Source of the DNA: Candidatus Dormiibacterota bacterium
GTDB lineage: Bacteria > Chloroflexota > Dormibacteria > Aeolococcales > Aeolococcaceae
NCBI GenBank assembly: GCA_035995545.1
Contig: DASYKI010000016.1
Span: 664,599-728,598, forward strand
Length of the DNA: 64,000 bases
Reading direction: 5' to 3'
Shown: one piece after another, positions 1 through 64,000 of the stretch
How positions within the stretch are numbered: the first letter of the stretch is position 1
Layout: the number at the start of each line of letters is the position of its first letter
Made by a program: the position numbers and the translations under genes
The notes under the pieces: generated by a model
Databases searched by the model: none
What the model saw: only the letters and a program-made list of their open reading frames with translations
What the model was told of the DNA's origin: nothing

Positions 1-561
1 AGGCCCTCCTCGATCCGCTACCTCCTCGCCGCGAGCACGCACTACCGCAAGGTGCTCAACTACACCGACGACGCGCTGTACACGGCGGCGCAGGCGGTGG
101 AGCGCATCGCGGTGTTCCGCGATCGTCTGCTCGCCTTGACTCCCGCGCCGTCGGGCGACGCCGCCGGCGACGACGAGGCGTGCACCGTCACCACGCGCGC
201 CACCGAGGACTTCGACGCCGCGCTCGACGACGACCTCAATCTCCCCGAGGGGATGGGCGTCTTCTTCACCGCGGTGCGCGACGCCAACCGCCTGCTCGAC
301 AGCGGCGCCGTCACCGAGAAGGGCCGGCAGTGGCTGCTCTCCCTGGTCGACCACGTCGACGACGTCCTCGGCGTGCTGCCACTGGTTGCGCGCGAACGCG
401 AGAGCGAGCTGGCGCCCGACGACGAGGAATTGCTCGACCGCCGCGTCGCCGCCCGCAGCGCGCGCGACTGGTCGCAGTCCGACGCGCTGCGCGACGAGCT
501 CGCCCGCCGCGGCATCGCCGTCGAGGACACCCCCCAGGGCCAGCGCTGGAAGCGCGCCTGA
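1..561 (+). CDS. cysS: cysteine--tRNA ligase, C-terminal part (5' end lies outside window)
   Basis: Frame is open from base 1 (..LRYLLAASTHYRKVLNYTDDAL..). The C-terminal region with DALDDDLNLPEG-type motif resembles the CysRS anticodon-binding/C-terminal domain. It is followed directly by rlmB, the usual cysS-rlmB arrangement. Confidence 0.7.
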   Translation, partial: RPSSIRYLLAASTHYRKVLNYTDDALYTAAQAVERIAVFRDRLLALTPAPSGDAAGDDEACTVTTRATEDFDAALDDDLNLPEGMGVFFTAVRDANRLLDSGAVTEKGRQWLLSLVDHVDDVLGVLPLVARERESELAPDDEELLDRRVAARSARDWSQSDALRDELARRGIAVEDTPQGQRWKRA

Positions 562-579
562 GCCGCTGACGGCGCTCAC

Positions 580-1314
580 GTGGACATCCTCTACGGGCGC
601 AATCCCGTGCTCGAAGCGCTCCGGTCCGGACGCGAGGCGCGCAAGCTGGTGCTGGCGCAGGGCGTTCGCCAGGAGCAGCGCCTCGACGAGATCCTCGCCC
701 TGGCGGAGCAGCGGGGCATTCCCGTCGAGGAGTCGCCGCGCCGCCGTCTCGACGACATCGCCCACACCGAGCATCACCAGGGCATCGCCGGCTACTTCCA
801 CGCGCGCCCGCCGCTGAGCCTCGACGACCTGCTGCGCGAGGCCAAGCATCCCGCGCTGCTGCTCGTGCTCGACGGCATCCAGGACCCGCAGAACCTCGGC
901 GCCCTGGCCCGCAGCGCCGATGCCGTCGGTGCTGACGGGCTGGTCATTCCACGCCACCGTGCCACCGGGGTGACGCCAGCCGCCGCCAAGGCCTCGGCTG
1001 GGGCCACCGAGTATGTTCCTGTCGTCTCTGTCACCAACCTGGCGCAGGCGCTGCAGCGCATCGGCGACGCCGGCATCTGGCGGGTCGGCCTCGCCGCCGA
1101 GGGCAGCGTGCGCTACGACCAGTTCGACTACACGAGCCCCGTCGCGCTGGTGGTGGGCGCGGAGGGGGAGGGGCTGCGCCCACTCACCCTGCGCCACTGC
1201 GACGCCGTCGTCTCCCTGCCCATGCTGGGCAACGTCGCCTCGCTCAACGCGGGCGTCGCCGGCGGTGTGCTCCTGTACGAGGCGGCGCGCCAGCGCGGCT
1301 TCGCGGGGCGATGA
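580..1314 (+). CDS. rlmB: 23S rRNA (guanosine-2'-O)-methyltransferase, SpoU/TrmH family (RlmB-like)
   Basis: 244-aa ORF; N-terminal L30e-like segment (ILYGRNPVLEAL) then SPOUT methylase motifs (LVLDGIQDPQNLGALARSADAVG, VVGAEGEGL, SLNAGVAGGVLLYE); a GTG at 574 is an alternative start. Confidence 0.8.
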   Translation: MDILYGRNPVLEALRSGREARKLVLAQGVRQEQRLDEILALAEQRGIPVEESPRRRLDDIAHTEHHQGIAGYFHARPPLSLDDLLREAKHPALLLVLDGIQDPQNLGALARSADAVGADGLVIPRHRATGVTPAAAKASAGATEYVPVVSVTNLAQALQRIGDAGIWRVGLAAEGSVRYDQFDYTSPVALVVGAEGEGLRPLTLRHCDAVVSLPMLGNVASLNAGVAGGVLLYEAARQRGFAGR

Positions 1315-1321
1315 TGGGCGC

Positions 1322-1894
1322 ATGCGCACCCTGATCGTCGACGGCTACAACACCGTGCACGCCTGGCCGTCGCTGAAGGCCGCCCTGGAGTCGCGCGGCC
1401 TGGAGGAGGCGCGCCGCCGCCTGGTGGCAGCCCTCGCCGAGTACGCCGCAACCGAGCAGGTGCGCGTGACCGTCGTCTTCGACGCGCCGCGCCACACCGG
1501 CCGCGCCGCCAGCCTGGAGGTGATCGATGGCGTCGAGGTGCGCTTCAGCGGCGGCCACGACAGCGCCGACCACGTCATCGAGCGCCTCGCCTACCTGGCC
1601 ACGCGCGGCGGTCCCGCCGAGAACGTCGTCGTTGCCACCTCCGATCGACTGCAGCGCGACATGGTCCGCGCCATGGGCGTGACCACCATGGACGCCCGCA
1701 CCCTGGAGGCCGAGGTGCGCGCCGCCGCCGACACCACCACCCAGCGCGCCACCCACATGCGCCACCAGGCGGGCAACTCGCGCCGCGTCGAGCACCACCT
1801 CAAGCCCGACGTTCGCGACCGCCTCGAGCGCATGCGCCGCGGGCTCCCTGCCGATCCCGCCGACCCCGCACCACCGCCCGACGACACCGCCTAG
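1322..1894 (+). CDS. NYN-domain (YacP-like) putative RNase
   Basis: ATG at 1322 gives MRTLIVDGYN.. The protein-like sequence starts well inside the 1013..1894 track ORF. The position after rlmB mirrors the B. subtilis yacO-yacP arrangement. Confidence 0.55.
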   Translation: MRTLIVDGYNTVHAWPSLKAALESRGLEEARRRLVAALAEYAATEQVRVTVVFDAPRHTGRAASLEVIDGVEVRFSGGHDSADHVIERLAYLATRGGPAENVVVATSDRLQRDMVRAMGVTTMDARTLEAEVRAAADTTTQRATHMRHQAGNSRRVEHHLKPDVRDRLERMRRGLPADPADPAPPPDDTA

Positions 1895-1934
1895 GGCCGC
1901 CGCGCGACCCGGTGCTACCCTTCGGGATCGCCGC

Positions 1935-2006
1935 GCCGGTGTAGCTCAGTGGTAGAGCGTCCGCCTTGTAAGCGGAGGGTCCGGGGTTCGAATCCCCGCG
2001 CCGGCT
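1935..2006 (+). tRNA. tRNA-Thr (anticodon TGT)
   Basis: Cloverleaf folded by hand. Acceptor stem GCCGGTG/CGCCGGC, D-arm TAGCTCAGTGGTAGAGCG, anticodon stem-loop TCCGC-CTTGTAA-GCGGA (UGU), T-arm CGGGG-TTCGAAT-CCCCG. CCA is not encoded. Confidence 0.85.
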
Positions 2007-2946
2007 ACTCGCGTACCGGCAGCACCGCCTCGGCGTTCTCGACCGCGCGCGGCGCGCCGGTGAGCGCGACCATCACCGCGGCGACCAGCACCACGGCACC
2101 GCCCAGCAGCCGCAGCGCAGACAGTCCCTCACCCAGCACCAGCGCCGCCAGCAGTGCGGTGGTGGCGGGCTCCAACGTGCTGACGATGGAAGCCCGGGTG
2201 GGCCCGACTCGTGACAGTCCCGCGAGGAACAGCGTGGCCGCGATCAGCGTCGGCACGATGGCGAGGCCGGCGATGATGCCCCACGCCTGCGCGTCGAGGC
2301 CGTGCAGCTCGCCGCCCACGGCTGCGGCCACTAGGAAGCAGGCGCCGCCGACGGTGGTGATCACGGCGCTGGCGTGCAGTGCGGGAACGCCGCGCAGCAG
2401 CACCCCGCCGGTGAGGATGTAGCAGGAGTACACGACCGCCGACGTCAGGCCGAGCAGGACGCCGGCGAGGTCGAGGTGTCCCGTCGGGGTGGGGCCGACG
2501 ACCAGCAGCACACCGATGCAGGCGAGCAGCAGCGCGAGCATGCGCGTGCGGGTCAGCCGTTCGCGGAGCACGACGCGGGCGAGCAGCGTCACCAGCACCG
2601 GGTAGACGTAGAGCAGGATGGAGGTGATCGCCGCGGGAATGCTGCGCAGGCTGCTGAAGAACGCCGTCGCCTGCAGGACGTACATCACGCCCATGGCGGC
2701 CAGGCCTGCGTTGCGACGGCGGTCCAGCCGGGCGATGTCGTGCCGCAGTGCCGCCAGTGTCCAGAGGCACACGGCGGCGAGGGAGAAGCGCAGTCCCAGC
2801 AGGGTGGACAGCGGGATGCCGTGGCGGGAGCCGAGCTTGCCGAAGATGCCGAGAGTTCCGAAACTGACGGCCGAGATGGCGACGTAGGCGAGGCCCACGG
2901 TGTCGGCGCGGCGCCCACTCTGCTGCACGGGTGGACATGACACCAC
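2005..2946 (-). CDS. EamA/DMT superfamily transporter
   Basis: 313-aa ORF, very hydrophobic with ~10 predicted TM segments in two EamA-like halves. Start uncertain; its stop codon overlaps the 3' end of tRNA-Thr(TGT) convergently. Confidence 0.65.
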   Translation of the reverse strand: MVSCPPVQQSGRRADTVGLAYVAISAVSFGTLGIFGKLGSRHGIPLSTLLGLRFSLAAVCLWTLAALRHDIARLDRRRNAGLAAMGVMYVLQATAFFSSLRSIPAAITSILLYVYPVLVTLLARVVLRERLTRTRMLALLLACIGVLLVVGPTPTGHLDLAGVLLGLTSAVVYSCYILTGGVLLRGVPALHASAVITTVGGACFLVAAAVGGELHGLDAQAWGIIAGLAIVPTLIAATLFLAGLSRVGPTRASIVSTLEPATTALLAALVLGEGLSALRLLGGAVVLVAAVMVALTGAPRAVENAEAVLPVRE

Positions 2947-2972
2947 AGTCAGTCCGGGCGCCGCTCAGGCGC

Positions 2973-3380
2973 TCAGGCGTCGACGCGCATGTGCACGTGC
3001 TCGGCGACCCTGCGGTAGCCGATGGCGCCATCGATCGAGTTGGAGGTCGGGTTGGCGGCGTCGGTGAAGAGGAACACGCTGCGCCGGCCGCGGGCGAGGA
3101 GGTCGCGGGTCAGCGCAGCCGTCAGTGCCGTGCCGTATCCGTGGCGGCGGAACGCGACAGGGGTGTAGACGGGTCCGATCCGCACGCCCGTCGGCGTCAT
3201 GCCGCCCGTAGGCGGCCATCGCCACGGGTGTGCCGCCGTCCTCGCAGAGGAGGCAGCCGCTGTGCTCGCCAGGGTGGCGTAGAGCAGGCAGTGGCCCGCC
3301 TCGTCCGCCTCCAGCAGGGGAGCAGCCGCGGCGGCGAAGTCCTCGACATCGGGGCAGACCTGCAGCTCGACCCTGGGCAT
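2973..3380 (-). CDS. small GNAT-family N-acetyltransferase
   Basis: 135-aa ORF containing an acetyl-CoA-binding-like segment (RRHGYGTALTAAL); the N-terminal half is low-complexity so boundaries are uncertain. Confidence 0.45.
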   Translation of the reverse strand: MPRVELQVCPDVEDFAAAAAPLLEADEAGHCLLYATLASTAAASSARTAAHPWRWPPTGGMTPTGVRIGPVYTPVAFRRHGYGTALTAALTRDLLARGRRSVFLFTDAANPTSNSIDGAIGYRRVAEHVHMRVDA

Positions 3381-3459
3381 TGCTCACCCTCGTGGACGCG
3401 TGTTCGCGGCCGCCCGATGCATACTGCCTGACACGGAAGCGGACGTGGAGGTTGTTCTC

Positions 3460-4311
3460 ATGCCAGGTGCAGTCGTGGTCACCGGTGCGTCGACCGGCAT
3501 CGGGCGCGCCATCGCGCTGCGGCTCAGCGCCGGTGGCATGCGCGTCTTCGCCGGGGTGCGTCGCCAGGAGGACGCCGACGCGCTGCGCCGCGAGTCGGCG
3601 CAGATCACCCCGCTGCTCCTCGACGTCACCGACCAGGCGTCTCTGGACCGAGCGGTCAGCACGGTGTCCGAGGCGGTGGGCGACGCCGGCCTGGCGGGCC
3701 TGGTCAACAACGCCGGCATCTCCGGCGGCGCGCCCACCGAGTTCTTCGCCGTCGACGACCTGCGCGCCATGCTGGAGGTCAACGTGGTCGGCGTCGTCGC
3801 CACCACCCAGGCGTTCCTGCCGCTGATCCGCACGGGGCGTGGACGCATCGTCTACATCGGTTCCATCGGCGGCCGCATGGCGGTGCCCTTCCTGGCCGCC
3901 TACTCGATGACCAAGGCGGCGGTGAGCGCGCTCTGCGACTCGCTGCGCGGCGAGCTGCGGCCCTGGGGCATCCACGTCGCGCTGATCGAGCCGGGCTCGA
4001 TCAAGACCCCGATCTGGGAGAAGGGCCTGCGCGGCATCGAGGACCAGATGGGACGCTGGCCCGCCGAGGCGATGCAGCTCTACGGCGACGTCATCCCCAA
4101 GATGCGCCGCATCACCGAGAAGACGGCGTCGCGCGCGATCGCGCCGGACAAGGTTGCCAAGGCCGTCGAGCACGCGCTCACGGCGTCGCGCCCGCACACC
4201 CGCTACGTGGTCGGCGCCGACGCGCGCGCCCAGGCCATCCTGCGCCGCGTCCCCGACCGCGCCCGCGACGCGATGATCGCACGCACCATCGGGCTGCAGA
4301 AGAAAACCTGA
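3460..4311 (+). CDS. SDR-family short-chain dehydrogenase/reductase
   Basis: ATG at 3460 (MPGAVVVTGASTGIGRA, Rossmann TGxxxGIG); YSMTKAAVSAL (YxxxK catalytic motif); the track ORF begins upstream at 3400 but the protein-like sequence starts at 3460. Confidence 0.8.
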   Translation: MPGAVVVTGASTGIGRAIALRLSAGGMRVFAGVRRQEDADALRRESAQITPLLLDVTDQASLDRAVSTVSEAVGDAGLAGLVNNAGISGGAPTEFFAVDDLRAMLEVNVVGVVATTQAFLPLIRTGRGRIVYIGSIGGRMAVPFLAAYSMTKAAVSALCDSLRGELRPWGIHVALIEPGSIKTPIWEKGLRGIEDQMGRWPAEAMQLYGDVIPKMRRITEKTASRAIAPDKVAKAVEHALTASRPHTRYVVGADARAQAILRRVPDRARDAMIARTIGLQKKT

Positions 4312-4341
4312 GCGGGGCTCTGGGGCGCCGCCCGTCATCGC

Positions 4342-4612
4342 GTGCCCGGTGCTAGCAGCCGCCGGGCCTCGCCTGCCGCGTGCCAGCAGCCGCCGGGTCC
4401 CCCCGCTCCCCGTGCTGGCAGCCGCCGAGTCACCCCGTACCCAGTGCTGGCAGCCGCCGGATCCCCGTGCCCGGTGCTGGCAGCCGCCGGATCCCCCATG
4501 CCCGGTGCTGGCAGCCGCCGGATCCCCGTGCCCGTGCTGGGAGCTGCCGAGTCCCCCGTAACCCCCGTGCTGGCAGCCGCCGGTCCCCCCGTACCCCGTG
4601 CTAGCAGCCGCC
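4342..4612. repeat. tandem direct-repeat array, ~9 copies of a ~30-bp unit (GTGCTGGCAGCCGCCGG + variable TCCCCGT(G/A)CCC tail)
   Basis: Read directly from the sequence. A 17-nt conserved core alternates with 12-16-nt related (not unique) tails. The array fills the convergent gap between the SDR (+) and the glycosidase-like gene (-) and overlaps that gene's last codons. Confidence 0.8.
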
Positions 4613-6724
4613 CGCAAAGTTCAACTGGTACACCGCGCCCGCACGAAGCGTGAGCATCACGCCCTGAGCCACCAGTTGCGCGGCAACGCGGTGCCCCGCC
4701 GAATCCACAGCACTCACCAGCCGCGAGCCCGCCATCGGCACCAGCAGGCGCCCCGGCACGGTGCTGGTCACCGTCCCATGCCAGTTCTGCGCGCAGGCCG
4801 GCGCCCGCACCACCAGCGCGTGCGCATGCGCGAAGGTCCGCGCCGTCACCGCCTTGCCCACCTCGTACTGCCACTCGCCCCCGGCAAGCGGCACCGGATG
4901 TCCCTGCCCCTTGATCGACGACAGCGACACCACCGCGCCCAACTGGTCCGTCAGCGCTGGCGTGATCGGCAAACCCCCAACCCAGGTCTTGCCGAAGTAC
5001 ATCGCCGGCGTGCCGTACACGGTGCTGGCGACGGTGTGCGGGATCACCGTGGTCGCGTCGACCTGCCAGCCGTCGCCGTCGATGAGCATGTCCGGGTTCA
5101 CCGCGGCGACCAGTGCCGCACGGCGATCCCACTCGGCTGTGCTCCAGGCGTCGTAGAGGCGCAGCGTGTCGGCCACCGCGGCGAACTGCGGCGCCGCCGC
5201 GCTGGCGTCGATCATCGCGTCGGGCCGCAGCCTGTGCGCCGAGCTGTGGATGGCGTCCATGTAGCGGTACAGCGCCAGCGCACCGTAGCCCCGCGCGGGA
5301 TTGCTGACCGTGGCCGGGATGTTGTACTGCCAGTCGAGCTTGAGCCCGTCGGCGGCCAATGCGTCGCCGCCCGAGCCCACCAGCGCCCCGACCGTTGCTG
5401 CCATCTCTGACTGGAACGACGTGGTGGTGGGGTCGATGAGGCGCTCGGGCGTGGCGGTGCGGGCCAGCTTGGCGGACAGCGGGATGGTGTCGATGCGGTG
5501 CGCCCACATCGGCCACCAGAGCAGGACGTGCAGTCCCTGGGCGTGCAGCTCGTCGATCAGCGCCCGCATCCCGGCGACGCCGCCGAAGCGCAGCGGGTCG
5601 GGCATGGGGTCGCCGATGCGCTCCTGCCAGCGCGAGTCGATGACCAGGGTGAAGTGGTCGACGTGGTACCGCGCCTTCCAGTCGGCGGCGAAGCTGCGCA
5701 CCCAGTCGGCGGTGAAGGCCGGGCTGCCGCGGAAGGCGTGCACGGCCATCTGCTCGCCCCAGGTGTCGACGATGGGCTCGCTCCACCACGCCGGGCGCGA
5801 GCCGGGCGGCGAAGCGACGGTGACCGCCTTCAGCCCCACCAGCGCGTCGTGGTAGGCGCGCAGCCCGGTCAGGGGGTCGGCGGCGAAGGTGACCACGAAG
5901 TCGGGGAAGCGCAGCATGCCCGCCTGGCCGGTGCCGGCGCCGAGGTCGGCCGTGGCGTCCACGCTGGCCAGCGGGTAGTCGATCGACACCGCGCCGTCGT
6001 GTCCCACCCGCATCGACGTCGCCGAGGGGACCTGGACCAGGCCGAGCCCCATCCAGCCGGGGGTGCCGCGGAGCTGCACCTGCAGCGGCGGCGGAGCGAA
6101 CGGGGTGCGGCCCACCGTCGACACCACCGGCGCCGGCGACACCGAGGTTGCCCGCGGGTCGGGCGTGTAGCCGTCCTGGATGGTGGTCATGTCCAGGCCG
6201 CGGTGGCCGTCGGCGAAGAAGCTGGGGGCGAGGGCGCGCTGCGGGCCGAGCGGCGCCGTGAACGAGACGGTGAAGCTGGACGGGCTCGGCGTCAGCGTCG
6301 CCTGGGAGAGGACGGTGCCGTCGGCGGCGACCATGGTGGTGGTCAGGACGTGGCCGGTCAGGGTGGTGTGGGCGTGGGCTCCGCTGGGGATGGCGGCGCG
6401 GCCGGCCAGGGCGCAGAGCGGCAGCGAGGTGTAGACGCGGCCGTCGGCCGAGGCCAGGCTGACCACCGCCGAATCGGGGTCGGCCCAGATCGCGTAGCCG
6501 GTCCCGGCGACGTGAAGCTCGGCGGCGCCCACCGCGGGGGTGACGTCGAAGCCCTCGAGGCGGTCCTCGGTGGGCTCGGCGGGAAGCGTGCGGGTGAAGG
6601 GATGCGCCTGGGCCACCCCGGCGACGCAGGCCCCGATGGTGACCACGGCGAACACCGCCGCACCGCGGTTGGCGCCGAGGCGCCGCGCGGTCGAGAGGAG
6701 GCGGGACGGGAGGGGTCTGCGCAT
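4601..6724 (-). CDS. secreted protein, putative glycoside-hydrolase-like (TIM-barrel) enzyme
   Basis: 707-aa ORF. The N-terminal signal peptide has a positively charged n-region, a hydrophobic core and a AQA cleavage-like site. The middle region (HFTLVIDSRWQ.., LHVLLWWPMW, LKLDWQYN) resembles clan GH-D-type (alpha/beta)8 glycosidases. The family assignment is not certain. Confidence 0.45.
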   Translation of the reverse strand: MRRPLPSRLLSTARRLGANRGAAVFAVVTIGACVAGVAQAHPFTRTLPAEPTEDRLEGFDVTPAVGAAELHVAGTGYAIWADPDSAVVSLASADGRVYTSLPLCALAGRAAIPSGAHAHTTLTGHVLTTTMVAADGTVLSQATLTPSPSSFTVSFTAPLGPQRALAPSFFADGHRGLDMTTIQDGYTPDPRATSVSPAPVVSTVGRTPFAPPPLQVQLRGTPGWMGLGLVQVPSATSMRVGHDGAVSIDYPLASVDATADLGAGTGQAGMLRFPDFVVTFAADPLTGLRAYHDALVGLKAVTVASPPGSRPAWWSEPIVDTWGEQMAVHAFRGSPAFTADWVRSFAADWKARYHVDHFTLVIDSRWQERIGDPMPDPLRFGGVAGMRALIDELHAQGLHVLLWWPMWAHRIDTIPLSAKLARTATPERLIDPTTTSFQSEMAATVGALVGSGGDALAADGLKLDWQYNIPATVSNPARGYGALALYRYMDAIHSSAHRLRPDAMIDASAAAPQFAAVADTLRLYDAWSTAEWDRRAALVAAVNPDMLIDGDGWQVDATTVIPHTVASTVYGTPAMYFGKTWVGGLPITPALTDQLGAVVSLSSIKGQGHPVPLAGGEWQYEVGKAVTARTFAHAHALVVRAPACAQNWHGTVTSTVPGRLLVPMAGSRLVSAVDSAGHRVAAQLVAQGVMLTLRAGAVYQLNFAGGC

Positions 6725-6751
6725 TTTCGGGGCGGGCGGTCGGTCAGTGGC

Positions 6752-8401
6752 TCAAAAGCTTGGAACGGAGAGATCGCTGCGAATGTATACGCGATCGAGG
6801 GTCGAGCGATAGACCTCCCGGTAACTCGACAGCAGCAGCGGCTGGATGTCCGAGAAGTAGGCGAGGTCGTCCTCCTCGGTCACGATTATCTCCGGCCTCA
6901 GCTGGGCCACCCGTTTCGTTACGCCTCCGTTGGATTGCAGGAGCGACTCGTTGTTGTAGATGGGCGGCGTCGGAAGCAGAACGGGCAGGTCGGCGAGAAG
7001 ATACGGCCAGGCGTCCGAGGACCACACCACCGCGCTGTGGCCGGCCAGTCCGTGCTCGCGGATCCACGTCGAGACCGCCGTGTCGGCGGGGGCGCGCAGG
7101 TCCCACTCGGCCTCCCAGGAGCTCCAGGTGTGCTGCCCCGTCCAGGCCTGGAAGGCGCCCACGTAGTAGGTCGACAGGTTGCGATAGGTGTTCATGCCAG
7201 AGCTGGCACCTTCCGGAATCCATTCCACTCCCGCCGAACGCGCCAGAACACCGGCCAACAGCAGTCCGCCGACCAGTGGCGCGGCGGTGAGCAGCCGGGC
7301 GCGGTTGCCGAGCATCGATCGCCACGCGTCGCGGCGGTCGGGCAGCCCGGCCACCAGGGCGAGGCAGACCGGCACCACGGTGGGGCCGAGGAAGTGCGCG
7401 AAGGGTTGCTGCGCCGCAGCCGGAACTGTCAGCGTCGCAATCGCCCACACGGCGAGCATCCAGCCGCCACCTGAACTCGACCTGAATCGCGCCAGCACGG
7501 CACCGGCGACGGCCGCGGCGATGCACAGCGCGAGGAGGCCGAGCAGCACGGGGCCGTGGGCGCCGGGCAGCGAGCTGGCGTTGTAGTCGCCGGTGTAGAA
7601 GCCGACCAGCGCGTACCACAGGGTGTGTGGTCCGACCAGGATGGCGAAGGGGATGGCCCATGCCAGGGTTGCGCCGACCACCGTGGCCGCGTAGGTGAGC
7701 AGGTGGCGCGGCCGCGCGGCGGGATGGACAAGCAGGATCAGCCCGACGGCCGCGGTGTCGACCAGCGCGGTCTGCTGGTAGCAGAGGGCCGTGGCGGCGA
7801 GCAATCCGGCCGCGACGGGCCAGAGGTTGCCCGCGGTGCGGCGTTCGTGGAGGCGGACGATGACGATGGCGGCCACCCACGACGCCGGCGCGATGAGCAG
7901 CGACTCCGGCAGGATCAGCTCGGCGTCGAAGAGGGGAAGGCCCAGCATGACCCCGGTGACGAGCACCGCAGTTGCTGCCTTCCATGGCACGAACAGGTGG
8001 CGCGCGACGTAGGCGACCGCCGCCAGCGCGATGGCCGCGAAGACGAAGGTGAGCAGGTGCAGCGCCGTCTCAGTGCTGCCCAGGGTGTGCACCACGCTGC
8101 CGACGGTGGCGAGGTGGAGCGGGGGCTTGTTGTTCCAGATGTCCTTGTAGGGCAGCTTGCCGCTGAGCATCTCGCGGCCGGTGGCGGCGTAGCCGGCCTC
8201 GTCGGTGTACCAGTGCGGCTCGACGAAGCTGGGCAGGCGGAGCAGGGCGAAGGCAGTCGCGCCGGGCAGCCACCACAGGCGGCGCAGGCGGGATGGGGCG
8301 TGCCGCGTGCCGCTGCGGGCCTGCGCCGCCGGTCCGCCGGCGTGCGGCGATGCCTCGGCTGCGGCTTCGGCGGGCGGAGCGGGTGGGGTGTCGGCGGGCA
8401 C
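6752..8401 (-). CDS. GT-C fold glycosyltransferase, PMT/ArnT-like (GT39/GT83-like), polyprenol-phosphate-sugar dependent
   Basis: Multi-TM protein with loop-1 DE motif (HWYTDEAGYAATGREMLSGKLPYKDIWNNKPPL). The N-terminal part of the 6752..8920 track ORF is low-complexity. The start is probably the GTG near 8401 (VPADTPPAPP..), giving a Pro/Ala-rich tail before TM1. Confidence 0.6.
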   Translation of the reverse strand: MPADTPPAPPAEAAAEASPHAGGPAAQARSGTRHAPSRLRRLWWLPGATAFALLRLPSFVEPHWYTDEAGYAATGREMLSGKLPYKDIWNNKPPLHLATVGSVVHTLGSTETALHLLTFVFAAIALAAVAYVARHLFVPWKAATAVLVTGVMLGLPLFDAELILPESLLIAPASWVAAIVIVRLHERRTAGNLWPVAAGLLAATALCYQQTALVDTAAVGLILLVHPAARPRHLLTYAATVVGATLAWAIPFAILVGPHTLWYALVGFYTGDYNASSLPGAHGPVLLGLLALCIAAAVAGAVLARFRSSSGGGWMLAVWAIATLTVPAAAQQPFAHFLGPTVVPVCLALVAGLPDRRDAWRSMLGNRARLLTAAPLVGGLLLAGVLARSAGVEWIPEGASSGMNTYRNLSTYYVGAFQAWTGQHTWSSWEAEWDLRAPADTAVSTWIREHGLAGHSAVVWSSDAWPYLLADLPVLLPTPPIYNNESLLQSNGGVTKRVAQLRPEIIVTEEDDLAYFSDIQPLLLSSYREVYRSTLDRVYIRSDLSVPSF

Positions 8402-8411
8402 GGGCGCTGTA

Positions 8412-9233
8412 GTATCCCCCGCCGATGTGTCCCGCCCGCCCTCGGCGACCCCGGTGACCACGGCGCCGCGCGCCCTGGTGGTCCCGCCCGCCCTGGAGCG
8501 GCGGCTGCCCGGGCTCAGCCTGGTCATGCCCTGCCACAACGAGTCGGAGAACCTGCGCTGGCTGTTGCCCCACGTCGCCGAGGTGATGCCGCGCCTCGCC
8601 GAGGCGTACGAGGTGGTCATCGTCGACGACGGCAGCACCGACGGCAGCGGGGACGTGGCGCGATCGCTGGCCGCGTCGCTGGGCATGGACCTGCAGGTGC
8701 TGCGGCACGAGGTGAAGAGCGGATACGGCATCACCGTCGCGGACGGGCTGCGGGCGACGCGGTTGGAGTACAGCGCGTTCACCGATGCCGACGGGCAGTT
8801 CGAGGTGGCCGACCTGTCGCTGCTGATCCCGCTGCTGGACCGGGCCGACTTCGTCGGCGGGTGGCGGGAGTCGCGGTCGGACGCGGCGATGCGGTCGGTG
8901 GTGAGCGGTGTGTTCAACACGCTGCTGCGCGTTCTCTACGGGCTTCGCGTCCGAGATGCGGACTGCGCGCTGAAGGTGATGCGGACGTCGTTCCTGCGCT
9001 CGATCGACATCGAGTCGCGGTCGGCGCTGATGAACGCCGAGCTCTACATCAAGGCGCAGCGCGGGGGGTGGCGGGTGCTGCAGGTGCCGGTGCCGCACCA
9101 TCCGCGGCAGCTCGGCGTGCGCAGCGGGGCGCGGCCACGGGCGATTGCGCGGGCGGTCAAGGAGCTTGTGCTGCTTCGCTTTCGGCTGGCGCGGAGTGAG
9201 CGGGGAAGGGGGCCGGGGAGCTCAGCGCGCTGA
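8412..9233 (+). CDS. GT2 polyprenol-phosphate sugar synthase (Ppm1/DPM1/GtrB-like)
   Basis: GT-A motifs LSLVMPCHNESENL, VVIVDDGSTDGS, FTDADGQF (DxD), DCALKVMR; the start is a GTG between 8412 and 8481; divergent from the GT-C gene with near-abutting starts. Confidence 0.75.
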   Translation, partial: VSPADVSRPPSATPVTTAPRALVVPPALERRLPGLSLVMPCHNESENLRWLLPHVAEVMPRLAEAYEVVIVDDGSTDGSGDVARSLAASLGMDLQVLRHEVKSGYGITVADGLRATRLEYSAFTDADGQFEVADLSLLIPLLDRADFVGGWRESRSDAAMRSVVSGVFNTLLRVLYGLRVRDADCALKVMRTSFLRSIDIESRSALMNAELYIKAQRGGWRVLQVPVPHHPRQLGVRSGARPRAIARAVKELVLLRFRLARSERGRGPGSSAR

Positions 9234-10170
9234 GGCGGACTGGAACCAGTCCAGGGTCTGGCGCAGGCCCTGCTCGATGGCGGTGTGCGCCTGCCAGTGC
9301 AGCCAGCGCCGGGCGCGGTTGGTGTCGAGGCAGCCGCGGCGCACCTCACCCTGGGCCGCTTCCTCGTGCAGTGGGGCGAGCCCGCTGCTGTGCAGGTTCG
9401 CCAGCGTGGTGACCACCGTGTCGACGCTGGTCTCGCGGCCGGTGCCGACGTTGACGGCGCCTGCGCGGTTGCTGCGCAATGCGGCGAGGTTGGCGGCGGC
9501 GACGTCGCCGACGAAGACGAAGTCGCGGGTCTGCAGGCCGTCGCCACGGATCACCGGCGCTTCACCGGCGAGCAGCTTGGTGCAGGAGATGGCCACAACT
9601 CCCGCCTCGCCGGTGCCGTCCTGCCTGGGCCCGTAGACGTTGCCGTATCGCAGCGCCAGGGTGCGCATGCCGGCGAGCCGGCGGAAGGACCCAAGGTAGG
9701 CCTCCTCGGCGGCCTTGCTGGCGCCGTACTGCGAGCGCGGCGCGGGTGTCAGGCTCTCGCGTGCGGGCAGGGTGCGCGCATCGCCATAGACGGCGCCGCC
9801 CGACGATGCGGTGACGATGCTCGGCACCTTCGCGTCGGCGGCAGCCTTGAAGAAGGCGATGCTGCTGGCCACCGCGGTGCGCACGTGGGTGGCGGGGTCG
9901 CGCAGCACCTTGTTGACACCGCCGCGCGCGGCGAGGTGGAGCACGGCGTCGGGCTTGAAGCGCAGCAGCGCGGTGGCGGTCGCGGGGTCGCCGCAGTCGG
10001 CTTCGAGGAGCTCGGCCTCGGCCGGCAGGGGGACGCCGCAGTCGTGCGAGAGGTCGTCGACGACCAGCACCTGGGTGCCCTCGGCGATCAGCGTCTCGAC
10101 GGTGTGGGAGCCGATGAAGCCCGCGCCGCCGCTGACGGCGACGCGGCGGGGGAGGGGGCGCGGGGTGGGG
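9222..10170 (-). CDS. NAD-dependent sugar epimerase/dehydratase (GalE-like)
   Basis: Carries the extended-SDR fingerprints VSGGAGFIGSH (Rossmann) and YGASKAAEE (YxxxK). It begins inside the 9222..11030 track ORF, probably at the GTG near 10170. Its 3' end overlaps the GT2 gene end by 12 bp. Confidence 0.75.
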
Positions 10171-10180
10171 GTGGCGCCCC

Positions 10181-11257
10181 TCAGCGCCACGCGGTGGCCC
10201 CGGCCTGGGCGGGCTTCGGCGCGGCGCCGGCGGCCGCTGCGGCTGCTGTCGCGCCTGCCCCCGCCGCCGCTGCCGTGTCGGCGGGGTCGTCCATCCGCTC
10301 GGGTTTGTCGCCGGCCATGGCGGCCGCGGCGGCGAGGCCGATGGGCAGGGTGACCGTGCCGCGCAGCAGCAGGGCCACGGTGGTGGCGATGCCGAACGGC
10401 GTCCCGGTGCGGAGCAGCAGGCCGACCACGATGGCGTCGGCCGGGCCGACCCCGAAGGGCAGGGCGCTGAGGCTGCCGCCGGCCTGGCTGAGCGCGTAGA
10501 CCCCGATCGCCGCGGCGAGGCCGTCGAGGTCGCCGCCGCCGAGCCCGGCGACGAGCAGGATGACCTGCAGCCCGCTGAGCACGAAGACCACCAGCGTGGT
10601 CAGGGTGAAGGTGAGCAGCAGGGGCGTGTCGCCGGCCAGGACCGCGACCTCGCTGCCCATGCGGCCGATGGCGCGGGTCCTCGTGCGCAGGAGCGGCAGC
10701 CGGGCCGCCGCGTTGAGCACGGCGGTGGATGCGACGCGGGCCTGCGGAACGTGGGCGATCGTCCAGGGCACGGCGATGGCCAGCCCGGCGCCGATGCACA
10801 GGCCGGCGACCACTCCCGGGCCGCCGATGGTCGGGCCGAAGAAGGCGGCGCCCGCCGCCAGCAGGAGGGCGAAGCTGAGGATGCGCTCGTAGACGACGGT
10901 GGCCACCCCGGTTGTGGCGGGGATGTCGTCGTCGCGGCGCCAGATCCAGGCGCGGACCAGGTCGCCACTGGCGGCGGGGGTCAGGCTGGAGAGCGTCTGC
11001 CCCGCGAGCTGGGCCTTGACCAGGCTCCACCAGCGGGGGCGCTGCTGCAGTCTCGCCAGCACGAGGCGCGTTCTCAGCGCGCGGACCAGGGTGATCGGGA
11101 CGTTGAGGCCCAGGGTGACGAGCAGCGCGGGGATGCTCAGCCGACCGAGGGCGACCCAGACGTGGGCCGGGCCGGCGCGCCAGAAGAGCACGCCGAGGAC
11201 CCCCACACCGACCAGGGCCGCCACGCGGTGCGAGGTGACCAGCGTTCGCAGGCGCAT
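10181..11257 (-). CDS. flippase-like polytopic membrane protein (lysylphosphatidylglycerol-synthase TM-region-like family)
   Basis: 358 aa with ~8 TM helices and an Ala-rich C-terminal tail. This family is commonly encoded next to GT2 polyprenol-phosphate glycosyltransferases. It lies directly upstream of, and is likely co-transcribed with, the epimerase. Confidence 0.55.
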   Translation of the reverse strand: MRLRTLVTSHRVAALVGVGVLGVLFWRAGPAHVWVALGRLSIPALLVTLGLNVPITLVRALRTRLVLARLQQRPRWWSLVKAQLAGQTLSSLTPAASGDLVRAWIWRRDDDIPATTGVATVVYERILSFALLLAAGAAFFGPTIGGPGVVAGLCIGAGLAIAVPWTIAHVPQARVASTAVLNAAARLPLLRTRTRAIGRMGSEVAVLAGDTPLLLTFTLTTLVVFVLSGLQVILLVAGLGGGDLDGLAAAIGVYALSQAGGSLSALPFGVGPADAIVVGLLLRTGTPFGIATTVALLLRGTVTLPIGLAAAAAMAGDKPERMDDPADTAAAAGAGATAAAAAAGAAPKPAQAGATAWR

Positions 11258-11339
11258 CGTGGCCGCAGCATAGCCTGCCCCCGGCTTTCCGAGCGTGGCG
11301 CCATCTTGGGGGGTGCTAGAGTAGCCGCCCGGCGGCCGG

Positions 11340-11414
11340 GCCCAAGTAGCTCAGAGGTAGAGCAACGCCTTGGTAAGGCGTAGGCCGTGGGTTCGATTCC
11401 CACCTTGGGCTCCA
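11340..11414 (+). tRNA. tRNA-Thr (anticodon GGT), CCA encoded
   Basis: Cloverleaf folded by hand. Acceptor GCCCAAG/CTTGGGC, D-arm TAGCTCAGAGGTAGAGCA, anticodon stem-loop ACGCC-TTGGTAA-GGCGT (GGU), variable loop AGGCC, T-arm GTGGG-TTCGATT-CCCAC, discriminator T, then CCA. Confidence 0.85.
11365..11414 (+). repeat. 50-bp direct repeat, copy 1 (3' two-thirds of tRNA-Thr GGT) - candidate attL
   Basis: The sequence ACGCCTTGGTAAGGCGTAGGCCGTGGGTTCGATTCCCACCTTGGGCTCCA is identical at 26716-26765. Confidence 0.8.
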
Positions 11415-11970
11415 CCTGTCGCAACAGGGGAAAACGAGCTCACAGGCAGGGCTGCATCGCGTCCGTCCGCCCCATCCGCACCCGTCGGAGGGGTCTGGAA
11501 TGCGTGGGATGTTGACCTAGAAGAGCTGGGTCAACGCCTTCGACGATATTGACCTTCGAGGAAGGTCACGGAGGACGGGCGTCACAGCTCCGAGCGTCTC
11601 GCAGCCGAGTCGGATGCCGCTGAGCACTGGAACGCGACCGGCTTTGGGAGGAACGACGCACTCAAGCTACGAGCGAGAGGTGCTGTGACACGATCGCGGT
11701 CGACGACGGGGCAATGCCGCTGGGCATGCGCCGCGTCAAGGAGCGCCGCGATTTTCGTCACCGATGTGGTCAGCGAGCTGCTCATCAACGTGGTGCTGTT
11801 CGGCGTCTGGGCGCTGACTGTACACGGCTTCTTCTGGCCCGGCTTGGTGCTGGCCGGACGGAGCGTCGGCCTGGTGATGCACGCATGCACCGCGTCCGGA
11901 CAGCGCGATCACAAGTGGCGAGGTCGAGCGCGAGATGGAGCGACTGCGGCGAGGCGCTCGGGACGCGCAA

Positions 11971-11984
11971 ATCTGAGCCGGCTC
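11971..11984. terminator. perfect 14-bp palindrome CTGAGCCGGCTCAG at the 3' end of the PNPOx-like gene (possible bidirectional hairpin)
   Basis: The palindrome is read directly from the sequence and overlaps the stop codon of the 11983..12402 minus-strand gene. No U-tract is present, so terminator function is an inference. Confidence 0.3.
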
Positions 11985-12402
11985 AGGCCTCGGGGATGCG
12001 CCGTCCGGTGACCTCGTCGACGCGAATGCGGATCCACCGACCGCCTGCGGACGCGGCCCACGAGCGCAGCGGCCCCCGCCGCAGCCGTTCCAACTCGTGA
12101 GGGTCGGTGACCTCACTCGCGGTGCCACGCGCGATGACGCTCCAGCCCGCGTGGTAGAGCGGGCGCTGGTCATCAACCTCGAAGACGACCGCTGCACCGC
12201 CGGCGAGCGCACTGAGCTTGGTGCCTTCCATCGACCAGAAGACGATGGTGTCGGGAGTCTCCGCCAGGTAGTTCACCGGGACGATGTGGGGGCGGCCATC
12301 ATGGATGAAGCCCACACGTCCGACGAACGATCCGCGCTGCAGGAGACCGGTCGAATCCTCGCGTGTCAGCGTCTCGATGTGCGATTGAGAGTCATCCTGC
12401 AT
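11983..12402 (-). CDS. pyridoxamine 5'-phosphate oxidase family protein (PNPOx-like FMN/F420-binding split barrel)
   Basis: Protein-like sequence from MQDDSQSHIETLTREDSTGLLQRGSFVGRVGFI.. with the characteristic HIVPVNY..GxxxR-type pattern. The track ORF start at 12504 looks too far upstream. Confidence 0.55.
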   Translation of the reverse strand: MQDDSQSHIETLTREDSTGLLQRGSFVGRVGFIHDGRPHIVPVNYLAETPDTIVFWSMEGTKLSALAGGAAVVFEVDDQRPLYHAGWSVIARGTASEVTDPHELERLRRGPLRSWAASAGGRWIRIRVDEVTGRRIPEA

Positions 12403-12409
12403 CGCACTG

Positions 12410-13092
12410 TCAGGTCGCCGTGGACCCGTCGTTGGCTCGCCCTGCTTGCTGGCGGACCAGATAGACGGCAGCCTCCGTACGCCGCGACAGGCCAAGCTTG
12501 GCAAGAACGTTGGAGACGTAGTTCTTCACCGTCTTCTCGGCGAGGTGGATGCGTTCGCCGATCTGTCGATTCGTGAGTCCCTCGGCGACCAGTTCGAGAA
12601 TGCGCCGTTCCTGCGGAGTCAGGTGCTCGGGTCCCGCGACCTCGATGGGCTCCTCGCCGCGGATGCGGGCGAGGACGCGCTCGGTGACCGCGCCGTCGAG
12701 CAGCGACTCTCCCCTCGCTACCTTCTTGATTGCCTCTATCAGCTCGGGCCCCTGGATCTGCTTGAGGACGTATCCCGAGGCACCGGCCATGATCGACGTG
12801 AACAAGGCCTCGTCGTCCGCGAACGACGTGAGCATGAGGACGCGGGTGTCGGGATGCGCGGACCGGATGTCGCGGCAAGCCTCGATCCCTGACCGTCCCG
12901 GCATGCGCACATCCATGACCACGACGTCAGGGGCCTGCTCATCAGCCAGCACCACGGCCTCGTCGGCTGTGCCGGCCTCGCCCACAACCACCATCGTGGG
13001 CTGGGTCTCCAGGAGCGCGCGGAGGCCACGCCGCACGAGATCGTGGTCGTCGCAGAGAAGGACCCGGGTTGAACCGGTCGGCTCGTCCATGC
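12410..13092 (-). CDS. two-component response regulator, NarL/LuxR family (DevR/DosR-like)
   Basis: Receiver domain (RVLLCDDHDLVRRGLRALL.., phospho-acceptor in VVVMDVRMPG, LTSFADDE, K in GASGYVLK) followed by a LuxR HTH (LTPQERRILELVAEGLTNRQIGERIHLAEKTVKNYVSNVLAKLG). Start at ATG ~13092 (MDEPTGSTRV). Confidence 0.8.
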
Positions 13093-13198
13093 CCGCAGTG
13101 TACGGGCTGCCGCCGGAGCCGACCAGGGTCCTTCGGTCCAGGGGCACAGGTGCCCATGGTCTCTAGCCGGAGGGTGGGAGAGGGCGAAAGCTGGTCCC

Positions 13199-15822
<2,624 letters not shown>

Positions 15823-15960
15823 GTCGGTGTCCTCAACGGGGAGCCGCCCGGCTCGATGCGTTCTTTCTGTTGGAGGGTGGTCGCACGTGGCGCCGGGACG
15901 GCTCTCATCACACCCTCATCGTCGCGACATGACGCATCACCCGGCCAGGGCCGGACGTCG

Positions 15961-18728
15961 TCAGCTGCGGTGCTCTTCGGCCTGTGCGCGCGGGACCGAT
16001 GGCTCCTGCTGATGCTGCGGCTCCGCGCGACGCAGGTGGCGCACCGAGAGCCAGGGGCGATCCTGCCACGGCATCACGCGCACCTTGGCATCAACCACCA
16101 CCGCACCCGATGGCGACGAGATGACCGGGTTCAGGTCCATCTCGGCGACCTCCGGGATGTCGGCAGCGAGTTGGGCGACCCGCAGCAGTGCGTCCTCGAC
16201 CGCGGCGATGTCGACCGGTGGCGCACCGCGATGGCCGTGCAGCAGTGGGGCGCCACGGATCGACTCCACCAGCTCGTGCGCGTCGACGTCGGTGAGCGGC
16301 AGGATGCGGAAGGCGCGGTCGCCGAAGACCTCGACAGCGGTTCCGCCACTGCCGAACATGATCAGCGGACCGAAGAGCGGGTCCTGCACGACGCCGATGA
16401 TCAGCTCCACGCCACCTGGCACCATGTGCTGGACGATGGCGCTGTGCATCGACCCGCCGAGGCGCTGCGCCATCGCTGCGTAGGCATCTCGCACCTCGGC
16501 TGCGGTACGCAGGCCGAGCTGGACTCCGCCGACGTCGGTCTTGTGCACGATGCTGCCGGACGCAACCTTGAGCGCCACGGGAATGCCGATCTCGCTCGCC
16601 GCGCGCGCGGCCGCCGACGCCGACCCCACCAGGCGCGACGGGGCGGTGGCGATGCCGTAGGCGTGGAGCAGCGCCTCGGCGGCATCGGCGTCCATCCAGC
16701 AGCCGTCGGGATGCCCGTCCAGCGCGCTGGCCACCACCGCGCGTGCTGCATCGGCGTTGATGCCGTCCAGCACGGGGAGCACCCCCGGGGGACGCTCGCG
16801 CCAGCGCGCATAGCCGACCACCGCGGCAAGCGCCTCCGCCGCCGGCTCGACGAAGGCGAACGACGGCACGGTGCGGCCATCTGCGTGGGGAACGGGCGGC
16901 TCTTGCATGGCCAGGAACGTGGCGATGACCGGGATGTCCGCACTCGCCGACGCGCTGGCGATCGCCTTGGCAACGGCGCCGGTGTCCACGGTGCGGACCG
17001 GTGCGTGGATGGCAATCAGAGCGTCGACCTCGCCACTGGCGGCGATGGCGGTGAGCGCGGTGCGGTAGGCGTCGGCACCGGCACCGGCACCGAGGTCGAC
17101 GGGGTTGCTCACACCGGCGACCAGCGGGGCGGCACCGCGCAGCGTTTCTGCCAGCCGTGGGCCGAACTCGGGAATGGTCAGCCGAGCGGCGTCGAGGGCG
17201 TCGGCGGCGAGGATGCCCGCGCCCCCAGCGTTGCCGACCACGCCGACGCGGGGCCCCCGTGGCAATGGCTGGGTGGCCAGAAGCGTCCCCACCTCGAACA
17301 ACTGCCGTAGGTCGTCGACGCGGATGACGCCCGCCTGGTGGAAGAGCGCGTCGACCGCGGTGTCGGGCGTGGCCAGCGATGCGGTGTGCGACGCAGCCGC
17401 CCTGCCGCCCGCCGCGCTGCGGCCAGCCTTGACCGCGACGATCGGCTTGTGGCGCGCCACCCGCGGCGCGATGCGGGCGAAATCCCGTGGATTGCCGAAG
17501 GATTCGAGGTAGAGGAGGATGACGTCGGTGTCGGAGTCCTGGTCCCAGTAGCGGATCAGGTCGTTGCTGCTGACGTCGACCTTGTTGCCCATGCTGACGA
17601 AGCTGGAGACACCGATCCCGGCGCCCCGGGACCATTCCAGCATGGCGATGCCGAGCGCTCCCGACTGCGAGGCGAAGGCGACGTGGCCCGGTTCCGGGGG
17701 ACTGTCGATGAAGGTGGCGTTGAGCCGCACTGCGGCCGCGGTGTTGACGATGCCGATGCAGTTGGGACCGACGATGCGCATGCCGCCGCGGTGGGCATGC
17801 TCGACCACGGTGCGCTCCATCGCCGCCCCCGCGTCGCCCATCTCGCCGAAGCCCGAGGTGACGATGACCAGGTCGCGCACGCCCTTGGTCGCGCAGTCGT
17901 CGACCACTTGCAGGACGTCACGAGCGGGCACGGCGAGCACTGCGAGGTCGACGTCCCCGTCGATGTCGCCGACGCTCGGGTAGGCGACCAGTCCGGCCAC
18001 CTGTGCAGACCGCGGGTTCACCGGATACACAGGCCCCTGGAAGCCACCGGCGATCACGTTGTCGAGGATGGCACGGCCGATGCCGCCGTCCCGGCCCGCG
18101 CCGACCACTGCGACGGAGCGCGGGCGCAGCAGTCGCCGGACGGAGCGCACCGCCGCCGTCCATCCGCGCTCCTCAACGGCGGCGAGCGACTCGACCGTCT
18201 GGATGATCTCCATGGTCACCGTGACCACGCCGTGCTCACTCTGCCGCACGTCACGAAAGCCTGCGGCGTGGAAGACGTCGAGCATGCGCCGGTTGTGGGT
18301 GAGGGTCTCGGCGACGAACTGCGTGATGCCCTGCGCCCGCGCGTACGCGGCCAGGCACTCCAGCAGCAGTGTGCCGAGGCCGCGGCCCTGGTGCGCATCG
18401 GCCACGACGAAGGCCACCTCAGCGCTGGCGCCGTCGACCAGCCGGTCGTACCGCGCGACGGCCACGATGTCGTCCTGCAGCACTGCGACGAATGCCATGC
18501 GGTCGTGATAGTCGACATGGTGAACCGCTGCACGTCGCTGCCGGTGAGATGCGGTCGTGGCGTGAAGAACCGGAGGTAGACGGTCTCCGCCGAAAGGCGG
18601 GAGTGGAACGCGACCAGTCCCGGTCCGTCGTCCTCGCGGATCGGCCGAAGATGGACGGTGGCCCCGTCGGCGAGGACGGAGTCCAATTCCCACTGCGCCG
18701 GGTAGGGCGGTGCCCCGATGGTGGTCAT
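15961..18728 (-). CDS. GNAT acetyltransferase fused to NDP-forming acyl-CoA synthetase (CoA-binding + ATP-grasp); apparent single-base frameshift near 18515-18525
   Basis: The N-terminal GNAT is split between the 18216..18728 ORF (MTTIGAPPYPAQW..SDVQRFT) and the 15961..18693 ORF (HVDYHDRMAFVAVLQDD..QGRGLGTLLLE). Downstream lie a CoA-binding domain (VAVVGAGRDGGIGRAI), succinyl-CoA-synthetase-like segments and an ATP-grasp. The two frames join cleanly if one base is added at ..TTCACC|CATGTC. Confidence 0.6.
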
Positions 18729-18785
18729 CTCTGCGGCCTCATGGTAGGGGTGTGTCGGGGGCTTCGCTGCGGCTGGACGAGAGAC

Positions 18786-18813
18786 GGCCCGCCTGCCAGG
18801 TGGCAGACGGGCC
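18786..18813 (-). terminator. near-perfect 13-bp inverted repeat GGCCCGCCTGCCA-GG-TGGCAGACGGGCC (hairpin) downstream of the 18876..19506 gene
   Basis: The inverted repeat is read from the sequence. It sits between convergently ordered minus-strand genes. High-GC actinobacterial terminators often lack U-tracts, so the function is inferred. Confidence 0.35.
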
Positions 18814-18875
18814 GCGGTCCCATGCCTCTCGGCGAGGACCTCGCCGGCTCCCGCGTCATCCGACGCCGGGAGGGG

Positions 18876-19506
18876 TCAGGATGCCGTGGGCCGAGGCACG
18901 GTGAGCGGAGTGGCTGTGGTCGCCGCGGGCTTCTTGGCACGGGCACCCGCACGCCAGCCGACCAGCTCGAAGGCCATTGCTCCGAGCACGACGATGGCGG
19001 CGATCAGCAGGCCGATGGCGGCGTAGAGGGCGTACTGCCCAACCTGCCACCACCCGTAGGCGTTGAGCAGGAGGCCGCGGAGGGTCTCACCCATGAAGAG
19101 GGTGGTGCGCTGGCCGCTCAGCGTAGCGACCACCTTGGCGTCCGGAGTCGGCTTGGCCTGCTCGGCGACCAGCTTGCCGCTGACCTGGGAGTAGGTCTGG
19201 CCGGCGGCGACCTTCTGCAGGTGCACGTTGATGTAGTCGTTGGCATAGGCCTGCGCCTGCGGGCCCGTGGTCACGGCCTGCCCAGCGTACTGCGAGAGGT
19301 CCGCGTACTGAGTGTCGCCCAGCGTCTTGGCGTCGAAGCCGGGCGAACCCACGGCCGGGACGGAGATGTTCTGGGCGGCCAGCTCGTCGCCCACCATGTT
19401 GTGCGAGAAGCTGTTCGCCCAGAAGAGGAAGCCTGCGGCGAAGCTGAGGATGCCGATCAGTCCCACTTGCAGGACGATGATCCGCCAACGGATTCCCTTG
19501 GTCATT
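18876..19506 (-). CDS. membrane protein (N- and C-terminal TM helices flanking an extracytoplasmic domain), unknown function
   Basis: Protein-like from MTKGIRWRIIVLQVGLIGILSFAAGFLFW.. to ..ALYAAIGLLIAAIVVLGAMAF; the upstream part of the track ORF is low-complexity. Confidence 0.5.
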
Positions 19507-19614
19507 GTCGTTCTCCCGGCTGGTGATGATGGGTGTGGCCGGTTGACCACGGTTTCATCCTGGCTGCCGAGGCGTTGTCGCCCTAGAGGCAGGCGCCCTA
19601 GATTGCCGGCGGGA

Positions 19615-19660
19615 GGAAGGTCCCGGGTCGGGACGAAGGTCCCTGGTGGCACCCGGGACG
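19615..19660 (-). promoter_or_regulatory. cluster of GGGAC/GTCCC palindromes including GGGAC-GAAG-GTCCC (DosR/DevR-box-like core) upstream of the membrane-protein gene
   Basis: GGAAGGTCCCGGGTCGGGACGAAGGTCCCTGGTGGCACCCGGGACG read from the sequence, ~110-150 bp upstream of the minus-strand start at 19506; the match to the TTSGGGACTWWAGTCCCSAA consensus is limited to the core. Confidence 0.35.
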
Positions 19661-19699
19661 CGAGACGGGGCTGTCAGCCCTCGTAGTTGGCCGCGATCC

Positions 19700-20270
19700 G
19701 CGCTGCATAGCGCTCCGCGACCACGTGTGGTATCCGGCGAAGACCGCGTCGCAGCGCACCAGGATCTCGCCATCGCGTGCGACCGCCACGTCGACTCCCG
19801 GAAGCGGCGGCCGCACCGTGCCGAAGCGCACGGCGCCGATGGGATTGACGCTGGTGACCCCGACGTCGTCCGACATCTCGTACAGGTCGCAGAGCTCGAC
19901 CCCGACCGCGTGGACGAAGCGAAGCACTTCGGGGGAGATCGGTGCTGCAGCGGTGATCATCACCGTCGCCTGGTCGAGACCCAGTCGGGCGCGAATCCGG
20001 CGCAGCACGAGGCGGTCCGCCAGCGCGAGTCGCCGTCCACGCGACGTGCGCACCGTCGTTGCTGTCTGCCGGCGCTCGACCGTGCGCCGTCCTCGGCGAT
20101 GGCCCAGCGGGCGAGAAGGCGCCGCGGACCGCGCTGCTCGCCGACGGCGTGTGGATGCGGTCGGCGATCTTCTCCCAGACTCGGGGTACGCCGACGAAGC
20201 ACTCACGGACGCCATGGGCCACCGGGTCCAATGGCACTGGCGGCACTGCGCGCAGCGTCGGAGAGTGCAA
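19700..20270 (-). pseudogene. frameshifted, truncated fragment of a long-chain fatty-acid--CoA ligase (FadD-like)
   Basis: Two minus frames carry consecutive pieces of the AMP-binding family. One has FVGVPRVWEKIADRI. The other has LGLDQATVMITAAAPISPEVLRFVHAVGVELCDLYEMSDDVGVTSVNPIG..GTVRPPLPGVDVAVARDGEILVR..VFAGYH. The N-terminal ~300 aa and the C-terminal domain are absent. Confidence 0.5.
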
Positions 20271-20301
20271 GGTACCCACCCTGTCATCCGAGGAGATTTG
20301 C

Positions 20302-21406
20302 CATGGCTGTCATGACACAGTTGTCTGCAGGCACCCGCACGCAGACGGGAACGATGCGCGCCTTCGTCATCGCCGGGGTCGGCAAGACCGCCGTCGTGGA
20401 GAAGCCGATTCCCGAGCCGGGACCGGAGGAGGCCGTGGTACGCACGACCGCCGCGCTGGTCTGCACCTCAGATGTGCACACTGTGCGCGGCGCCATCGCG
20501 GTCCCGGCGGGCCGAACACTCGGACACGAGTCCGTGGGCGTGATCCACAGCCTGGGCTCGGCGGTGCAGGGTTTCACGGTCGGCGAGCGCGTCGCCGTCG
20601 GCGCGATCACCCCGTGCTTCCGTTGCGAGTATTGCCAGCGTGGCTTCACCTCGCAGTGCAAGGGGATGCTCGGCGGCTACAAGTACACCACCCAGATCGA
20701 CGGCAACATGGCCGAGTACTTCATCGTCCCGGCGGCCGAGGCCAACCTCACCCGCATCCCTGCCGACCTGCCCGACGAGAAGGCGGTCTACGCCTGCGAC
20801 ATGCTCTCCACCGGCTTCGTCGGCGCCGAGCACGCCGAGCTGTTGCTCGGTGAGACGGTCGCCATCTTCGCCCAGGGACCCGTCGGCCTTGCCGCCACGA
20901 TCGGCTGCAAGCTGCTGGGAGCCGGCCTGATCATCGCCGTCGAGTCGATGCCCAATCGCCAGGCGCTGGCCCGTCGCTTCGGCGCCGACGCCATCGTCGA
21001 CTTCACCAAGGGTGATCCCGTCGAGCAGATCCTCGCGCTGACCGACGGCAAGGGTGTCGACGCGGCCATCGAAGCGTTCGGGTTCCCGCAGACCTTCGAG
21101 GCGGCGATCCGCGCCACCAAGCCCGGCGGCCGCATCTCCAACATCGGCTACCACGGCGAGAACCCCGCGCCGCTGCAGATCCCGCTGGAGCCGTTCGGCA
21201 TGGGCATGTCCGACAAGACCATCCGCACCGGCCTCTGCCCCGGCGGCAGCGAGCGCCTCGGCCGTCTTCTGCGCCTGATGCAGACCGGCAAGGTCGACCC
21301 CACGCCGATGACGACGCACCGCTTCAAGTTCGACGACATCTCCACGGCGTTCGAGATGATGACCGCCAAGGCGGACGGCATCATCAAGCCGCTGATCACC
21401 TTCTGA
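20302..21406 (+). CDS. adh: zinc-dependent alcohol dehydrogenase (MDR superfamily, NADP secondary-ADH-like)
   Basis: Contains GHESVGVIHSLG (catalytic Zn), a CFRCEYCQ-type region, and a GQGPVGL-type cofactor segment (AIFAQGPVGLAATIG). Start at ATG 20302 or 20353. Confidence 0.8.
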
Positions 21407-21439
21407 TCCCATACCCCCCACATCCCAGGTGGCAACCCC

Positions 21440-21904
21440 ATGCCCAGCAAGAAGACCATCGACGAGTTCCTGGCGCAGAAGCACGTCGCCTTCGTCGGCG
21501 TCTCGCGCAACCCCAAGCAGTTCGCCAACGCCATCTACCGTGAGCTGTGCGACGGCGGGCGCACGCTGTACCCGGTCAACCGCAACCCCGAGGTCACGAC
21601 CATCGAGGGCGACCGCTCCTACCAGCGCCTCGCCGACGTGCCCGATCCGGTGGACGGGGTCTTCGTCATGGTGGCCGCCAAGGATGCCGCAGACGTGGTG
21701 CGCGAGGCGGTGGCGCGCGGCATCCCGCGCGTCTGGCTGCATCGCGGGCTCGGTCCCAACTCGGTGTCGGCGGAGGCCGTCGCGATCTGCGCGGAGAACG
21801 GCGTCGACGTTGTCGACGGTGCGTGCCCATTGATGTTCGTCGAGCCGGTCGGATTCATCCACCGCATCCATCACGGGCTGGCGCGTCATCGCTTCGCAGC
21901 CTGA
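21440..21904 (+). CDS. CoA-binding domain protein (YccU/YneT-like)
   Basis: 154 aa; VAFVGVSRNPKQFANAIYREL.. Rossmann-like CoA-binding pattern. Confidence 0.7.
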   Translation: MPSKKTIDEFLAQKHVAFVGVSRNPKQFANAIYRELCDGGRTLYPVNRNPEVTTIEGDRSYQRLADVPDPVDGVFVMVAAKDAADVVREAVARGIPRVWLHRGLGPNSVSAEAVAICAENGVDVVDGACPLMFVEPVGFIHRIHHGLARHRFAA

Positions 21905-21931
21905 CCAGCGGCACCCGAGGAGCTCCAGATA

Positions 21932-22534
21932 ATGGCAACAGCAAGCTATCCGGTCCACCTGGACGTCGACTACGATGTGGGGCCTCGCGATCGTTTCACC
22001 GTCCTGCTTCGGGCGGTCGTCGCCATCCCCGCGCTGGTTGTGCTGGCGACGCTCGGCAGCGCCAACAACATCGGCGCGAGCGGGGCCGGCGGCCTCTTCC
22101 TGGCCACCCTGCTGATGCTGGTCTTCCGGCACAAGTACCCGGGGTGGTGGTTCGACTGGACCTTGAACCTGACGCGCTTCTCCAACCGCGTCTTCGCCTA
22201 CCTCCTGCTCTTGCGCGACGAGTATCCGTCCACGGATGACGAGCAGCACGTGCACCTGGTTCTTCCCGATCCGCAGGGCGGCGCGGCACTCAATCGGTGG
22301 CTGCCCCTGGTCAAGTGGCTGCTCGTCATTCCTCACCTCGTCGTCCTGGTGGTGTTGTGGGCCGCCGCCGTGGTGGTGACCATCGTGTCCTGGGTGGCGA
22401 TCCTGGTGACCGGCCACCACCCGCGTTCGCTCCACGACTTCGTCGTCGGCGTGTTCCGCTGGAGCCTGCGCGTCGAGGCCTATGCCTTCGCACTGGTGAC
22501 CGACGTGTATCCGCCGTTCCGCCTCGCGGAGTGA
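21932..22534 (+). CDS. DUF4389-like membrane protein
   Basis: 200 aa, two hydrophobic segments with conserved YPGWWFDWTLNLTRF / IPHLVVLVVLW pattern. Confidence 0.55.
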   Translation: MATASYPVHLDVDYDVGPRDRFTVLLRAVVAIPALVVLATLGSANNIGASGAGGLFLATLLMLVFRHKYPGWWFDWTLNLTRFSNRVFAYLLLLRDEYPSTDDEQHVHLVLPDPQGGAALNRWLPLVKWLLVIPHLVVLVVLWAAAVVVTIVSWVAILVTGHHPRSLHDFVVGVFRWSLRVEAYAFALVTDVYPPFRLAE

Positions 22535-22808
22535 CGGTCTGCCGAGGCTGCGTGGCGCGCCGTCACACCTCGCCAGCGCATCCTCGAGTCGCTCGTCGCC
22601 ACCCCACCGGGCCGTCAGGTCGTCACGGAACGATCAGCCGGTGGCGGCGAACGGTGACGCTGTGCTCGGTCACCCGACTCAGCATCGCCAGGTGCCATGC
22701 AGCGGCGCCAGAGGCCAACGATGGCAACACGTCCGCGCCGTCGCGGCACCACGGTCCCAACGCCCTCGGCCATTCGCCTCTGTCCGGTGGGACCGGCACC
22801 GGGTCAGC

Positions 22809-23336
22809 ATGTGGTGCATCGAGGACCACATGAGGACGATCGACATGACCGCCACCGGCGACACCGCCCTGCGCCCAGCGCTCAGCGTCTGGGAGGAGAA
22901 CCTGTTCTCGCACTTCGTCGAGCACACCGACCAGGAGACGGCCGTCCTTGCCGTCTACGAAGATCTGGCCGAGAGCAGCCCCAACGAGTTTGTCCGCTAC
23001 CTCGCGGCGCTGCTGCTCGAAGACGAGCGGCGCCACCACCGCATCTTCACCCAGCTCGCCAACACGATGGTCTCGCAGGCGAACCTGATCAGCCGCCCGG
23101 ATGACGTGCCGTCGCTCACCCCCGCCAAGGACGGTGGTGAACTGCGGGCGCTGACCGAGCGCCTGATCGCGCTGGAGGAGGACGACAAGACCCAGCTGGC
23201 CCGCCTGCGCAAGGAGTTGAAGCCGGTGCGTGACACCACCATCTGGGACCTGCTGGTGCAGCTCGCCGAGCGGGACACTGAGAAGCACCTGCTCGTCCTT
23301 CGCTTCATCGCCGGCGTCGCCAAGGGCAGCCCCTGA
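22809..23336 (+). CDS. hypothetical protein
   Basis: Protein-like composition (..EENLFSHFVEHTDQETAVLAVYEDLAESSPNEFVRYLAALLLEDERRHH..). The start is ambiguous among ATGs at 22809, 22830 and 22845, and the upstream part of the track ORF is low-complexity. Confidence 0.4.
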   Translation: MWCIEDHMRTIDMTATGDTALRPALSVWEENLFSHFVEHTDQETAVLAVYEDLAESSPNEFVRYLAALLLEDERRHHRIFTQLANTMVSQANLISRPDDVPSLTPAKDGGELRALTERLIALEEDDKTQLARLRKELKPVRDTTIWDLLVQLAERDTEKHLLVLRFIAGVAKGSP

Positions 23337-23372
23337 CCCGCCTCGAGCGTCTTGCGGGAGCGTAGGGAACCG

Positions 23373-24032
23373 ATGACCACCCGGAGACGCGCGCTCACCG
23401 TGTGCCTGGTCGCGCTGGTTGCCACCACCGCCGCGTTCGGCCGCTCCAAGCTGCTGCGCTGGGGTGCCACGGACGACGAGGTCGGTGAGCACCTGCCCGG
23501 CGACGACCTGGTCGCCGATCCGCATCTCGTGGCCACCCGCGCGATCACCATCCACCGGCCGGCGAGGGACGTGTGGCCGTGGGTGGCTCAACTCGGCCAT
23601 GGCAAGGCGGGCTTCTACAGCTACGACGTCCTCGAGAACCTGGTTGGGTGCCACATCCACAACGCGAACCGGATCGTTCCTGCCTGGCAAGAGATTCGCG
23701 TCGGTGATGACGTGCGTCTCGCTCCGGAAGTCCGCCTCGACGTGCGCATCGCCGACCCATCAGGCGCCCTGGTCCTGGGCGGAGGCGTACCGATGGGCAA
23801 TGCTGGGCCACTCTTCGACTTCAGCTGGGCGTTCGCGCTGCGCGACGCAGGCGAGGGTGGCACCCGCCTCCTCATCCGGGAACGCTATCGCTATCTGCAT
23901 CCGTGGGTGCGACTGATGGTGGAGCCCGTCGAGGTGGTGAGTTTCGTGATGACCCAGAAGATGCTGCGCGGCATCAGGGACCGAGCCGAAGCGACAGGAT
24001 CGTCACCACAGAACGCTGCTACAAGTCCGTGA
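23373..24032 (+). CDS. SRPBCC-like (polyketide cyclase/START-fold) protein with N-terminal signal/TM segment
   Basis: ATG 23373 MTTRRRALTVCLVALVATTAAFG..; size and pattern are consistent with the SRPBCC family; low certainty. Confidence 0.5.
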   Translation: MTTRRRALTVCLVALVATTAAFGRSKLLRWGATDDEVGEHLPGDDLVADPHLVATRAITIHRPARDVWPWVAQLGHGKAGFYSYDVLENLVGCHIHNANRIVPAWQEIRVGDDVRLAPEVRLDVRIADPSGALVLGGGVPMGNAGPLFDFSWAFALRDAGEGGTRLLIRERYRYLHPWVRLMVEPVEVVSFVMTQKMLRGIRDRAEATGSSPQNAATSP

Positions 24033-24036
24033 CCTG

Positions 24037-24051
24037 CTGACCTCAGGTCAG
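24037..24051. terminator. palindrome CTGACCT-C-AGGTCAG immediately after the SRPBCC-like gene stop
   Basis: Read from the sequence; the terminator or operator role is an inference. Confidence 0.3.
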
Positions 24052-24110
24052 TGGTTTGGTCGCGATCTCGTTCCCGAGCGTGCGTCACCGCCTCGTCACC
24101 GCTAGGGAGC

Positions 24111-24136
24111 AAGGTCCGCGCGACGAGCGGGACCTT
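24111..24136 (+). promoter_or_regulatory. inverted repeat AAGGTCCGC-N8-GCGGGACCTT, 55-80 bp upstream of the HD-GYP gene
   Basis: Read from the sequence; the same AAGGTCC(C) word occurs twice in the 19615-19660 cluster. Confidence 0.3.
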
Positions 24137-24191
24137 CGTACGTGGTGAGCAGGCGTTCGGCCCTCGTCACGACAAGAAGCCTGTCACCACC

Positions 24192-25613
24192 ATGGCCCAA
24201 ATGCCAAGAGCCCTGGAGACATCACGCGATGAGCCGCCGCTGACGATTGCACGTCCGGAGATCGACTACCAGCTCATCGCGGAGGCGATCCCCCACATCG
24301 TCTGGCTGGCGACGCCGGACGGGTCCATCGAGTACGTCAACCGCCGCGCAAGCGACTACACGGGGCTGTCGCGCGAGGTCACGTATGGATGGGGTTGGCT
24401 CTCCATGGTCCACCCGGAAGATCGCGCCCGTGTCCAAGCGGCATGGGAGCGCGCGACCCGAACCGAGACTCCCTACGAGATCGAGTACCGGCTTCGCCGC
24501 GCCGACGCAACCTACCGGTGGTTCGCGTTTCGCAGCCTGCCCGCTCGCGACGCGGATGGACACACCGTTCGCTGGATCGGTACGGCGACCGACATCCAGG
24601 ACGCCAAACGGCTGAAGGACGAGTTGCGCAGGGCCAACCGGCAGAACCTCGAAACCATCACTCTGCTGGAGACCCTCCAGGCCACCGCACCGTTGGGCCT
24701 GGGCTTCATCGACCGAGACTTCCGCATCGTGCAGCTCAACGACCGGTTGGCAGCGGTCACCGGCGGATCCGCCGCTGACCACGTCGGCAAGAAGGTGCCG
24801 GACGTCGTGCCTGCGCTCTGGCCGACGCTTGAACCTCTCTACCGGCGCGTCCTGAAGGGGGAGCCGATCCTCAACCGGGAGATGAGCGGTCCGTCCGCCG
24901 AGGACGGCGGTGGCCGCCACAGCTGGCTCAGCAGCTATTACCCCGTGCGGGTTGGCGATGAGGTGATCGGTATCGGCGTCGTCGTCGTGGACATCACCGA
25001 ACGCAAGCGAGCCCAGCAGGCGCGTGACGAGTTGACCCGGTCCGCGGTGGGGGCGATCGTGGCCATCGTCGAAGCACGCGACCCGTACACAGCAGGCCAC
25101 CAGAGGAGGGTGGGCGAGCTCTCGGCAGCCATCGGCGCCGAGATGGGCCTGGACCAGTTCGCGATCGAGGGCATCCGCCTTGCCGGGACCATCCACGACA
25201 TCGGCAAGATCCGCACCCCGGCCGAGATCCTGACACGCCCTGGGAAGCTGCGGCCGGCCGAATACGAGCTGGTCAAGAGCCACAGCCGCGACGGACACGA
25301 CATCGTCGCGGACATCGACTTTCCCTGGCCGGTGCCCCAGATGATCCTGCAGCATCACGAGCGCTGCGATGGGAGTGGCTACCCGGACGGCTTGCGACGC
25401 GACGAGATCACTCTGGGTGCCCGCATCATCGCCGTCGCCGATGTCGTCGACGCGATGACGTTACCGCGTCCATACCGGGTGGGCCTCGGGCTCCCCGCCG
25501 CCATCGAGGAGCTCAGCAACGGTCGCGGGAGCCTGTTCGACCCGGAGGCGGTCGACGCGCTGCTTCGTCTCTGCAAGGAGGGCCGAGTGTGTTTCGACCG
25601 GCCATCAGCGTGA
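24192..25613 (+). CDS. PAS/PAC-PAS sensor fused to HD-GYP domain (putative c-di-GMP phosphodiesterase)
   Basis: Two PAS-like modules (IVWLATPDGSIEYVNRR.., LGLGFIDRDFRIVQLND..) then HD (AGHQRRVGELS..IHDIGKI) and GYP (CDGSGYPDGL) motifs. Start at ATG 24192. Confidence 0.75.
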   Translation: MAQMPRALETSRDEPPLTIARPEIDYQLIAEAIPHIVWLATPDGSIEYVNRRASDYTGLSREVTYGWGWLSMVHPEDRARVQAAWERATRTETPYEIEYRLRRADATYRWFAFRSLPARDADGHTVRWIGTATDIQDAKRLKDELRRANRQNLETITLLETLQATAPLGLGFIDRDFRIVQLNDRLAAVTGGSAADHVGKKVPDVVPALWPTLEPLYRRVLKGEPILNREMSGPSAEDGGGRHSWLSSYYPVRVGDEVIGIGVVVVDITERKRAQQARDELTRSAVGAIVAIVEARDPYTAGHQRRVGELSAAIGAEMGLDQFAIEGIRLAGTIHDIGKIRTPAEILTRPGKLRPAEYELVKSHSRDGHDIVADIDFPWPVPQMILQHHERCDGSGYPDGLRRDEITLGARIIAVADVVDAMTLPRPYRVGLGLPAAIEELSNGRGSLFDPEAVDALLRLCKEGRVCFDRPSA

Positions 25614-25650
25614 CGCACTCTGCGCTGATGCGCCTCCGTCTGGCTGGGAT

Positions 25651-26611
25651 ATGACCGCACCCACCACGATCGGTGGCCACCTTCTGCAGCGCGACCCGCC
25701 GGGACGCCTGTACGTTCGGCACTACGCGCTCCTCGGAGCGGCACCCTCGCGCATGGCGGCAGCGGCTGCCCTCGCATACGTGGTGGCGACGCCCTTCGGG
25801 CCGCACCGCAAGCTCCTCGACATCTTCATGGGCGGTGCCGTCTCCTCAACGTCCTCGTCGCTCTGGTCGTGGGAAAGGTGGTCAGCAGTCGATGGGAGAC
25901 GTACTTCTTCGACGCATGGAGCACAGGCAGCCTGCTGCTGGCGTTCGCCTGGGCGCAGATCGGCGGCGGCGCAAAGCCCGTTGGGGTGGCTGCTCATCCT
26001 CCCCGTCATCTACGCGTCAATCAACGACCCGGTTGCCCACACGGCGGTCGTCGCGGTCGCCGCGCTGGCCGGTGCGCTCGGGCTCATGGCTACGGGCAAC
26101 GCATGGGGCAGCGAGGGGTGGTTCCGCGTCCTGTTCATCGCAACCTTCGACGTCATGGCGGTCGCCTCGGCCGTCAACCGCCCTGCAGCTGGTGCCGCAT
26201 CAGATCGACCCGGCGCCGCTGGGTACGGCGACCCACATCGTGCTTCCGCTCGCGCCTGACCTCCTCGCTCTGGTGGGACCGAGGGTGCTGCACGCTCTGG
26301 CCGCCGATCAGCTCGTCGATCGCATCAACGAGCTGGAGGTTGAGGCCGCCGCGGAGTTCGTGTACCAGCGCCCTCCGCGGACTTCGGGGAGCTGGTCGCC
26401 CGCCGCTCCGGCGTCGGTGCCGCGAGGCCCTGACCACCCGAGGGGTCGGATCGCTCGACTGCCGTGTTGCTGCGCGCCGCAGGCCGGGGCCGTCGCCCGT
26501 CGCGGCGAGGTGGGGGAGGGGCAGGTTGAGGTGGGCGCCGGAGCGTGTGTTCAACGGCAGCACTCTCGGTCCGCCGCCATCCAGGCTCATCCGCGATGCA
26601 GGAAGCGTTGA
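25651..26611 (+). pseudogene. degraded gene for a membrane-anchored protein (multiple frameshifts)
   Basis: Membrane-helix-like stretches continue across three frames (..LLNVLVALVVGKVVSSRWETYFFDAW.. / ..LGWLLILPVIYASINDPVAHTAVVAVAALAG..FRVLFIATFDVMAVASAV.. / ..LVGPRVLHALAADQLVDRINELEVEAAAEFVY..); no intact ORF. Confidence 0.3.
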
Positions 26612-26715
26612 CCGACGGCGGCGTTGGACAAACGTATGATCGGTGGCGTCATCGCCCCTCCGGCGAGCTCGGAAACGGCATGACGGCACAGTGCGGCGAA
26701 CCCCCGTTCCAGCCC

Positions 26716-26765
26716 ACGCCTTGGTAAGGCGTAGGCCGTGGGTTCGATTCCCACCTTGGGCTCCA
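26716..26765 (+). repeat. 50-bp direct repeat, copy 2 (tRNA-Thr 3' fragment without the 5' half) - candidate attR
   Basis: Exact 50/50 match to 11365-11414 in the same orientation. The upstream sequence does not form the tRNA 5' half, so this is a partial tRNA copy. Confidence 0.8.
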
Positions 26766-26793
26766 GATCGCGTTGGCAAGCTTCTGCCTGGCA

Positions 26794-26829
26794 TTGACGC
26801 CCGTGCCAGCCAGCCGCTATGGTCTGACC
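26794..26829 (+). promoter_or_regulatory. sigma70-like promoter (-35 TTGACG, 18-bp spacer, -10 TATGGT) overlapped by palindrome GGTCTGACC (candidate GntR operator) - P1, upstream of the VOC-cupin-hyuAB-ligase unit
   Basis: gcaTTGACGcccgtgccagccagccgcTATGGTCTGACCatcagtctgacc read from the sequence. Confidence 0.5.
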
Positions 26830-26865
26830 ATCAGTCTGACCGTCAACGTTGGGGCTTGTTTGTTC

Positions 26866-27351
26866 ATGCGGATCCTGGGCATGAATCATGCCGTTCTCTA
26901 CGTTCGCGACGCGCAGGTGACCGCGGCGTTCTACGAGGGCCTCCTCGATTTCTCGCGGGTCATCGACGACCCGCGCTTCGTCTTCATGCGAGCCAACGCC
27001 TCGCCCAACCACCACGACGTCGCCTTCTTCACCGTCGGAGCGCAGGCCGCTGACTCCGGCGCCGGACACAGCAGTGTCGGCCTCTACCACGTCGCCTGGG
27101 AGGTGCCCACCCTCGACGACCTCGTCGCCTGCAGGGACCGCCTGGTCGCGGCGGGTGCGCTGGTGGGAGCGAGCGACCACGGCGCCAACAAGTCCCTGTA
27201 CGCGAAGGATCCTGACGGCCTCGAGTTCGAGGTCATGTGGCTGGTGCCCGCCGATCGGTGGGGCGAGGAGGAGCACGAGGCGATCATCCGCCCGCTCCTC
27301 CTCGACGACGAGGTGGCCAGGGACCGCGAGCTCAGTGGGAGAGTGGGATGA
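26866..27351 (+). CDS. VOC (glyoxalase/bleomycin-resistance/dioxygenase) family protein
   Basis: MRILGMNHAVLYVRDAQVTAAFYEGLLDF..HHDVAFF..GLYHVAWEV..GASDHGANKSLYAKDPDGLEFEV - paired beta-alpha-beta-beta-beta modules. Confidence 0.6.
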   Translation: MRILGMNHAVLYVRDAQVTAAFYEGLLDFSRVIDDPRFVFMRANASPNHHDVAFFTVGAQAADSGAGHSSVGLYHVAWEVPTLDDLVACRDRLVAAGALVGASDHGANKSLYAKDPDGLEFEVMWLVPADRWGEEEHEAIIRPLLLDDEVARDRELSGRVG

Positions 27352-27773
27352 ACCCCGTCACCCGGGGTCCGTCCCAGCCCGGCCTGGACGGACGTGACGC
27401 GGCGGACGGTGCGGCGGAGCGCCACGTCTGGCTGGCATCGGACGCGGACGCCCACGTCGAGTCGTCGCCGGGTTTGCGCCGCCGCATCCTCACCGGCCGG
27501 GACATGATGGTCGCCATGTGGCGGATCCGGGCGGGGTCGGGGCCGACGCCCTACGGCAACCACGCCGGCAACGAGCAGTTCGGCATCATCCTGCGCGGCT
27601 CGCTCGACTTCCGAATCAACGGTGAGCGGCGCGTGCTCGGGCCTGGCGACGTGTACTGGGCGCCGCCCGGCTGCGACCACGGCGACAGCCGCTTCGCCGG
27701 CGACGCCGACTCCGACGAGTGCTGGATCGCCGACATCTTCTGTCCGCCACGCGAGGACTACCGCAATGGCTGA
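27348..27773 (+). CDS. cupin-domain protein
   Basis: ATG 27348 overlaps the VOC stop (ATGA). The cupin barrel has the GNHAGNEQFGIILRGSLDFRINGERRVLGPGDVYWAPPGCDHG motif pattern. Confidence 0.6.
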   Translation: MNPVTRGPSQPGLDGRDAADGAAERHVWLASDADAHVESSPGLRRRILTGRDMMVAMWRIRAGSGPTPYGNHAGNEQFGIILRGSLDFRINGERRVLGPGDVYWAPPGCDHGDSRFAGDADSDECWIADIFCPPREDYRNG

Positions 27774-27810
27774 GTTGCGCAATGGCTGAGTCGTGCAATG
27801 GCTGACTGGC
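27763..27810. repeat. 3 tandem copies of a 16-bp unit (CAATGGCTGAGTTGCG / CAATGGCTGAGTCGTG / CAATGGCTGACTGGCG) spanning the cupin stop and hyuA start
   Basis: Read from the sequence. Copy 1 holds the cupin stop (AAT GGC TGA). Copy 3 holds the hyuA start (ATG GCT GAC). Each of copies 1 and 2 also contains an ATG followed by an in-frame TGA 7 codons later. Confidence 0.85.
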
Positions 27811-29924
27811 GCCTGGCCGTCGACATCGGCGGCACCTTCACCGACGTGGTGCTGCTCGACGCGGCGTCGGGCCGCGTGCTCACCGAGAAGACGCTGACCA
27901 CACCCGCGGACCCGCTGCAGGGCCTGCGGCGCGGTGTCGACGCACTGCTGTCGCGCGCCGCGGTCGAGCCCCGCGCCATCTCGCGCGCCACGGTGCACGC
28001 GACCACGCTGGTGACCAACGCGCTGATCGAGGGCAAGGGTGCGCGTACGGCGCTGGTGACCACCAGCGGCTTCGCGGACACCCTGCTGATCCGCAACGAG
28101 CACCGCTACGACATGTACGACCTGCAGATCGAGTTCCCCCCACCACCGGTGCCGCGTGAACTCACCTTCGAGGTCGACGAGCGCACCACCGCTGAGGGCG
28201 AGCTGCGCCGCGTGCCGGATATGGCCGCCGTCGACGAGCTCGCCGAGCAGCTCCGGGCGGCGGACGTGCAGGCGGTCGCCGTCTGCTTTCTGCACAGCTA
28301 CGCAAATCCGGCCAACGAACGCGAGGTCGGTGCGCGCCTGGCCGAGCTGCTGAACGTGCCGGTGTGCGTCTCCAGCGACGTCGCGCCGCAGATCCGCGAG
28401 TATCCCCGCGCGGTGACCACCGCGTGCAACGCGATCACCATGCCACTGGTCAGCCGCTACCTCGGCGAGCTGTCCGCGTGGCTGCAGGAGCGTGGCATCG
28501 GCGCAGGGCTGCAGATCATGCTCAGCAACGGGGGAGTGGTCGCGCCCGACGTCGCCGTGCGCATGCCGGTCCGCCTCGTCGAGTCGGGACCCGCCGCCGG
28601 TGCCCTGGCGGGGGCCTGGTACGCCGAGCGGCTCGGGGAGAGCCGGCTGCTCTGCTTCGACATGGGCGGGACAACGGCCAAGGCGTGCCTGATCGAGGAC
28701 TTCGAGCCGGCCCTGGCGGTCGACTTCGAAGTCGCCCGGGTGTACCGCTTCAAGCGCGGGTCGGGATACCCGGTGACGGTGCCGTCCATCGACCTGGTGG
28801 AGATCGGCGCCGGCGGCGGCAGCCTGGCGCGGGTCGACAGCCTCGGCCTGCTCAAGGTCGGCCCGGAGTCGTCCGGCGCCGAGCCCGGGCCGGCGTGCTA
28901 CGCCCGTGGTGGCACGGCTGCCGCCGTGACCGACTGCGACCTGCTGCTCGGCTATCTCGACCCCGAGCACTTTCTCGGCGGCGACATGCGCCTCGACCGC
29001 ACGGCCGCGGAGCGCGCTGTGGCCGGCCTGGCCGGCGAGCTCGGAGTCACCGTCGAGGCCGCAGCCATGGGCGTCCACGAAGTTGTCAACCAGAACATGG
29101 CCGCCTCGGCGCGCATGCACGCGGTCGAGCGCGGTGTCGATCTTCGCGGTGTCACCCTGCTCGCCTTCGGCGGAGCCGGGCCCGTGCACGCCTGCGGTGT
29201 CGCCGAGCTGCTCCAGGCTGACCGCGTCGTCTTCCCTCCGGACGCCAGCGTGCTGAGCGCCTTCGGCACCCTGGTCACTCCCATGCGCGTCGACCTCGCG
29301 CGCACGCTGGTGCGCCCGCTCGACGGAGTCGACGCTGCCGAGCGTGACGCTCTCCTCGCCGAACTGCGCGACGACGCTGTGCGCTCGCTGCAGAGTGCCG
29401 GCATCGAGGCCGCCGACATCCGGGTGCGCTACGGCGTGGACGCGCGCTACACGGGCCAGGGCCACGAGATCACGGTGTGGCTGGGCGAGGGCGACGGCTG
29501 GCCGGTCGATGCCGCGGAGGCGCAGCGGCGATTCGAGGAGGAGTACGCCCGCGTCTACGGACTCTCCATCGGCGGCATCCCCGTCGAGGTGGTCACCTGG
29601 CGTGTCGCCGTGTACGCGCCGGCGCCTGCACTGGACCGGCGCGGCGCGGCGCCGGCCGGCGAGGCGCAGCAACCCCGGCATCGCCTCGCCCACTTCGGCC
29701 GCAGCTCGCCGCCGGTGGAGGTGCCGGTGTTCGAGCGCCAGGCACTTGCGGTGGGGACGGTGATCGACGGTCCCGCCGTGGTCGAGCAGCGCGACACCAC
29801 CACGGTGCTGCGTCCCGGCTGGCGCGCCACGGTGGCGCCGGACGGGTCGCTCCTCGCCGTCCGTGTCGCCGTGGCCGGTGCCGTTCCCGCGCTCACCGAC
29901 CTCGCCGGCATCGCCGGTGCCTGA
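27798..29924 (+). CDS. hyuA: hydantoinase/oxoprolinase family protein, A subunit (ATP-dependent N-methylhydantoinase A / acetone-carboxylase-beta-like)
   Basis: 708 aa; N-terminal AVDIGGTFTDVVL (ASKHA ATPase fold), conserved Hydantoinase_A core. Confidence 0.85.
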   Translation: MADWRLAVDIGGTFTDVVLLDAASGRVLTEKTLTTPADPLQGLRRGVDALLSRAAVEPRAISRATVHATTLVTNALIEGKGARTALVTTSGFADTLLIRNEHRYDMYDLQIEFPPPPVPRELTFEVDERTTAEGELRRVPDMAAVDELAEQLRAADVQAVAVCFLHSYANPANEREVGARLAELLNVPVCVSSDVAPQIREYPRAVTTACNAITMPLVSRYLGELSAWLQERGIGAGLQIMLSNGGVVAPDVAVRMPVRLVESGPAAGALAGAWYAERLGESRLLCFDMGGTTAKACLIEDFEPALAVDFEVARVYRFKRGSGYPVTVPSIDLVEIGAGGGSLARVDSLGLLKVGPESSGAEPGPACYARGGTAAAVTDCDLLLGYLDPEHFLGGDMRLDRTAAERAVAGLAGELGVTVEAAAMGVHEVVNQNMAASARMHAVERGVDLRGVTLLAFGGAGPVHACGVAELLQADRVVFPPDASVLSAFGTLVTPMRVDLARTLVRPLDGVDAAERDALLAELRDDAVRSLQSAGIEAADIRVRYGVDARYTGQGHEITVWLGEGDGWPVDAAEAQRRFEEEYARVYGLSIGGIPVEVVTWRVAVYAPAPALDRRGAAPAGEAQQPRHRLAHFGRSSPPVEVPVFERQALAVGTVIDGPAVVEQRDTTTVLRPGWRATVAPDGSLLAVRVAVAGAVPALTDLAGIAGA

Positions 29925-29942
29925 CACAAAGGAGTGCGGTCG

Positions 29943-31541
29943 ATGCCGGTCGTGATCGACGCCGTCGAGCTGGAGGTGCTCTGGGGCAACCTGGTCAACA
30001 CCGTCAACGAGCAGGCGCGGGCCCTGCAGCGCGCCGCCTTCAGCCCCATCGTCCGCGAGGCGGGCGACCTGGCCAACGCGCTCTTCGACCAGCGCGGCCG
30101 CATGGTCGCCCAGGCGGTCACCGGCACGCCCGGCCACATCAACTCGCTGGCCATGGCGGCGCGCGAGATCCTCGCCGAGTATCCGCCGCAGGCGCTCGAA
30201 CCGGGGGATGTTCTGGTCACCAATGACCCGTACAAGACGGCCGGGCAGCTCCTCGACGTCACCGTGCTGACACCGGTGTGGCGCCAGCAGCGGATCATCG
30301 GCTTCTTCGGCTCGACCATCCATCACACCGATGTCGGCGGCTACGGGATCGGCGCGGGTGCTCGCGATGTGTTCGAGGAGGGCCTCTGGATCCCCATCAC
30401 CCGGCTGATGGTGGGCGGGCAACGCAACGTCGAGGCGTGGAAGTTCATCCTCGCCAACGTCCGCGAGCCCGACCACATGGCCGGAGACCTGCACGCGCAG
30501 ATGGCCTCCGCCGAGGTCGGTGCCCAGCGCCTGAACGCCCTCTGCGACGCGCGCGGTCTCGACGACATCGAGGCGCTCGCGGACGAGGTGATCCGCCGCT
30601 CCGAGGAGGCGACTCGCGCCGCCATCCGCCGCCTTCCCGCCGGGACCTACGAGGCGGAGTCGACGCTGGACCTTGCCGACGGCTCGGAGATCGTCATCCA
30701 CGTCGCGGTCACCGTCGACACCGAGAAGGGCGAGATCGCCGTCGACTACGCCGGCTCGTCACCGGCCAGCCCCTTCGGCATCAACGTGGTCAAGAACTAC
30801 ACCCAGGCGTACACCACCTTCACCATCCGCAGCGTCCTCAACCCCGAGGTGCCCAACAACACCGGCAGCCTGGCGCCGATCGTCGTCGACGCGCCCGCGG
30901 GCAGCATCGTCAACGCGCAGCTCCCGGCGCCGTGCACCGCGCGCCACGTGGTGGGCATGTTCCTGCCCATGCCGCTCCTCCAGGCGCTGAGCCGGTTCCT
31001 GCCCGAGGCGGTCATGGCCGAGGGGGCCGCGGCGGTCTGGACCATGCAGGTGCACGGCCACCGGCACGACGGCAGGCCCTTCGTCACCTCGATGTTCAAC
31101 TACGCCGGCGGAACCGGTGCGCGGGCGCACAAGCCCGGGCTGTCCGCCACCGCCTATCCCACCGGGGTCGCGGCGGTGCCGGTCGAGGTCGTCGAGGCGT
31201 CGGCTCCGCTGCTGTTCCTGCGCAAGGAGCTGCGCGAGGACTCCGGGGGTGTGGGACGCAGCCGGGGCGGCATGGGACAGGTGATCGAATTCACCGTCGA
31301 CACCGGCCGGCCCTGGATGCTCAACGCCGTCACCAGCAGGCTGCGCCACGGCCCGGCCGGGCTGTTCGGCGGCGGCCCCGGTGCGGTGGGCCGCTTCGTG
31401 GTCAACGGCGAGCCGGTGACCACGCAGCGCCGCATCGACCTGGAGTCCGGCGACCTGGTCCGCCTCGAGCTGCCCGGTGGCGGCGGCTACGGAGAACCGC
31501 TGCCCGCCGGTGCGGCCGGTGCCGGGAGCGCGGATGGATGA
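29943..31541 (+). CDS. hyuB: hydantoinase B/oxoprolinase family protein
   Basis: 532 aa; typical N-terminus (DAVELEVLWGNLVNTVNEQARALQRAAFSPIVREAGD) and LVTNDPY-type segments; directly follows hyuA. Confidence 0.85.
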   Translation: MPVVIDAVELEVLWGNLVNTVNEQARALQRAAFSPIVREAGDLANALFDQRGRMVAQAVTGTPGHINSLAMAAREILAEYPPQALEPGDVLVTNDPYKTAGQLLDVTVLTPVWRQQRIIGFFGSTIHHTDVGGYGIGAGARDVFEEGLWIPITRLMVGGQRNVEAWKFILANVREPDHMAGDLHAQMASAEVGAQRLNALCDARGLDDIEALADEVIRRSEEATRAAIRRLPAGTYEAESTLDLADGSEIVIHVAVTVDTEKGEIAVDYAGSSPASPFGINVVKNYTQAYTTFTIRSVLNPEVPNNTGSLAPIVVDAPAGSIVNAQLPAPCTARHVVGMFLPMPLLQALSRFLPEAVMAEGAAAVWTMQVHGHRHDGRPFVTSMFNYAGGTGARAHKPGLSATAYPTGVAAVPVEVVEASAPLLFLRKELREDSGGVGRSRGGMGQVIEFTVDTGRPWMLNAVTSRLRHGPAGLFGGGPGAVGRFVVNGEPVTTQRRIDLESGDLVRLELPGGGGYGEPLPAGAAGAGSADG

Positions 31542-33067
31542 CCGCCCCGGCCGGCACGCTGGCGGGTCGCTGGCAGCGCGCCGTCGCCGCCGTCCCCCTG
31601 CGCACCTTCCTGGTCTGGGAGGGATCTGACGCCGCCCTGCACTCCTGGACCTACGCGCGTTTCGACGCGCTGGTGGAGGAGGTCGCCGCGGGGCTGGCGG
31701 CGCGCGGTGTCGTCGCCGGGATGCGCGTCCACGTCGTCCTGGCCAACTCGCCGGCGTTCGTGGCCACCTGGCTGGCCGTGGCCAGGATGGGCGCGTGCAT
31801 GGTGCCGTCCGACCCGCGCTCGTCGCCGGTCGAGCTGGGCGTCCACGCCGCCCGGACGGCACCGGCGGTGGCCGTGGTCGGCCGCGGCAGCGCGGATGCG
31901 TACGCCGCGGGGGTCGCGGCCGGTGGGCCGGACGTGGTCGTCGTCGACGAGGACGACGTCGAGCTGACGCCGCTGCGCCGTCGCGCCGCCGCGCCCTCGC
32001 CGTCGCACCCTGTGCGGCCACGCGATCCCTGCGCCATCCTCTTCACCTCGGGCACCACCGCGGCGCCCAAGGGAGTTGTGGTCACACAGGGCAATTACGC
32101 GTTCGCCGGCGACGTCATGGCCGCCGCGGCCGGGCTCGGGGCCGCGGATCGCTACATCGTCGTGCTGCCGCTCTTCCACGCCAACGCCCAGTACTACGCG
32201 TTCGCGCCGGCGATCAGCGTGGGCGCGTCGGTGGCCCTCGTGCATGCGTTCTCGGCGACAGCGTTCCTCACCCAGGCGGCCCGGCATCGGGCCACCCACG
32301 CCAGCCTCTTCGCGGCGCCGCTGCGGATGATCCTGGCGCGTGGCACGCCGTCCCGGCCGGTGCGCCTGCGCCACTGCTGGTATGCGCAGAACGTCACCGC
32401 CGACCAGTACGAGCAGATGGCGCTGCTCCTCGGCTGCCGGCCGCGCCAGCTCTACGGGATGACCGAGACGATTCCCGCCGTGCTCAGCAGTGGTCCGCTG
32501 TCACCGCGCCACGACAGCATGGGCGAGGTCACCTTGGGCTGCGACGTCGACCTGCACGACGCCGAGGGCCGCCCTGTGCGCGACGGCGACGCGGGCGAGA
32601 TCGTGGTGCGCGGCACTCGCGGTGGCACGCTGTTCGACGGCTACCTCGACGACGAGGCCACCACGCGGGAGAGCTTCGCGGGCGGTGTCTTCCGCACCGG
32701 CGACCGGGCCTTTCGCGACGGCGACGGCCGCCACTACTTCGCCGGCCGCCGCGGCGACATGCTCAAGGTGTCCGGCGAGAACGTCTCCGCCGTCGAGGTG
32801 GAGGCTGTGCTGGCCGCGCACCCGGGGGTCTTCGAGGCGGCGGTCACCGGCATGCCCGACGACGTGCGCGACGAGGTCCCGGTGGCCTGGGTGGTGCGCG
32901 CCACCGGCCACGAGTCCGTCGACGAGGAGTCGCTGCTGGGCTGGTGCGCCACCCGCCTGTCGCCGGCCAAGCGTCCCCGCGCCGTGCACTTCGTCGACGA
33001 GCTGCCGCGCACATCGGTGGGCAAGATTCGCAAGTTCCTGCTCAGTGTTCCCCGTGGCCCGCGGTAG
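31538..33067 (+). CDS. AMP-dependent synthetase/ligase (acyl-CoA ligase)
   Basis: ATG 31538 overlaps the hyuB stop (ATGA). Carries the AMP-binding motif ILFTSGTTAAPKGVV, and YGMTETIP, GEIVVRG, GDMLKVSGENVS and the final GKIRK lysine. Confidence 0.8.
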   Translation: MTAPAGTLAGRWQRAVAAVPLRTFLVWEGSDAALHSWTYARFDALVEEVAAGLAARGVVAGMRVHVVLANSPAFVATWLAVARMGACMVPSDPRSSPVELGVHAARTAPAVAVVGRGSADAYAAGVAAGGPDVVVVDEDDVELTPLRRRAAAPSPSHPVRPRDPCAILFTSGTTAAPKGVVVTQGNYAFAGDVMAAAAGLGAADRYIVVLPLFHANAQYYAFAPAISVGASVALVHAFSATAFLTQAARHRATHASLFAAPLRMILARGTPSRPVRLRHCWYAQNVTADQYEQMALLLGCRPRQLYGMTETIPAVLSSGPLSPRHDSMGEVTLGCDVDLHDAEGRPVRDGDAGEIVVRGTRGGTLFDGYLDDEATTRESFAGGVFRTGDRAFRDGDGRHYFAGRRGDMLKVSGENVSAVEVEAVLAAHPGVFEAAVTGMPDDVRDEVPVAWVVRATGHESVDEESLLGWCATRLSPAKRPRAVHFVDELPRTSVGKIRKFLLSVPRGPR

Positions 33068-33093
33068 ACCCGGCATGCCGCCCCGACGCCACG

Positions 33094-33123
33094 TTGTCAG
33101 ACCATCTGACTATCAGTTATGCT
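33094..33123 (+). promoter_or_regulatory. sigma70-like promoter (-35 TTGTCA, 18-bp spacer, -10 TATGCT) with palindrome GTCAGACC-A-TCTGAC in the spacer (candidate GntR autoregulatory operator) - P2, upstream of the GntR gene
   Basis: acgTTGTCAGACCATCTGACtatcagtTATGCTggcc read from the sequence, ~100 bp upstream of ATG 33220. Confidence 0.45.
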
Positions 33124-33219
33124 GGCCACGCTGGCCGGCACACCACGGCGGTGGCCCCGGCGGCGCTGGATTGGAGAGTTGGCGATGAATGCAAGCGTTG
33201 AACTCATCGAGGCGGCATC

Positions 33220-33939
33220 ATGACGATCGTAGCGGGTCACTTCGGGCCCGTCGACAGGCGCACCGTGTCCCAGGAGGTGCGGGACCGGCTCTTCGAAGCC
33301 ATCCGCTCTGGGGCGCTGCGGCCCGGCGCGGCACTGCCGTCGGAGCGCTCGCTGTGCGACGACTTCGGCGTGGCCAGGACGTCGGTGCGTGAGGCCATCC
33401 AGGGCCTGGTCTCCCTCGGCCTGCTGGAACGGCGCAGCAACCGGACCTACGTGGCCGAGCTGCTGCCCGACCTCCCGGTCTCCGCCGCCGACAACCGCAA
33501 GGTCAAGGTCTCCGAGCTGTTCGAGGTCCGCGAGGCCATCGAGGTGCCGATGGTGCGCCTCACCGCCGCGCGGGCCAGCGACCGCCAGCGCGCCGAGATC
33601 GCCGAGCTGGCGGGCCGCTTCTCGCCGCGCATGGCGGTCGAGGACTTCCGCCGGCAGGATTACGAGTTCCACTCCAAGCTGGCCGCCGCCTGCGGCAACG
33701 ACCTGCTCGCCGAGCTGTACGGCAAGGTGCTCGATCGACTCTTCCACGCCAACGAGTTCTCGTCACTTCTGACGGCAACGGTCAACCGCCGCGCGGTGCG
33801 GCAGATCATCCGCGACTCGGTGGCCAGCCATCAGGCGATTGCCGACGCGGTGATGCGCCGATCCGCAGCCGATGTCACCGCGTCGGTGGAGGCCCATCTC
33901 GCCCAGGTCGAGTCGCAGCTCAACGCCGAGCTGATATGA
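33220..33939 (+). CDS. GntR-family transcriptional regulator, FadR/FCD subfamily
   Basis: N-terminal winged HTH (LPSERSLCDDFGVARTSVREAIQGLVSLGLLERR) plus an all-alpha C-terminal FCD-like domain. Confidence 0.8.
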   Translation: MTIVAGHFGPVDRRTVSQEVRDRLFEAIRSGALRPGAALPSERSLCDDFGVARTSVREAIQGLVSLGLLERRSNRTYVAELLPDLPVSAADNRKVKVSELFEVREAIEVPMVRLTAARASDRQRAEIAELAGRFSPRMAVEDFRRQDYEFHSKLAAACGNDLLAELYGKVLDRLFHANEFSSLLTATVNRRAVRQIIRDSVASHQAIADAVMRRSAADVTASVEAHLAQVESQLNAELI

Positions 33940-34018
33940 GCGGTCCGTGACCCGCGGGTCCGACCAGGGCCGGCTGCGGCCGGCACCGTCGTCCGTGGGC
34001 GCGGGCAAGCAGCGTCGC

Positions 34019-34777
34019 ATGCGGCGGCTCTTCCGCGAGGACGGCCGCACCCTCATGGTCGCCCTCGACCATGCCCTGGTGACCGGGCGCGGGCCCGGCT
34101 ATGCGCGCGAGGTGGCCGCGGTCGCGGCCGCGCGCCCCGACGCCGTCCTGGTCACCTGGCACATGGCCCGCTCCGGTGCCGGCCTATTCGCGCAGTCCGG
34201 CCTGGTGCTCCGCCTCGACGGTGGCATGACCGACCTGGGCACCGGCCAGGCCGGCGACGTCAGCGCCACCCTGTACAGCGTCGAGGACGCCCTGGCGATG
34301 GGAGCTGACGCGGTGATCGTGCTGGCCTACCCGGGGCGGCACGACGAGCACCACTCCCTGCGCCGCCTCGCCGCACTGTGCGCGCGCTGCGAGCAGTTCG
34401 GACTCCCCGTCGTCGCCGAGGCGATCCCCGGCGGCTGGGGCCAGGAGATTCCCTGGACCGTCGACTCGGTCGCGCGCGCGGCGAGGATCACCGCGGAGCT
34501 CGGCGCCGACGTGGTCAAGACCATCTGCCCCGGCGAGCCGTCCGACTTCGCCGCGGTCGTCGAGGCGTGCCCGGTCCCGGTGGTCGCCCTGGGCGGCCCA
34601 CCCGTCGAGTCCGAGGACGCGGTGATCGAGCTGGCGCGCGGCGTGGTCCGCGCCGGCGCCGCCGGCATCGCCTTCGGCCGCAACGTCTGGGGCGCCGCCG
34701 ACCCCGCGACGATGGTGCGCCGCCTCGAGGAGGCGGTCCACTGCGATGGCTCTGCCGCCGCCGTCGACCATGGCTAG
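34019..34777 (+). CDS. class I aldolase of the DhnA/FbaB (DeoC/LacD-like) family
   Basis: Begins MRRLFREDGRTLMVALDHAL.. with a Schiff-base-lysine-type region (ADVVKT). The exact substrate is unknown. Confidence 0.6.
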   Translation: MRRLFREDGRTLMVALDHALVTGRGPGYAREVAAVAAARPDAVLVTWHMARSGAGLFAQSGLVLRLDGGMTDLGTGQAGDVSATLYSVEDALAMGADAVIVLAYPGRHDEHHSLRRLAALCARCEQFGLPVVAEAIPGGWGQEIPWTVDSVARAARITAELGADVVKTICPGEPSDFAAVVEACPVPVVALGGPPVESEDAVIELARGVVRAGAAGIAFGRNVWGAADPATMVRRLEEAVHCDGSAAAVDHG

Positions 34778-35819
34778 CGCGATGCGCCACCGCCCCCTGG
34801 GCAGAAGCGGGCTGCAGGTCAGCAGCATGGCCCTGGGCACGATGATGTTCGGCGCCTGGGCGAACAGGGATCGCGCCGATTGCATTCGCATCATCCACGC
34901 GGCGCTCGACGCCGGCATCAACCTCGTCGACACCGCCGACGTGTACTCGAACGGCGAGGCCGAGGAGATCGTCGGCGAGGCGCTGGCCGGGCGTCGTGAC
35001 GACGTGCTCGTCGCCACCAAGCTGCACGCGCCGATGGGCGACGACGTCAACCGCCGCGGCGGCTCGCGGCGGTGGATCATCCGCGCCTGCGAGGAGAGCC
35101 TGCGCCGCCTGCGCACCGACTGGATCGACATCTACCAGCTGCACCGCCCGGATCCCGGCTGCGACCTCGACGAGACGCTGTCGGCGCTGTCCGACCTGGT
35201 CCACCAGGGCAAGGTGCGGCTGATCGGCTCGTCGACGTTCCAGGCGGAGGAGATCGTCGAGGCGCTGTGGATGTCCGATGCGCGCGGCCACGTGCGGCTG
35301 CGCAGCGAGCAGGCCCCCTACAGCCTGCTCACCCGCGGCGCCGAGACGGCGGTGCTGCCGACCTGCGCGCGCCACGGCATGGGCGTCATCACCTACGCGC
35401 CGCTGGGCGGCGGGTGGCTGAGCGGACGCTACCGCCGAGGCGAGGCGCTGCAGGCCTCGCCGCGCACGGCGACGTTCCTGGCCCAGTTCGACCCGGCGCT
35501 GCCGCACAACGCGCGCAAGCTCGACGCCATCGAGCAGCTCGCCGGCATCGCCGATGCCCGGGGCATCTCGCTGATGCACCTCAGCCTGGCGTTCGCGGCC
35601 AGCCACCCGGCGGTCAGCTCGATGATCCTCGGCCCGCGCACCCTGGAGCAGCTGCAGGGCCAGCTGCCGGCGCTCGACGTGCAGCTCGACGGGGCGGTGC
35701 TCGACGCCATCGACGCCGTCATCCCGCCGGGCACCACGGTGGATCCGCGCGACGCCGGCTACGCGATCGGGGACAGCTCCGGCATGTGGCACCTGCGCGC
35801 GATCGGGCGGGCCTCGTGA
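34770..35819 (+). CDS. aldo/keto reductase
   Basis: Carries AKR motifs MRHRPLGRSGLQVSSMALGTMMFG, INLVDTADVY and the catalytic tetrad context. The start ATG overlaps the aldolase stop. Confidence 0.8.
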   Translation: MASAMRHRPLGRSGLQVSSMALGTMMFGAWANRDRADCIRIIHAALDAGINLVDTADVYSNGEAEEIVGEALAGRRDDVLVATKLHAPMGDDVNRRGGSRRWIIRACEESLRRLRTDWIDIYQLHRPDPGCDLDETLSALSDLVHQGKVRLIGSSTFQAEEIVEALWMSDARGHVRLRSEQAPYSLLTRGAETAVLPTCARHGMGVITYAPLGGGWLSGRYRRGEALQASPRTATFLAQFDPALPHNARKLDAIEQLAGIADARGISLMHLSLAFAASHPAVSSMILGPRTLEQLQGQLPALDVQLDGAVLDAIDAVIPPGTTVDPRDAGYAIGDSSGMWHLRAIGRAS

Positions 35820-36853
35820 GCGGGACGGGCAGCAGCCGGGTGGCCGTGATCACCGGGCCGGGCGAGGTGGAGCTTCGCGAGGAGCCCTCCACGGCCGCGC
35901 TGGGCCTCGACGAGGTGCTGGTGGCGGTCGCGGCCTGCGGCATCTGCACCATGGAGCGCCGGCTCTTCCTCGGCGAGAAGCCGATGTACCCGATCGCGCC
36001 GGGCCACGAGGTGAGCGGCCACATCGTCGCCCGGGGCGAGGCGGTGGCCGCCATCCCCGGTGCCCCCGAGGTGGGCGACCAGGTGGCCATCGACTTCTTC
36101 GTGCGCTGCGGGGTGTGCGCGCCCTGCCGCCGGGGGCGCAGCGCGGTCTGCCAGCACCCCCAGGGCGGGGCGCTGTCGGACGGGACTCTCGCGCTGGGCG
36201 GTGGCTTTGCCGACGTGCTGCGCGTCCGGGCGTCGCAGGTGTGGCCCTGCGGAGATGCACCGCGCGCCCACGCGACGATGGGCGAGCCGCTCGCCTGCGT
36301 GGCCCATTCCTTCCGCGCCGCCGGCTTCCAGGCGGGGGATCGCGTGGTCATCGTCGGCGGCGGCTACATGGGGCGCCTCCACCTCGCCGTCGCTCAGCTG
36401 CTGGGAGCGGTGTCGGCCGGCGTCGTCGACGTCGACCCGGAGCGGCGGGCTGCCGCAGCCACGGCGGGCGCCAGCTGGGTGGCCGCCCCCGACGCCCTCG
36501 CGGAGTGCCCGAGCAGCGACGTGGTGTTCGTCACCGCCGGGGCGCCCGGGGTGCTCGGGGCCGCCGTCGGGCTTGCCGCGGTGGGCGCCACCGTCGTCCT
36601 CTTCGGCGCGTTTCCCAAGGCCGACCGGCAAGCGGTGGCTCCGGACCACCTCCACCACGCCGAGCTCTCGCTGCGCGGCGTCTGCAACCACGAGCCGGAG
36701 GACTGGCGAACCGCCACCAGCTGGATCCGTGCCGGGGTGCTCGCCGCCGACCTCGACGCCCTGGTGTCGGCCAGCTTCGCGCTCGACGCCGTCCGCGACG
36801 CGCTGGTGCTGGCCACCACGACGCCGGTCTACCGCGTCCTGGTCGGCGGCTGA
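35816..36853 (+). CDS. zinc-binding alcohol dehydrogenase (MDR family)
   Basis: Starts at a GTG overlapping the AKR stop. Contains the MDR Zn site CGICTMERRLF..GHEVSGHIVA and structural-Zn cysteines C..C..C in FFVRCGVCAPCRRG. Confidence 0.7.
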   Translation: MSGTGSSRVAVITGPGEVELREEPSTAALGLDEVLVAVAACGICTMERRLFLGEKPMYPIAPGHEVSGHIVARGEAVAAIPGAPEVGDQVAIDFFVRCGVCAPCRRGRSAVCQHPQGGALSDGTLALGGGFADVLRVRASQVWPCGDAPRAHATMGEPLACVAHSFRAAGFQAGDRVVIVGGGYMGRLHLAVAQLLGAVSAGVVDVDPERRAAAATAGASWVAAPDALAECPSSDVVFVTAGAPGVLGAAVGLAAVGATVVLFGAFPKADRQAVAPDHLHHAELSLRGVCNHEPEDWRTATSWIRAGVLAADLDALVSASFALDAVRDALVLATTTPVYRVLVGG

Positions 36854-36858
36854 ACCAG

Positions 36859-37839
36859 GTGGCGCCGTCGGGGCCAGGACCGGCCGGCGAGGTGGACGGT
36901 CGCGTCGCCCGGATGCTGCCGGAGTGGTGCGAGGAGTGGCTCGGCTCACCCGTCGCCACGGTGCTGTTCGAGGCCGGCCACCTCTCCACGGTGGTGGGGG
37001 TGGAGCTGGCCGACGGCCGCCAGGTGGTGGTCAAGGTGCGCCCATGGGAGCCCCGCCTGCAGGCCTGCGACGCCGTGCATCGCCACCTCTGGGGGCTCGG
37101 CTTTCCCTGTCCGCGGCCGCTGGCCGAGCTCACCCGCGTGGCCGGCGAGGCCGTCAGCGCCGAGGCGCTGGTCCCCGGCGGAGACGAGCTGCCGTCCGGC
37201 GGCGGGACGGCCGAGCTGTTCGCCCGGCTGCTCGCCCGCCTCGTCGCCGCCGCTCCGCCGCCGGAGAGCCTCGCCAGCCTGGATCCGCCCGCCCCCTGGC
37301 TCTGGGGTGACCACCCCGGCACGGCCCTCTGGCCGCGCGCCGACGACACCGACGCCGACCTCAACGCGGCCACCGAGCCGGCCTGGCTGGACGAGATGGC
37401 GGCCGCGGTGCGGGCGCGGCTTCGCGCGTCGGCCCTGCCCGCGGTGGTGGGCCACGGCGACTGGCGGCGCTCCAACCTGCGCTGGAGCGGACCCCACCCC
37501 ATGGTCGTGCACGACTGGGACAGCGTGGTCGCGCTTCCCGAGCCGGTGATCGCCGGCGCGGCGGCGCTCTCCTTTCCCAACGACACCGACGCCACCACCG
37601 CGAGCGTCGCCGAGTGCGCGGTGTTCCTCGCCGCCTACGCCGCCGCCAGGAAACGCCCGTGGTCGCCGGCAGAGCTCGAGGTGTGCTGGGCGGCGGGCCT
37701 GTGGGTGTTCGCCTTCAACGCCAAGAAGGAGAGCCTGGCGGGCGCGGCCGGGGGCCCCATGGGCGAGCGTCTCCGCGGCGAGGCGGCCCAACGCCTGCGG
37801 CTGGCCGGATGCAGCCCGTCCCACCCGAGCCGGAGGTAG
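36859..37839 (+). CDS. phosphotransferase-family protein (APH/choline-kinase-like kinase fold)
   Basis: Brenner-motif-like VVGHGDWRRSNLRW and downstream VVHDWD; the N-terminus is uncertain, with a GTG at 36859 or an ATG near 36913. Confidence 0.5.
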   Translation: MAPSGPGPAGEVDGRVARMLPEWCEEWLGSPVATVLFEAGHLSTVVGVELADGRQVVVKVRPWEPRLQACDAVHRHLWGLGFPCPRPLAELTRVAGEAVSAEALVPGGDELPSGGGTAELFARLLARLVAAAPPPESLASLDPPAPWLWGDHPGTALWPRADDTDADLNAATEPAWLDEMAAAVRARLRASALPAVVGHGDWRRSNLRWSGPHPMVVHDWDSVVALPEPVIAGAAALSFPNDTDATTASVAECAVFLAAYAAARKRPWSPAELEVCWAAGLWVFAFNAKKESLAGAAGGPMGERLRGEAAQRLRLAGCSPSHPSRR

Positions 37840-37843
37840 CCCC

Positions 37844-38611
37844 ATGCCCGAGTTCACCGCATACCCGACGCACACCCCGGCGTGGGTGGACGTGGCCAGT
37901 GACGACGTCGCCGCGTCGGTCTCCTTCTACTCCGGGATGTTCGGCTGGGCTGCGCCCGCGACCGCGGACGCGGCGGGATACCGGCTGCTCACCCTGCGCG
38001 AGCGCGTCGTCGCCGGAATTCGGCCGCGGGTCGCCGGCGAGACCCGCCCGGTCTGGACGGTGGGCCTGGCCGTGGCGGAGCTGGGCGGCGAGTGCGAGCG
38101 CGTCCTGGCCGCGGGGGGCAGCGTGGTCGCGCCCTCGCTCGACGCCGCGGGTGCCGGCAGGCTGGCAGTGGTGCGCGACCCGGAGGGCGCGCCGTTCGGG
38201 CTGTGGCAGGCGGGCGCACTGCCCGGCGTCGAGCTGGCCAACGAGCCCGGCACGTGGTGCTGGAACGAGGTGCTGAGCGGCGACCTCGACGCGGCCATCG
38301 CCTTCTACGGCGGGCTCTTCGGCTGGAACGCCGAGCGGATGCCGCGCGAGGACGCCGTGTACTACGAGCTCAGACCGGCCGAGCGAGCCGTGACCGGCCT
38401 GATGCCGGTCGCCGACCGCTGGGCCACTCCCATGGCGCCGCACTGGGTCGTCTACTTCGTCGTCGAGAGCTGCGACGCCGCGGTGGCCAGGGCCGAGGCC
38501 CTGGGCGGCGAGGTGCTGGCGCCGGCGGTCGACGTGCCGGTGGGGCGCTTCGCCATCCTCGCCGACCCGGCCGGCGCCATGTTCGCGGTGGTGCAGTTCG
38601 CACCCGCTTGA
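37844..38611 (+). CDS. VOC-family protein with two glyoxalase-like domains
   Basis: Two repeats of the VDVASDDVAASVSFYSGMFGW / NEVLSGDLDAAIAFYGGLFGW module. Confidence 0.6.
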   Translation: MPEFTAYPTHTPAWVDVASDDVAASVSFYSGMFGWAAPATADAAGYRLLTLRERVVAGIRPRVAGETRPVWTVGLAVAELGGECERVLAAGGSVVAPSLDAAGAGRLAVVRDPEGAPFGLWQAGALPGVELANEPGTWCWNEVLSGDLDAAIAFYGGLFGWNAERMPREDAVYYELRPAERAVTGLMPVADRWATPMAPHWVVYFVVESCDAAVARAEALGGEVLAPAVDVPVGRFAILADPAGAMFAVVQFAPA

Positions 38612-38646
38612 CACCCCGCGGCCGGCTCGTCAGTATCGGTCAGACC
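38608..38646 (+). promoter_or_regulatory. sigma70-like promoter (-35 TTGACA, 17-bp spacer, -10 CAGTAT) followed by palindrome GGTCAGACC (candidate GntR operator) - P4, upstream of the VOC-SDR-HpcH unit
   Basis: cgcTTGACAccccgcggccggctcgtCAGTATcGGTCAGACCaactgttagacagt read from the sequence. Confidence 0.45.
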
Positions 38647-38709
38647 AACTGTTAGACAGTCCTTTGCCATCCGTGGAGACCAGCGCTGAACACCCTCGTC
38701 TTCGTCGAC

Positions 38710-39078
38710 ATGCCCGCCGCCGACCTCGACGCCGCCACCGCGTTCTACGAGCGCCTCTTCGGCTGGCAGATCAATCCGCGCCCGCGTGGGGAGTTCCACC
38801 AGATGGTGCCCGGCGAGGGCCTGCACCTCGGCCTCTTCTCCGAGACCGGCCAGCCGCCGGACCCCGATCCCGGTCCGCCCCCGCCGCGCAGCAGCAACCA
38901 GCCGCGCGTCTACATCCTGGTCGACTCGACGCCGGCCGACTACCTGGCGCGCGCCGTCGAACTCGGGGCCACGGTGGTGTGGGAACAGCAGTGGTGGAGC
39001 GAGTTCGACGGCCATCACGCCTCCTTCCGGGATCCCTGGGGCAACCAGATCGTGTTGTGGAACTACCGCGGCGAATGA
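38710..39078 (+). CDS. small VOC/glyoxalase-like protein
   Basis: MPAADLDAATAFYERLFGW..; no in-frame start lies upstream (stop at 38653), so the N-terminus is slightly short for the fold. Confidence 0.5.
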   Translation: MPAADLDAATAFYERLFGWQINPRPRGEFHQMVPGEGLHLGLFSETGQPPDPDPGPPPPRSSNQPRVYILVDSTPADYLARAVELGATVVWEQQWWSEFDGHHASFRDPWGNQIVLWNYRGE

Positions 39079-39875
39079 GCGCGCAGCTGCTCTCCGGCAA
39101 GGTCGCCCTGGTCACCGGGGCGGGCATGGGCATCGGGCGGGCCACCGCTGAGGCGTTCGCCGCGGCGGGCGCGCGCGTGGTCGTGTCCGACCTCGACGTG
39201 GCCGCCGCCGAGGTCGTGCGCCACGGCATCGAGTCGGCGTCGGGCACGGCCATCGCCTGCGCCTGTGACGTCACCTCGGCAGCCGACGCCGCTCGCGTGG
39301 TGGCGCGCACCGAGCGCGAGTACGGTGGGGTGGACATCGTTGTGGCCAATGCCGGCATCAACGTGTACGGCACGGTGGACAGCACCGACGAGGCCACCTG
39401 GGACCGCATCTACGCGGTCAACGTCAAGGGCGTCTACAACGCCGCGCACCACGGCATCCCGGCCCTGAAGCGGCGCGGCGGTGGCGCCTTCCTGGCCACG
39501 GCGTCCGACCAGGCCCTGCTTCCCCGGGCCGGCTCGGTCGCCTACAGCTCGGGCAAGGCGGCGGTGATCACCATGGTCAAGGTGATGGCCCTCGACCACG
39601 GTCCGGACAACATCCGGGTCAACTGCGTGTGCCCCGGCCCGACGCGCACGGCCATGGCCGCCCAGTCGATGGAGCGGTTCGGCGTCACCGAGGCGGATGT
39701 CGGGGTCAACGTGCCGCTGCAGCAGCGTTTCGCGGAGCCCGAGGAGGTGGCCAGCGTGCTGCTCTTCCTCGCCTCCGACATGGCCGCCTTCGTGACCGGC
39801 GAAGCCATCCTCGTCGACGGCGGCCACGCCGCCGGCGTGTTCACCGCCACCGCACCGCAGGCGCAGACCGCGTGA
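39075..39875 (+). CDS. SDR-family oxidoreductase
   Basis: VALVTGAGMGIGRA, NAG (VANAGI), YSSGKAAV (YxxxK); the ATG overlaps the previous stop. Confidence 0.8.
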   Translation: MSAQLLSGKVALVTGAGMGIGRATAEAFAAAGARVVVSDLDVAAAEVVRHGIESASGTAIACACDVTSAADAARVVARTEREYGGVDIVVANAGINVYGTVDSTDEATWDRIYAVNVKGVYNAAHHGIPALKRRGGGAFLATASDQALLPRAGSVAYSSGKAAVITMVKVMALDHGPDNIRVNCVCPGPTRTAMAAQSMERFGVTEADVGVNVPLQQRFAEPEEVASVLLFLASDMAAFVTGEAILVDGGHAAGVFTATAPQAQTA

Positions 39876-39887
39876 GCCGGGCGTGAG

Positions 39888-40676
39888 ATGAGCGGCAACC
39901 GGCTGCGCGCGCGCTGGGACGCCGGCGAGGTGGCGGTGGGCGCGTGGTGCAGCCTGGGTTCGCCCTTCGCCGCCGAGCTCTGTGCCGCCGAGGGCTTCGA
40001 CTACGTGTGCGCCGACCTCCAGCACGGCCTCATGCACTTCGACACCCTGGGCCCGATGATGATCGCCGTCGGTCGCACCGCGGCGGCGCCCGTCGTGCGC
40101 GTGCCGGCCAACCAGCGGCACTACATGGGCATGGCCCTCGACGCCGGCGCCGAGGCGGTGATCGTGCCCATGGTCAACTCGCGCAGCGAGGCGGAGATGG
40201 CGGTCAGCGGCTGCCGCTACCCGCCGGAGGGCACGCGCAGCTTCGGGCCGGTGCGTGCCGGGATGTTCACGACCGGGTCGCCGGCGGCGATCAATCGCGG
40301 GGTGCTGTGCCTGGTGATGATCGAGACCATCGCGGCTGTCGAGCATGCCGGCGAGATCTGTTCGACGCCGGGCGTCGACGGCGTCTACATCGGGCCCGCC
40401 GACCTGGCCGTCAGCATGGGACTGGCGCCACAACTCGGCGACATGGGCAGTGCGCACGCGCAGGCCATCGCCCACGTGCGCGCAACCTGCGCCGCCAACG
40501 GCATCGTGGCCGGCATCCACACCGGCGGGGGCGAGCAGGCGGGCGACTACATCGACGCCGGCTTCCGGATGGTCACCCTGAGCACCGACGCGGCGCTGCT
40601 CAGGCAGGTGCACCGCACCGAGCTCGCCACCGCCCGCGGCCGCGCGCTGAGCTCGGCGGCAGCCCCGTCCCCCTAG
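39888..40676 (+). CDS. HpcH/HpaI-family aldolase (class II, divalent-metal; 2-keto-3-deoxy-acid aldolase-like)
   Basis: 262 aa; the pattern GAWCSLGSPFAAELCAAEGFDYVCADLQHG, later VMIETIAAVEH and GVDGVYIGPADL is typical of this TIM-barrel family. Confidence 0.75.
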   Translation: MSGNRLRARWDAGEVAVGAWCSLGSPFAAELCAAEGFDYVCADLQHGLMHFDTLGPMMIAVGRTAAAPVVRVPANQRHYMGMALDAGAEAVIVPMVNSRSEAEMAVSGCRYPPEGTRSFGPVRAGMFTTGSPAAINRGVLCLVMIETIAAVEHAGEICSTPGVDGVYIGPADLAVSMGLAPQLGDMGSAHAQAIAHVRATCAANGIVAGIHTGGGEQAGDYIDAGFRMVTLSTDAALLRQVHRTELATARGRALSSAAAPSP

Positions 40677-40690
40677 CTGTGGGCCGAGGC

Positions 40691-40726
40691 TTGACCGCCT
40701 GTCCGGCGATCGATTATGGTCTGACC
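40691..40726 (+). promoter_or_regulatory. sigma70-like promoter (-35 TTGACC, 18-bp spacer, -10 TATGGT) overlapped by palindrome GGTCTGACC (candidate GntR operator) - P3, upstream of the 12.5-kb SBP-to-Rieske-less operon
   Basis: gcTTGACCgcctgtccggcgatcgatTATGGTCTGACCatcagttgatcagt read from the sequence. A 7-codon mini-ORF ATGGCTGACACAATCGGAGCGTAG lies between it and the SBP start. Confidence 0.5.
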
Positions 40727-40769
40727 ATCAGTTGATCAGTATGGCTGACACAATCGGAGCGTAGACTGC

Positions 40770-42371
40770 GTGAACCGCTTCCCCCAGTACTCCAGCCGGC
40801 TCGCCGGCGTGGCGATCCTCGCCGTCAGCGCCGCTGCGTGTGGCAGCTCCTCGACCGCGTCGCCGAGCTCAGCGGCCTCCAGCGGGGGGACCCTGGTCAT
40901 CGCCATGACGGCGAGTGACCTGCCCGGCACGGACACCATCCTCGCTCTCGGCCAGGGCGGTGAGGGCCTGCGCTTCGTCGGCTTCCAGATCTACGAGACG
41001 CTGACCGCCGAGGACCTGACCCAGAGCACGACGCCGCCCACCATCAAGGGTGTGCTCGCCGAGTCGTGGACCATGGCCCCCGACGTCAAGACGTACACCT
41101 TCAAGCTGCGCCAGGGCGTGAAGTTCCAGGACGGCACGCCCTGGAACGCCGACGCGGCCATCTTCAACTTCCAGCGCTACATGGACAAGTCGTTCCAGTA
41201 CTACTACCCGGCGGTGGCCGGGGTCGCCGGGCTGGTCGACCATTCCATCGCCACCTACAAGAAGGTCGACGACGCCACCATCGAGCTCGTCACCAGCACT
41301 CCGTACGCCTTCCTGCCGCAGGACCTCTCGCTGCTGCCCATGGCCAGCCCGACGGCGGTGAAGGCGGTCGGCAACGACGCCTTCAAGGATCACCCCATCG
41401 GCACCGGCCCGTACGCCTTCAAGTCGCAGGTGCGCGGCCAGAACATGACCCTGGTTCGCAACGACACCTACTGGCGCGGCAAGCCCAGCCTGGACAAGAT
41501 CGTGCTGCGTCCCATCCCCGACCCGACCGCGCGCGTCGCCGCGCTGAAGTCCGGCGAGGTCAACTGGGCCGAGGCGGTCAACCCCAGCGACATCTCGGGC
41601 CTCACCGGCTCCGGCTTCCAGATCCTTACCAATCCCTACTCGCAGCAGTGGCGGTGCACTCTCGACTACACCAAGACGCCGTGGAACATCCCCGAAGTTC
41701 GCCAGGCAGCCAACTTCGCGCTGGATCGGGCCACCATGGTGGGCAGCATCCTGAAGAACACCGCGGTGGCGGCATACCAGGCGGCCTCGCCGGTGGACCC
41801 CGGGTACGACGCCAGCCTCGGCGTGTACTCGTTCGACCAGGCCAAGGCCAAGGACCTGCTCAGCAAGGCCGGCTATCCCAACGGGTTCGACACCACGCTG
41901 ACCGTGCCCACCTCGGGCTCGGGCAACATGGTTCCCGTCCCGATGGCCGAGCAGATCCAGTCGGACCTCGCCAAGGTCGGCATCCGCATCAAGGTGACGC
42001 CGATGGACTGGACCACCCTCAACGCGGAGCAGGGTGCGGGCAAGATGCCCGGTGGCGCCGACATGTCCTGCTGGGCCACCACCCTGCTGATCCCCGGGTT
42101 CTGGGGTATCTGGTTCGGTTCCACGTCGCCGGGCAACGTCAACCATGTCAAGAACGCCACCGCCGACGCGCTGCTCGCCAAGGTCCCCGGCGACGGCGAT
42201 CCCGCCACCCTGGCCAGCGATTTCAAGACCCTCAACAAGACGCTGACCGCCGACGGCGCCTGGCTGTTCGTCGCCAACGACAAGAACCCGCGCGCCCTGG
42301 CCAAGACCGTCCACGGGTTCGTCGACCCGCAGTCGTGGTTCGCCAACCTCACGACGGTCACCGTGTCGTGA
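40770..42371 (+). CDS. ABC transporter substrate-binding lipoprotein, family 5 (peptide/nickel/opine type)
   Basis: Has a lipoprotein signal (AILAVSAAACGSS) and SBP_bac_5-like size and pattern. GGAG lies 10 nt upstream of the GTG start. Confidence 0.8.
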   Translation: MNRFPQYSSRLAGVAILAVSAAACGSSSTASPSSAASSGGTLVIAMTASDLPGTDTILALGQGGEGLRFVGFQIYETLTAEDLTQSTTPPTIKGVLAESWTMAPDVKTYTFKLRQGVKFQDGTPWNADAAIFNFQRYMDKSFQYYYPAVAGVAGLVDHSIATYKKVDDATIELVTSTPYAFLPQDLSLLPMASPTAVKAVGNDAFKDHPIGTGPYAFKSQVRGQNMTLVRNDTYWRGKPSLDKIVLRPIPDPTARVAALKSGEVNWAEAVNPSDISGLTGSGFQILTNPYSQQWRCTLDYTKTPWNIPEVRQAANFALDRATMVGSILKNTAVAAYQAASPVDPGYDASLGVYSFDQAKAKDLLSKAGYPNGFDTTLTVPTSGSGNMVPVPMAEQIQSDLAKVGIRIKVTPMDWTTLNAEQGAGKMPGGADMSCWATTLLIPGFWGIWFGSTSPGNVNHVKNATADALLAKVPGDGDPATLASDFKTLNKTLTADGAWLFVANDKNPRALAKTVHGFVDPQSWFANLTTVTVS

Positions 42372-43714
42372 CCTCCGGAGCGGAACGCGCGGGCCGCGGC
42401 GCCGGCCGCGACTACGACCAGCTGGTGCAGCGGTCCCGCGTTCACCGCTCTGTGTACGTCGACGGCGACATCTTCGCCGAGGAGATGCGCAAGATCTTCG
42501 GTGCCGTGTGGACCTACCTCGGCCACGAGAGCGAGATCCCTGAGGCCAACGACTTCAAGGCGACGCGGCTGGGTCTGCGACCCGTGCTGCTCACCCGCGC
42601 GCAGGACGGCAGCATCCACGCGCTGCTCAACCGCTGCATGCACCGCGGCACCGTGGTCTGCACCGCGGCGTCGGGCAACGCGCGCAGCTTCACCTGCAGC
42701 TATCACGGCTGGACGTACTCCAACACCGGCAAGCTCACCGGCGTTCCCTTTCCCGGCGGGACCGGCCCCGACTTCGACCGCAGCGAGCTCTCGCTGCTGG
42801 CACTGCCGCAGGTGGAGTCGTACCGGGGATTCATCTTCGGCGTGCTCGACGCCAAGGCGCCGTCGCTGCGCGAGTACCTGGGCCCGGCGGCGGCGCTGCT
42901 CGACGAGTGGATCGGAGGCGGCCGGTCGCGTCGACTTGTGCTGCGTCACGGCGCCCGGCGCATCGCGGCCAACGCCAACTGGAAGCTGTACCTCGACGGC
43001 GCCGCCGACGGGCTGCACCCGCTGTTCACCCACCGCTCCTTCATCGAGCTCTGCTCGTCGCGCTATCGCCCCGGACTCTTTCTCTCCGAGTTCCGGCGCG
43101 ATCCCGACGACTCCGAGATGTACTCGCAGATCATGCCCAACGGCCACCAGTACCTCGACCAGCGGCCGAGCATGACACCGACGCGCTGGAGCGCGGCGCG
43201 GCCGATGCCCGGCATGGAACACGGTGTCGAGCGCATCCGGGCGACGCACGGCGAGCGCGCCGACGCGGTGCTGGAGCAGGCGGCGTTTGCGGGAATGAAC
43301 ATCTTCATCTTCCCCAACCTGTCCCTGGTGGACAACAACATCGGCGTCATCCAGCCGGTGGCCGCCAACCGCACCGAGATCCACTGGTACCCGGTCACCC
43401 TCTCCGACCAGCTCGACGAGACCCTGGCGTTGCGCATGCGCAACGGCGAGGACTCGGACAACTTCGTCAACGTCGACGACGTCGAGAACTGGGAGCGTGC
43501 CCAGGAGGGACTGGAGAACGTTCCCGAGGCCGAGTGGCTGCACACCGGCAGGGGCATCGGCACCTCCGAGCCCTACGACGAGTCGCAGGGCGTGGCCACC
43601 GTCGCGATCACCAACGAGGAGCCGATGCGTGCCTACCAGCAGGTGTGGAAGCGCCTGATGCAGGCACCGGCGCCGTCGCTGTCCGGAGTCGCGGAGGGCT
43701 CGGTGCCGGCATGA
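42368..43714 (+). CDS. Rieske non-heme iron aromatic-ring-hydroxylating oxygenase, alpha subunit
   Basis: Rieske ligands CMH-x17-CSYH (NRCMHRGTVVC..FTCSYHGW). A catalytic domain with the GLHPLFTHRS iron-binding His pair follows. The GTG start overlaps the SBP stop. Confidence 0.8.
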   Translation: MTSGAERAGRGAGRDYDQLVQRSRVHRSVYVDGDIFAEEMRKIFGAVWTYLGHESEIPEANDFKATRLGLRPVLLTRAQDGSIHALLNRCMHRGTVVCTAASGNARSFTCSYHGWTYSNTGKLTGVPFPGGTGPDFDRSELSLLALPQVESYRGFIFGVLDAKAPSLREYLGPAAALLDEWIGGGRSRRLVLRHGARRIAANANWKLYLDGAADGLHPLFTHRSFIELCSSRYRPGLFLSEFRRDPDDSEMYSQIMPNGHQYLDQRPSMTPTRWSAARPMPGMEHGVERIRATHGERADAVLEQAAFAGMNIFIFPNLSLVDNNIGVIQPVAANRTEIHWYPVTLSDQLDETLALRMRNGEDSDNFVNVDDVENWERAQEGLENVPEAEWLHTGRGIGTSEPYDESQGVATVAITNEEPMRAYQQVWKRLMQAPAPSLSGVAEGSVPA

Positions 43715-44301
43715 CCGAGGCCAACGGCAGCTGGGCCACCAACGAGGGCTCGCGCTACGTCACCGACGAGCTGTACGAACAGCTGCGCGAGGCCGCAGCG
43801 CGGTCGAACACGCTCGGCCGCAGCCTCGACGCGGCGGCAACCGCCGAGGCCGCGTCGCTGGTGCACTTCGAGGCGCGGCTGCTCGACGAGGGGCGGTACG
43901 GGGAGTGGACCGCGCTGTTCACCGAGGACTGCATCTACTGGGTGCCGATCACCCCGGGCGGCGGCGATCCGCGCAGCGAATGGAGCCTGGTCTTCGACGA
44001 CCGGCGCCGCCTGCTCGACCGCGTCGCCTGGCTGGAGGCCGGCTGGGTGCATCCTCGCAACCCGGCGCCCACCACCTGCCGCCTGGTGAGCAACGTCGAG
44101 GCCTTCGACCAGCCGGACGGCATGCGCCTGGTGCGCAGCAACTTCTGCATCCACGAGTCGCGCCGCGGCCGCATGCGCACCTGGGTGGGGTCCTACGAGC
44201 ACGTGCTCCGGCGCGACGGCGACGCGTGGCTGATCCACCGCAAGCGCGCGATGCTGGTGGACTCGGCGGAGGCCCACGAGAACCTCGTCATCATCCTCTG
44301 A
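43711..44301 (+). CDS. ring-hydroxylating dioxygenase beta subunit (NTF2/SnoaL-like fold)
   Basis: ~196 aa; conserved FEARLLDEGRYGEWTALFTEDCIYWVP pattern typical of beta subunits; ATGA overlap with alpha. Confidence 0.7.
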   Translation: MTEANGSWATNEGSRYVTDELYEQLREAAARSNTLGRSLDAAATAEAASLVHFEARLLDEGRYGEWTALFTEDCIYWVPITPGGGDPRSEWSLVFDDRRRLLDRVAWLEAGWVHPRNPAPTTCRLVSNVEAFDQPDGMRLVRSNFCIHESRRGRMRTWVGSYEHVLRRDGDAWLIHRKRAMLVDSAEAHENLVIIL

Positions 44302-44308
44302 CGCCGAG

Positions 44309-45253
44309 ATGCTGCGATACACCGCCAAGCGCATCGGGCTGATCCTGCCGATCCTCCTCGGTGTGTCGCTGGTCGTGTTCGTGCTGCTGCATCTCACCCC
44401 CGGCAGCCCCGTCGACGCGCTGCTCGGGCCGATCGGGACCCCGCAGCAGCGGGCCAGCCTGGAGCACGACCTGGGCCTGGCGCAACCGCTGCCGGTGCAG
44501 TACTTCTCGTGGCTGCGCGGCATCGCCACCGGCAACCTGGGGACGTCGATCGCCGCGCAGTCGCCGGTGCTGCCGATCATCTCCGACGCCTTCCTCAACA
44601 CGCTGATCCTCACGGCGTTCGCGGGCGCCGTGGCGGTGATCGGCGGCCTGGTGCTGGGCACGCTGTGGGCGACCAGCCCGCACGCGGCGGTCCGCCGTGT
44701 CGCGGCCGCGCTGTCCGTCTCCGCGCTGTCGGCGCCGCAGTACGCGGTCGCGGTCATCCTCATCGTCGTGGTCGGTGTCCAGCTGCAGTGGCTTCCCGTC
44801 GGTGGCATGTACAGCTCCATCGACGGCGGTGGGCTGGTCGACCTGGGCCGGCACATCGTGCTGCCGGGGATCGCGGCGGCGCTGGTGCCGCTGGGGATCA
44901 TCGCGCGCATGTTCCGCGCCTCGCTGCTGGACGTGCTCGACCAGGGCTTCGTGGAAAGCCTCACCGCGCGCGGGCTGTCGCGCGCCCGAGTTCTGGCCCA
45001 CGCCGCCCACAACGCGATGCCGCCGATGCTCACCGTCGCCGGGCTGCAGTTCGGCTACCTGCTCGGCGGCGTGCTCTTCGTCGAGGTGATCTTCGTCTGG
45101 CCGGGCATGGGTCTCGCCGTCTACCAGGCGATCACCCAGCGCGACTACCCGATCATCCAGGCGGGCGTCCTCCTCGGCGCGTTCGCCTTCGTAGCCCTCA
45201 ACCTCGTCGTCGACGTGCTGCACGCCGCCGTCGACCCGCGCATCCGCCACTGA
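44309..45253 (+). CDS. ABC transporter permease (DppB/OppB-like)
   Basis: 314 aa, 6 TM, BPD_transp_1 with N-terminal MLRYTAKRIGLILPILLGVSLVVFVLLHLTPG. Confidence 0.8.
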   Translation: MLRYTAKRIGLILPILLGVSLVVFVLLHLTPGSPVDALLGPIGTPQQRASLEHDLGLAQPLPVQYFSWLRGIATGNLGTSIAAQSPVLPIISDAFLNTLILTAFAGAVAVIGGLVLGTLWATSPHAAVRRVAAALSVSALSAPQYAVAVILIVVVGVQLQWLPVGGMYSSIDGGGLVDLGRHIVLPGIAAALVPLGIIARMFRASLLDVLDQGFVESLTARGLSRARVLAHAAHNAMPPMLTVAGLQFGYLLGGVLFVEVIFVWPGMGLAVYQAITQRDYPIIQAGVLLGAFAFVALNLVVDVLHAAVDPRIRH

Positions 45254-45258
45254 GACGC

Positions 45259-46176
45259 ATGCTGAGCACCACCGACGTCCCACTCCGCCGCGGCTCGCGC
45301 CCGGCGCCACCGCCGGGTGCGCGCACCGCGACGCGCGGCCGCCGCCTGTGGGCCGTGGCTCGCCGCCACCCCGCGGCCGCGGTGGCGGCCGGGTTCCTGC
45401 TCGTTCTCGCCGCCGCCTCGCTGTGCGCACCGATCCTGCCGCTGCCCGACCCGGTGCGCGTCGACTCGCCAAGCGCCACCTTGGGTTTCGGCACCGCCGG
45501 CCACCTGCTGGGAACCGACCGCCTGGGCCGCGACATCCTCAGCAGGCTGATCTGGGGCGCGCGACCCTCGTTGATCATGGGCCTGGCTCCGGTGCTCATC
45601 GGCGGCTTCATCGGCACCACGCTCGGGGTCACGGCGGGGATGTCCGGGCCCCGGGTGCGCGCCGTGATCATGCGCACCCTCGACGTCTTCTACGCCTTTC
45701 CCGCGGTGCTGCTGGCCATCGCCATCGCCGCCGCGCTGGGCGCGGGCATGACCACCGCCATCATCGCCATCACCGTGATCGTGGTGCCGCCGGTGGCGCG
45801 GCTCGCCGAGAGCGAGGTGCTCGGCATGATGCGCAAGGACTTCATGCTGTCCGCGCGCGCCAGCGGGGCGCGCCAGCTCAGCATCGCGCTGCGCCAGGTG
45901 ATGCCCAACGTCGCCGGTCCGCTGGTGGTGTACTGCACGGCGCTGGTCGGGCTCTCCATCGTGTACGCGGCGGGTCTCGGGTTTCTCGGGCTCGGCCTCA
46001 ACCCACCCACCCCGGAGTGGGGCGCGATGGTCAACGAGCTGCGCACCCTGGTGTTCAGCCAGCCGTGGGTGTCGCTGACACCTGCGGTGGTGCTGCTGCT
46101 GGTGTCGATCGCCTTCAACGTGCTCGGTGACGGGCTGCGCGACGTGCTCGCGGTGGGACGGGGGACACAGCTGTGA
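45259..46176 (+). CDS. ABC transporter permease (DppC/OppC-like)
   Basis: EAA-like loop and 6 TM; the ATG at 45259 sits just after the DppB stop. Confidence 0.8.
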   Translation: MLSTTDVPLRRGSRPAPPPGARTATRGRRLWAVARRHPAAAVAAGFLLVLAAASLCAPILPLPDPVRVDSPSATLGFGTAGHLLGTDRLGRDILSRLIWGARPSLIMGLAPVLIGGFIGTTLGVTAGMSGPRVRAVIMRTLDVFYAFPAVLLAIAIAAALGAGMTTAIIAITVIVVPPVARLAESEVLGMMRKDFMLSARASGARQLSIALRQVMPNVAGPLVVYCTALVGLSIVYAAGLGFLGLGLNPPTPEWGAMVNELRTLVFSQPWVSLTPAVVLLLVSIAFNVLGDGLRDVLAVGRGTQL

Positions 46177-47228
46177 GCATGGTCAGCACCGGCCTCGCCG
46201 CCACCGCGCGCGCCAGCTCTGAGCGCGACGATGCCGCAGCGCTGGCCGTCGACGACCTCGAGGTGGTGATCGCCGCCACCGGACGGCGGGTGCACGCGGT
46301 GCAGGGCGTCAGCTTCGCGGTGGCTCCCGGCGGGACGCGCATCCTGCTCGGTGAGAGCGGCTGCGGCAAGTCGGCCACGCTGCGCGCCGTGATGCGCCTG
46401 TTCGGCCGCGACACGGTGATCCGCGGCAGGGTCCGGCTCGACGGGCACGACCTGCTCACCCTGCCCGACCGCGACATGCGCTCCGTGCGCGGCCGCGATG
46501 TCGCCCTGGTGCCGCAGGATCCCAATGCAGCCCTCGACCCGCTGCGACGCGTCGGCGGCCAGCTCGCCGAGCAGCTGCGCGCGCATCAGCCCGACATGGG
46601 CCGGCGCCAGGCGAGCCGGCGTGCCGAGGAGCTGCTGCACATGGTGCGCCTGCCCGATCCCAGGAGTGCCGCGCGTGCGTTTCCCCACGAGCTGTCGGGC
46701 GGCATGCGCCAGCGCGTGGCCATCGCCCTGGCGGTGAGCTGCTCGCCCAAGGTGCTGCTCGCCGACGAGCCGACCACCGCGCTCGACGTCACCGTGCAGG
46801 CGCAGATCCTCGAACTGCTCGCCGGGCTGCAGCAGACCATGCAGATGGCCCTGCTGCTGGTCACCCACGACGTCGGCGTCGTCCGCGAGCTGGGTGGGTC
46901 GATCAGCGTGATGTACGCCGGCCGCGTGGTCGAGGACGGTGCGGTCGCCGACGTCCTCGACCGTCCCGCCCATCCGTACCTGGCCGGACTGCTCGCCTCG
47001 CAGCCCGGTCCCGGCGTGGCCCGCGGCGGGCTGATCCCGATCGCGGGACAGCCGCCGTCGCTGGAGGAGAGTGCGCTGGTGCGGGGGTGCGCGTTCCACG
47101 AGCGCTGCGCCTCCGCGCGCGAGCAGTGCACGCGGGCGCAGCCGCCGCTGGTTGCGGTCAGGCCTGGCCATGACGCCGCCTGCCCGGTGTGGAACCCACC
47201 GCAGGGCGGCGAGGCGGTGCAGCCGTGA
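46173..47228 (+). CDS. ABC transporter ATP-binding protein (DppD-like, with C-terminal oligopeptide extension)
   Basis: Walker A GESGCGKS, signature LSGGMRQR, Walker B LLADEPTTALD. Confidence 0.8.
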   Translation: MSMVSTGLAATARASSERDDAAALAVDDLEVVIAATGRRVHAVQGVSFAVAPGGTRILLGESGCGKSATLRAVMRLFGRDTVIRGRVRLDGHDLLTLPDRDMRSVRGRDVALVPQDPNAALDPLRRVGGQLAEQLRAHQPDMGRRQASRRAEELLHMVRLPDPRSAARAFPHELSGGMRQRVAIALAVSCSPKVLLADEPTTALDVTVQAQILELLAGLQQTMQMALLLVTHDVGVVRELGGSISVMYAGRVVEDGAVADVLDRPAHPYLAGLLASQPGPGVARGGLIPIAGQPPSLEESALVRGCAFHERCASAREQCTRAQPPLVAVRPGHDAACPVWNPPQGGEAVQP

Positions 47229-48232
47229 CGCCGCTGCTGGAGGTGACCGGGCTGCACAAGACGTACGACAACGGCGTGCGCGCCGTCAACGGCATCGACC
47301 TGCACGTCGATCGTGGCGAGACGCTCGGCGTGGTCGGCGAGTCGGGCTCGGGAAAGTCGACAGCCGCGCGGCTGATCCTGCGACTCACCGAGCCGGACGC
47401 CGGGGCGGTGCGGCTCGAAGGCGAGGACGTGCTGGCGATGCGCGGTCGCCGCCTGCGCGAGGCGCGGGGCCGGATGCAGTTCGTGCCGCAGGACCCCGCC
47501 AGCGCGCTCAACCCGCGCATGACGGTGCGGCAGAGCATCGAGTTCAACCTGCGCGCCCACCGCTGGCCGGCGCCGGCGCGGCGCGAACGCATTGCCGAGC
47601 TCCTCGACGCCGTCGGCCTGGGTGCGGAGATGAGCGGGCGGCGTCCACACGAGCTGTCGGGCGGGCAGGTGCAGCGTGTCGCCCTGGCGCGTGCACTGGC
47701 AACACGTCCCGACCTGGTCATCTGCGACGAGCCGGTGTCCGGTCTCGACCGCAGCGTCCAGGCACAGGTGCTCAACCTGCTGGTGCGGCTGCAGCGCGAG
47801 CTCGGTGTGGCCATGATCTTCATCTCCCACGACCTCACCGTCGTGGAGCACATCGCCGACCGTGTCGCGGTGATGTACCTCGGCACCGTGGTCGAGGAGG
47901 CCAGTGCCGAACGCTTGTGGCACAACGCCATGCACCCGTACTCCCGCGCGCTGCTGTCGGCGATCCCGGGGACGTCGGGGGCGCGCATCATCCTGGAGGG
48001 TGATCCGCCGAGCCCGCGCGCCGTGCCGTCCGGCTGCGTGTTCAGCTCGCGGTGCGCATACGCGATCGACGAGTGCAGGCGTGCCGTCCCGCCGCTGGAG
48101 GACAGGGGCGCGCACCAGCGGGTCGCCTGCATCCGCGCACCGATCGCGTGGGCCGAGCTCTCGCCCCTCGATCCCGCCTCGCTGAATGCGAGTCGTGGCG
48201 CGAGCAACGGCCTCACGGCACACCCCGCGTGA
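47225..48232 (+). CDS. ABC transporter ATP-binding protein (DppF-like)
   Basis: Walker A GESGSGKST, signature LSGGQVQR, Walker B VICDEPVSGLD; GTG start overlapping the previous stop. Confidence 0.8.
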   Translation: MTPLLEVTGLHKTYDNGVRAVNGIDLHVDRGETLGVVGESGSGKSTAARLILRLTEPDAGAVRLEGEDVLAMRGRRLREARGRMQFVPQDPASALNPRMTVRQSIEFNLRAHRWPAPARRERIAELLDAVGLGAEMSGRRPHELSGGQVQRVALARALATRPDLVICDEPVSGLDRSVQAQVLNLLVRLQRELGVAMIFISHDLTVVEHIADRVAVMYLGTVVEEASAERLWHNAMHPYSRALLSAIPGTSGARIILEGDPPSPRAVPSGCVFSSRCAYAIDECRRAVPPLEDRGAHQRVACIRAPIAWAELSPLDPASLNASRGASNGLTAHPA

Positions 48233-49608
48233 TCGACCTCCTGCTGACCAACGCGGAGGTGGTGACGCCCTCGGGAGTCGTGCACGGAGACGTGGCCGTC
48301 GACGGCGGGCGCATCGTCGCGGTGGGGCAGGATGCCGGCGACGCACGGCGAGTCATCGACGTCGACGGGCGCATCGTGATGCCCGGTGTCTTCGACCCGC
48401 ACGTCCACTTCGGCCTGGCCGGGACCTACGGCGACGACACCATGCTGGAGGACTTCCGGCACAACACGCGCGACTGCCTGGTCGGCGGTGTCACCACCGT
48501 GGCCACGACCACCCTGCCCGGCGCCGACCTGGTCGTCGAGTACGAGCGCACCGCCGCGGTCGCCGTGGGGCATTCGTGGTGTGACTACCGGCTCGTCTCC
48601 ATCGTCGGACGGCGACCCCAGGTGGCCCAGATCCGCGAGGTGGTGGCCCGCGGCGGCACCGCCTTCAAGTTCTTCACCGGCATGGTGGGCAACGAGGCGG
48701 TGGCCCTGGGCGGAACCCCGGAGGGCATTCCCCCCGACTTCTTCCTGGAGGCGTGCGACGCGCTGCGCGCCACCGGCAGCGGTGCCTTCCCGATGATCCA
48801 CGCGGAGGAGCCGTCGGTGCGCGGCGCGCTGCTCGACCGCGTCCGCCGCTCGGGTCGTGCTGACCACCTGGTCGCCTGGGCGGACGCCAGTCCCGCGTGG
48901 GCGGAGAGTGCGCAGATCTACGGCTACGGGCTGGTGGCGCGCCAGGCCCGCGTTCCGCTGTATCCCGTCCATCTCAGCGCCGCGGAGAGCATCGACACCG
49001 TCGCCGTCCTGCAGAGCCAGGGATTCGACGTGCCCGCCGAGACCGTCGTCCACTACCTGTGCACCACCGCGGACGAGATCCAGCTCGCCGGCCTGGGTGT
49101 CCGGGCCAAGGTGCAGCCGCCGATCCGCTTCGAGCGCGACCGGCAGCGCCTCTGGCGCGGCATCGCCGAGGGCACCATCAAGGTGGTCGGCACCGACAGC
49201 GGCACGTACTCGCTGAGCATGCGCCAGGGTCCCGACTTCTGGGAGTGCCGCGTCGGCCTGCCGCTGCAGGTGGCCGACACCCTGCCGCTGATGTACACCG
49301 AGGGTGTCGCCGCCGGACACATCGACCTGCTCACCCTGTCCCAGGTGCTCAGTGCGAATGCGGCGCGGCTGCACGGGATCTACCCGCGCAAGGGAGCCAT
49401 CGCGCCGGGCAGCGACGCCGACATCGTGGTGATCGACCAGCACACTCCGGTGCGGCTGGGGGCGCACCGCTATCGCGGGCACACCGACTACACGCTGTGG
49501 GAGGGCCGCGAGGTGACCGGTGTGCCGGTGATGACCTTCCTGCGCGGCAAGCTGGTCATGCAGGACGGCGAGATCGTCGACGAGGTGCCCACCGGTGTCG
49601 CCGTCTAG
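48229..49608 (+). CDS. cyclic amidohydrolase (hydantoinase/dihydropyrimidinase-like, amidohydrolase superfamily)
   Basis: HxH metal motif in PGVFDPHVHFGLAG; candidate carboxylated-lysine context FKFFTGM; the GTG start overlaps the previous stop. Confidence 0.7.
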   Translation: MIDLLLTNAEVVTPSGVVHGDVAVDGGRIVAVGQDAGDARRVIDVDGRIVMPGVFDPHVHFGLAGTYGDDTMLEDFRHNTRDCLVGGVTTVATTTLPGADLVVEYERTAAVAVGHSWCDYRLVSIVGRRPQVAQIREVVARGGTAFKFFTGMVGNEAVALGGTPEGIPPDFFLEACDALRATGSGAFPMIHAEEPSVRGALLDRVRRSGRADHLVAWADASPAWAESAQIYGYGLVARQARVPLYPVHLSAAESIDTVAVLQSQGFDVPAETVVHYLCTTADEIQLAGLGVRAKVQPPIRFERDRQRLWRGIAEGTIKVVGTDSGTYSLSMRQGPDFWECRVGLPLQVADTLPLMYTEGVAAGHIDLLTLSQVLSANAARLHGIYPRKGAIAPGSDADIVVIDQHTPVRLGAHRYRGHTDYTLWEGREVTGVPVMTFLRGKLVMQDGEIVDEVPTGVAV

Positions 49609-50857
49609 CCCGCCGCCGGCTCGCCGCACCTGGGACAGGCTGCGCGAGCTCGCTGAGATCACCGCTCCCGGCGACGGCGTCTCCCGCGACGGCTACAGCG
49701 CCTATGAACGTCTCGCCCAGGACCTGGTCGGCGCTTGGATGCGCGACGCGGGCCTGAGCGTGACGCGCGATCATGCGGGCAACCTGCGCGGGCGCGTTGC
49801 CGGCCGGGATCCGCTGCTGCCCGCGGTGTGGGTGGGCTCGCACCTCGACTCCGTTCCCGGCGGCGGGCGCTTCGACGGAGCCTACGGCGTGGTCGGCGGC
49901 CTGGCCGCCGTCGAGGCGGCGACGGGCGGCGAGACGCCGCTGCGCTCCATCGAGCTGGTCGCGTTCGCATGTGAGGAGGGCGCGCGCTTCGGCACGGGGC
50001 TGCTGGGCAGCCGCGGGCTGGTCGAGGGCTGGGCGGACGTCGACGTCGACGCGCTGGTCGACCGCGACGGTGTGAGCCTGCGCGCCGCGCTCGCCTCGGT
50101 CGGGCTCGACGCCGAGGCGGTGCGTGCGCCGTCACTGACGCCGGGCAGCGTCCACTGCTTCGTGGAGCTGCACGTCGAGCAGGGTCCGGTGCTCGACACC
50201 GCGGCAGCGACCATCGGCGTGGTCAGCGCCATCGCCGCACCGACGTACCTGCGTGTGCGATTCGAGGGAGCCGCGGGACACGCCGGGACGACACCCATGG
50301 TGGGGCGGCGCGACGCGCTGGTGGGTGCTGCCGAGGCGATCCTGGAGGTGGAGCGCGCCGCGCGCTCGTATGACGGCGCCGCCGTCTCGACGGTCGGGTT
50401 CCTGGCCGTGCACCCCAACTCCGCCAACGTGATCCCCGGCAGCGTGACCTTCTCCGTCGACGTGCGCGCCCTCGATGCGGACACCAAGCGGCGGCTGGTG
50501 GAGGAGATCGCGGCCGGCCTGCAGCGAACCGCGCAGGCGAGGTCGCTGCAGCTCAGCGTCGCGACGCTCGCCGACCTGGCACCGGTGGCGTGCCACCCGC
50601 CGATCCAGGGCGCGGTGCGCGACGCGGCGACGTCGCTGGGGCTGCCCTGGCTCGACATGCCCAGCGGCGCGTACCACGACGCCATGGCGATGAGCCGGGT
50701 GTGCCCGGTGGGCATGGTGTTCGTCCCCAGCGCGCGCGGGTTGAGCCACGTCGCCGAGGAGTGGACCAGCCCGGACGACCTGGAGCACGGCGTCGACGTC
50801 CTCGCCGAGGTGCTGCGCACGCTCGCATCCACGACAGGCATCGAAGGAGCAGGGTGA
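49595..50857 (+). CDS. M20-family Zn amidase of the hydantoinase/carbamoylase group (N-carbamoyl-amino-acid or allantoate amidohydrolase-like)
   Basis: Carries the HAGNLRGRVAG, VWVGSHLDSVPGGGRFDGAYGV and FACEEGARFG metal-ligand pattern typical of AmaB/AllC-like enzymes. Confidence 0.75.
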   Translation: MSPSSPPPARRTWDRLRELAEITAPGDGVSRDGYSAYERLAQDLVGAWMRDAGLSVTRDHAGNLRGRVAGRDPLLPAVWVGSHLDSVPGGGRFDGAYGVVGGLAAVEAATGGETPLRSIELVAFACEEGARFGTGLLGSRGLVEGWADVDVDALVDRDGVSLRAALASVGLDAEAVRAPSLTPGSVHCFVELHVEQGPVLDTAAATIGVVSAIAAPTYLRVRFEGAAGHAGTTPMVGRRDALVGAAEAILEVERAARSYDGAAVSTVGFLAVHPNSANVIPGSVTFSVDVRALDADTKRRLVEEIAAGLQRTAQARSLQLSVATLADLAPVACHPPIQGAVRDAATSLGLPWLDMPSGAYHDAMAMSRVCPVGMVFVPSARGLSHVAEEWTSPDDLEHGVDVLAEVLRTLASTTGIEGAG

Positions 50858-52233
50858 TGACCACGACACTACTCACGGGCGGCACGGTTGCCTCGGCGAT
50901 GGGGTCGTACCCGGCGGACGTCCTCATCGACTCGGGACGCATCGCCGCCGTGGGTGCCGGCGCCGGCTTCGTGGCCGACCGGGTTGTGGACGTGAGTGGC
51001 AAGATCCTGCTGCCCGGCGGCGTCGACGTGCACACCCACCTCGACGCGCCGTTCATGGGCACGATCACGGCCGACGACTTCAACACCGGCACCATCGCCG
51101 CGGCCTGCGGCGGCACCACCACCATCGTCGACTTCGCCATGCAGTCGCGCGGCCAGAAGCTGGGCGCGGTGCTGGAGCAGTGGCACGCCAAGGCCGCGGG
51201 TCGCGCCGCCGTCGACTACGGGTTCCACATGGCCGTGACCGACCTCTACGACGGCGCCGTCGCCGACATGGACGGGGTGATCCGCGACGGCGTGACCAGC
51301 TTCAAGCTGTTCATGGCCTACAAGGGCCAGATCATGCTGGACGACGGCGAGATCTTCCGCATCCTGCGCACGGCGGGACGCTCCGGCGCCACCGTGTGCC
51401 TGCACGCGGAGAACGGCTACATCATCGACGTGCTCGCCGAGGAGCTGGTGCACTCGGGCAAGCGCGACCCCACCTTCCACGCCGTCTCGCGTCCCCCGGC
51501 CACCGAGATCGAGGCGGTACGCCGGGCCATCGCCATCGCGCGCATGGCCGATGCGCCGGTGTACTTCGTCCACCTGTCGACCGCCGGAGCGGTGGACGCG
51601 GTTGGCGAATCGCGGATGTCGGGATGGCCGGTGGCGGGGGAGACGTGCACCCACTACCTGCTGCTCGGCCCCGAGCTGTACGACGCGCCCGACTTCGAGG
51701 GCGCCAAGGTGGTGCTCACCCCGCCGCTGCGCGAGGCGCCCGACCGCGAGGCGCTGTGGGCGTCGCTGCGCACCGGCGTGCTCAGCGTTGTCAGCTCGGA
51801 CCACTGCCCGTTCTGCTTCGTCGGGCAGAAGGAAATGGGTCGCGACGACTTTCGCAAGATCCCCAACGGCGGCCCCGGGATCGAGCACCGCCTCCTGCTG
51901 CTCTACGGGCAGGGCGTGCGGCAGGGTCGGCTCACCCTGGAGCAGTTCGTCGACGTCGTGGCCACGTCACCCGCCAAGCAGTTCGGGCTCTTTCCCCGCA
52001 AGGGCGCGATCCTCCCCGGGGCGGACGCCGACGTCGTCGTGCTCGACCCCGCTGGGACCACCACGATCGCCGCCGCGACGCAGCACCAGAACCTCGACTA
52101 CACGCCGTACGAGGGCTGGACCGTGCCCGGACGCATCGACGCGGTGTACCTGCGCGGCGAGCTGGTCGTGCGCGACGGCGACTACGTGGCCGCCGCACCG
52201 GGAGGTGCGTTCCTGGCACGCAGAACGCTGTGA
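50857..52233 (+). CDS. D-hydantoinase/dihydropyrimidinase
   Basis: HxH in GGVDVHTHL, carboxylated-lysine motif FKLFMAYKG, and downstream His in VCLHAENG. Confidence 0.8.
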   Translation: MTTTLLTGGTVASAMGSYPADVLIDSGRIAAVGAGAGFVADRVVDVSGKILLPGGVDVHTHLDAPFMGTITADDFNTGTIAAACGGTTTIVDFAMQSRGQKLGAVLEQWHAKAAGRAAVDYGFHMAVTDLYDGAVADMDGVIRDGVTSFKLFMAYKGQIMLDDGEIFRILRTAGRSGATVCLHAENGYIIDVLAEELVHSGKRDPTFHAVSRPPATEIEAVRRAIAIARMADAPVYFVHLSTAGAVDAVGESRMSGWPVAGETCTHYLLLGPELYDAPDFEGAKVVLTPPLREAPDREALWASLRTGVLSVVSSDHCPFCFVGQKEMGRDDFRKIPNGGPGIEHRLLLLYGQGVRQGRLTLEQFVDVVATSPAKQFGLFPRKGAILPGADADVVVLDPAGTTTIAAATQHQNLDYTPYEGWTVPGRIDAVYLRGELVVRDGDYVAAAPGGAFLARRTL

Positions 52234-53279
52234 CCGACTACGCGCACCTGGTGCGCAGCGATCGCGTCCACCGGCGGCTGTATGTCGACCAGGACATCTT
52301 CGCCGACGAGATGGAGCGCATCTTCGGCCGCAGCTGGGTGTACCTCGCTCACCAGAGCGAGCTGCCCTCGCCTCTGGACGAGGCGATGGCGGATCTCGGC
52401 AGGCGCATGGCGCGTATCGCGTCGTATCGCGGGCTGATCTTCGGTTCGCGCAGCGACGACGTGCCGCCGCTGGCCGAGCATCTCGGCGCCGTGGCGGGCC
52501 TGCTCGACCAGTGGCTCGACCGTGCGCCGGACGGCGAGGTGTTCGTCGGCCATGGCACCCGGGTGATCAGCGCGCGTGCCAACTGGAAGCTGTACCTGGA
52601 CGGTGCGGCCGATGGCCTGCACCCCCTGTTCACCCATCGCTCCTACCTGGAACTCTCGTCGCAGCGCAGCGGGTCGCGCAAGTTCCTCTCCGAGTTCCGG
52701 GCCGATCCCGACCGCACCGCGATGTACGCGCAGGTGCTCGGCGACGGCCACCAGTTCCTCGACCAGCGCCCGACGCGGCAGCCGTCGCTGTGGAGTGCGA
52801 TGCCCAAGGTTCCCGGCACCGAGCACGTGGTGGCGCAGATCTCGGCGCGGTACGGCGATCGCACTCCCGCGGTTCTGGAACGCACCGCCTTCGCCGCCAT
52901 GAACATCTTCGTCTTCCCCAATCTCTCCATCGTCGAGAACGCCATCGGCGTGATCTGCCCGCTGGCGGTCAACCGCACCGAGGTGCGCTGGTCGCGGGTG
53001 AGCCTCAGGGGAGCTGAGCCCGAGGCGTTGCCGCTGCAGATGCGGCTCGCCGAGGAGTCGGACGGCTTCATCGACGTCGACGACATCGAGAACTGGGAGC
53101 GCGCCCAGGAAGGCCTGGAGGCGGTGCCCGAGGCGGAGTGGCTGCACACCGGGCGCGGACTGGGGCTGCCGTCGACGCGCGATGATCGCGGCGTCGAGAC
53201 CGTGGCGGTGACCAACGAGGCGCCGATGCGCGCCTACCAGGCCGAGTGGCTGCGCCTGATGACGCGGCGGCCGGACTAG
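52230..53279 (+). CDS. Rieske-less paralog of the oxygenase alpha subunit (catalytic mononuclear-iron domain only)
   Basis: Aligns by eye with the 42368..43714 protein at both ends (N-terminal RRLYVDQDIFADEMERIFG; catalytic ANWKLYLDGAADGLHPLFTHRS; C-terminal VENWERAQEGLEAVPEAEWLHTGRG). The ~95-aa segment with CxH..CxxH is replaced by LDEAMADLGRRMARI. No beta subunit follows. Confidence 0.7.
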   Translation: MTDYAHLVRSDRVHRRLYVDQDIFADEMERIFGRSWVYLAHQSELPSPLDEAMADLGRRMARIASYRGLIFGSRSDDVPPLAEHLGAVAGLLDQWLDRAPDGEVFVGHGTRVISARANWKLYLDGAADGLHPLFTHRSYLELSSQRSGSRKFLSEFRADPDRTAMYAQVLGDGHQFLDQRPTRQPSLWSAMPKVPGTEHVVAQISARYGDRTPAVLERTAFAAMNIFVFPNLSIVENAIGVICPLAVNRTEVRWSRVSLRGAEPEALPLQMRLAEESDGFIDVDDIENWERAQEGLEAVPEAEWLHTGRGLGLPSTRDDRGVETVAVTNEAPMRAYQAEWLRLMTRRPD

Positions 53280-54616
53280 GGAAACGCGAGCAGCGCCGCC
53301 GCGATTGCAGCCAGCGCGGCGGTGAGTGGTGTCATCTGGCCGGAGTTGCGGAGCGCGTCGAGGTCACGCAGCTGCGCGGCGATCTCGTCAGCGGTGGCGC
53401 ACTTCTCGAGGCGGATGCCACGGGCGCGCGAGTCGAGGTACCCGGCGATGATCGACTCGAGGTAGTGCGCGTCGTAGTCGTAGGCGTCGCCGCCCGGCGT
53501 GAAGTGGTGAGACCCGGGGAGGCTGAGGCGAAACAGGCATCTGCCGATCTGCGTCTCCACATCCGGCTCGGGGTTGGCGGCAGAGAACCCGTTCATCGGC
53601 GCCAGGTCCTGCACACCGCCGGGTCCCGGCGCCTGCGCCAAGATCACCGACGGTGCACGCATGGCGACGCCCTGGTGGGTGGCGCGGTCCGCCGCCAGCT
53701 GCTTCGCCGCGGTGGTCGGCACCAGCGCACTGCTCAGCTGCTGGTCGCTGACCACCTGGATGGCGACGATGCCGCCGGGGAACTGGATCGAGCACTGCGT
53801 CGCCGGCGGCACTTCCGACGGCTGGTAGGTCACTGTTGGCGGCGCTTTGGGATAGAGCTTGGCGATGACGTCCTGGCGGATGCAGGGGTCGACCCCACCC
53901 GCCGGCAGGGCGAGCCGCGGGGCTGGGGACGCCTGACCGGTGAGGTGGGCCACGAGGCCGGGCGCCAGGGTCTGGGCCTTGCCGAGCAGCGCGGCGTACG
54001 CCGCCGTGGGATCGCCGCCGTGGATCTTGATGTCGTCCAGCCGCTTCTGGGCGGCGGCCCCCGGGCTCGCCTTGACGACCAGCACCTGCGCTCCCTTGAG
54101 CACCGTCACCACGCCGTTGGACTGCACCGCCTTGTCGCCGAGCCCAGCTGCCACGCTCGGCGGCGGGTTGCCGCGGGTCTGGGCCGCGAACACCTGCTGG
54201 GCGGCCTGTGCGGTGTCGAGGGAGGAGAGCGTGATGCTGAGCATCGTGTCCGTCGTCGTGGTGCCCACGCGGGTCGTGCTGACATGGCCGGCGGGCGAGC
54301 TGGGGACGCCGCCGTCGTCCTCGGGACCGAGCACGTCCTCGCCGAGTGCCGCCCGGTAGCCGGCGGCGTCGAGAAGCGCGAAGGCGCTGAGGCCGCGGTC
54401 GGCCGGCGCCGCGGTCGGCACCCCGCTCGGCGGCGCCGAGGACGACGTGCTCGGTCCCGCGCTCGGCGAGGCCCCGCCGGTCGCTGAGCTGCCACACGCC
54501 GAGACCGTCACCACCGCGGCCAGGGCCGCGACGACGGCCGTTCGACCAGACGCACGCCCGCGGTGCGCGCCTGCGCTCGGCCGAGCAGTCGTCCGCATGG
54601 GCGCATGATGGGTCAT
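53276..54616 (-). CDS. secreted lipoprotein of unknown function
   Basis: Protein-like from MTHHAPMRTTARP..AVVAALAAVVTVSACGSS (signal peptide plus lipobox-like VSAC) to the end. The upstream ~200 codons of the track ORF are low-complexity. Convergent with the Rieske-less gene with a 4-bp overlap. Confidence 0.5.
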   Translation of the reverse strand: MTHHAPMRTTARPSAGAHRGRASGRTAVVAALAAVVTVSACGSSATGGASPSAGPSTSSSAPPSGVPTAAPADRGLSAFALLDAAGYRAALGEDVLGPEDDGGVPSSPAGHVSTTRVGTTTTDTMLSITLSSLDTAQAAQQVFAAQTRGNPPPSVAAGLGDKAVQSNGVVTVLKGAQVLVVKASPGAAAQKRLDDIKIHGGDPTAAYAALLGKAQTLAPGLVAHLTGQASPAPRLALPAGGVDPCIRQDVIAKLYPKAPPTVTYQPSEVPPATQCSIQFPGGIVAIQVVSDQQLSSALVPTTAAKQLAADRATHQGVAMRAPSVILAQAPGPGGVQDLAPMNGFSAANPEPDVETQIGRCLFRLSLPGSHHFTPGGDAYDYDAHYLESIIAGYLDSRARGIRLEKCATADEIAAQLRDLDALRNSGQMTPLTAALAAIAAALLAFP

Positions 54617-54637
54617 CGGCGGACCAATGTCATCCGG

Positions 54638-55270
54638 GGGATGGTCTCGGTCGCATGGGTCGCGGCTAAGCTGGTGCGCGTGCGTGCACGCGCAGTGACC
54701 ACCGAGCAGGTGCTGGCCGCGGCCGACCGCGTTGCCAGGCGCGACGGGATCGACGGGCTGACCATCCGCAGGCTCTGCGAGGAGCTCGGGGTCACCGCGC
54801 CGAGCATCTACGTCCACTTCGCCAGCAAGGACGCCATCGTCGAGGCGCTGGTCAACGACATCCTCGGCCAGGTGCACCATCCCGCGGCCGGCCGGGGCGA
54901 CTGGCTCGACCGGCTGCGCGAGTTCATCGTCAGCGTCTTCGACCAAGTCGCGCCCTACCCGGGCCTGGCCGGGCGCATCGCGCGCCGGCTGCCGACCACC
55001 CCGTCGTCGCAGCGCAACGCCGCCTTCCTCTCGGAGCTCTTCCGCGACGCCGCGCTCAGCGAGCACGACCGGGCCAACATCGTGCCCACCCTGCTCGTCT
55101 TCACCTGGGGCCACCTGCTCGGCGGCGAGTCCGACTGGACGATCGGCGGCGGCGGCAGGCTCACCGCACAGGCCTCGCGGGAGCGCTACCTGTGGGGGCT
55201 CGACCACCTCCTCGAATCCTTTCGCCGCAGCCAGCTCGGGGCTCTTGACAGCAAGGCTAGCGCGCGTTAG
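54638..55270 (+). CDS. TetR/AcrR-family transcriptional regulator
   Basis: HTH DGLTIRRLCEELGVTAPSIYVHFASKDAIV; the start is the ATG at 54638 or the GTG at 54674. Confidence 0.75.
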   Translation, partial: GMVSVAWVAAKLVRVRARAVTTEQVLAAADRVARRDGIDGLTIRRLCEELGVTAPSIYVHFASKDAIVEALVNDILGQVHHPAAGRGDWLDRLREFIVSVFDQVAPYPGLAGRIARRLPTTPSSQRNAAFLSELFRDAALSEHDRANIVPTLLVFTWGHLLGGESDWTIGGGGRLTAQASRERYLWGLDHLLESFRRSQLGALDSKASAR

Positions 55271-55326
55271 CTTTGCGGCGCTGGGTTCCCAGGGCGGCGT
55301 GTGGCGATCAGATTGGAGGACTGCCG

Positions 55327-56427
55327 GTGAGGCCGTACGACATCGTCTCGACGGACTCCCATCTCGAGGTGCCGCCCGACCAGTGGGGGCCCTACGTCGA
55401 TGCCGAGTTCCGCCAGTTCGTCCCCAAGGTGGTTCGCCTTCCCGACGGCAGCGGCGACGCCTGGGAGATGCCTGGCGGCGGTCTCATCCCGCTGGGCCTG
55501 CAGTTCGCCATCACCCGCCCGGGGGTGGAGAACCGCTACAGGTACTCGCGGCCGACCGGAATCAGCTACGGGCCCGACCTGGCCGGCACCGGGGACGGCC
55601 ATCGCCGGCTGCGGGAGATGGACGAGGACGGCGTCGACGCCGACGTGCTCTTCCCCGCGGTCTTCGGCACGCGCGGCGTCAACCTTCCGGTGGAGGTTGA
55701 CGCCGCCATCTGCCGCGGCTACAACGACTGGCTGTCGCAGGAGTACACGGCTGCCGACCCGGAGCGGCTGCTCGGACTAGCGCTGCTGCCCAAGGGCGGC
55801 ATCGAGGAGGCGATCGCCGAGATGCGCCGCGTCGCCGGCCGTCCCGGCATCTACGGGGTGGTCAACTTTCCCGAGTGCGAGCCGGGTGACGACCGCTTCT
55901 TCGAGGCGGCGCTGGAGCTGGGCGTTCCCCTCTGCTCGCACGGGTTCTTCCCGGCGCCGCGCCTGCAGTGGCCGCCCACGGGTCTCGACCTCGACCTCAG
56001 CAAGGCGACCAACGCCGCGGCCGCGCTCAAGTACATCCTCAGCGGCGTGTTCGACCGGCTGCCGGATCTGAAGATCTTCTGTGCGGAGACCTTCTGCGGC
56101 TGGCTGCCGTACGCGTACGAGCAGATGGATTCCTGGTACCAGACCCAGGGCCTGTGGGTGAACGCCGATCTCCAGCGACTCCCCAGCGACTACATGAAGC
56201 GCCACTTCCGCTGGAGCTTCATCGTCGACCCGATGGCGGTGCGGCTGCGCCACGCCATCGGCATCGAGACGATCATGTGGTCCACCGACTTCCCGCACAT
56301 GAATACCGACTGGCCGCAGTCGCTGCAGAGCATCGACGAGCAGATGGGCGACATCCCCGCCGACGAACGGCGCCGCATCGTCCGCGACAACGCCGTCGAG
56401 CTCTTCGGCCTTCCGGCGGCGAACTGA
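55327..56427 (+). CDS. amidohydrolase-2 (ACMSD/metal-dependent hydrolase TIM-barrel) family protein
   Basis: Metal ligands in an N-terminal DSHLEVPP-type His pair and a C-terminal MWSTDFPH; GTG start. Confidence 0.7.
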   Translation: MRPYDIVSTDSHLEVPPDQWGPYVDAEFRQFVPKVVRLPDGSGDAWEMPGGGLIPLGLQFAITRPGVENRYRYSRPTGISYGPDLAGTGDGHRRLREMDEDGVDADVLFPAVFGTRGVNLPVEVDAAICRGYNDWLSQEYTAADPERLLGLALLPKGGIEEAIAEMRRVAGRPGIYGVVNFPECEPGDDRFFEAALELGVPLCSHGFFPAPRLQWPPTGLDLDLSKATNAAAALKYILSGVFDRLPDLKIFCAETFCGWLPYAYEQMDSWYQTQGLWVNADLQRLPSDYMKRHFRWSFIVDPMAVRLRHAIGIETIMWSTDFPHMNTDWPQSLQSIDEQMGDIPADERRRIVRDNAVELFGLPAAN

Positions 56428-56429
56428 CC

Positions 56430-57584
56430 ATGGGCAAGGTCGAGATCGTCTCCGCCGCCTCCAACACCGAGGTCTCGCCCGACGTCTGGCGCTCCCACGT
56501 CGATCCCGAGTTCCGCGACTTCGTACCCAAGGTGACCACCGTCGACGGCAGCGCGGCATGGGTCATGCCGGTCACCGACCAGGTGGTCCAGATGCCGCGC
56601 AACCTGTTCCTGTCGAGCCAGGGCAGGGCCGTCGACTCCGTGCAGTACGGCGTCGGACTGCCCGGCACCGGCGACGGCGCCCAGCGCCTGCGCGAGCTCG
56701 ACGACGACGGCATCGACGCCGAGGTGCTGCTGCCGCCGTTCTTCGGTGTTCGCCGCCTGCCGCGGCTTCCCGCCGAGGCCTCGATCGCCGTCGCCAAGGG
56801 CTACAACGACTGGCTCTCCAAGGAGTACACCGCGGCGGACCCGCGCCGCCTCGTCGGCGTCGGACTGCTGCCGGCCTCGACCCTGCAGGACTCGCTCGAC
56901 GAGCTGCGGCGCGTGGCAACGCTCCCCGGCGTGCGCGGGCTGCAGCTGCAGGAGTGGCCCAACGGCGGCGGTGGGCCCGCGCCCGAGGACGACGCCTTCT
57001 GGAGCGAGGCGGGCAAGCTCGGCGTTGCCCTGGTGGCGCACACCGAGTTCGGCGGTGGACCGGTCGAGGACCCGGCCCGGATCGGCGCCAACGAAGGCAC
57101 CGGCATCATGTTCACCATCAACTTCCTGACCACCAAGGGCGGAGCGCCCTACTCGGCGTCGCAGCTGATGACCACCGGCGTCTTCGACCGCGTCCCCGAG
57201 CTGCGCATCTACTACGTGCACGACCGCATCTCCTGGGTCGAGTACTGGGCCGAGCAGGCCGACGACCACTACATGCGGCACCGGTACTGGGCCAACTCCG
57301 ACATGCCGCATCCGCCGAGCTACTACATCAAGCACAACCTGATGCACAACTTCGCCGTGGACGTCGTCGGGCTGCAGATCCGCGACATGCTCAACCTCGA
57401 CAACCTGATGTGGTCGCGCATCTTCCCCGCAGCGCACGGCAGCTGGCCGCGGACCGCCGCCGCCGTCGGTGAGCAGTTCACCGCCGCAGGCGTGTCCGAC
57501 GAGGACAGGCGGCGCCTGCTCGCCGGCAACGCGATGCGCTTCTTCGGGTTGTCGGAGGTGACTGCGGAGGCGGCGCTGACCTGA
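56430..57584 (+). CDS. amidohydrolase-2 family protein, tandem paralog of the preceding gene
   Basis: Same architecture and motif spacing (KGYNDWLS.EYTAADP shared verbatim; MWSRIFP at the C-terminus). Confidence 0.7.
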   Translation: MGKVEIVSAASNTEVSPDVWRSHVDPEFRDFVPKVTTVDGSAAWVMPVTDQVVQMPRNLFLSSQGRAVDSVQYGVGLPGTGDGAQRLRELDDDGIDAEVLLPPFFGVRRLPRLPAEASIAVAKGYNDWLSKEYTAADPRRLVGVGLLPASTLQDSLDELRRVATLPGVRGLQLQEWPNGGGGPAPEDDAFWSEAGKLGVALVAHTEFGGGPVEDPARIGANEGTGIMFTINFLTTKGGAPYSASQLMTTGVFDRVPELRIYYVHDRISWVEYWAEQADDHYMRHRYWANSDMPHPPSYYIKHNLMHNFAVDVVGLQIRDMLNLDNLMWSRIFPAAHGSWPRTAAAVGEQFTAAGVSDEDRRRLLAGNAMRFFGLSEVTAEAALT

Positions 57585-57605
57585 CGGTCCGCCCGGCGAT
57601 CGCGA

Positions 57606-58532
57606 CTACTTGATGGCGATCGGGTTGACCGGTGACCCCGTGGCCCCGGCGACCGGCATCGCCGGGGCCACCAGCAGGAATGCGTAGCGCCGGTCGCGCG
57701 CGCAGTCGCCGGCCAGGTCCTCGAGGTACCAGTACTCGCCGAAGTGGATGCCGAGATCGCGCAGCGCGATCATGTGCAGGGGGATGTGCATGCCCTCGAC
57801 AACGTGGGTGGCCTCGACCATGCCGTTGTCCGCCGCCACCGCCGCGACCCTGCGATCGCGCAGCCAGGTGGCCACCTCGACGTGCAGGCCGGGCTGCTCG
57901 CCGTCGAAGCTGCTCCAGTCCTCGCCGCGGTTGGTCAGCGCCATCAAGCCGGTGCGGATCAGCAGGATGTCACCGGGCTGCAGAGCTGTCTGCTGGCTCG
58001 CGGCGCAGTCGTCGAGCTCGGCAGCGGTGATCGCGTGGCCGGGCGGGAGCGAGGTCACCCCGAGATGGCGAGCCACGTCGAGCAGCACGCCGCGCCCGAC
58101 GAAGTCGGCGTGGACCTTGTCGATGCCATCGCGAGCGGCGCCGTCCGCGGTGACCGAGTCGGGTGGATACCCGTTGTACAGCGCCCCGTCGTAGTACACG
58201 TGGCAGAGTGCATCCCACTGGGTGGTGCACTGCAGCGGCATGTAGATGGTGTCGTCGGTGTAGCTCGCACCGCCGGGGACCGCGTGCGCCTGCGGATCCT
58301 CGCCGGTGGCCACGACGACGTGCACGGGGTTGAAGCGGTGGCTGCCGGGGCGCACCGGCCCGTCCCCGTTGCGGATGGTCAGCGCCAGGGAGAAGACGGC
58401 ACCGCGCTGCACCGTCCTGGCCGCCTCCAGCCGGGCGCGGTCGTCGATGTAGTTGAGTGCACCCTTCTCGTCGTCCGGGCCCCATTCGCCCCATCGCCGC
58501 AGGGAGGCGCCCAGGGCACGGACGTCGATCAT
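57606..58532 (-). CDS. cyclase-family protein (kynurenine-formamidase-like fold)
   Basis: Protein-like from MIDVRALGASLRRW.. with GDILLIRTG and HVVVATGED segments. The upstream half of the 626-aa track ORF is low-complexity. The family assignment is tentative. Confidence 0.5.
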   Translation of the reverse strand: MIDVRALGASLRRWGEWGPDDEKGALNYIDDRARLEAARTVQRGAVFSLALTIRNGDGPVRPGSHRFNPVHVVVATGEDPQAHAVPGGASYTDDTIYMPLQCTTQWDALCHVYYDGALYNGYPPDSVTADGAARDGIDKVHADFVGRGVLLDVARHLGVTSLPPGHAITAAELDDCAASQQTALQPGDILLIRTGLMALTNRGEDWSSFDGEQPGLHVEVATWLRDRRVAAVAADNGMVEATHVVEGMHIPLHMIALRDLGIHFGEYWYLEDLAGDCARDRRYAFLLVAPAMPVAGATGSPVNPIAIK

Positions 58533-59383
58533 TCCTGCGACTCCGGGCGCGTCAACGAGCGCGGGTCGTTGTCGTGGCCGAGCTGCCGGATCTGGGCCAG
58601 GCCGAGCTGCTCGTAGGCGATGCTCGCGTCCAGGGTGAGGTTGAGCTGATCGGCGACGCGGCGATTGACGATGCGCTTGGTCCAGGCCAGAGCGAACGCG
58701 GAGCGTGCCAGCAGCCGGGCCACGAAGTCGTCGGTCACCGCATCCAGATCGGCGCGCGGGACGGCGCGGTTGACGATGCGAGCGGCGGCCAGCTCGGCCG
58801 CGGTCCGCGATGGCGAGAGCATGAGATGTTCCTTCGCCTGCGTCGGAGTCATGAACAGAGGAGCCACCGCTCCGGCACCGTCGCCGGGCACGACTCCGAA
58901 GGGCAGTCCCACGCGCTGGCCGGCGCTGGTGGTGACCTCGCCCATGCCGAGGTGCACGTCCGAGATGATGGCGTCCTCTCTGGCAACGATGAGGTCGGAG
59001 AGGAAGACCAGGCTCTGGCCCAGGCCGATGGCGTCGCCGTTGACCTTGGCGATGATCGGTTTCTCGATCTCGGTCATCACCTGGCAGCAGCGCACCACGC
59101 CCAGACCCACGTGCCACGCCCCGTAGGGGTCGGCCAGCCGTGCTTCGGCGCGCGGCGTCGTGTAGTACTCGACCGGCGGTGTCACCAGGAACTCGTCGTC
59201 GTGCGCACCGGTGATGACGATCACGCGGATGCTGTGATCCGTGCGCAGCTCCTCGAGCGCGTCCGGCATCTCGACGTGCAGGTCGGCGGGGGGATCGAGC
59301 TGGAACGCCTGCTGGAGTGGCAGCATCCTGATCGTGGCCACCTGTCCGTCGACGGCAACGGAGAGCGCGCGGTACGGCTTCAT
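58529..59383 (-). CDS. enoyl-CoA hydratase/isomerase (crotonase) family protein
   Basis: KPIIAKVNGDAIGLGQSLVFLSDLIVAREDAII oxyanion-hole region. Confidence 0.75.
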   Translation of the reverse strand: MKPYRALSVAVDGQVATIRMLPLQQAFQLDPPADLHVEMPDALEELRTDHSIRVIVITGAHDDEFLVTPPVEYYTTPRAEARLADPYGAWHVGLGVVRCCQVMTEIEKPIIAKVNGDAIGLGQSLVFLSDLIVAREDAIISDVHLGMGEVTTSAGQRVGLPFGVVPGDGAGAVAPLFMTPTQAKEHLMLSPSRTAAELAAARIVNRAVPRADLDAVTDDFVARLLARSAFALAWTKRIVNRRVADQLNLTLDASIAYEQLGLAQIRQLGHDNDPRSLTRPESQE

Positions 59384-59386
59384 CGC

Positions 59387-59974
59387 CTACGCCGGGGCCA
59401 CGCCGGACGAGATGGCGCCGAGCGCGCAGCGCTGCAGGATGGTGGTCACCTCCTCGAGCGACAGCCGGCCCTTGGGGTCGTACCACTGCACCATCCAGTT
59501 GACGATGCCCAGCACGGCGTAGGCCAGTACGACGGGATCGTCGACACGAAAGACGCCGTGCTCCTGGCCGTCGCGAATCGCCTCCACGTACAGGCCGTCG
59601 TACAGCCGCCGCTGTTCGAGGTAGGTGGCGGCGAGCTTGGCGTCGATCTCGGCACGCTCCAGCAGGAAGACGCGGATCTGCGGGAGCTTGCGGCGGAAGT
59701 TGCTGAGGTGCGCCGCCAGCAGCCGGCGGATGCGCTCCACCGGATCGCCGATCTGGGCGATGTCCTGGGCCGTCGCCCAGAGCGCGGTCATCTCGTCCTC
59801 CAGCACGGCGGCGAGGATGTGCTGCTTGGAGGGAAAGTAGTGGTACAGCGACGCCTTCTTGAGCGTGGTCCGCTCGGCGATGTCGTTGATCGAGGTTCCG
59901 GCGAAGCCCTTCTCGGCGAAGAGCTTGACCGCACAGTCGAGCACCTCCTGGCGTCGCGCTCGGCCCTCAGTCAC
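59387..59974 (-). CDS. TetR-family transcriptional regulator
   Basis: HTH GFAGTSINDIAERTTLKKASLYHYFPSKQHIL. Confidence 0.8.
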   Translation of the reverse strand: MTEGRARRQEVLDCAVKLFAEKGFAGTSINDIAERTTLKKASLYHYFPSKQHILAAVLEDEMTALWATAQDIAQIGDPVERIRRLLAAHLSNFRRKLPQIRVFLLERAEIDAKLAATYLEQRRLYDGLYVEAIRDGQEHGVFRVDDPVVLAYAVLGIVNWMVQWYDPKGRLSLEEVTTILQRCALGAISSGVAPA

Positions 59975-60024
59975 GTCCGCCCTCTCCAGAAGCTACCGGC
60001 TGGCGCATGATCATACCCGCATCC

Positions 60025-61632
60025 TCACCGCAGAACGAATCCCGTGTATCCCTGCTCCGCGATCTGCGCTCGCCTGATTCGCATGTCGAGCGCGGAGTCG
60101 GGTGGCGAGAGCAGGACGCGCGGCTTGCCGGGGATGTTGGCGCCCAGCAACCAGGTGTCGGCACCGGTGCGCAGTGTCTTGGCCACGCTGGCGGCGAGCA
60201 CGTGCGCGGTCCATTCCTCCTCCGCGTCCGGAGTGGGAGACATGGCCGTGAGGCCCTGCTGTCGCATGTGCGCCATGGAGTCGACGACCCAGTCGACGAT
60301 GGGCTCGGCGACGCGCACGTAGTTGCCCCCAGGCTGGGCGGCGTTGAGGGTGAAGAGGTTGGGGAATCCGACGCTCTGCAGGCCCAGGTAGGTGCGCGGC
60401 CCCGCGGCGAACTTCTCCTTCAGCGTCAGGCTGTTCTCGCCGCGAATCTCGATGCGGTCCAGCGCCCCGGTGACCGCGTCGTATCCCGTGGCGAAGACGA
60501 TGACGTCCAGCGCGTGCTCTGCGGACGCCGTCCTGATTCCCCGCGGCGTGATCCGCTCGATGGGATCCGCACGCACGTCGACCAGGGTGACGTTGGGCCG
60601 GTTGAACACGTCGTAGTAGCCGCTCTCGCACGGTGGCCGCTTGGAGCTGAACATGTGGCCCTGGGGGACGAGCCGCTCCGCCAGGGCGGGGTCGTCGATG
60701 CGGGCGCGGATCTTGTCGCGCAGGAACTCGGAGTACTCGTCGTTGGCGGGGCCCGCCATCATGATGTCGTAGAAGTTGGCCAGCCACTTCTTGAAACCGG
60801 GCTCCAGCCACAGCCGCTCGTGCTGGGCCATGCGCTCGTCCCTGGACACCTCCATGGCCGATCGCCGATCGAACCGGTACATGAAGCCGCCCGGGCTGTC
60901 GTTGCACGCCTGCAGGATGTCGCTGTACGTCGCCTTGATGCGCTGCCGCGTCGCCGCGTCGACGGGGGTGTTGCGCAGCGGCACGCAGTAGTTGGCGGTG
61001 CGCTGGAAGACGGTGAGGCTGCCGACCTCGTCGACGATCTCGGGAACCAGCTGCACGCCGGTGCTCCCCGTGCCGATCACACCGACGCGCTTGCCGGCGA
61101 GCTCCATGCCCTCCGCCGGCCAGCGGCCGGTGTGGCACCAGGCGCCCTCGAAGTCGGCGAGGCCGTCGAAGTCGGGCACGTAGTGCGCGGAGAGGATGCC
61201 CACCGCGGTGAGCAGGAAGCGCGCCCGCGAGCGCGTGCCATCCTCCAGGGTGACGTCCCAGCGGGCATCGCCATCGCGGTAGACGGCGGAGGCGACGCGC
61301 GACGAGAGGCGAATGTCCTGGCGCATGCCGAACCTGTCGACGACGTGGTTGAGGTAGCGCTCGACCTCGGGCTGACCCGCGTAGTGGTCCTCCCAGTCCC
61401 ACTCCTGCACCAGCTCCTCACAGAAGGAGTAGGCGTAGGTGTAGCTCTCGGAGTCGAAGCGGGCGCCCGGATAGCGGTTCCAGTACCACGTGCCGCCCAC
61501 TCCGGGCGCATCGTCGTACAGGCGGACCGAGAATCCCCGCTCGCGCAGGCGGTAGAGCGCGTACAACCCGGTCACTCCCGCGCCGATGACGACGGCGTCG
61601 AACTCCTCGACGGGCACGGCCTCGACGGCCAT
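60025..61632 (-). CDS. Baeyer-Villiger-type flavin monooxygenase (class B FMO, cyclohexanone-monooxygenase-like)
   Basis: FAD GAGVTG, BVMO fingerprint FEGAWCHTGRWP, NADP GTGSTGVQ; the ATG at 61632 overlaps the upstream permease stop. Confidence 0.85.
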   Translation of the reverse strand: MAVEAVPVEEFDAVVIGAGVTGLYALYRLRERGFSVRLYDDAPGVGGTWYWNRYPGARFDSESYTYAYSFCEELVQEWDWEDHYAGQPEVERYLNHVVDRFGMRQDIRLSSRVASAVYRDGDARWDVTLEDGTRSRARFLLTAVGILSAHYVPDFDGLADFEGAWCHTGRWPAEGMELAGKRVGVIGTGSTGVQLVPEIVDEVGSLTVFQRTANYCVPLRNTPVDAATRQRIKATYSDILQACNDSPGGFMYRFDRRSAMEVSRDERMAQHERLWLEPGFKKWLANFYDIMMAGPANDEYSEFLRDKIRARIDDPALAERLVPQGHMFSSKRPPCESGYYDVFNRPNVTLVDVRADPIERITPRGIRTASAEHALDVIVFATGYDAVTGALDRIEIRGENSLTLKEKFAAGPRTYLGLQSVGFPNLFTLNAAQPGGNYVRVAEPIVDWVVDSMAHMRQQGLTAMSPTPDAEEEWTAHVLAASVAKTLRTGADTWLLGANIPGKPRVLLSPPDSALDMRIRRAQIAEQGYTGFVLR

Positions 61633-62442
61633 CACTTGGCCCACCAGTGCAGGACGCGTTTGCTGATCTGGTCGGCGATCAGCACGGTGACGACCCCCAG
61701 GGCGGAGAGGATGACGACCAGCGAGAACGTCAGCGTGGCGTCGGCGGTCGAGGTTGCGTTGCCGAGCAGGAGGCCGAGGCCGGGGGCACCGATGAGCAGC
61801 TCGCCGGTGACCACCGAGATCACCGAGAACGTCGCCGCCAGCGGCAGCGCGGCGACCGTCCACGCGATCACGTAGGGAAGGCGGACGTAGCGCATGATCG
61901 CCGCTCTGCCCGCGCCGAGAACCTGCGCGTTCTGGATCAGCGGCGGCGCCACGCTTCGCGCGCCCTCGTATGCGTTGAAGAAGGCGACGAAGAAGGTCAC
62001 CATCACCGACACGGTGATCGACCCCAGGCTGGTGGGCCCGAAGAGCACGACGACGATCGGGATCAGGGCGATGCGCGGAATCGCGTTGAGGGCCACCAGG
62101 AACGGCCGGAAGATGTCGCTCAGCACCGCGGAGCTGCCCAGGATGAGTCCGAGCACGCCGCCCAGGGTGAGGCCGATGACCAGTCCCAGCGTCGACGCCG
62201 ACATCGTGTTCCAGATGTAGGTCCAGATCGGCGTCACCCCCGGCGGGCCGAAGAACAGGTCGCGCAGGCGCGCGACGATCTTGCTCGGCGAGCTGACGAA
62301 GAAGCTGTCGAAGACATGGCTCTTCTCGGCCAGCCAGGGGATGGTGGGCAGCCACTGCCACGCCGCCAGGAACGCCGCCACCAGGGCGAGCTGGGCCAGC
62401 GTGATCCAGAGACGCCGGGAGCGGCGCCCGCTACCGAACATG
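61632..62442 (-). CDS. ABC transporter permease (NitT/TauT-type, SsuC-like)
   Basis: 6 TM with EAA-like loop; start at MFGSGRRSRRLWITLAQLAL (62442). Confidence 0.75.
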
Positions 62443-63243
62443 ACTGGTGGATCCCTGCTGGTCAGGACTGGTGGTGAAGATCTGCGAGCCGAGCTCCTCC
62501 CAGAGCAGCGCGTACAGGTCGAGGAACTCGCGGCTGTGGCGCAGCTCAATGGCATTGCGTCCGGTCCGGTCGAAGGGAACGCGGTGCCGGTTGAGGACGC
62601 GTCCCGGTCGCGCGGTGAGGATGACCACGTCGTCGCAGAGGGTGATCGCCTCGGCGAGATCGTGGGTGACCAGCACCACGGTCATGTCGAGCTCGGACAT
62701 GATCCTGAGCACGTCCTGGTGGATGGTCACCCGGGTGGGTTCGTCCAGTGAGGAGAAGGGTTCGTCGAGGAGCAGCACCGCCGGCTGGGGCGCCACCGCC
62801 GTCAGGAACGCGATGCGGCGGCGCATCCCCCCGGACAGCTGGTACGGATAGGCGCGAGCGAAGTCCTGCAGGCCGACCATCTTGAGCAGCGCATCCACGC
62901 GCGCGCGGGCGGCGGCCCTGCCGACACGCCGCCCGGCGCGGCCGACTTTGAAGTAGAGCCCGACGTTCTCCTCGGCCGTCAGCCATGGCAGCAGCGTGTC
63001 GGTCTGGAAGACCACCGTCATGGGATGCACGCCCGGCGGGAATGCCGGCCAATCGATGTGGCCGGACGTCGGCGCCCGCAGTCCCGCGAGCAGTTGCAGC
63101 AGGGTGCTCTTGCCGCAACCGCTGGGCCCGACGACAGCGACGCTGGACCCGGTGGGGATGCTCAGGTCGAGGTCGCTCAATGCGAGGACGCCGGTCGGAT
63201 ACTCGTAGCCGACGCCTTCGATGCGCACGCCCGTGGTGGTCAC
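62431..63243 (-). CDS. ABC transporter ATP-binding protein (NitT/TauT-type)
   Basis: Walker A GPSGCGKST, signature LSGGMRRR, Walker B LLLDEPFSSLD; GTG start at 63243 abutting the upstream gene. Confidence 0.8.
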   Translation of the reverse strand: MTTTGVRIEGVGYEYPTGVLALSDLDLSIPTGSSVAVVGPSGCGKSTLLQLLAGLRAPTSGHIDWPAFPPGVHPMTVVFQTDTLLPWLTAEENVGLYFKVGRAGRRVGRAAARARVDALLKMVGLQDFARAYPYQLSGGMRRRIAFLTAVAPQPAVLLLDEPFSSLDEPTRVTIHQDVLRIMSELDMTVVLVTHDLAEAITLCDDVVILTARPGRVLNRHRVPFDRTGRNAIELRHSREFLDLYALLWEELGSQIFTTSPDQQGSTSHVR

Positions 63244-63244
63244 G

Positions 63245-64000
63245 TCAGATCGGATCCCAAGCGAACACGTCGGCGCTGCGCTCCAGTGGCGTGAACGACG
63301 GCGCGAACGCGGGCCGCATCTGCTCAGCCAGGTCCTGTGGCGTCCAGCCACCGGCGCGGTGGACGGTGCGGATCGGGCGCGGCTGGCTGAAGAGGTACAC
63401 CTCGTTCTTGCGCACGCCGAGGATCTGGCCGCTGATCCCGTCGCTGAGGCCGGAGGCGAGGAACACGATGAGCGGCGCAACCGTATCCGGGCCCACCGCA
63501 CGGAGCCTGTCGATCCACCACGCCCGGTCGCCGGCCCCCGTCGCGGTCTCGGGCACGGCTCCCATCATCCGGCTCCACGCAAACGGCACCACGCAGTTGG
63601 AGCGGACGCCATGCTGGGCCATGTCGAGCGCGATCGACCGCGACAGTCCGACCAGGCCCATCTTGGCGGACGCGTAGTTGGCCTGGCGGTGATTGCCGAC
63701 CAGCGCCGAGCTGGAGGTGACGTGCACGTAGGCACCGCGCCCCTGCCGGCGGAGGTGCGGCGCGGCGGCGCGCGAGACGTAGAAGCTGCCGTGCAGATGG
63801 ACCTGCACCACGGCGTCGAAGTCGGCGGGATCCATCTCGTCGAACTCGCGGTCGCGCAGGATGCCGGCGTTGTTGACCACGGCGTCGAGACGGCCGTAGG
63901 AGTCGAGCGCGGTGGTGACAATGCGCTCGGCCTCGCGGGCACTGGCAACGCTGTCGCCGCTGCTCACCGCCTCTCCGCCTCCCGCGCGGATCTCGGCGAC
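63245..64000 (-). CDS. SDR-family oxidoreductase, C-terminal part (5' end beyond window)
   Basis: NNAGI, YASAK (YxxxK) and a ~100-aa C-terminal extension; the reading frame is open to the window edge. Confidence 0.6.
   Translation of the reverse strand, partial: VAEIRAGGGEAVSSGDSVASAREAERIVTTALDSYGRLDAVVNNAGILRDREFDEMDPADFDAVVQVHLHGSFYVSRAAAPHLRRQGRGAYVHVTSSSALVGNHRQANYASAKMGLVGLSRSIALDMAQHGVRSNCVVPFAWSRMMGAVPETATGAGDRAWWIDRLRAVGPDTVAPLIVFLASGLSDGISGQILGVRKNEVYLFSQPRPIRTVHRAGGWTPQDLAEQMRPAFAPSFTPLERSADVFAWDPI

What the first reader, a model, noticed from the sequence alone, without database searches (positions are those of the whole stretch)
26794..40726. Four promoters each overlapped by a GGTCWGACC palindrome: candidate GntR operator controlling a ~27-kb catabolic supercluster
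At 26794-26829, 33094-33123, 38608-38646 and 40691-40726 the same architecture recurs: a -35-like TTGAC(G/A/C) or TTGTCA, a 17-18-bp spacer, and a -10-like TAnnnT. A palindrome (T/G)GTC(T/A)GACC with a conserved ATCAGT/ACTGT flank overlaps the -10/+1. GGTC-N-GACC is the classic GT-N-AC core of FadR/GntR-family operators. One site sits ~100 bp upstream of the GntR gene itself (autoregulation). The others precede each transcription unit of the cluster. Finding four copies, all intergenic and all at promoter-compatible spacing, is very unlikely by chance.
Basis: seen in the sequence. Interest (0 to 1): 0.7.

Follow-up and report, generated by a model that had tools for sequence, protein, structure and literature searches.

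The report
FadR-type repressor operators at four promoters
Four promoters in a 26-kb catabolic gene cluster of an uncultured Dormibacterota bacterium most likely carry the binding site of the cluster's own GntR/FadR-type repressor; the site's core matches the published LldR operator and recurs beside the same regulator in about 70 other genomes, so this is a sound but ordinary local regulon.

Summary
GTCWGACCA occurs at exactly four places in 64 kb (26822, 33096, 38639, 40719). These lie upstream of the first gene and in the only three gaps over 24 bp in a 25-gene, same-strand cluster. A weight matrix trained only on other genomes ranks these four sites top in the window.

The gene at 33220-33939 encodes a GntR-HTH plus FCD (FadR-subfamily) regulator. 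Its helix residues that contact DNA match those of Corynebacterium glutamicum LldR, whose footprinted operator is TGGTCTGACCA. In 71 of 80 genomes carrying an orthologue, the regulator sits behind the same site. That site usually heads a conserved VOC-GntR-cupin-HyuA-HyuB-CoA-ligase cassette.

S1 (26819-26831) is the orthologous ancestral operator. S4 is equally strong. S2 (autoregulation, over the -35) and S3 are weaker variants, and both variant forms occur at orthologous promoters elsewhere.

The most likely mechanism is promoter occlusion by a dimeric repressor that a small acid effector releases. Nothing is experimentally shown. The hydantoin effector guess has no support: the hydantoinase operon is a lineage-specific recruit in the loci sampled.

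Verdict: new member of a known kind, modest interest.

The parts
26794..26823 (+). S1 promoter: -35 TTGACG (26794-99), 18-nt spacer, -10 TATGGT (26818-23)
   Evidence: Promoter scan. Orthologous to the VOC-operon promoter of sister Dormibacterota loci L201, L001 and L204, with a near-identical spacer in L201.
26819..26831 (.). S1 primary operator ATGGTCTGACCAT. Its left arm is also the -10 hexamer. The extended match TATGGTCTGACCATCAGTC runs to 26836.
   Evidence: 26.4 of 26.4 bits on the 13-bp matrix and 36.5 of 38.5 on the 20-bp matrix, both trained on other genomes.
26832..26842 (.). Possible second, weak site CAGTCTGACCG, centred 12 bp after the S1 centre
   Evidence: 9.6 bits. The stretch is conserved as CAGTCWGCCAGTCA in sister loci. 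Not significant on its own.
26866..33067 (+). Transcription unit 1: VOC/glyoxalase, cupin, HyuA-like, HyuB-like, AMP-dependent ligase
   Evidence: Pfam. Gaps between genes are 24 bp or less. This cassette is conserved across loci.
33093..33105 (.). S2 operator GTTGTCAGACCAT, overlapping the -35 TTGTCA (33094-99). The -10 TATGCT lies at 33118-23.
   Evidence: 17.1 bits; promoter scan. The TTGTCAGACCA variant is the site at the orthologous VOC promoter in the Embleya loci and in Sinosporangium.
33220..33939 (+). GntR-HTH plus FCD (FadR-subfamily) regulator, the proposed binder
   Evidence: PF00392 and PF07729. It is the only such gene in the window. It aligns to LldR structure 2DI3.
33947..38611 (+). 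Rest of transcription unit 2: DeoC-type aldolase, aldo-keto reductase, Zn alcohol dehydrogenase, APH-type kinase, double VOC protein
   Evidence: Pfam. Gaps are 7 bp or less.
38608..38636 (+). S3 promoter candidate: -35 TTGACA, 17-nt spacer, weak -10 CAGTAT
   Evidence: Read from the sequence. Not called by the scan tool.
38636..38648 (.). S3 operator TCGGTCAGACCAA, over the predicted start site
   Evidence: 14.8 bits. The GACCAACTG flank variant recurs at sites in L005, L011 and L021.
38649..38659 (.). Possible second site CTGTTAGACAG, a perfect inverted repeat centred 12 bp after the S3 centre
   Evidence: Read from the sequence. The weight-matrix score is low at 4.4 bits. Speculative.
38710..40676 (+). 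Transcription unit 3: VOC protein, short-chain dehydrogenase, HpcH/HpaI aldolase
   Evidence: Pfam. Homologues of this VOC have a site within 250 bp upstream in 13 of 40 cases.
40691..40720 (+). S4 promoter: -35 TTGACC, 18-nt spacer, -10 TATGGT
   Evidence: Promoter scan.
40716..40728 (.). S4 operator ATGGTCTGACCAT
   Evidence: 26.4 bits on the 13-bp matrix and 31.3 on the 20-bp matrix.
40770..53279 (+). Transcription unit 4, 11 genes: SBP_bac_5 lipoprotein, Rieske oxygenase alpha and beta, two permeases, two ATPases, amidohydrolase, M20 carbamoylase-type amidase, dihydropyrimidinase-type hydantoinase, and a Ring_hydroxyl_A protein without a Rieske domain
   Evidence: Pfam and NCBIfam. Gaps are 7 bp or less.

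Best explanation
The four sites are operators of the FadR-subfamily GntR regulator encoded at 33220-33939.

Proposed mechanism:
- A dimer binds the inverted repeat ATGGTC-W-GACCAT. This has the TNGTNNNACNA form and can extend to CTGATGGTCWGACCATCAG.
- At S1 and S4 the left arm of the repeat is itself the -10 hexamer TATGGT. At S3 the site covers the predicted start site. At S2 it covers the -35.
- Bound protein should therefore exclude RNA polymerase and repress all four units, including its own gene (negative autoregulation).
- A small effector that binds the metal-containing FCD domain would release it. The effector is most likely a carboxylate intermediate of the pathway.

Evolution:
- S1 is the ancestral operator of a conserved VOC-(GntR)-cupin-HyuA-HyuB-CoA-ligase cassette.
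- In this genome the regulator gene has moved behind the ligase gene and has its own site.
- Two further operons, including an ABC transporter, Rieske oxygenase and hydantoinase unit, have been added to the regulon.

Shown: the sites, their positions, their conservation, their co-occurrence with the regulator, and the family of the protein.
Inferred: binding, the sign of regulation, start sites, the effector, and whether S2 and S3 are functional.
For: - Site statistics and positions.
- Protein family: PF00392 plus PF07729. It is the only homologue in the window.
- The LldR DNA-contact residues E31, R32, R42, S44, R46 and E47 correspond to E42, R43, R53, S55, R57 and E58. The residues aligning or corresponding by position to the LldR Zn ligands (D147, H151, H204, H226) are invariant among 23 orthologues.
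- The published LldR operator TtgTGGTCTGACCAtgA spans -4 to +13, binds with a Kd of 81 nM, and has a second weak adjacent site (PMC2602784). The family consensus is TNGTNNNACNA (PMC11472048).
- Footprinting across genomes: a site lies 250 bp or less upstream of the VOC gene in 50 of 61 cases, of GntR in 42 of 79, of cupin in 3 of 74, of hyuA in 0 of 54 and of hyuB in 0 of 48.
- 71 of 80 regulators lie behind a site.
- Sister loci carry one 26.4-bit site and nothing above 11.5 bits elsewhere.
- In the bare 17-mer metagenome scan, 57 of 120 hits are at the cassette, and 14 more are in high-GC contigs with the same 3' flank.
- TATGGT is the -10 at 32 of 49 unique orthologous sites.
- All four window sites carry the asymmetric flank in the direction of transcription.
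Against: - There is no experimental evidence of binding, start sites or repression in this organism.
- S2 (17.1 bits) and S3 (14.8 bits) are within reach of the best chance hit in random 64-kb sequence (mean maximum 13.3, largest 21.4). They depend on their positions for significance.
- S3 has a poor -10.
- The wing residues crucial in LldR (G63, G65) are N74 and T76 here.
- The TGGT-N3-ACCA core is shared by several FadR-family regulators (LldR, PdhR, FadR), so a paralogue elsewhere in the genome could also bind.
- The rest of the genome could not be scanned.
- The right flank CAGWCC is more conserved than its mirror on the left, which a symmetric dimer alone does not explain.
Confidence: 0.8

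Rival explanations
1. Only S1 and S4 are real operators. S2 and S3 are chance resemblances in AT-richer promoter DNA, so the regulator is not autoregulated and unit 3 is not in the regulon.
For: On the 20-bp matrix S2 scores 14.2 and S3 10.8. Random windows have a mean maximum of 9.9 and reach 21.1. The scan tool does not call the S3 promoter.
Against: - Only about 250 bp of intergenic DNA is available for S2 and S3. About 0.001 chance centres at 14.7 bits or more are expected there.
- Both sites have the exact 9-mer GTCWGACCA, found nowhere else in 64 kb.
- Both variant forms are used at orthologous promoters in other genomes.
- Autoregulation is the rule in 71 of 80 genomes.
- Homologues of the unit-3 VOC gene have sites in 13 of 40 cases.
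Confidence: 0.12
2. The sites are bound by a different FadR-family regulator encoded elsewhere in the genome (an LldR- or PdhR-like paralogue with the same TGGT-N3-ACCA specificity). The local GntR has another target.
For: The same core is used by C. glutamicum LldR, and the same TGGT-N3-ACCA form by E. coli PdhR. The identical 17-mer precedes an L-lactate permease gene in an unrelated contig, L170.
Against: - The motif and this particular orthologue group co-occur across about 70 genomes from Dormibacterota and several actinobacterial lineages, usually in the same operon.
- No other GntR gene lies in the window.
- No lactate or pyruvate genes are in the regulon.
Confidence: 0.05
3. The protein binds the sites but acts as an activator or dual regulator rather than a repressor.
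For: FadR activates fabA from a site near -40 (established knowledge). The S2 site lies over the -35 region.
Against: At S1, S3 and S4 the site covers the -10 or the start site, a position incompatible with activation. The LldR site at -4 to +13 is repressive. FCD regulators of catabolic operons are nearly always repressors, as PMC11472048 describes for DipR and its relatives NatR, MatR and MdcY.
Confidence: 0.03

Closest known systems
LldR (Cgl2915) of Corynebacterium glutamicum and its operator at cgl2917-lldD
   Same: - It has the same architecture: a GntR winged helix plus a Zn-binding FCD domain.
- The operator core TGGTCTGACCA is identical and overlaps the start site.
- An adjacent weaker second site is reported.
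- The helix DNA-contact residues and the Zn ligands are conserved.
   Different: - Sequence relatedness is distant (phmmer E 3e-12 to 2DI3; 67 bits against the LldR model cut-off of 311).
- No lactate permease or lactate dehydrogenase is in the regulon.
- The wing glycines are replaced.
- The effector is unknown.
PdhR and FadR of Escherichia coli
   Same: Both are dimeric FadR-subfamily repressors that recognise TGGT-N3-ACCA inverted repeats (PdhR box AATTGGTnnnACCAATT). The recognition-helix sequence is similar. One source names the orthologues 'repressor for pyruvate dehydrogenase complex'.
   Different: The protein scores 62.7 bits against the PdhR model cut-off of 330. The flanks of the box differ (ATGGTC against ATTGGT). 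The regulon holds no pdh or fad genes. FadR lacks the metal site.
Predicted operator of MSMEG_0596 (FadR subfamily) in Mycobacterium smegmatis
   Same: It is a computational prediction of GTGTGGTCAGACCACAC upstream of an actinobacterial FadR-type regulator, with the same core (PMC2018728).
   Different: It is a single predicted site with no regulon or conservation analysis. Its relation to the present orthologue group was not tested.

Membership tests
GntR superfamily, FadR subfamily (FCD type) | N-terminal GntR winged helix-turn-helix | tested here: met
   PF00392, E 2.4e-18, residues 17-75.
GntR superfamily, FadR subfamily (FCD type) | C-terminal all-helical FCD effector domain | tested here: met
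   PF07729, E 4.1e-19, residues 99-228.
GntR superfamily, FadR subfamily (FCD type) | Asp plus three His metal site of FCD domains | tested here: met
   D147, H151, H204 and H226 are invariant in 23 orthologues. D147 and H151 align to LldR D144 and H148. H204 and H226 are matched by position only, because the alignment to 2DI3 ends at residue 194.
GntR superfamily, FadR subfamily (FCD type) | Operator of the form TNGTNNNACNA (inverted repeat) | tested here: met
   TGGTCTGACCA at S1 and S4, TTGTCAGACCA at S2, CGGTCAGACCA at S3. The consensus is quoted in PMC11472048.
GntR superfamily, FadR subfamily (FCD type) | Specific binding of the protein to the operator, relieved by an effector | not testable with these tools
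   Needs gel shift, footprint or calorimetry with purified protein.
LldR (lactate regulator) orthologues | Sequence reaches the curated LldR model threshold | tested here: not met
   NF007741 scores 67 bits against a cut-off of 311.
LldR (lactate regulator) orthologues | Regulon contains lactate permease or lactate dehydrogenase genes | tested here: not met
   None is present among the 25 cluster genes.
LldR (lactate regulator) orthologues | Operator core TGGTCTGACCA overlapping the promoter or start site | tested here: met
PdhR orthologues | Sequence reaches the curated PdhR model threshold and the regulon contains pdh genes | tested here: not met
   NF007001 scores 62.7 bits against a cut-off of 330. 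No pdh genes are present.
Sigma-70-type promoter occluded by a repressor | -35 and -10 hexamers at 16-18 nt spacing with the operator overlapping them or +1 | tested here: inconclusive
   The consensus scan calls S1, S2 and S4 but not S3. No start-site data exist, and promoter rules for Dormibacterota are not established.

The most novel reading that the evidence does not exclude
The regulator-operator pair marks a widespread catabolic pathway that has not been characterised. Its parts are a VOC protein, a cupin, an ATP-dependent HyuAB-type ring-opening or carboxylating enzyme and a CoA ligase. Rieske oxygenases and a Bmp-type ABC transporter often accompany them. The pathway occurs in soil and marine Acidimicrobiia, Embleya, some Streptomyces and Dormibacterota. 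The unusually well conserved 17-21-nt operator would let its full gene set be reconstructed genome by genome. In this Dormibacterota genome the regulon has grown from one operator, as in sister genomes, to four, bringing in a hydantoinase, carbamoylase and transporter operon.
Probability: 0.45. Interest if true: 0.5.

Novelty: new member of a known kind. Interest (0 to 1): 0.3.

Why it matters
The finding gives a well-supported, testable regulon for a phylum (Dormibacterota) that has no cultured model and almost no known transcription-factor sites. It also shows that sigma-70-like -35/-10 promoters with a classical occluding operator are used there.

More usefully, the operator is a sharp marker for a conserved gene cassette of unknown substrate that occurs in cultured actinobacteria (Embleya, Ilumatobacter, Sinosporangium). 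The regulator, effector and pathway could be worked out in those strains. The mechanism itself is textbook FadR/LldR-type repression, so nothing about the mode of control is new.

Tried and rejected
- GGTCWGACC alone as a test of significance: rejected, because 10 of 100 shuffles reach three matches. The 9-mer with the A flank and the independent weight matrix were used instead.
- Repeat or mobile-element origin of the sites: rejected. Only 11-18 nt are shared, the sites are conserved at orthologous promoters across phyla, and Rfam finds nothing there.
- Conservation of the S4 link: the nearest homologues of the S4 binding protein (about 52% identity; L207-L211) lie in amidase operons with other regulators. 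They have no site above 11.8 bits. S4 therefore looks lineage-specific, and the hydantoin-effector idea gains no support.
- Naming the pathway: NCBIfam gives only sub-threshold matches. Caprolactamase CapA scores 490 bits against a cut-off of 1000 and CapB 190 against 1000. Carnitine-CoA ligase scores 297 against 651. The VOC and cupin proteins match nothing. A full-text search for papers that hold at least five of six gene-family names from the cluster found none.
- Integrase in the neighbouring island: none found among ten ORFs tested.
Full report
**Source and gene map.** The regulator protein is 100% identical to one annotated from a Candidatus Dormibacteraeota MAG and to contigs of JGI metagenome 3300041409. 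The window is about 72% G+C. Codon-position G+C and ORF analysis with Pfam and NCBIfam give 25 genes on the + strand from 26866 to 53279.
- Unit 1 (26866-33067): VOC/glyoxalase, cupin, HyuA-like, HyuB-like, AMP-dependent ligase.
- Unit 2 (33220-38611): GntR/FCD regulator, DeoC-type aldolase, aldo-keto reductase, Zn alcohol dehydrogenase, APH-type kinase, double VOC protein.
- Unit 3 (38710-40676): VOC protein, short-chain dehydrogenase, HpcH aldolase.
- Unit 4 (40770-53279): SBP_bac_5 lipoprotein, Rieske oxygenase alpha and beta, two permeases, two ATPases, amidohydrolase, M20 carbamoylase-type amidase, dihydropyrimidinase-type hydantoinase, and a Ring_hydroxyl_A protein without a Rieske domain.

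Within units the gaps are 24 bp or less. The only larger gaps are 152, 98 and 93 bp.

**Observation check.** The four sites are present as described.
- GGTCWGACC alone matches three of them and is not significant.
- GTCWGACCA matches exactly the four sites and nothing else in 64 kb (1.15 strand matches expected, 6 found, 0 of 100 shuffles reach 6).
- S1 and S4 share 18 identical bases.
- The sites fall upstream of unit 1 and in the three large gaps.
- A generic promoter scan of 20 kb returns only S1, S2 and S4 (0.4 expected).

Three corrections apply:
- In S2 the palindrome overlaps the -35 hexamer, and TTGTCA is part of it.
- In S3 the -10 at 17-nt spacing is CAGTAT. This is weak, is not of the TAnnnT form, and is not called by the tool.
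- Only S1 and S4 have the palindrome over the -10 (TATGGT) and the start region.

**Independent scoring.** I built a weight matrix from 42 unique sites found upstream of VOC-gene homologues in other genomes. Its consensus is TATGGTCTGACCATCAGTCC. In the window its top hits are the four sites.
- On the 20-bp matrix S1, S4, S2 and S3 score 36.5, 31.3, 14.2 and 10.8 bits.
- On the 13-bp palindrome matrix they score 26.4, 26.4, 17.1 and 14.8 bits.
- Random 64-kb sequences of the same first-order composition hold on average 0.30, 0.10 and 0.003 centres at 14.7, 17.0 and 24 bits or more. The window holds 4, 3 and 2.
- S1 and S4 are beyond chance on score alone. S2 and S3 need their positions: about 250 bp of available intergenic DNA gives about 0.001 expected.
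- All four carry the asymmetric 3' flank in the direction of transcription.

**Comparative evidence.** A genome-collection scan with an alignment of 23 orthologues of the regulator gave 80 loci. They come from Dormibacterota, Acidimicrobiia (including Ilumatobacter), Embleya, some Streptomyces and Sinosporangium.
- Nearly all loci carry the motif.
- Nearly all share a cassette of VOC, GntR, cupin, HyuA, HyuB and AMP-ligase. In several loci it is followed by a Rieske oxygenase, an RraA-like protein and a Bmp-type ABC transporter.
- A site of 14.5 bits or more lies within 250 bp upstream of the VOC gene in 50 of 61 cases, of the regulator in 42 of 79, and of homologues of the unit-3 VOC in 13 of 40.
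- Before the internal genes the counts are cupin 3 of 74, hyuA 0 of 54 and hyuB 0 of 48.
- Overall 71 of 80 regulators lie behind a site: 42 have their own and 29 sit as a downstream gene in the VOC-led operon.
- TATGGT occupies the -10 position at 32 of 49 unique sites, and a TTGAC-like -35 at 16-19 nt spacing is present at 16 of 49.
- The sister Dormibacterota loci L201, L204 and L001 have one perfect site before the VOC gene and nothing above 11.5 bits elsewhere. Their promoters align with S1, including the spacer. S1 is therefore the ancestral operator.
- The S2 form (TTGTCAGACCA) is the form used at the VOC promoter in Embleya and Sinosporangium.
- The S3 flank (GACCAACTG) recurs in L005, L011 and L021.

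- 57 hits lie next to the cassette.
- 14 more are in high-G+C contigs with the same TCC or ACC continuation. Of the nine of these whose downstream genes I checked, the products are Rieske oxygenases, a Bmp binding protein, an MR/MLE enzyme, an amidohydrolase, a flavin reductase, an HD-domain protein and an ABC ATPase; a tenth hit, a Peripla_BP_6 binding protein (L157), lacks that continuation.
- 42 are in lower-G+C contigs without that continuation, mostly inside long ORFs, and are probably chance coding matches.
- One hit (L170) has TTGACA-N17-TATGGT before an L-lactate permease gene. The same operator therefore serves true lactate regulators elsewhere.

**The protein and what is known.** The regulator has PF00392 plus PF07729, which makes it FadR-subfamily.
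- It falls far below the curated thresholds for NanR, LldR, PdhR and GlcC.
- Its best solved relatives include C. glutamicum LldR, 2DI3.
- The LldR operator is TtgTGGTCTGACCAtgA, at -4 to +13, with a Kd of 81 nM and a second weak adjacent site that takes a second dimer (PMC2602784).
- Residues E31, R32, R42, S44, R46 and E47 of LldR contact DNA, and D144, H148, H196 and H218 hold Zn.
- The window protein has E42, R43, R53, S55, R57 and E58 at the aligned positions. D147, H151, H204 and H226 are invariant in its orthologues. The wing glycines are not conserved.
- The family consensus TNGTNNNACNA (PMC11472048), the PdhR box (PMC7660256) and a predicted M. smegmatis site with the same core (PMC2018728) place the motif squarely within known FadR-type operators.

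**Mechanism.** The most likely reading is a dimeric repressor on a 13-19-bp inverted repeat.
- The repeat doubles as the -10 at S1 and S4, covers the start site at S3, and covers the -35 at S2.
- Repression would be by promoter occlusion, with negative autoregulation through S2.
- An effector bound in the metal-containing FCD domain would give release.
- The conserved right flank CAGWCC and the weak second sites 12 bp downstream at S1 and S3 may take a second dimer, as in LldR. This is speculative.
- Binding, start sites, the sign of regulation and the effector are all inferred.

**Regulon content and evolution.** The conserved core is VOC, cupin, HyuAB and CoA ligase.
- No curated family names its substrate. 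The caprolactamase and carnitine-CoA-ligase models match below threshold.
- The hydantoinase, carbamoylase and ABC operon behind S4 is not part of the conserved core.
- The nearest homologues of its binding protein sit in unrelated amidase operons without the site.
A carboxylate intermediate is the more typical FCD ligand (family knowledge).
- Compared with sister genomes, this genome has moved the regulator gene downstream of the ligase gene and gained three further sites.

**Rivals.**
- S2 and S3 being chance matches: about 0.12.
- A paralogous FadR-type regulator being the true binder: about 0.05.
- Activation instead of repression: about 0.03.
- A repeat-element origin is excluded by the orthologous conservation and the short shared length.

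**Verdict.** The thing itself is a new member of a well-known kind: a local FadR/LldR-type repressor regulon. Its interest is modest. Its value lies in giving Dormibacterota a credible operator and promoter example, and in flagging a widespread cassette of unknown substrate that could be studied in cultured actinobacteria.

Noticed in passing
window 11340-26765: The last 50 bases of tRNA-Thr(GGT) (11365-11414) are repeated exactly at 26716-26765, 29 bp before the S1 -35. The repeat brackets a 15.3-kb stretch of lower G+C (0.67-0.69 against about 0.72). That stretch encodes a LuxR-type response regulator, a GAF histidine kinase, a universal stress protein, a PNPOx-like protein, a Pat-like acetyltransferase/CoA ligase and a PAS-HD protein. 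It looks like an integrated island at the tRNA, but no integrase was found among the ORFs tested.
   Followed up: partly
window 33185-33223: A 12-codon upstream ORF (MNASVELIEAAS) lies in the leader of the regulator gene. It has a GGAGAG Shine-Dalgarno-like sequence 6 nt before it. Its TGA stop overlaps the regulator's ATG as ATGA. It could be translationally coupled or could be chance.
   Followed up: no
window 52230-53279: The last gene of unit 4 has the catalytic Ring_hydroxyl_A domain of Rieske oxygenase alpha subunits but no Rieske domain. It aligns to positions 138-387 of the BenA model.
   Followed up: no
L170, site near 7323 (minus strand of the stored locus): The identical 17-mer, with TTGACA-N17-TATGGT, precedes an L-lactate permease gene in a 54% G+C metagenome contig. 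It is probably a genuine LldR operator in an unrelated bacterium.
   Followed up: partly
window 26832-26845; L201 7201-7214; L001 2031-2044; L204 9480-9493: Downstream of the operator, the Dormibacterota promoters keep a CAGTC-NNN-CAGTC-like stretch (CAGTCWGCCAGTCA; CAGTCTGACCGTCA in the window). Across all phyla the bases CAGWCC after the palindrome are more conserved than their mirror on the left. A symmetric dimer alone does not explain this.
   Followed up: partly
window 40770-40905: A public gene call for the unit-4 binding protein is 488 aa. It starts about 45 codons later than GTG 40770 and would remove what reads as a lipoprotein signal peptide (…LAVSAAACG). Homologues are 515-582 aa, which favours the longer form.
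   Followed up: no
window 54753-54765: The fifth-best palindrome match (GACGGGCTGACCA, 14.4 bits) lies inside the TetR-family gene 54563-55270. It is probably chance.
   Followed up: no
L008 and L003, upstream of the VOC gene: Two loci that lack the canonical site have TTGACTGACAATCA just before the VOC start. This may be a diverged operator.
   Followed up: no

Follow-up and report, generated by a model that had tools for sequence, protein, structure and literature searches.

A 25-gene block of HyuA/HyuB, Rieske oxygenase and cyclic amidohydrolase genes behind one operator: a probable lineage-specific mosaic catabolic regulon

Gene content and organization

GC3-based gene calling combined with Pfam and NCBIfam searches revealed 25 genes, all on the + strand, in about 26 kb (positions 26866-53279) of the 64,000-nucleotide stretch of Candidatus Dormiibacterota DNA analyzed here (the window):

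26866-27351, +, VOC/glyoxalase-fold protein (g01, module A; PF00903)
27348-27773, +, small cupin (g02, module A; PF07883)
27798-29924, +, HyuA-type subunit, ATP-dependent cyclic amide hydrolase (g03, module A; PF05378, PF01968, PF19278)
29934-31541, +, HyuB-type subunit (g04, module A; PF02538; JGI call begins at 29943)
31538-33067, +, AMP-forming acyl-CoA ligase (g05, module A; PF00501, PF13193)
33220-33939, +, GntR-family regulator with FCD domain (g06; PF00392, PF07729)
33947-34777, +, DhnA/DeoC-type class I aldolase (g07, module B; PF01791)
34782-35819, +, aldo-keto reductase, AKR (g08, module B; PF00248)
35816-36853, +, Zn-dependent medium-chain dehydrogenase, MDR (g09, module B; PF08240, PF00107)
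36892-37839, +, APH-fold kinase-like protein (g10, module B; PF01636)
37844-38611, +, two-module VOC protein (g11, module B; PF00903 and PF18029, two stretches)
38710-39078, +, VOC protein (g12; PF18029, PF00903)
39075-39875, +, short-chain dehydrogenase, SDR (g13; PF13561)
39888-40676, +, HpcH/HpaI class II aldolase, under all equivalog cut-offs (g14; PF03328)
40770-42371, +, family-5 solute-binding protein (g15, module C; PF00496; JGI call begins at 40905)
42368-43714, +, Rieske oxygenase alpha subunit (g16, module C; PF00355, PF00848)
43711-44301, +, Rieske oxygenase beta subunit (g17, module C; PF00866)
44309-46176, +, two ABC permeases (g18 and g19, module C; PF00528)
46173-48232, +, two ABC ATPases with oligo_HPY domain (g20 and g21, module C; PF00005, PF08352)
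48229-49608, +, divergent cyclic amidohydrolase, L-hydantoinase-like (g22, module D; PF01979)
49595-50857, +, M20 N-carbamoyl-amino-acid amidohydrolase family (g23, module D; TIGR01879, NF006771)
50857-52233, +, dihydropyrimidinase/D-hydantoinase (g24, module D; TIGR02033; start per JGI call)
52230-53279, +, Rieske oxygenase alpha paralogue without the [2Fe-2S] segment (g25; PF00848 only)

Within the block, just three gaps are wider than 40 nt (152, 98, and 93 nt), and most of the remaining junctions are overlaps of 1-14 nt or spacings of at most 24 nt. The genes form four tightly packed transcription units, each with a TGGTCWGACCA operator in front of it. Identical DNA (100.000% identity), spanning every module junction, is present in JGI and Logan assemblies from three samples. 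Every gene class listed in an earlier note on this region was recovered on the + strand, the four VOC proteins of that list corresponding to three VOC genes with four VOC modules. The cupin gene (27348-27773) is absent from that inventory. All enzymes of modules A, B, and C fall short of the equivalog cut-offs, and their reaction assignments stand at the family level. The closest PDB matches of g07 are MJ0400, the archaeal FBA I, and LsrF, while g10 has no match in NCBIfam or among PDB sequences.

A shared operator and its presumed regulator

Of the four operators, one lies 5' of g01 and the other three lie in the gaps of more than 40 nt inside the block:

26794-26840, +, promoter-like site TTGACG-18-TATGGT with overlapping operator O1 (TATGGTCTGACCATCAGT), about 40 nt 5' of g01
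33088-33123, +, operator O2 (TTGTCAGACCATCTGAC), overlapping the -35 hexamer of a promoter-like site 5' of the gntR gene
38627-38653, unstranded, operator O3 (CGGTCAGACCAACTG), 5' of g12, the weakest of the four sites
40691-40737, +, promoter-like site TTGACC-18-TATGGT with overlapping operator O4 (TATGGTCTGACCATCAGT), 55 nt 5' of g15

The consensus is the palindrome TGGTCWGACCA, with CTATGGTCWGACCATCAGWCC as its longer form. A PWM trained on sites of relatives alone and then run on the window scores O1, O4, O2, and O3 at 32.7, 30.4, 14.7, and 10.3 bits, far above everything else (next best, 5.3 bits); the shared operator described in the earlier note is thus real, and control of the units through one operator is likely. 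O1 and O4 have one exact 18-mer in common (0 expected). The HyuB-related loci (925,542 nt) contain 70 copies of the motif against 0.36 expected, with 29 sites located 33-88 nt 5' of a VOC homologue and 15 located 5' of a GntR homologue. Sigma-70-like promoters are found at only three places in 26500-41000 (0.3 expected), each overlapping one of the four operators.

The product of g06 is presumed to be the repressor of the four units. As in FadR-subfamily (FCD) GntR repressors, an N-terminal winged helix-turn-helix is combined with an FCD domain, the palindromic operator is of the TNGTNNNACNA type, and the operators overlap promoter hexamers; unlike in that subfamily, the putative g06 regulon has grown to four units in the window lineage. 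A g06 homologue of 76% identity lies within the cassette of locus L083, and homologues occur in most cassette loci. This co-conservation suggests the pairing of g06 with the operators, of which O2 and O3 are weak sites, and the four units are probably co-regulated in the window lineage. Shared regulation alone does not prove that the products act on a single substrate.

An 11-gene operon couples an importer and a Rieske oxygenase to amide hydrolases

The Rieske alpha subunit g16 is 100% identical to a protein of an NCBI Ca. Dormibacteraeota MAG (P0001), and its other nearest homologues are 56-59% identical. Ferredoxin and reductase genes are absent from the whole window. The PDB neighbors of the binding protein g15 are HbpA, GsiB, AgaA, and DppA, none of them close.

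Downstream, g22 matches the L-hydantoinase 1GKR best (2.5e-54) and retains the invariant HxH, K147, H191, H248, and D323. The top PDB match of g23 is the L-carbamoylase 3N5F, and this protein passes TIGR01879 (392 versus 204 bits) and NF006771 (424 versus 399 bits), while g24 passes TIGR02033 (590 versus 393 bits). Residues 3-59 of g25 align to residues 15-71 of g16 (54%), and residues 60-344 to residues 146-431 (58%). The paralogue keeps the DGAADGLHPLFTHRS motif and has lost the Cys/His cluster ligands, the deletion relative to g16 taking out exactly the [2Fe-2S]-binding segment.

Classical hydantoin-utilization genes are arranged as hyuP-hyuA-hyuH-hyuC in Arthrobacter aurescens and as hyuABCE in Pseudomonas sp. 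NS671, where HyuA/HyuB occur together with an M20 carbamoylase. The opposition drawn earlier between D-hydantoinase plus carbamoylase on one side and HyuA/HyuB on the other was therefore overstated. As in the classical systems, an L-hydantoinase-like gene adjoins an M20 L-carbamoylase gene in the window, and HyuA/HyuB share the locus, as in NS671. However, the window lacks a hydantoin racemase and an NCS1 permease, g22 falls under every NCBIfam cut-off, HyuA/HyuB come from another, ligase-linked cassette, and the operon adds dihydropyrimidinase and Rieske genes.

It is possible, although doubtful, that module D and the importer are an ordinary route for scavenging nitrogen from hydantoins, dihydropyrimidines, or N-carbamoyl amino acids, with g24 and g23 acting as a PydB/PydC-like pair and sharing only a promoter region with functionally unrelated neighbors. 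The pair could simply perform reductive pyrimidine catabolism in an operon shared by chance. The family models passed by g24 and g23 and the L-carbamoylase and L-hydantoinase matches are in line with this, and a dihydropyrimidinase-type enzyme next to an M20-type enzyme is a classical pairing. Yet translational coupling links g22-g25 to the Rieske and ABC genes (junctions of -14 to +7 nt), and the g15-g25 operon bears a strong module A operator. Moreover, neither dihydropyrimidine dehydrogenase nor hydantoin racemase is encoded anywhere in the window, and the second, divergent amidohydrolase and the Rieske-less alpha paralogue are left unexplained.

The modules assort independently in other genomes

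Locus comparisons covering up to 10 kb on each side of the query gene do not bear out the single coherent supercluster proposed earlier; the units largely assort independently in relatives, the outcome that the earlier note had itself named as speaking against its proposal. Among 38 HyuB-centered metagenome loci of 12 kb or more, nearly all have homologues of g01-g06 (40-88% identity), and none carries homologues of g07, g09, g10, g11, g15, g17-g19, or g22-g25, so that module A and the GntR gene occur there without B, C, and D. Their partners are a GbcA-like alpha-only Rieske oxygenase (37 of 38 loci) and the solute-binding protein of a Bmp-type ABC importer (30 of 38). In L083, the six module A and regulator genes are 65-89% identical to those of the window, with the operator 43 nt 5' of the VOC gene. 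Module A with its regulator and operator is a widespread stand-alone regulon.

A survey of 80 Rieske-centered loci recovered module D in none of them. Module C (Rieske alpha/beta with a Dpp-type ABC importer) is found without D in L001, L003, and L004, with homologues of g15 (48-49%) and of g18 and g19 (55% and 64-65%), and recurs in Acidimicrobiales with no hydantoinase alongside. The core of module B (DhnA-type aldolase, MDR, VOC, and AKR) adjoins Rieske beta/alpha genes in 26 of the 80 loci, from Acidimicrobiia, without ABC importer or hydantoinases. In these 26 loci the g07 homologue (53-59%) lies directly 5' of the Rieske genes, and 22 of them also hold a g09 homologue (53-59%). One Acidimicrobiia locus, L060, has a g08 homologue (52%); g12 homologues (38-44%) also occur in Acidimicrobiia, preceded in L081 and L082 by the same operator. 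Homologues of g22 (65% and 57%) sit in unrelated neighborhoods. Since the nearest other Rieske alpha subunit is 59% identical, an unsampled clade could have the mosaic in conserved form.

These results make it unlikely that all 25 products act in sequence in one dedicated pathway, as the earlier note had it, on one complex substrate with two rings, one a cyclic ureide/imide and the other aromatic or heteroaromatic, and with a polyol or alkyl chain (e.g., a flavin, a pterin, a lumazine-like molecule, or an aryl-substituted hydantoin). The common operator on all four units fits such a pathway, and the 25-gene lumichrome (lum) operon of Nocardioides simplex is a precedent for a long mixed operon devoted to one N-heterocycle; hydrolases of the pyrimidine/ureide ring are joined there by Rieske alpha/beta, a cupin, an extradiol dioxygenase, and retro-aldol cleavage (PMC12746152). 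A likewise mixed set of Rieske, amide hydrolase, aldolase, MDR, kinase, VOC, and AKR genes is found in Acidimicrobiia loci, L060 among them. However, the modules assort independently in every relative examined, and the kinase and amide hydrolases of L060 belong to other families than those of the window. The likeness to the lum operon is one of architecture only: its signature enzymes (P450, ThDP decarboxylase, and xanthine oxidase) and its ferredoxin/reductase are missing from the window. No orthologous characterized pathway was found for the block, in agreement with the earlier view that it is not a textbook one.

The HyuA/HyuB cassette and its CoA ligase

HyuA (g03, 708 aa) has the N-methylhydantoinase 7hk5 (1e-111) and the caprolactamase 6yra (7e-106) as its top PDB matches. 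HyuB (g04, 535 aa) is distant from both (170 and 155 bits), and its homologues in relatives are 68-88% identical. The CapA/CapB equivalog cut-off of 1000 bits is missed, at 490 (HyuA) and 190 bits. The start of the ligase gene g05 shares 4 nt with the stop of g04, and the ligase passes no NCBIfam equivalog; its homologues (50-67%) lie directly 3' of the HyuB gene in relatives. Homologues of g01 (59-77%) precede the cassette in most of the long loci of relatives, and g02 is kept at 42-70% identity.

The cassette shares with Pseudomonas jessenii caprolactamase CapAB (6YRA), N-methylhydantoinase (7HK5), and 5-oxoprolinase the HyuA-then-HyuB order without gamma subunit, the three HyuA domains, and the HyuB domain, and these are its best sequence matches; the relationship is distant, far under the CapA/CapB cut-offs, and those systems lack the conserved CoA ligase, VOC, and cupin genes. 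Judged by sequence, HyuA/HyuB appears to belong, as a two-subunit enzyme, to the ATP-dependent lactamase/hydantoinase branch rather than the ketone carboxylase branch. A ketone carboxylase of the acetone/acetophenone type, with the adjacent ligase activating its beta-keto acid product as in the precedent of acetophenone carboxylase with benzoylacetate-CoA ligase, is very improbable: the Apc operon does include a CoA ligase gene (PMC5214803) and Apc and Acx subunits are among the matches of HyuA (1e-44 to 1e-71), but no gamma-subunit gene is present, HyuB is shorter than the 776-aa acetone carboxylase alpha subunit, N-methylhydantoinase and caprolactamase match best by a wide margin, and by published family criteria the hydrolase branch is marked by short subunits encoded by just two genes, hydAB (PMC5214803).

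That the conserved partner of HyuA/HyuB in the cassette is a CoA ligase, not a carbamoylase, points to a lactamase rather than a hydantoinase role. A CoA ligase and a Hyd-type gamma-lactamase act together in anaerobic indoleacetate (iaa) degradation in Aromatoleum, where indoleacetate-CoA ligase is combined with a predicted two-subunit 2-oxoindoleacetyl-CoA gamma-lactamase of the Hyd branch that opens a benzo-fused lactam (PMC5214803). The likeness is drawn from the published description; unlike that pathway, the window has no molybdenum hydroxylase, B12 mutase, or CoA transferase, and the cluster uses oxygenases. The skatole-induced skt cluster of Rhodococcus combines Rieske alpha/beta (SktAB) with a caprolactamase-like HyuB/HyuA-type enzyme (SktIJ), there co-induced by an indole-type heterocycle (bioRxiv 10.1101/2024.12.29.630347). 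Two Rhodococcus loci (L020 and L045) match the skt layout, with Rieske alpha subunits 45-47% identical to g16. However, identity to the window proteins reaches only 40-41% for the HyuA and 27% for the HyuB of these loci, the skt regulator is LuxR-type, and the GS-like, GAT-like, styrene-monooxygenase-like, and ferredoxin/reductase genes of skt have no window counterpart. HyuAB and the translationally coupled ligase most likely open the lactam ring of a carboxylated substrate or of its CoA thioester.

A probable mosaic catabolic regulon

Taken together, the region as a whole is best explained as a lineage-specific mosaic catabolic regulon and not as one ancestral pathway (probability of about 0.65). 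Its core would be the widely distributed unit of FCD-type GntR repressor, palindromic operator, and VOC-cupin-HyuA-HyuB-acyl-CoA-ligase cassette. In the window lineage, where the usual GbcA-like Rieske and Bmp-type importer partners are absent, the module A operator appears to have been placed on the promoters of three more units: gntR with the sugar-like DhnA-aldolase/AKR/MDR/kinase/VOC set; the VOC-SDR-HpcH aldolase unit; and the translationally coupled 11-gene operon of Dpp-type ABC importer, alpha/beta Rieske oxygenase, two metal-dependent cyclic amidohydrolases, M20 carbamoylase, and Rieske-less alpha paralogue.

In such a regulon, the repressor would cover the -10 or -35 hexamers for as long as no effector has built up. 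The importer would bring in at least one N-heterocyclic or amide-containing compound, and the Rieske enzyme would hydroxylate an aryl or heteroaryl part with electron carriers encoded outside the window. The amidohydrolases would then open cyclic ureide/imide rings, followed by decarbamoylation by the M20 enzyme, while the ligase and HyuAB would open lactam rings; the carbon skeletons may be processed by the aldolase, dehydrogenase, kinase, and VOC enzymes. The gene content, the operon structure, the conservation of the operator, and the independent assortment of the modules are observed directly; the match of repressor to operator, this reaction order, the substrate class, and a single substrate family for all modules are inferred.

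The block joins enzyme families of ordinary, known kinds in a new combination that was found only in this population. The broad idea put forward earlier, in which cyclic amides or ureides are imported, oxygenated, and ring-opened, holds, and the regulon most likely serves to import lactam or ureide N-heterocycles, oxygenate them, and open their rings by hydrolysis.

Gene content, assembly and operators

The G+C content of the window is about 72%, so that spurious frames dominate raw ORF lists; genes were called by third-position G+C, which gave 25 consecutive plus-strand genes starting at about 26860-26866 and ending at 53279. Searches with Pfam and NCBIfam models assign them as follows.

26866-53279, plus strand: the whole block, g01-g25
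Module A, plus strand: VOC protein (g01), cupin (g02), HyuA (g03), HyuB (g04), AMP-dependent ligase (g05)
Regulator, plus strand: GntR/FCD protein (g06)
Module B, plus strand: DhnA/DeoC class I aldolase (g07), AKR (g08), Zn-MDR (g09), APH-fold kinase (g10), tandem VOC (g11)
Separate short unit after module B, plus strand: VOC protein (g12), SDR (g13), HpcH aldolase (g14)
Module C, plus strand: family-5 SBP (g15), Rieske alpha and beta (g16, g17), permeases and oligo_HPY ATPases (g18-g21)
Module D, plus strand: divergent cyclic amidohydrolase (g22), M20 amidase (g23), dihydropyrimidinase/D-hydantoinase (g24), Rieske alpha paralogue (g25, 52230-53279)

All gene classes named in the earlier note are recovered, with three VOC genes instead of the four VOC proteins it had counted and with a cupin absent from its list. 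Curated NCBIfam thresholds are passed by two proteins only, g24 and g23; the other enzyme assignments are at the family level.

The Rieske alpha protein g16 is 100% identical to an NCBI protein of a 'Candidatus Dormibacteraeota bacterium' MAG. JGI contigs (3300035673, 3300041409) and a Logan assembly (SRR11678605) match the window with 100.000% identity over 23220-43939, 28104-34916, 38229-59608 and 45704-59608. Since all module junctions recur in other assemblies, the block is not a chimera; drawn from the population of the window itself, the contigs are uninformative on evolutionary conservation.

Only three gaps within the block exceed 40 nt (152, 98 and 93 nt), the other junctions being mostly overlaps of 1-14 nt or gaps of at most 24 nt. 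A TGGTCWGACCA-type palindrome lies in each of the three gaps and upstream of g01, and the sites before g01 and g15 have an exact 18-mer in common, TATGGTCTGACCATCAGT, for which the chance expectation is none. A position weight matrix was derived from related loci only (61 distinct sites); with it, the window sites at 26814, 40711, 33088 and 38627 reach 32.7, 30.4, 14.7 and 10.3 bits, with the next best at 5.3. A consensus promoter scan of 26500-41000 found three sigma-70-like promoters, all on the plus strand, against 0.3 expected. The operator overlaps the -10 hexamer of the promoters at 26794-26823 and 40691-40720 and the -35 hexamer of the promoter at 33094-33123, and an operator overlapping promoter hexamers is the classical layout for repression by promoter occlusion. 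The block consists of four transcription units, g01-g05, g06-g11, g12-g14 and g15-g25. With its HTH and FCD domains, and with a conserved palindromic operator at the promoters, g06 has the features of a FadR/FCD-type GntR regulon; the operator of module A, the putative binding site of g06, also precedes module B, g12-g14 and modules C and D.

Module A belongs to a widespread regulon

The adjacent genes g03 and g04 (hydA-hydB, separated by 9-18 nt according to which HyuB start is taken) encode the HyuA N, A and C domains and HyuB (PF05378, PF01968, PF19278 and PF02538). The Hyd branch of these enzymes (ATP-dependent hydantoinase, oxoprolinase and caprolactamase) is characterized by the lack of a gamma subunit and by a HyuB-type subunit of about 530-580 residues (PMC5214803). 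The window pair belongs to this branch on both counts: HyuB has 532-535 residues, against 776 for the acetone carboxylase alpha subunit, and no gene for a gamma (Zn, four-Cys) subunit was found in the cluster with Pfam. A role as ketone carboxylase was rejected on this subunit composition and on the best matches; the acetone/acetophenone carboxylase models ApcC, ApcA and ApcD give 250, 177 and 81 bits against cut-offs of 1250-1500. Among curated NCBIfam models HyuA and HyuB are nearest to caprolactamase, yet far under its cut-off, with 489.7 and 189.7 bits for the CapA and CapB equivalogs (cut-off 1000 bits).

Homologues of HyuA at 63-79% identity number in the thousands; a candidate cultured carrier of the regulon is Embleya hyalina (P0230, HyuA at 65%). 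The context of module A was compared in relatives over 10 kb on either side of the query gene, with targeted tblastn for partner genes. One homologous locus, L083, carries VOC (77%), GntR (76%), cupin (70%), HyuA (79%), HyuB (89%) and ligase (65%) genes with the operator 43 nt upstream of VOC, followed by an alpha-only Rieske protein, an RraA-like protein and a Bmp-type ABC system. On a sponge-associated Acidimicrobiaceae contig, the VOC-cupin-HyuA-HyuB-ligase cassette adjoins a molybdenum hydroxylase. HyuB used as query against metagenomes gave 80 loci, 38 of them at least 12 kb long. Homologues of g01-g06 are present in nearly all of these 38, and homologues of g07, g09, g10, g11, g15, g17-g19 and g22-g25 in none. 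The 80 loci (925,542 nt) contain 70 operators where 0.36 are expected, 29 of which lie 33-88 nt upstream of a VOC homologue with the extended consensus CTATGGTCWGACCATCAGWCC and 15 upstream of a GntR homologue. The three contexts assign the operator to module A, and operator, GntR and module A form a widespread stand-alone regulon, in which the coupling of HyuB and ligase is invariant. We found no characterization of it in the literature searched.

The HyuA and HyuB of this unit are 58-89% identical in soil, freshwater and marine (Tara) metagenomes. Across these habitats (L087-L166, e.g. L150 5087-19146), the regulon comprises GntR, sometimes a VanA-like Rieske protein, VOC, cupin, HyuA, HyuB, CoA ligase, a GbcA-like Rieske protein and a Bmp-type ABC importer, with 1-4 operator copies each. 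In the 38 long loci, a GbcA-like alpha-only Rieske gene is found in 37, a Bmp-family SBP in 30, Bmp-type ABC components in 25-27 and a VanA-like Rieske gene in 12. In L150 the cassette has a kynureninase and a 3-hydroxyanthranilate dioxygenase beside it, at first sight a hint of an anthranilate route; the idea was discarded, as the two occur in only one of the 38. The window holds the six genes of the regulon, with the operator upstream of VOC and gntR, and tblastn detected in it no orthologue of the GbcA-like Rieske protein, the Bmp importer or the other usual partners. The sole window match to the GbcA-like protein is 28% over 204 residues, within g16, and the Bmp SBP has none.

Modules B, C and D assort independently

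Alignment of Rieske alpha homologues served for a genome scan that gave 80 loci, complemented by tblastn with all 25 window proteins. The best Rieske alpha match is 59%, so the collection lacks a close relative of the window organism. By domain content g16 (PF00355 and PF00848) and g17 (PF00866) form a three-component type Rieske oxygenase, with the cluster ligands and the DxxHxxxxH motif of g16 invariant; no genes for a cognate ferredoxin or reductase are present within the 64-kb window. The nearest solved relatives of the g15 SBP, HbpA, GsiB, AgaA and DppA, are too distant for naming a ligand, and the APH-fold kinase g10 has no match in PDB or NCBIfam.

Three loci of Acidimicrobiales / 'Ca. 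Aldehydirespirator' (L001, L003, L004) have the order RieskeA-RieskeB-permease-permease-ATPase-ATPase-SBP5 at 48-65% identity, with a P450 and two ligases upstream and no hydantoinases. In the Acidimicrobiales MAG with the closest Rieske alpha (59%; L001/L003 1-17311), the two ligases preceding the Rieske-ABC module with the P450 are AMP-dependent, which suggests that the Rieske-importer module is accompanied by CoA-activating enzymes in other lineages too. A g07 homologue (53-59%) lies directly upstream of Rieske beta-alpha (43-46%) in 26 Acidimicrobiia loci, 22 of which also carry a g09 MDR homologue (53-59%); a g12-like VOC (38-44%) is frequent, and AKR, HpcH or SDR genes occur sometimes. 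The neighbourhood conserved in this group (a subset of L015-L082, e.g. L060 4638-20710) has the order DhnA-type aldolase, Rieske beta and Rieske alpha, then MDR, VOC and AKR. L060 also encodes an MFS transporter, an FGGY kinase and DUF1989, besides an amidase, a formamidase and a deaminase-type amidohydrolase. The theme of Rieske oxygenase, aldolase/MDR/VOC/AKR/kinase and amide hydrolase is repeated in L060 with non-orthologous parts. In L081 and L082, a TGGTCWGACCA operator lies between an alpha-only Rieske gene and a g12-like VOC gene.

In module D, g24 is well above the TIGR02033 dihydropyrimidinase/D-hydantoinase cut-off (590 vs 393 bits) and g22 under it (249 vs 393 bits), while g23 exceeds both TIGR01879 (392 vs 204 bits) and NF006771 (424 vs 399 bits). 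The best solved relatives of g22 and g23 are the Arthrobacter L-hydantoinase 1GKR and the L-carbamoylase 3N5F. Numbered as in g22, the binuclear metal ligands H58, H60, K147, H191, H248 and D323 do not vary among g22, g24 and five homologues, giving the HxH, carboxylated Lys, His, His and Asp of the cyclic amidohydrolase superfamily. Assignment of g22 and g23 to the ergothioneine enzymes ErtD and ErtE was rejected on scores of 192 vs 600 and 392 vs 520 bits, and ergothionase-type genes are absent. Unlike an Arthrobacter-type hyu operon, the window has neither a hydantoin racemase (Asp/Glu-racemase family) nor an NCS1 permease among its called genes. Reductive pyrimidine catabolism (PydA/B/C) is incomplete in the 64-kb window, which has no dihydropyrimidine dehydrogenase (PydA-like) gene, though PydB-like g24 and M20 g23 are present; such a gene could be elsewhere in the genome. 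Homologues of g22 and g24 are never found near Rieske homologues in the 80 Rieske-centred loci, and an M20 gene only once (L008, 38%), adjoining a g06-like GntR gene (49%). The g22 homologues at 65% and 57% identity have unrelated contexts.

The last gene, g25, is 58% identical to g16 and has a clean internal deletion of the [2Fe-2S]-binding segment, corresponding to g16 residues 72-145 with the invariant C90, H92, C110 and H113. Retained are 57 N-terminal residues as well as the catalytic domain, with DGAADGLHPLFTHRS; the mononuclear-iron motif is intact. The reading frame has high GC3, is without stop codons and is translationally coupled to the dihydropyrimidinase gene. Among the 120 homologues listed, g25 (P0034) is the only Rieske-less one. 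The g25 protein might enter mixed alpha hexamers and use the Rieske centre of a neighbouring subunit.

Flanking regions

A perfect 50-nt direct repeat is found at 11365-11414, as the 3' half of a tRNA-Thr(GGT) gene (11340-11414), and at 26716-26765, just left of the operator before g01. The repeats look like attL/attR of an integrated element of about 15.35 kb (11415-26765), before whose insertion the catabolic cluster would have directly adjoined the tRNA gene. This stretch has a lower G+C content (67-69%) and encodes a LuxR-type response regulator, a GAF histidine kinase, a Usp protein, a GNAT/ADP-forming acyl-CoA synthetase, a Zn-ADH and a PAS-HD protein. No integrase is recognizable in the two gene-poor stretches adjoining the att-like repeats, and the element may therefore be decayed.

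The right flank (53276-64000) looks like further catabolic genes. A 381-aa protein without Pfam match is encoded convergently to g25, with which its gene shares 4 nt; TetR, two Amidohydro_2 proteins, a cyclase-family protein (isatin hydrolase/kynurenine formamidase-like) and an enoyl-CoA hydratase come next, and finally a second TetR, an FMO/BVMO-like flavoprotein, an ABC permease and ATPase, and an SDR. The right flank contains no GntR operator, the best matrix score being 5.0 bits at 54744. Further left, a 31-nt unit, CGTTCCCCGTGCTGGCAGCCGCCGGGTCCCCC, is repeated about 8.7 times with 79% matching in an intergenic tandem array at 4327-4612, flanked by an SDR gene and by a gene of 707 aa without Pfam match.

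Discussion

The gene cluster described in the earlier note is confirmed. Its proposal of one coherent novel pathway stands in part: neither the curated models nor the literature searched for this gene combination revealed an orthologous characterized pathway, but the module junctions are not kept in relatives. Junction A-B is probed by the HyuB-centred loci, junctions B-C and C-D by the Rieske-centred ones. In these loci, which extend 10 kb to each side of the query gene, none of the three is conserved outside the window population. The observations, on the genes present, the operon layout, the conservation of the operator and the assortment of modules, point to a lineage-specific mosaic regulon of known kinds of modules around a widespread, uncharacterized lactamase cassette. 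None of the enzyme families in the cluster is new.

The closest analogies are caprolactamase/N-methylhydantoinase, the ligase-lactamase pair of the indoleacetate (iaa) pathway, the Rhodococcus skatole (skt) cluster, the classical hyu genes and the 25-gene lumichrome operon. The lumichrome operon has the P450 LumU, the ThDP decarboxylase LumKL and the xanthine oxidase LumJ as its signature (PMC12746152); identity with it was rejected on the absence of LumU/LumKL/LumJ-type Pfam families from the cluster. The skatole-induced Rhodococcus cluster pairs the Rieske alpha/beta SktAB with the caprolactamase-like SktIJ (bioRxiv 10.1101/2024.12.29.630347). Rhodococcus loci L020 and L045 have a layout matching skt, with a Rieske alpha 45-47% identical to g16.

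From the HyuB-ligase coupling and the Rieske/lactamase pairing of skt, we infer a possible order of reactions on the assumption of a single substrate. An effector would release the GntR repressor and the Dpp-type importer would bring in one or more substrates. The alpha/beta Rieske enzyme would oxygenate an aryl or heteroaryl part; the opening of cyclic ureide or imide rings would fall to g22 and g24, and the removal of the carbamoyl group to g23. Lactam opening by g05 with g03/g04 would be CoA-linked and ATP-dependent, and the remaining skeleton would be processed by the aldolase, dehydrogenase, kinase and VOC enzymes. The substrate may be of an indole- or oxindole-like class, or else a different lactam or ureide that bears an aryl group.

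We give a probability of roughly 0.4 to a broader interpretation of the mosaic regulon. The GntR-operator-VOC-cupin-HyuAB-CoA ligase unit, almost always with a GbcA-like Rieske protein and a Bmp-type importer, may represent a pathway, uncharacterized and distributed worldwide, for a lactam-type N-heterocyclic metabolite of high abundance. In that case the window would be a regulon expansion under way, with the operator copied onto an operon of alpha/beta-Rieske, Dpp-importer and hydantoinase genes and onto an aldolase/kinase module, leading to a broader range of heterocycle degradation that includes a Rieske-less alpha paralogue.

An exotic-looking cluster is in this way resolved into testable parts. 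Its practical value is moderate, with biocatalytic interest in the hydantoinase, carbamoylase and lactamase enzymes. The widespread and apparently uncharacterized ATP-dependent lactamase/CoA-ligase regulon, with its well-defined operator, is a good target for a new N-heterocycle or lactam pathway. We know of no cultured representatives of the Dormibacterota studied for catabolism, and the window offers a clear example in this phylum of a repressor's operator spread to recruited operons.

Follow-up and report, generated by a model that had tools for sequence, protein, structure and literature searches.

In Rieske oxygenases such as naphthalene dioxygenase (NDO) and biphenyl dioxygenase (BPDO), the Rieske cluster of a neighbouring alpha subunit reduces the mononuclear iron via a bridging Asp. 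The solved alpha3beta3 alpha subunits that lie nearest to the protein considered here, namely IadD/E (7yls/8h2t), HcaE (8k0a), biphenyl dioxygenase (2xrx), and naphthalene dioxygenase (1ndo), are all at least 413 aa long and carry a Rieske domain. NdmC, the non-heme iron catalytic subunit of the NdmCDE N7-demethylase of Pseudomonas putida CBB5, has no Rieske cluster (PMC4408171, PMC10380055). In that system, the Rieske domain has moved to the reductase NdmD, the GST-like NdmE is required, all of these components are co-encoded, and homologous clusters are conserved in ~18 organisms. No description of Rieske-less oxygenase subunits beyond NdmC was found in the searchable literature. Mixed alpha3alpha'3 Rieske oxygenases are a known architecture as well (PMC12445004).

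The gene at 52230..53279 (+) of the window, by which we mean the whole 64-kb stretch of DNA that was analysed, encodes a genuine orphan paralog of the alpha subunit of its operon's alpha3beta3-type Rieske oxygenase. The protein is 349 aa long (HEV7679845.1) and carries the NCBI label "SRPBCC family protein". It shares with the solved alpha3beta3 alphas the sequence and predicted fold of the catalytic domain, the 2-His-1-carboxylate site, the bridging Asp, and a beta gene in the operon (Foldseek E 6e-22 to 1e-14, TMq 0.71-0.77; phmmer E 4.5e-32), but, unlike them, it is missing 74 residues and has no adjacent beta. Like NdmC, which was compared by description, it is the catalytic subunit of a Rieske oxygenase and lacks the cluster. 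In contrast to NdmCDE, no co-encoded partners of this kind were found for it in the 64 kb, and it belongs to an alpha3beta3-type lineage and is a singleton.

Extent of the deletion and what it leaves

Pfam recognizes only the catalytic domain in the short alpha, with PF00848 (Ring_hydroxyl_A) matching residues 108-345 (E 3.4e-15, 57 bits, cutoff 24.9) and no match to the Rieske domain PF00355. The full-length alpha paralog (42368..43714, +; 448 aa; 57-58% identical to the short alpha) has both domains, with PF00355 at residues 48-129. BLASTP aligns residues 3-59 of the short alpha with residues 15-71 of the full-length protein (54% identity) and residues 60-344 with residues 146-431 (58% identity), and a MAFFT alignment with 20 relatives places one clean gap in the short alpha. 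Exactly 74 residues are missing, both cluster-binding loops among them; in the paralog, these are residues 72-145, encoded at 42581..42802 (+), and the deletion is 222 bp in size, equal to 74 codons and in frame. An earlier note on this DNA had read the gene as a 349-aa alpha that lost its Rieske domain in frame and kept the catalytic domain, a reading borne out by Pfam, BLASTP, and MAFFT, and the pairwise alignment that it proposed yields one deletion, of full-length residues 72-145. Its estimate of ~95 lost residues was too high and its estimate of ~45 retained N-terminal residues too low, the actual number being 59, and the short linker that it described does not exist, as R59 and M60 are joined directly (nt 52406|52407) within the peptide ...MADLGRRMARIASYR... 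that spans the junction. The paralog is also longer by 12 residues at its N-terminus and by 13 at its C-terminus, which makes up the rest of the 99-aa difference in length.

The short alpha retains an N-terminal helix, a short stub of beta structure, and all of the catalytic domain. Within the retained N-terminus, residues ~36-59 correspond to the Rieske domain's first strand region, and the stub of this domain around the junction occupies 52332..52445 (+; residues ~36-72, from the alignment and pLDDT). A search of the window in all six frames finds the motif CxH-x17-CxxH a single time, at 42635..42706, inside the segment of the full-length alpha to which nothing in the short gene corresponds; the cluster ligands are truly absent from the short gene and had not been misread by eye. 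A tblastn search for a relocated Rieske segment elsewhere in the window found none.

The reading frame is open through all 349 codons, with no frameshift, premature stop, or lost start, and, with the ligands intact as well, the additional inactivating lesions envisaged earlier as a sign of decay were not found, while relatives keep the Rieske domain. GC3 is 0.914, similar to that of the neighbouring genes, and the GTG start shares the tetranucleotide GTGA with the TGA stop of the upstream gene. The motif GLHPLFTHRS is present in both alphas, as had been claimed, and lies within an identical 22-residue run, ANWKLYLDGAADGLHPLFTHRS (52578..52643, +), which in the short alpha contains the bridging Asp128 and the iron ligands His131 and His136 in family-invariant columns. 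The motif VDDIENWE (53076..53099, +) holds the invariant Asp284/Asp285 of the carboxylate iron ligand region. The columns of D128, H131, H136, and D284/D285 are invariant across 59 sequences, and we take these residues to be equivalent to D205, H208, H213, and D362 of NDO, going by the phmmer register and the NDO numbering. The AF2 model predicts a compact fold (pLDDT 92.2, pTM 0.92), with pLDDT dipping to 84/71 over residues 41-60.

The short alpha gene is the last of a long catabolic operon, in agreement with the earlier note. It follows genes for an M20 hydantoinase/carbamoylase-family amidase (49595..50857, +) and a dihydropyrimidinase/D-hydantoinase (50854..52233, +; TIGR02033, 604 bits), the stop of which overlaps its start, and a convergent 381-aa gene without a Pfam match (53276..54421, -) overlaps its stop by 4 nt and marks the operon end. 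The absence of a beta subunit of its own was likewise upheld, since the convergent gene comes directly after its stop codon, no adjacent beta is present, and tblastn found no beta relic for it in the window. The only beta in the window (43711..44301, +; PF00866) is a possible shared partner. The genes examined in the 64-kb window were found to include neither a Rieske donor nor a ferredoxin, a reductase, or a GST-like partner; they showed no Fer2, FAD, or NAD reductase domains, and those scanned with Pfam had no NdmE-like GST domain.

The short gene is base-for-base identical in two further, independent JGI assemblies (L019, L020). The three assemblies with the allele (the NCBI MAG contig of 952,863 bp, JGI 3300035673 at 108 kb, and JGI 3300041409 at 34 kb) agree exactly through the junction, which rules out an assembly artefact, and they are 100% identical across 16.5-21.4 kb, so that they represent one clone and the additional assemblies give no evolutionary depth. 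It is a genuine deletion, and it has become fixed in a single clonal strain.

Relatives, the sister-lineage relic, and the age of the deletion

A total of 176 homologs were matched with E<=1e-10, and the best 120 were listed. Among those listed, the complete homologs have both Rieske and catalytic domains, with the exception of P0110, a distant Rieske-less protein (37% identity) with deletion boundaries unlike those of the short alpha; the remaining Rieske-less entries are contig-end fragments. Whole-protein searches recovered no Rieske-less ortholog among the matches listed, a search with the N-terminal 227 aa recovered no close ortholog, and genome and metagenome contig scans returned only full-length alphas with 53-58% identity. 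The part that the short alpha has lost is essential in all functional relatives, and beta comes after alpha in every inspected relative whose contig reaches past alpha. Synteny searches via the adjacent hydantoinase led only to the same clone and to relatives whose hydantoinase is 72% identical and whose downstream oxygenase is of another kind, and in one of these a soluble diiron monooxygenase directly follows the same M20-hydantoinase pair, which hints that an oxygenase belongs to this module. As only two lineages are sampled, the singleton status of the short form is weak evidence.

The sole close ortholog is a relic in a sister lineage (L025, L001) with 85-86% nucleotide identity, in which residues 135-302 of the M20 protein are fused to residues 226-348 of the alpha. 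A search for conserved Rieske-less relatives, proposed in the earlier note as an argument for function, came up empty, and the one ortholog is itself deleted. The relic is flanked by a urease operon on one side and a YggT-like gene on the other, and it too has no beta of its own. The L001 junction was considered as a possible assembly chimera and this was rejected, as a second contig (45.6 kb, from another sample) has the same junction and is 99.6% identical; the parental sequences overlap by only ~1 nt at the junction. That the sister lineage keeps only a relic indicates that the module is dispensable and prone to deletion in this clade.

Compared with the sister relic over the C-terminal 121 codons, the dN/dS check that the earlier note had suggested gives 0.11 (0.05-0.22), and dS to the sister lineage is 0.59. 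Tajima relative-rate tests gave 29-51 unique changes for the short alpha versus 35-49 for the full-length paralog (10 outgroups, all p>0.1), and the two have equal branch lengths in a neighbour-joining tree. Family-invariant columns are altered in 3/66 cases in the short alpha, all of them conservative, versus 6/72 in the functional paralog. The orphaned Rieske stub shows no relaxation relative to the paralog, as its conserved columns deviate in 1/8, 2/18, and 5/27 cases versus 0/8, 2/18, and 5/27. Since the stub has no excess change, it provides only an upper bound on the age of the deletion. From the rate tests and the dN/dS comparison, we estimate the deletion to be younger than ~0.02 dS units, provided that the gene has evolved neutrally ever since. 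The absence of acceleration, the dN/dS of 0.11, and the unrelaxed stub imply that the lineage was constrained throughout and that the deletion looks young. With no post-deletion signature, all of the conservation can derive from a full-length ancestor, which favours the reading of a fresh lesion. This pattern of rates and dN/dS is expected of a functional gene and of a very young lesion alike, and the dN/dS of 0.11 would prove function if the deletion were older than the split from the sister lineage.

Rieske-less alpha-like proteins in other clades

Rieske-less alpha-like proteins recur in other clades, as seen for P0110/P0147/P0148, P0134/P0156/P0146, P0255, and P0237. They share with the short alpha the N-terminal helix, the Rieske stub, and a catalytic domain with NWK..D.YH..H and DD motifs, and they are also orphans without beta, often at the ends of catabolic operons, but are only 32-40% identical to it. 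Their deletion boundaries differ, from which it follows that the Rieske losses were independent. In at least one group, that of P0134 and P0146, which are 48% identical, the short form has been kept through deep divergence, a persistence so far demonstrated for that pair and not for the protein in the window. The recurrence of such proteins may matter more than this single gene.

A fresh lesion weighed against working subunits

We give roughly an even chance to the short alpha being a nascent, still in-frame loss-of-function allele, with a deletion that is evolutionarily young; both its youth and the loss of function are what we infer from the comparisons above. A 222-bp in-frame deletion would have stripped 74 codons, the whole [2Fe-2S]-binding part, from an orphan alpha, and the allele would sit in the 3' module of the operon, which appears to be under loss by deletion in this clade. 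The uniqueness of the short form, its confinement to a single clone, the sister relic, the lack of any visible time spent in the deleted state, and the lack of partners all favour this reading. The gene resembles young internal-deletion pseudogenes in its loss of an essential domain as compared with all orthologs, in its restriction to one strain, and in having a further-deleted sister relic. It differs from such pseudogenes in that its reading frame, start codon, ligands, and codon signature have all survived and dN/dS is not measurably raised. Several observations count against a young loss: the deletion is in frame, a 1-in-3 chance; it falls wholly within the Rieske domain and leaves a fold predicted to be compact, for which we would estimate a chance of ~1 in 10 for a random 222-bp deletion; all of the metal ligands and the bridging Asp are intact; translational coupling with the upstream gene is preserved; dN/dS against the sister relic is low; Rieske-less alpha-like proteins recur elsewhere, some persisting through 48% identity; and Rieske-less catalytic subunits can be functional, as NdmC is (PMC4408171). 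If the gene is a nascent pseudogene, which we consider slightly more likely, it represents ordinary gene decay caught early, of use mainly as a warning that labels such as "SRPBCC family protein" can mask truncated oxygenases. The earlier note had offered a hetero-oligomer partner, a scaffold, and a fresh pseudogene; our results narrow these in favour of the last and do not decide among them.

Since a neighbour's cluster feeds the iron, a homo-oligomer of the short alpha offers electrons no way in and cannot act as an oxygenase on its own. It is physically plausible, and in our view possible although not probable, that the short alpha is instead a catalytic subunit reduced in trans in mixed hexamers with the full-length alpha and the single beta, both encoded in the same operon, such that electrons would pass from the neighbour's Rieske cluster along the conserved Asp128-His131 path to the iron site of the short alpha and a second substrate pocket would be added to one electron-entry module. 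In favour of this, the ligands and bridging Asp occupy invariant positions, the catalytic domain matches that of the paralog in its degree of conservation, the fold is predicted to be compact, and the diiron monooxygenase that follows the M20-hydantoinase pair in a relative hints at an oxygenase in the module. The gene has no beta of its own in the window or in the sister relic, and yet dN/dS is 0.11; it was apparently an orphan alpha at the time of purifying selection and probably already shared components with the operon's alpha and beta, and an alpha reliant on these seems to have been under selection before any decay. Mixed alpha3alpha'3 assemblies are, in addition, among the listed Rieske oxygenase architectures (PMC12445004). 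However, there are no conserved Rieske-less orthologs, the stub bears no sign of adaptation, and the module was discarded by the sister lineage. The alphas are only 57-58% identical, which leaves their co-assembly unproven, and much of the contact between alphas in this fold is that of Rieske domain to catalytic domain. A full-length subunit adjoining the missing Rieske domain would also lose its own electrons, making the short form partly dominant negative. That the short alpha is an active alpha3beta3-type subunit, reduced in trans by its co-operonic paralog and one of an undescribed, repeatedly arisen Rieske-less class beyond NdmC, is a proposal that we advance tentatively and consider rather doubtful. 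Should it prove active, no subunit of an alpha3beta3-type Rieske oxygenase before it would have been shown to use the cluster of a neighbour; it would also be a natural experiment on inter-subunit electron transfer and a way to gain substrate pockets without a second copy of the redox module.

It is unlikely that the short alpha belongs to a split system like that of NdmC, in which a separate Rieske protein encoded elsewhere in the genome, either a Rieske ferredoxin or a reductase bearing an additional Rieske domain, would dock in the vacated Rieske site. NdmC works in this way through the extra Rieske domain of NdmD together with NdmE (PMC4408171, PMC10380055), and the operons of P0110, P0134/P0146, and P0255 show no adjoining Rieske partner, so that, if these proteins are active, a distant donor would be the rule. 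The window, however, holds no second CxH..CxxH motif, no reductase, ferredoxin, or GST-like gene was found in its 64 kb, the nearest solved relatives (IadD/E, HcaE, BPDO) are alpha3beta3 and not of the alpha3 Ndm type, and the gene is a singleton whose deletion looks young.

A non-redox role, as a ligand-binding protein of SRPBCC fold or a scaffold subunit that binds beta or substrate, seems quite unlikely. It would accord with the NCBI annotation and with a fold predicted to be intact, but all of the iron ligands and the bridging Asp are kept, as catalytic ancestry predicts, whereas binding alone needs none of them, and the short form is not conserved in other lineages. It is very improbable that the deletion arose in assembly or binning or represents a minor variant in the population, as, although the source is a metagenome-assembled genome, the three assemblies match base for base over the junction and the 16-21 kb around it, and the junction has no repeat that could collapse an assembly.

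An in-frame deletion in the last gene of the operon

In the short alpha gene (52230..53279, +), the GTG start codon and the TGA that ends the gene before it overlap as GTGA. In the 349-aa product Pfam recognizes PF00848, the Rieske-oxygenase catalytic domain, alone, while the full-length paralog (42368..43714, +, 448 aa) carries the PF00355 Rieske domain at residues 48-129 in addition to PF00848. Pairwise alignment of the two by BLASTP gave two collinear blocks, short 3-59 with full 15-71 (54% identity) and short 60-344 with full 146-431 (58%), and a MAFFT alignment with 20 relatives placed a single clean gap, with no inserted residues, in the short alpha; it therefore lacks 74 residues, corresponding to full-length residues 72-145 (nt 42581..42802), and R59 joins M60 directly (nt 52406 and 52407). 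The earlier note had put the loss at ~95 residues bridged by a short replacement linker, and both details are corrected by the alignments. Its view that the Rieske ligands are gone and the iron ligands kept is upheld, as the only CxH-x17-CxxH in all frames of the 64 kb lies within the full-length paralog, and the bridging Asp (D128), the His ligands (H131 and H136) and the Asp ligand region (D284/D285) are all retained at columns invariant across 59 family members.

The window has a G+C content of 71%, and a GC3 frame plot indicates + strand genes without interruption from ~27.3 kb to 53.3 kb. Pfam and NCBIfam scans assigned to this operon, in order, a GntR regulator, a DeoC aldolase, an aldo-keto reductase, an ADH, an APH-type kinase, two glyoxalase-fold proteins, an SDR, an HpcH aldolase, an SBP5 binding protein, alpha (42368), beta (43711), an Opp/Dpp-type ABC transporter (two permeases and two ATPases), a cyclic amidohydrolase, an M20 hydantoinase/carbamoylase-family amidase and a bona fide dihydropyrimidinase/D-hydantoinase (TIGR02033, 604 bits), with the short alpha as the final gene. 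Directly after it comes a convergent gene (53276..54421, -; 381 aa, no Pfam match) whose 3' end overlaps the short alpha stop by 4 nt, and no terminator-like hairpin was found between the two. The short alpha is thus the last gene of the operon and has no beta of its own, as previously proposed; searches of the window turned up neither remnants of a beta gene nor a trace of the lost Rieske segment.

Relatives, selection and the age of the deletion

A search for the same Rieske-less form in relatives, as the earlier note had suggested, found none. Among the matches listed (120 of the 176 homologs at E<=1e-10), complete homologs have both Rieske and catalytic domains, excepting P0110, a distant Rieske-less protein (37% identity) with different deletion boundaries. 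Alphas at loci from the genome and metagenome collections, and on the contigs of the homologs P0002 and P0004, are all full-length, beta lies immediately 3' of alpha at every fetched locus whose contig reaches beyond alpha, and no close ortholog was found when the first 227 aa of the short alpha served as the query. The sole close ortholog, P0090/P0398, is a relic in a sister lineage, carried by two contigs that are 99.6% identical, L025 (45.6 kb; JGI 3300060323) and L001 (1.1 kb, different sample). Its 330-aa ORF (L025 10001-10993; L001 4-600) fuses M20 residues 135-302 in frame to alpha residues 226-348, the former at 85% nt identity to window 50001..50499 and the latter at 86% to 52909..53269. 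Because the junction is common to both contigs and the parental sequences share only ~1 nt there, the fusion is a real deletion product. It is flanked by a urease operon and a YggT-like gene, the remaining operon is absent, and the sister lineage has therefore lost this 3' module of the operon, leaving the relic alone.

A relative-rate test, limited to columns present in the short alpha and using ten outgroups, counted 29-51 unique changes in the short alpha and 35-49 in the full-length paralog (all p>0.1), and family-invariant columns are altered at 3/66 in the short alpha (F->L, R->Q, D->E) and 6/72 in the functional paralog. An NJ tree pairs the two as sisters with weak support (51% bootstrap) and equal branch lengths inside a 100%-supported clade, and they have the derived motif E(E/D)SD.F..VDD in common. 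The dN/dS check proposed in the earlier note, run between window and relic by Nei-Gojobori, gave 0.11 over 121 alpha codons (bootstrap 0.05-0.22, dS 0.59) and 0.19 over 168 M20 codons (0.12-0.31, dS 0.47), which argues that both lineages were under purifying selection through nearly all of their separation and that the lesions of both would be recent relative to it; the low values for the relic (0.11-0.19) imply that its decay is probably very recent. Conserved columns of the orphaned Rieske stub (residues 36-72) deviate at 1/8, 2/18 and 5/27 in the short alpha and at 0/8, 2/18 and 5/27 in the paralog, and the stub appears no more relaxed than in the full-length protein. Taken together, the rate, tree, dN/dS and stub tests say that the gene lineage was apparently functional throughout, with no measurable evolution in the Rieske-less state. 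The relative-rate bound yields an estimated age for the deletion of less than ~0.02 dS units, a limit that would hold only if evolution from then on was neutral.

The reading that we favor, with roughly even probability, is that the short alpha may be a young loss-of-function allele created by the 74-residue deletion. A function would be favored by a lesion that is in frame and within one domain, which is improbable as a random deletion, by the integrity of every catalytic feature and by precedents for Rieske-less subunits. However, the form is seen in one clone only, own-clade relatives retain the Rieske domain, with beta after alpha wherever checkable, no partner was found nearby, the module was discarded by the sister lineage, and there is no sign of selection acting on the short form.

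An exhaustive HMMER search started from P0110 found several groups of alpha-like proteins without the cluster-binding part, with differing boundaries and with the iron-ligand motifs kept in all of them. Proteins of the Rieske-less groups measure ~372-389 aa and have the NWK..D.YH..H and DD motifs but not the [2Fe-2S]-binding loops. They include P0110/P0147/P0148 (P0110 at L002 6301-7419 and L003 160-1278), a group 57-63% identical to P0129 and P0130, the closest relatives of full length, and P0134/P0156/P0146, with the same architecture in common at 48% identity, as well as P0255 (L030 8001-9170) and P0237. The length of the Rieske region is kept in P0266 (419 aa), where the ligands are replaced and no Cys/His ligands are left, and in P0186 (402 aa), which has a four-Cys CPSC...CSSC where CxH...CxxH is expected. 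Where context is available, the Rieske-less proteins are orphans that have neither a beta nor a Rieske neighbor and often come last in a catabolic operon. These groups are independent of each other, as their deletion boundaries differ, and at least one lineage is old, since P0134 and P0146 have kept the same architecture at 48% identity; the Rieske cluster has therefore been lost repeatedly in the superfamily, with the resulting forms sometimes maintained. A literature search for Rieske-less oxygenase subunits apart from NdmC found no description. Such recurrence would raise the prior for function in general, which does not by itself show a function for the window copy.

Electron supply and alternative readings

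An AlphaFold2 model of the short alpha (59-sequence alignment) is compact and confident (pLDDT 92.2, pTM 0.92), with pLDDT dipping only at the junction region (84/71, residues 41-60). Foldseek and phmmer group the protein with the alpha3beta3 enzymes IadD/E, HcaE, and biphenyl and naphthalene dioxygenases; every solved relative is at least 413 aa long and contains the Rieske domain, unlike the 349-aa short alpha. In the Rieske oxygenase fold, electrons pass from the Rieske cluster of one alpha via the bridging Asp to the mononuclear iron of its neighbor. Homo-oligomers made of the short alpha would have no cluster and so no electron entry, and any activity would need a Rieske center in trans.

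The full-length paralog could provide this center within a mixed hexamer built on a shared beta, and we consider it possible, if rather doubtful, that the short alpha is a trans-reduced subunit of this kind. Neither in the window nor in the sister relic does the lineage have a beta of its own. Selection nonetheless evidently acted on it, which makes an existing dependence on the operon's beta probable. Against this, a mixed trimer would starve the full-length subunit adjoining the missing domain, and with alphas just 57-58% identical, co-assembly is hypothetical. The center could alternatively be a separate Rieske protein, as serves the catalytic subunit in NdmC/NdmD/NdmE (PMC4408171, PMC10380055), but no ferredoxin, reductase, GST-like protein or second Rieske protein was found among the examined genes of the 64-kb window, and an external donor of the NdmC type is unlikely; a non-redox role is similarly improbable.

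That the deletion is an artefact is very improbable. The protein is identical to HEV7679845.1 (named SRPBCC family protein by NCBI), from a 'Candidatus Dormibacteraeota bacterium' MAG contig of 952,863 bp, and further assemblies were located by a search with the adjacent hydantoinase and lookup of its exact sequence. An assembly artefact is ruled out because two JGI metagenome contigs, 3300035673 (108 kb) and 3300041409 (34 kb), are 100% identical to the window across 21.4 kb and 16.5 kb, respectively, 349-aa gene included. The three records are one clone and carry no evolutionary depth.

Neighboring systems and related loci

The alpha/beta pair lies inside the Opp/Dpp-type ABC transporter operon (window 40770..48232), with the SBP5 gene on one side and the permeases on the other, and an Acidimicrobiales genome (L007 9998-17287) has the same set in the order alpha-beta-permease-permease-ATPase-ATPase-SBP5. 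This embedding in both loci suggests that the substrate is small and polar or peptide-like, and not a classic aromatic hydrocarbon. On the contig of P0002, the closest full-length relative (L026), two divergent alpha/beta pairs (6083-7947, -, and 10001-11865, +) lie ~2 kb apart and adjoin a sugar-type ABC transporter; duplication of the alpha/beta pair into paralogs seems to be frequent in this clade. Elsewhere in the window, two adjacent large ORFs (4604..6751, -, and 6755..8935, -; 716 and 727 aa, GC3 0.90-0.94) drew no Pfam hit at E<=1e-5. A second cyclic-amide-opening system lies just upstream of the operon, a caprolactamase-like/hydantoinase A and B pair of the oxoprolinase family (27798..31538) followed by an AMP-dependent ligase; the pair matches PF02538 and the CapA-like NF050156, the latter at E 1e-146 yet under its cutoff. 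On the contigs L021-L024, which carry P0278 and whose hydantoinase is 72% identical to that of the window, the same M20-amidase/dihydropyrimidinase pair leads into an entire cluster for a soluble diiron monooxygenase (two Phenol_Hydrox subunits, MmoB and a Fer2-FAD reductase) with no Rieske alpha there, which suggests that an oxygenase step is part of the hydantoinase module.
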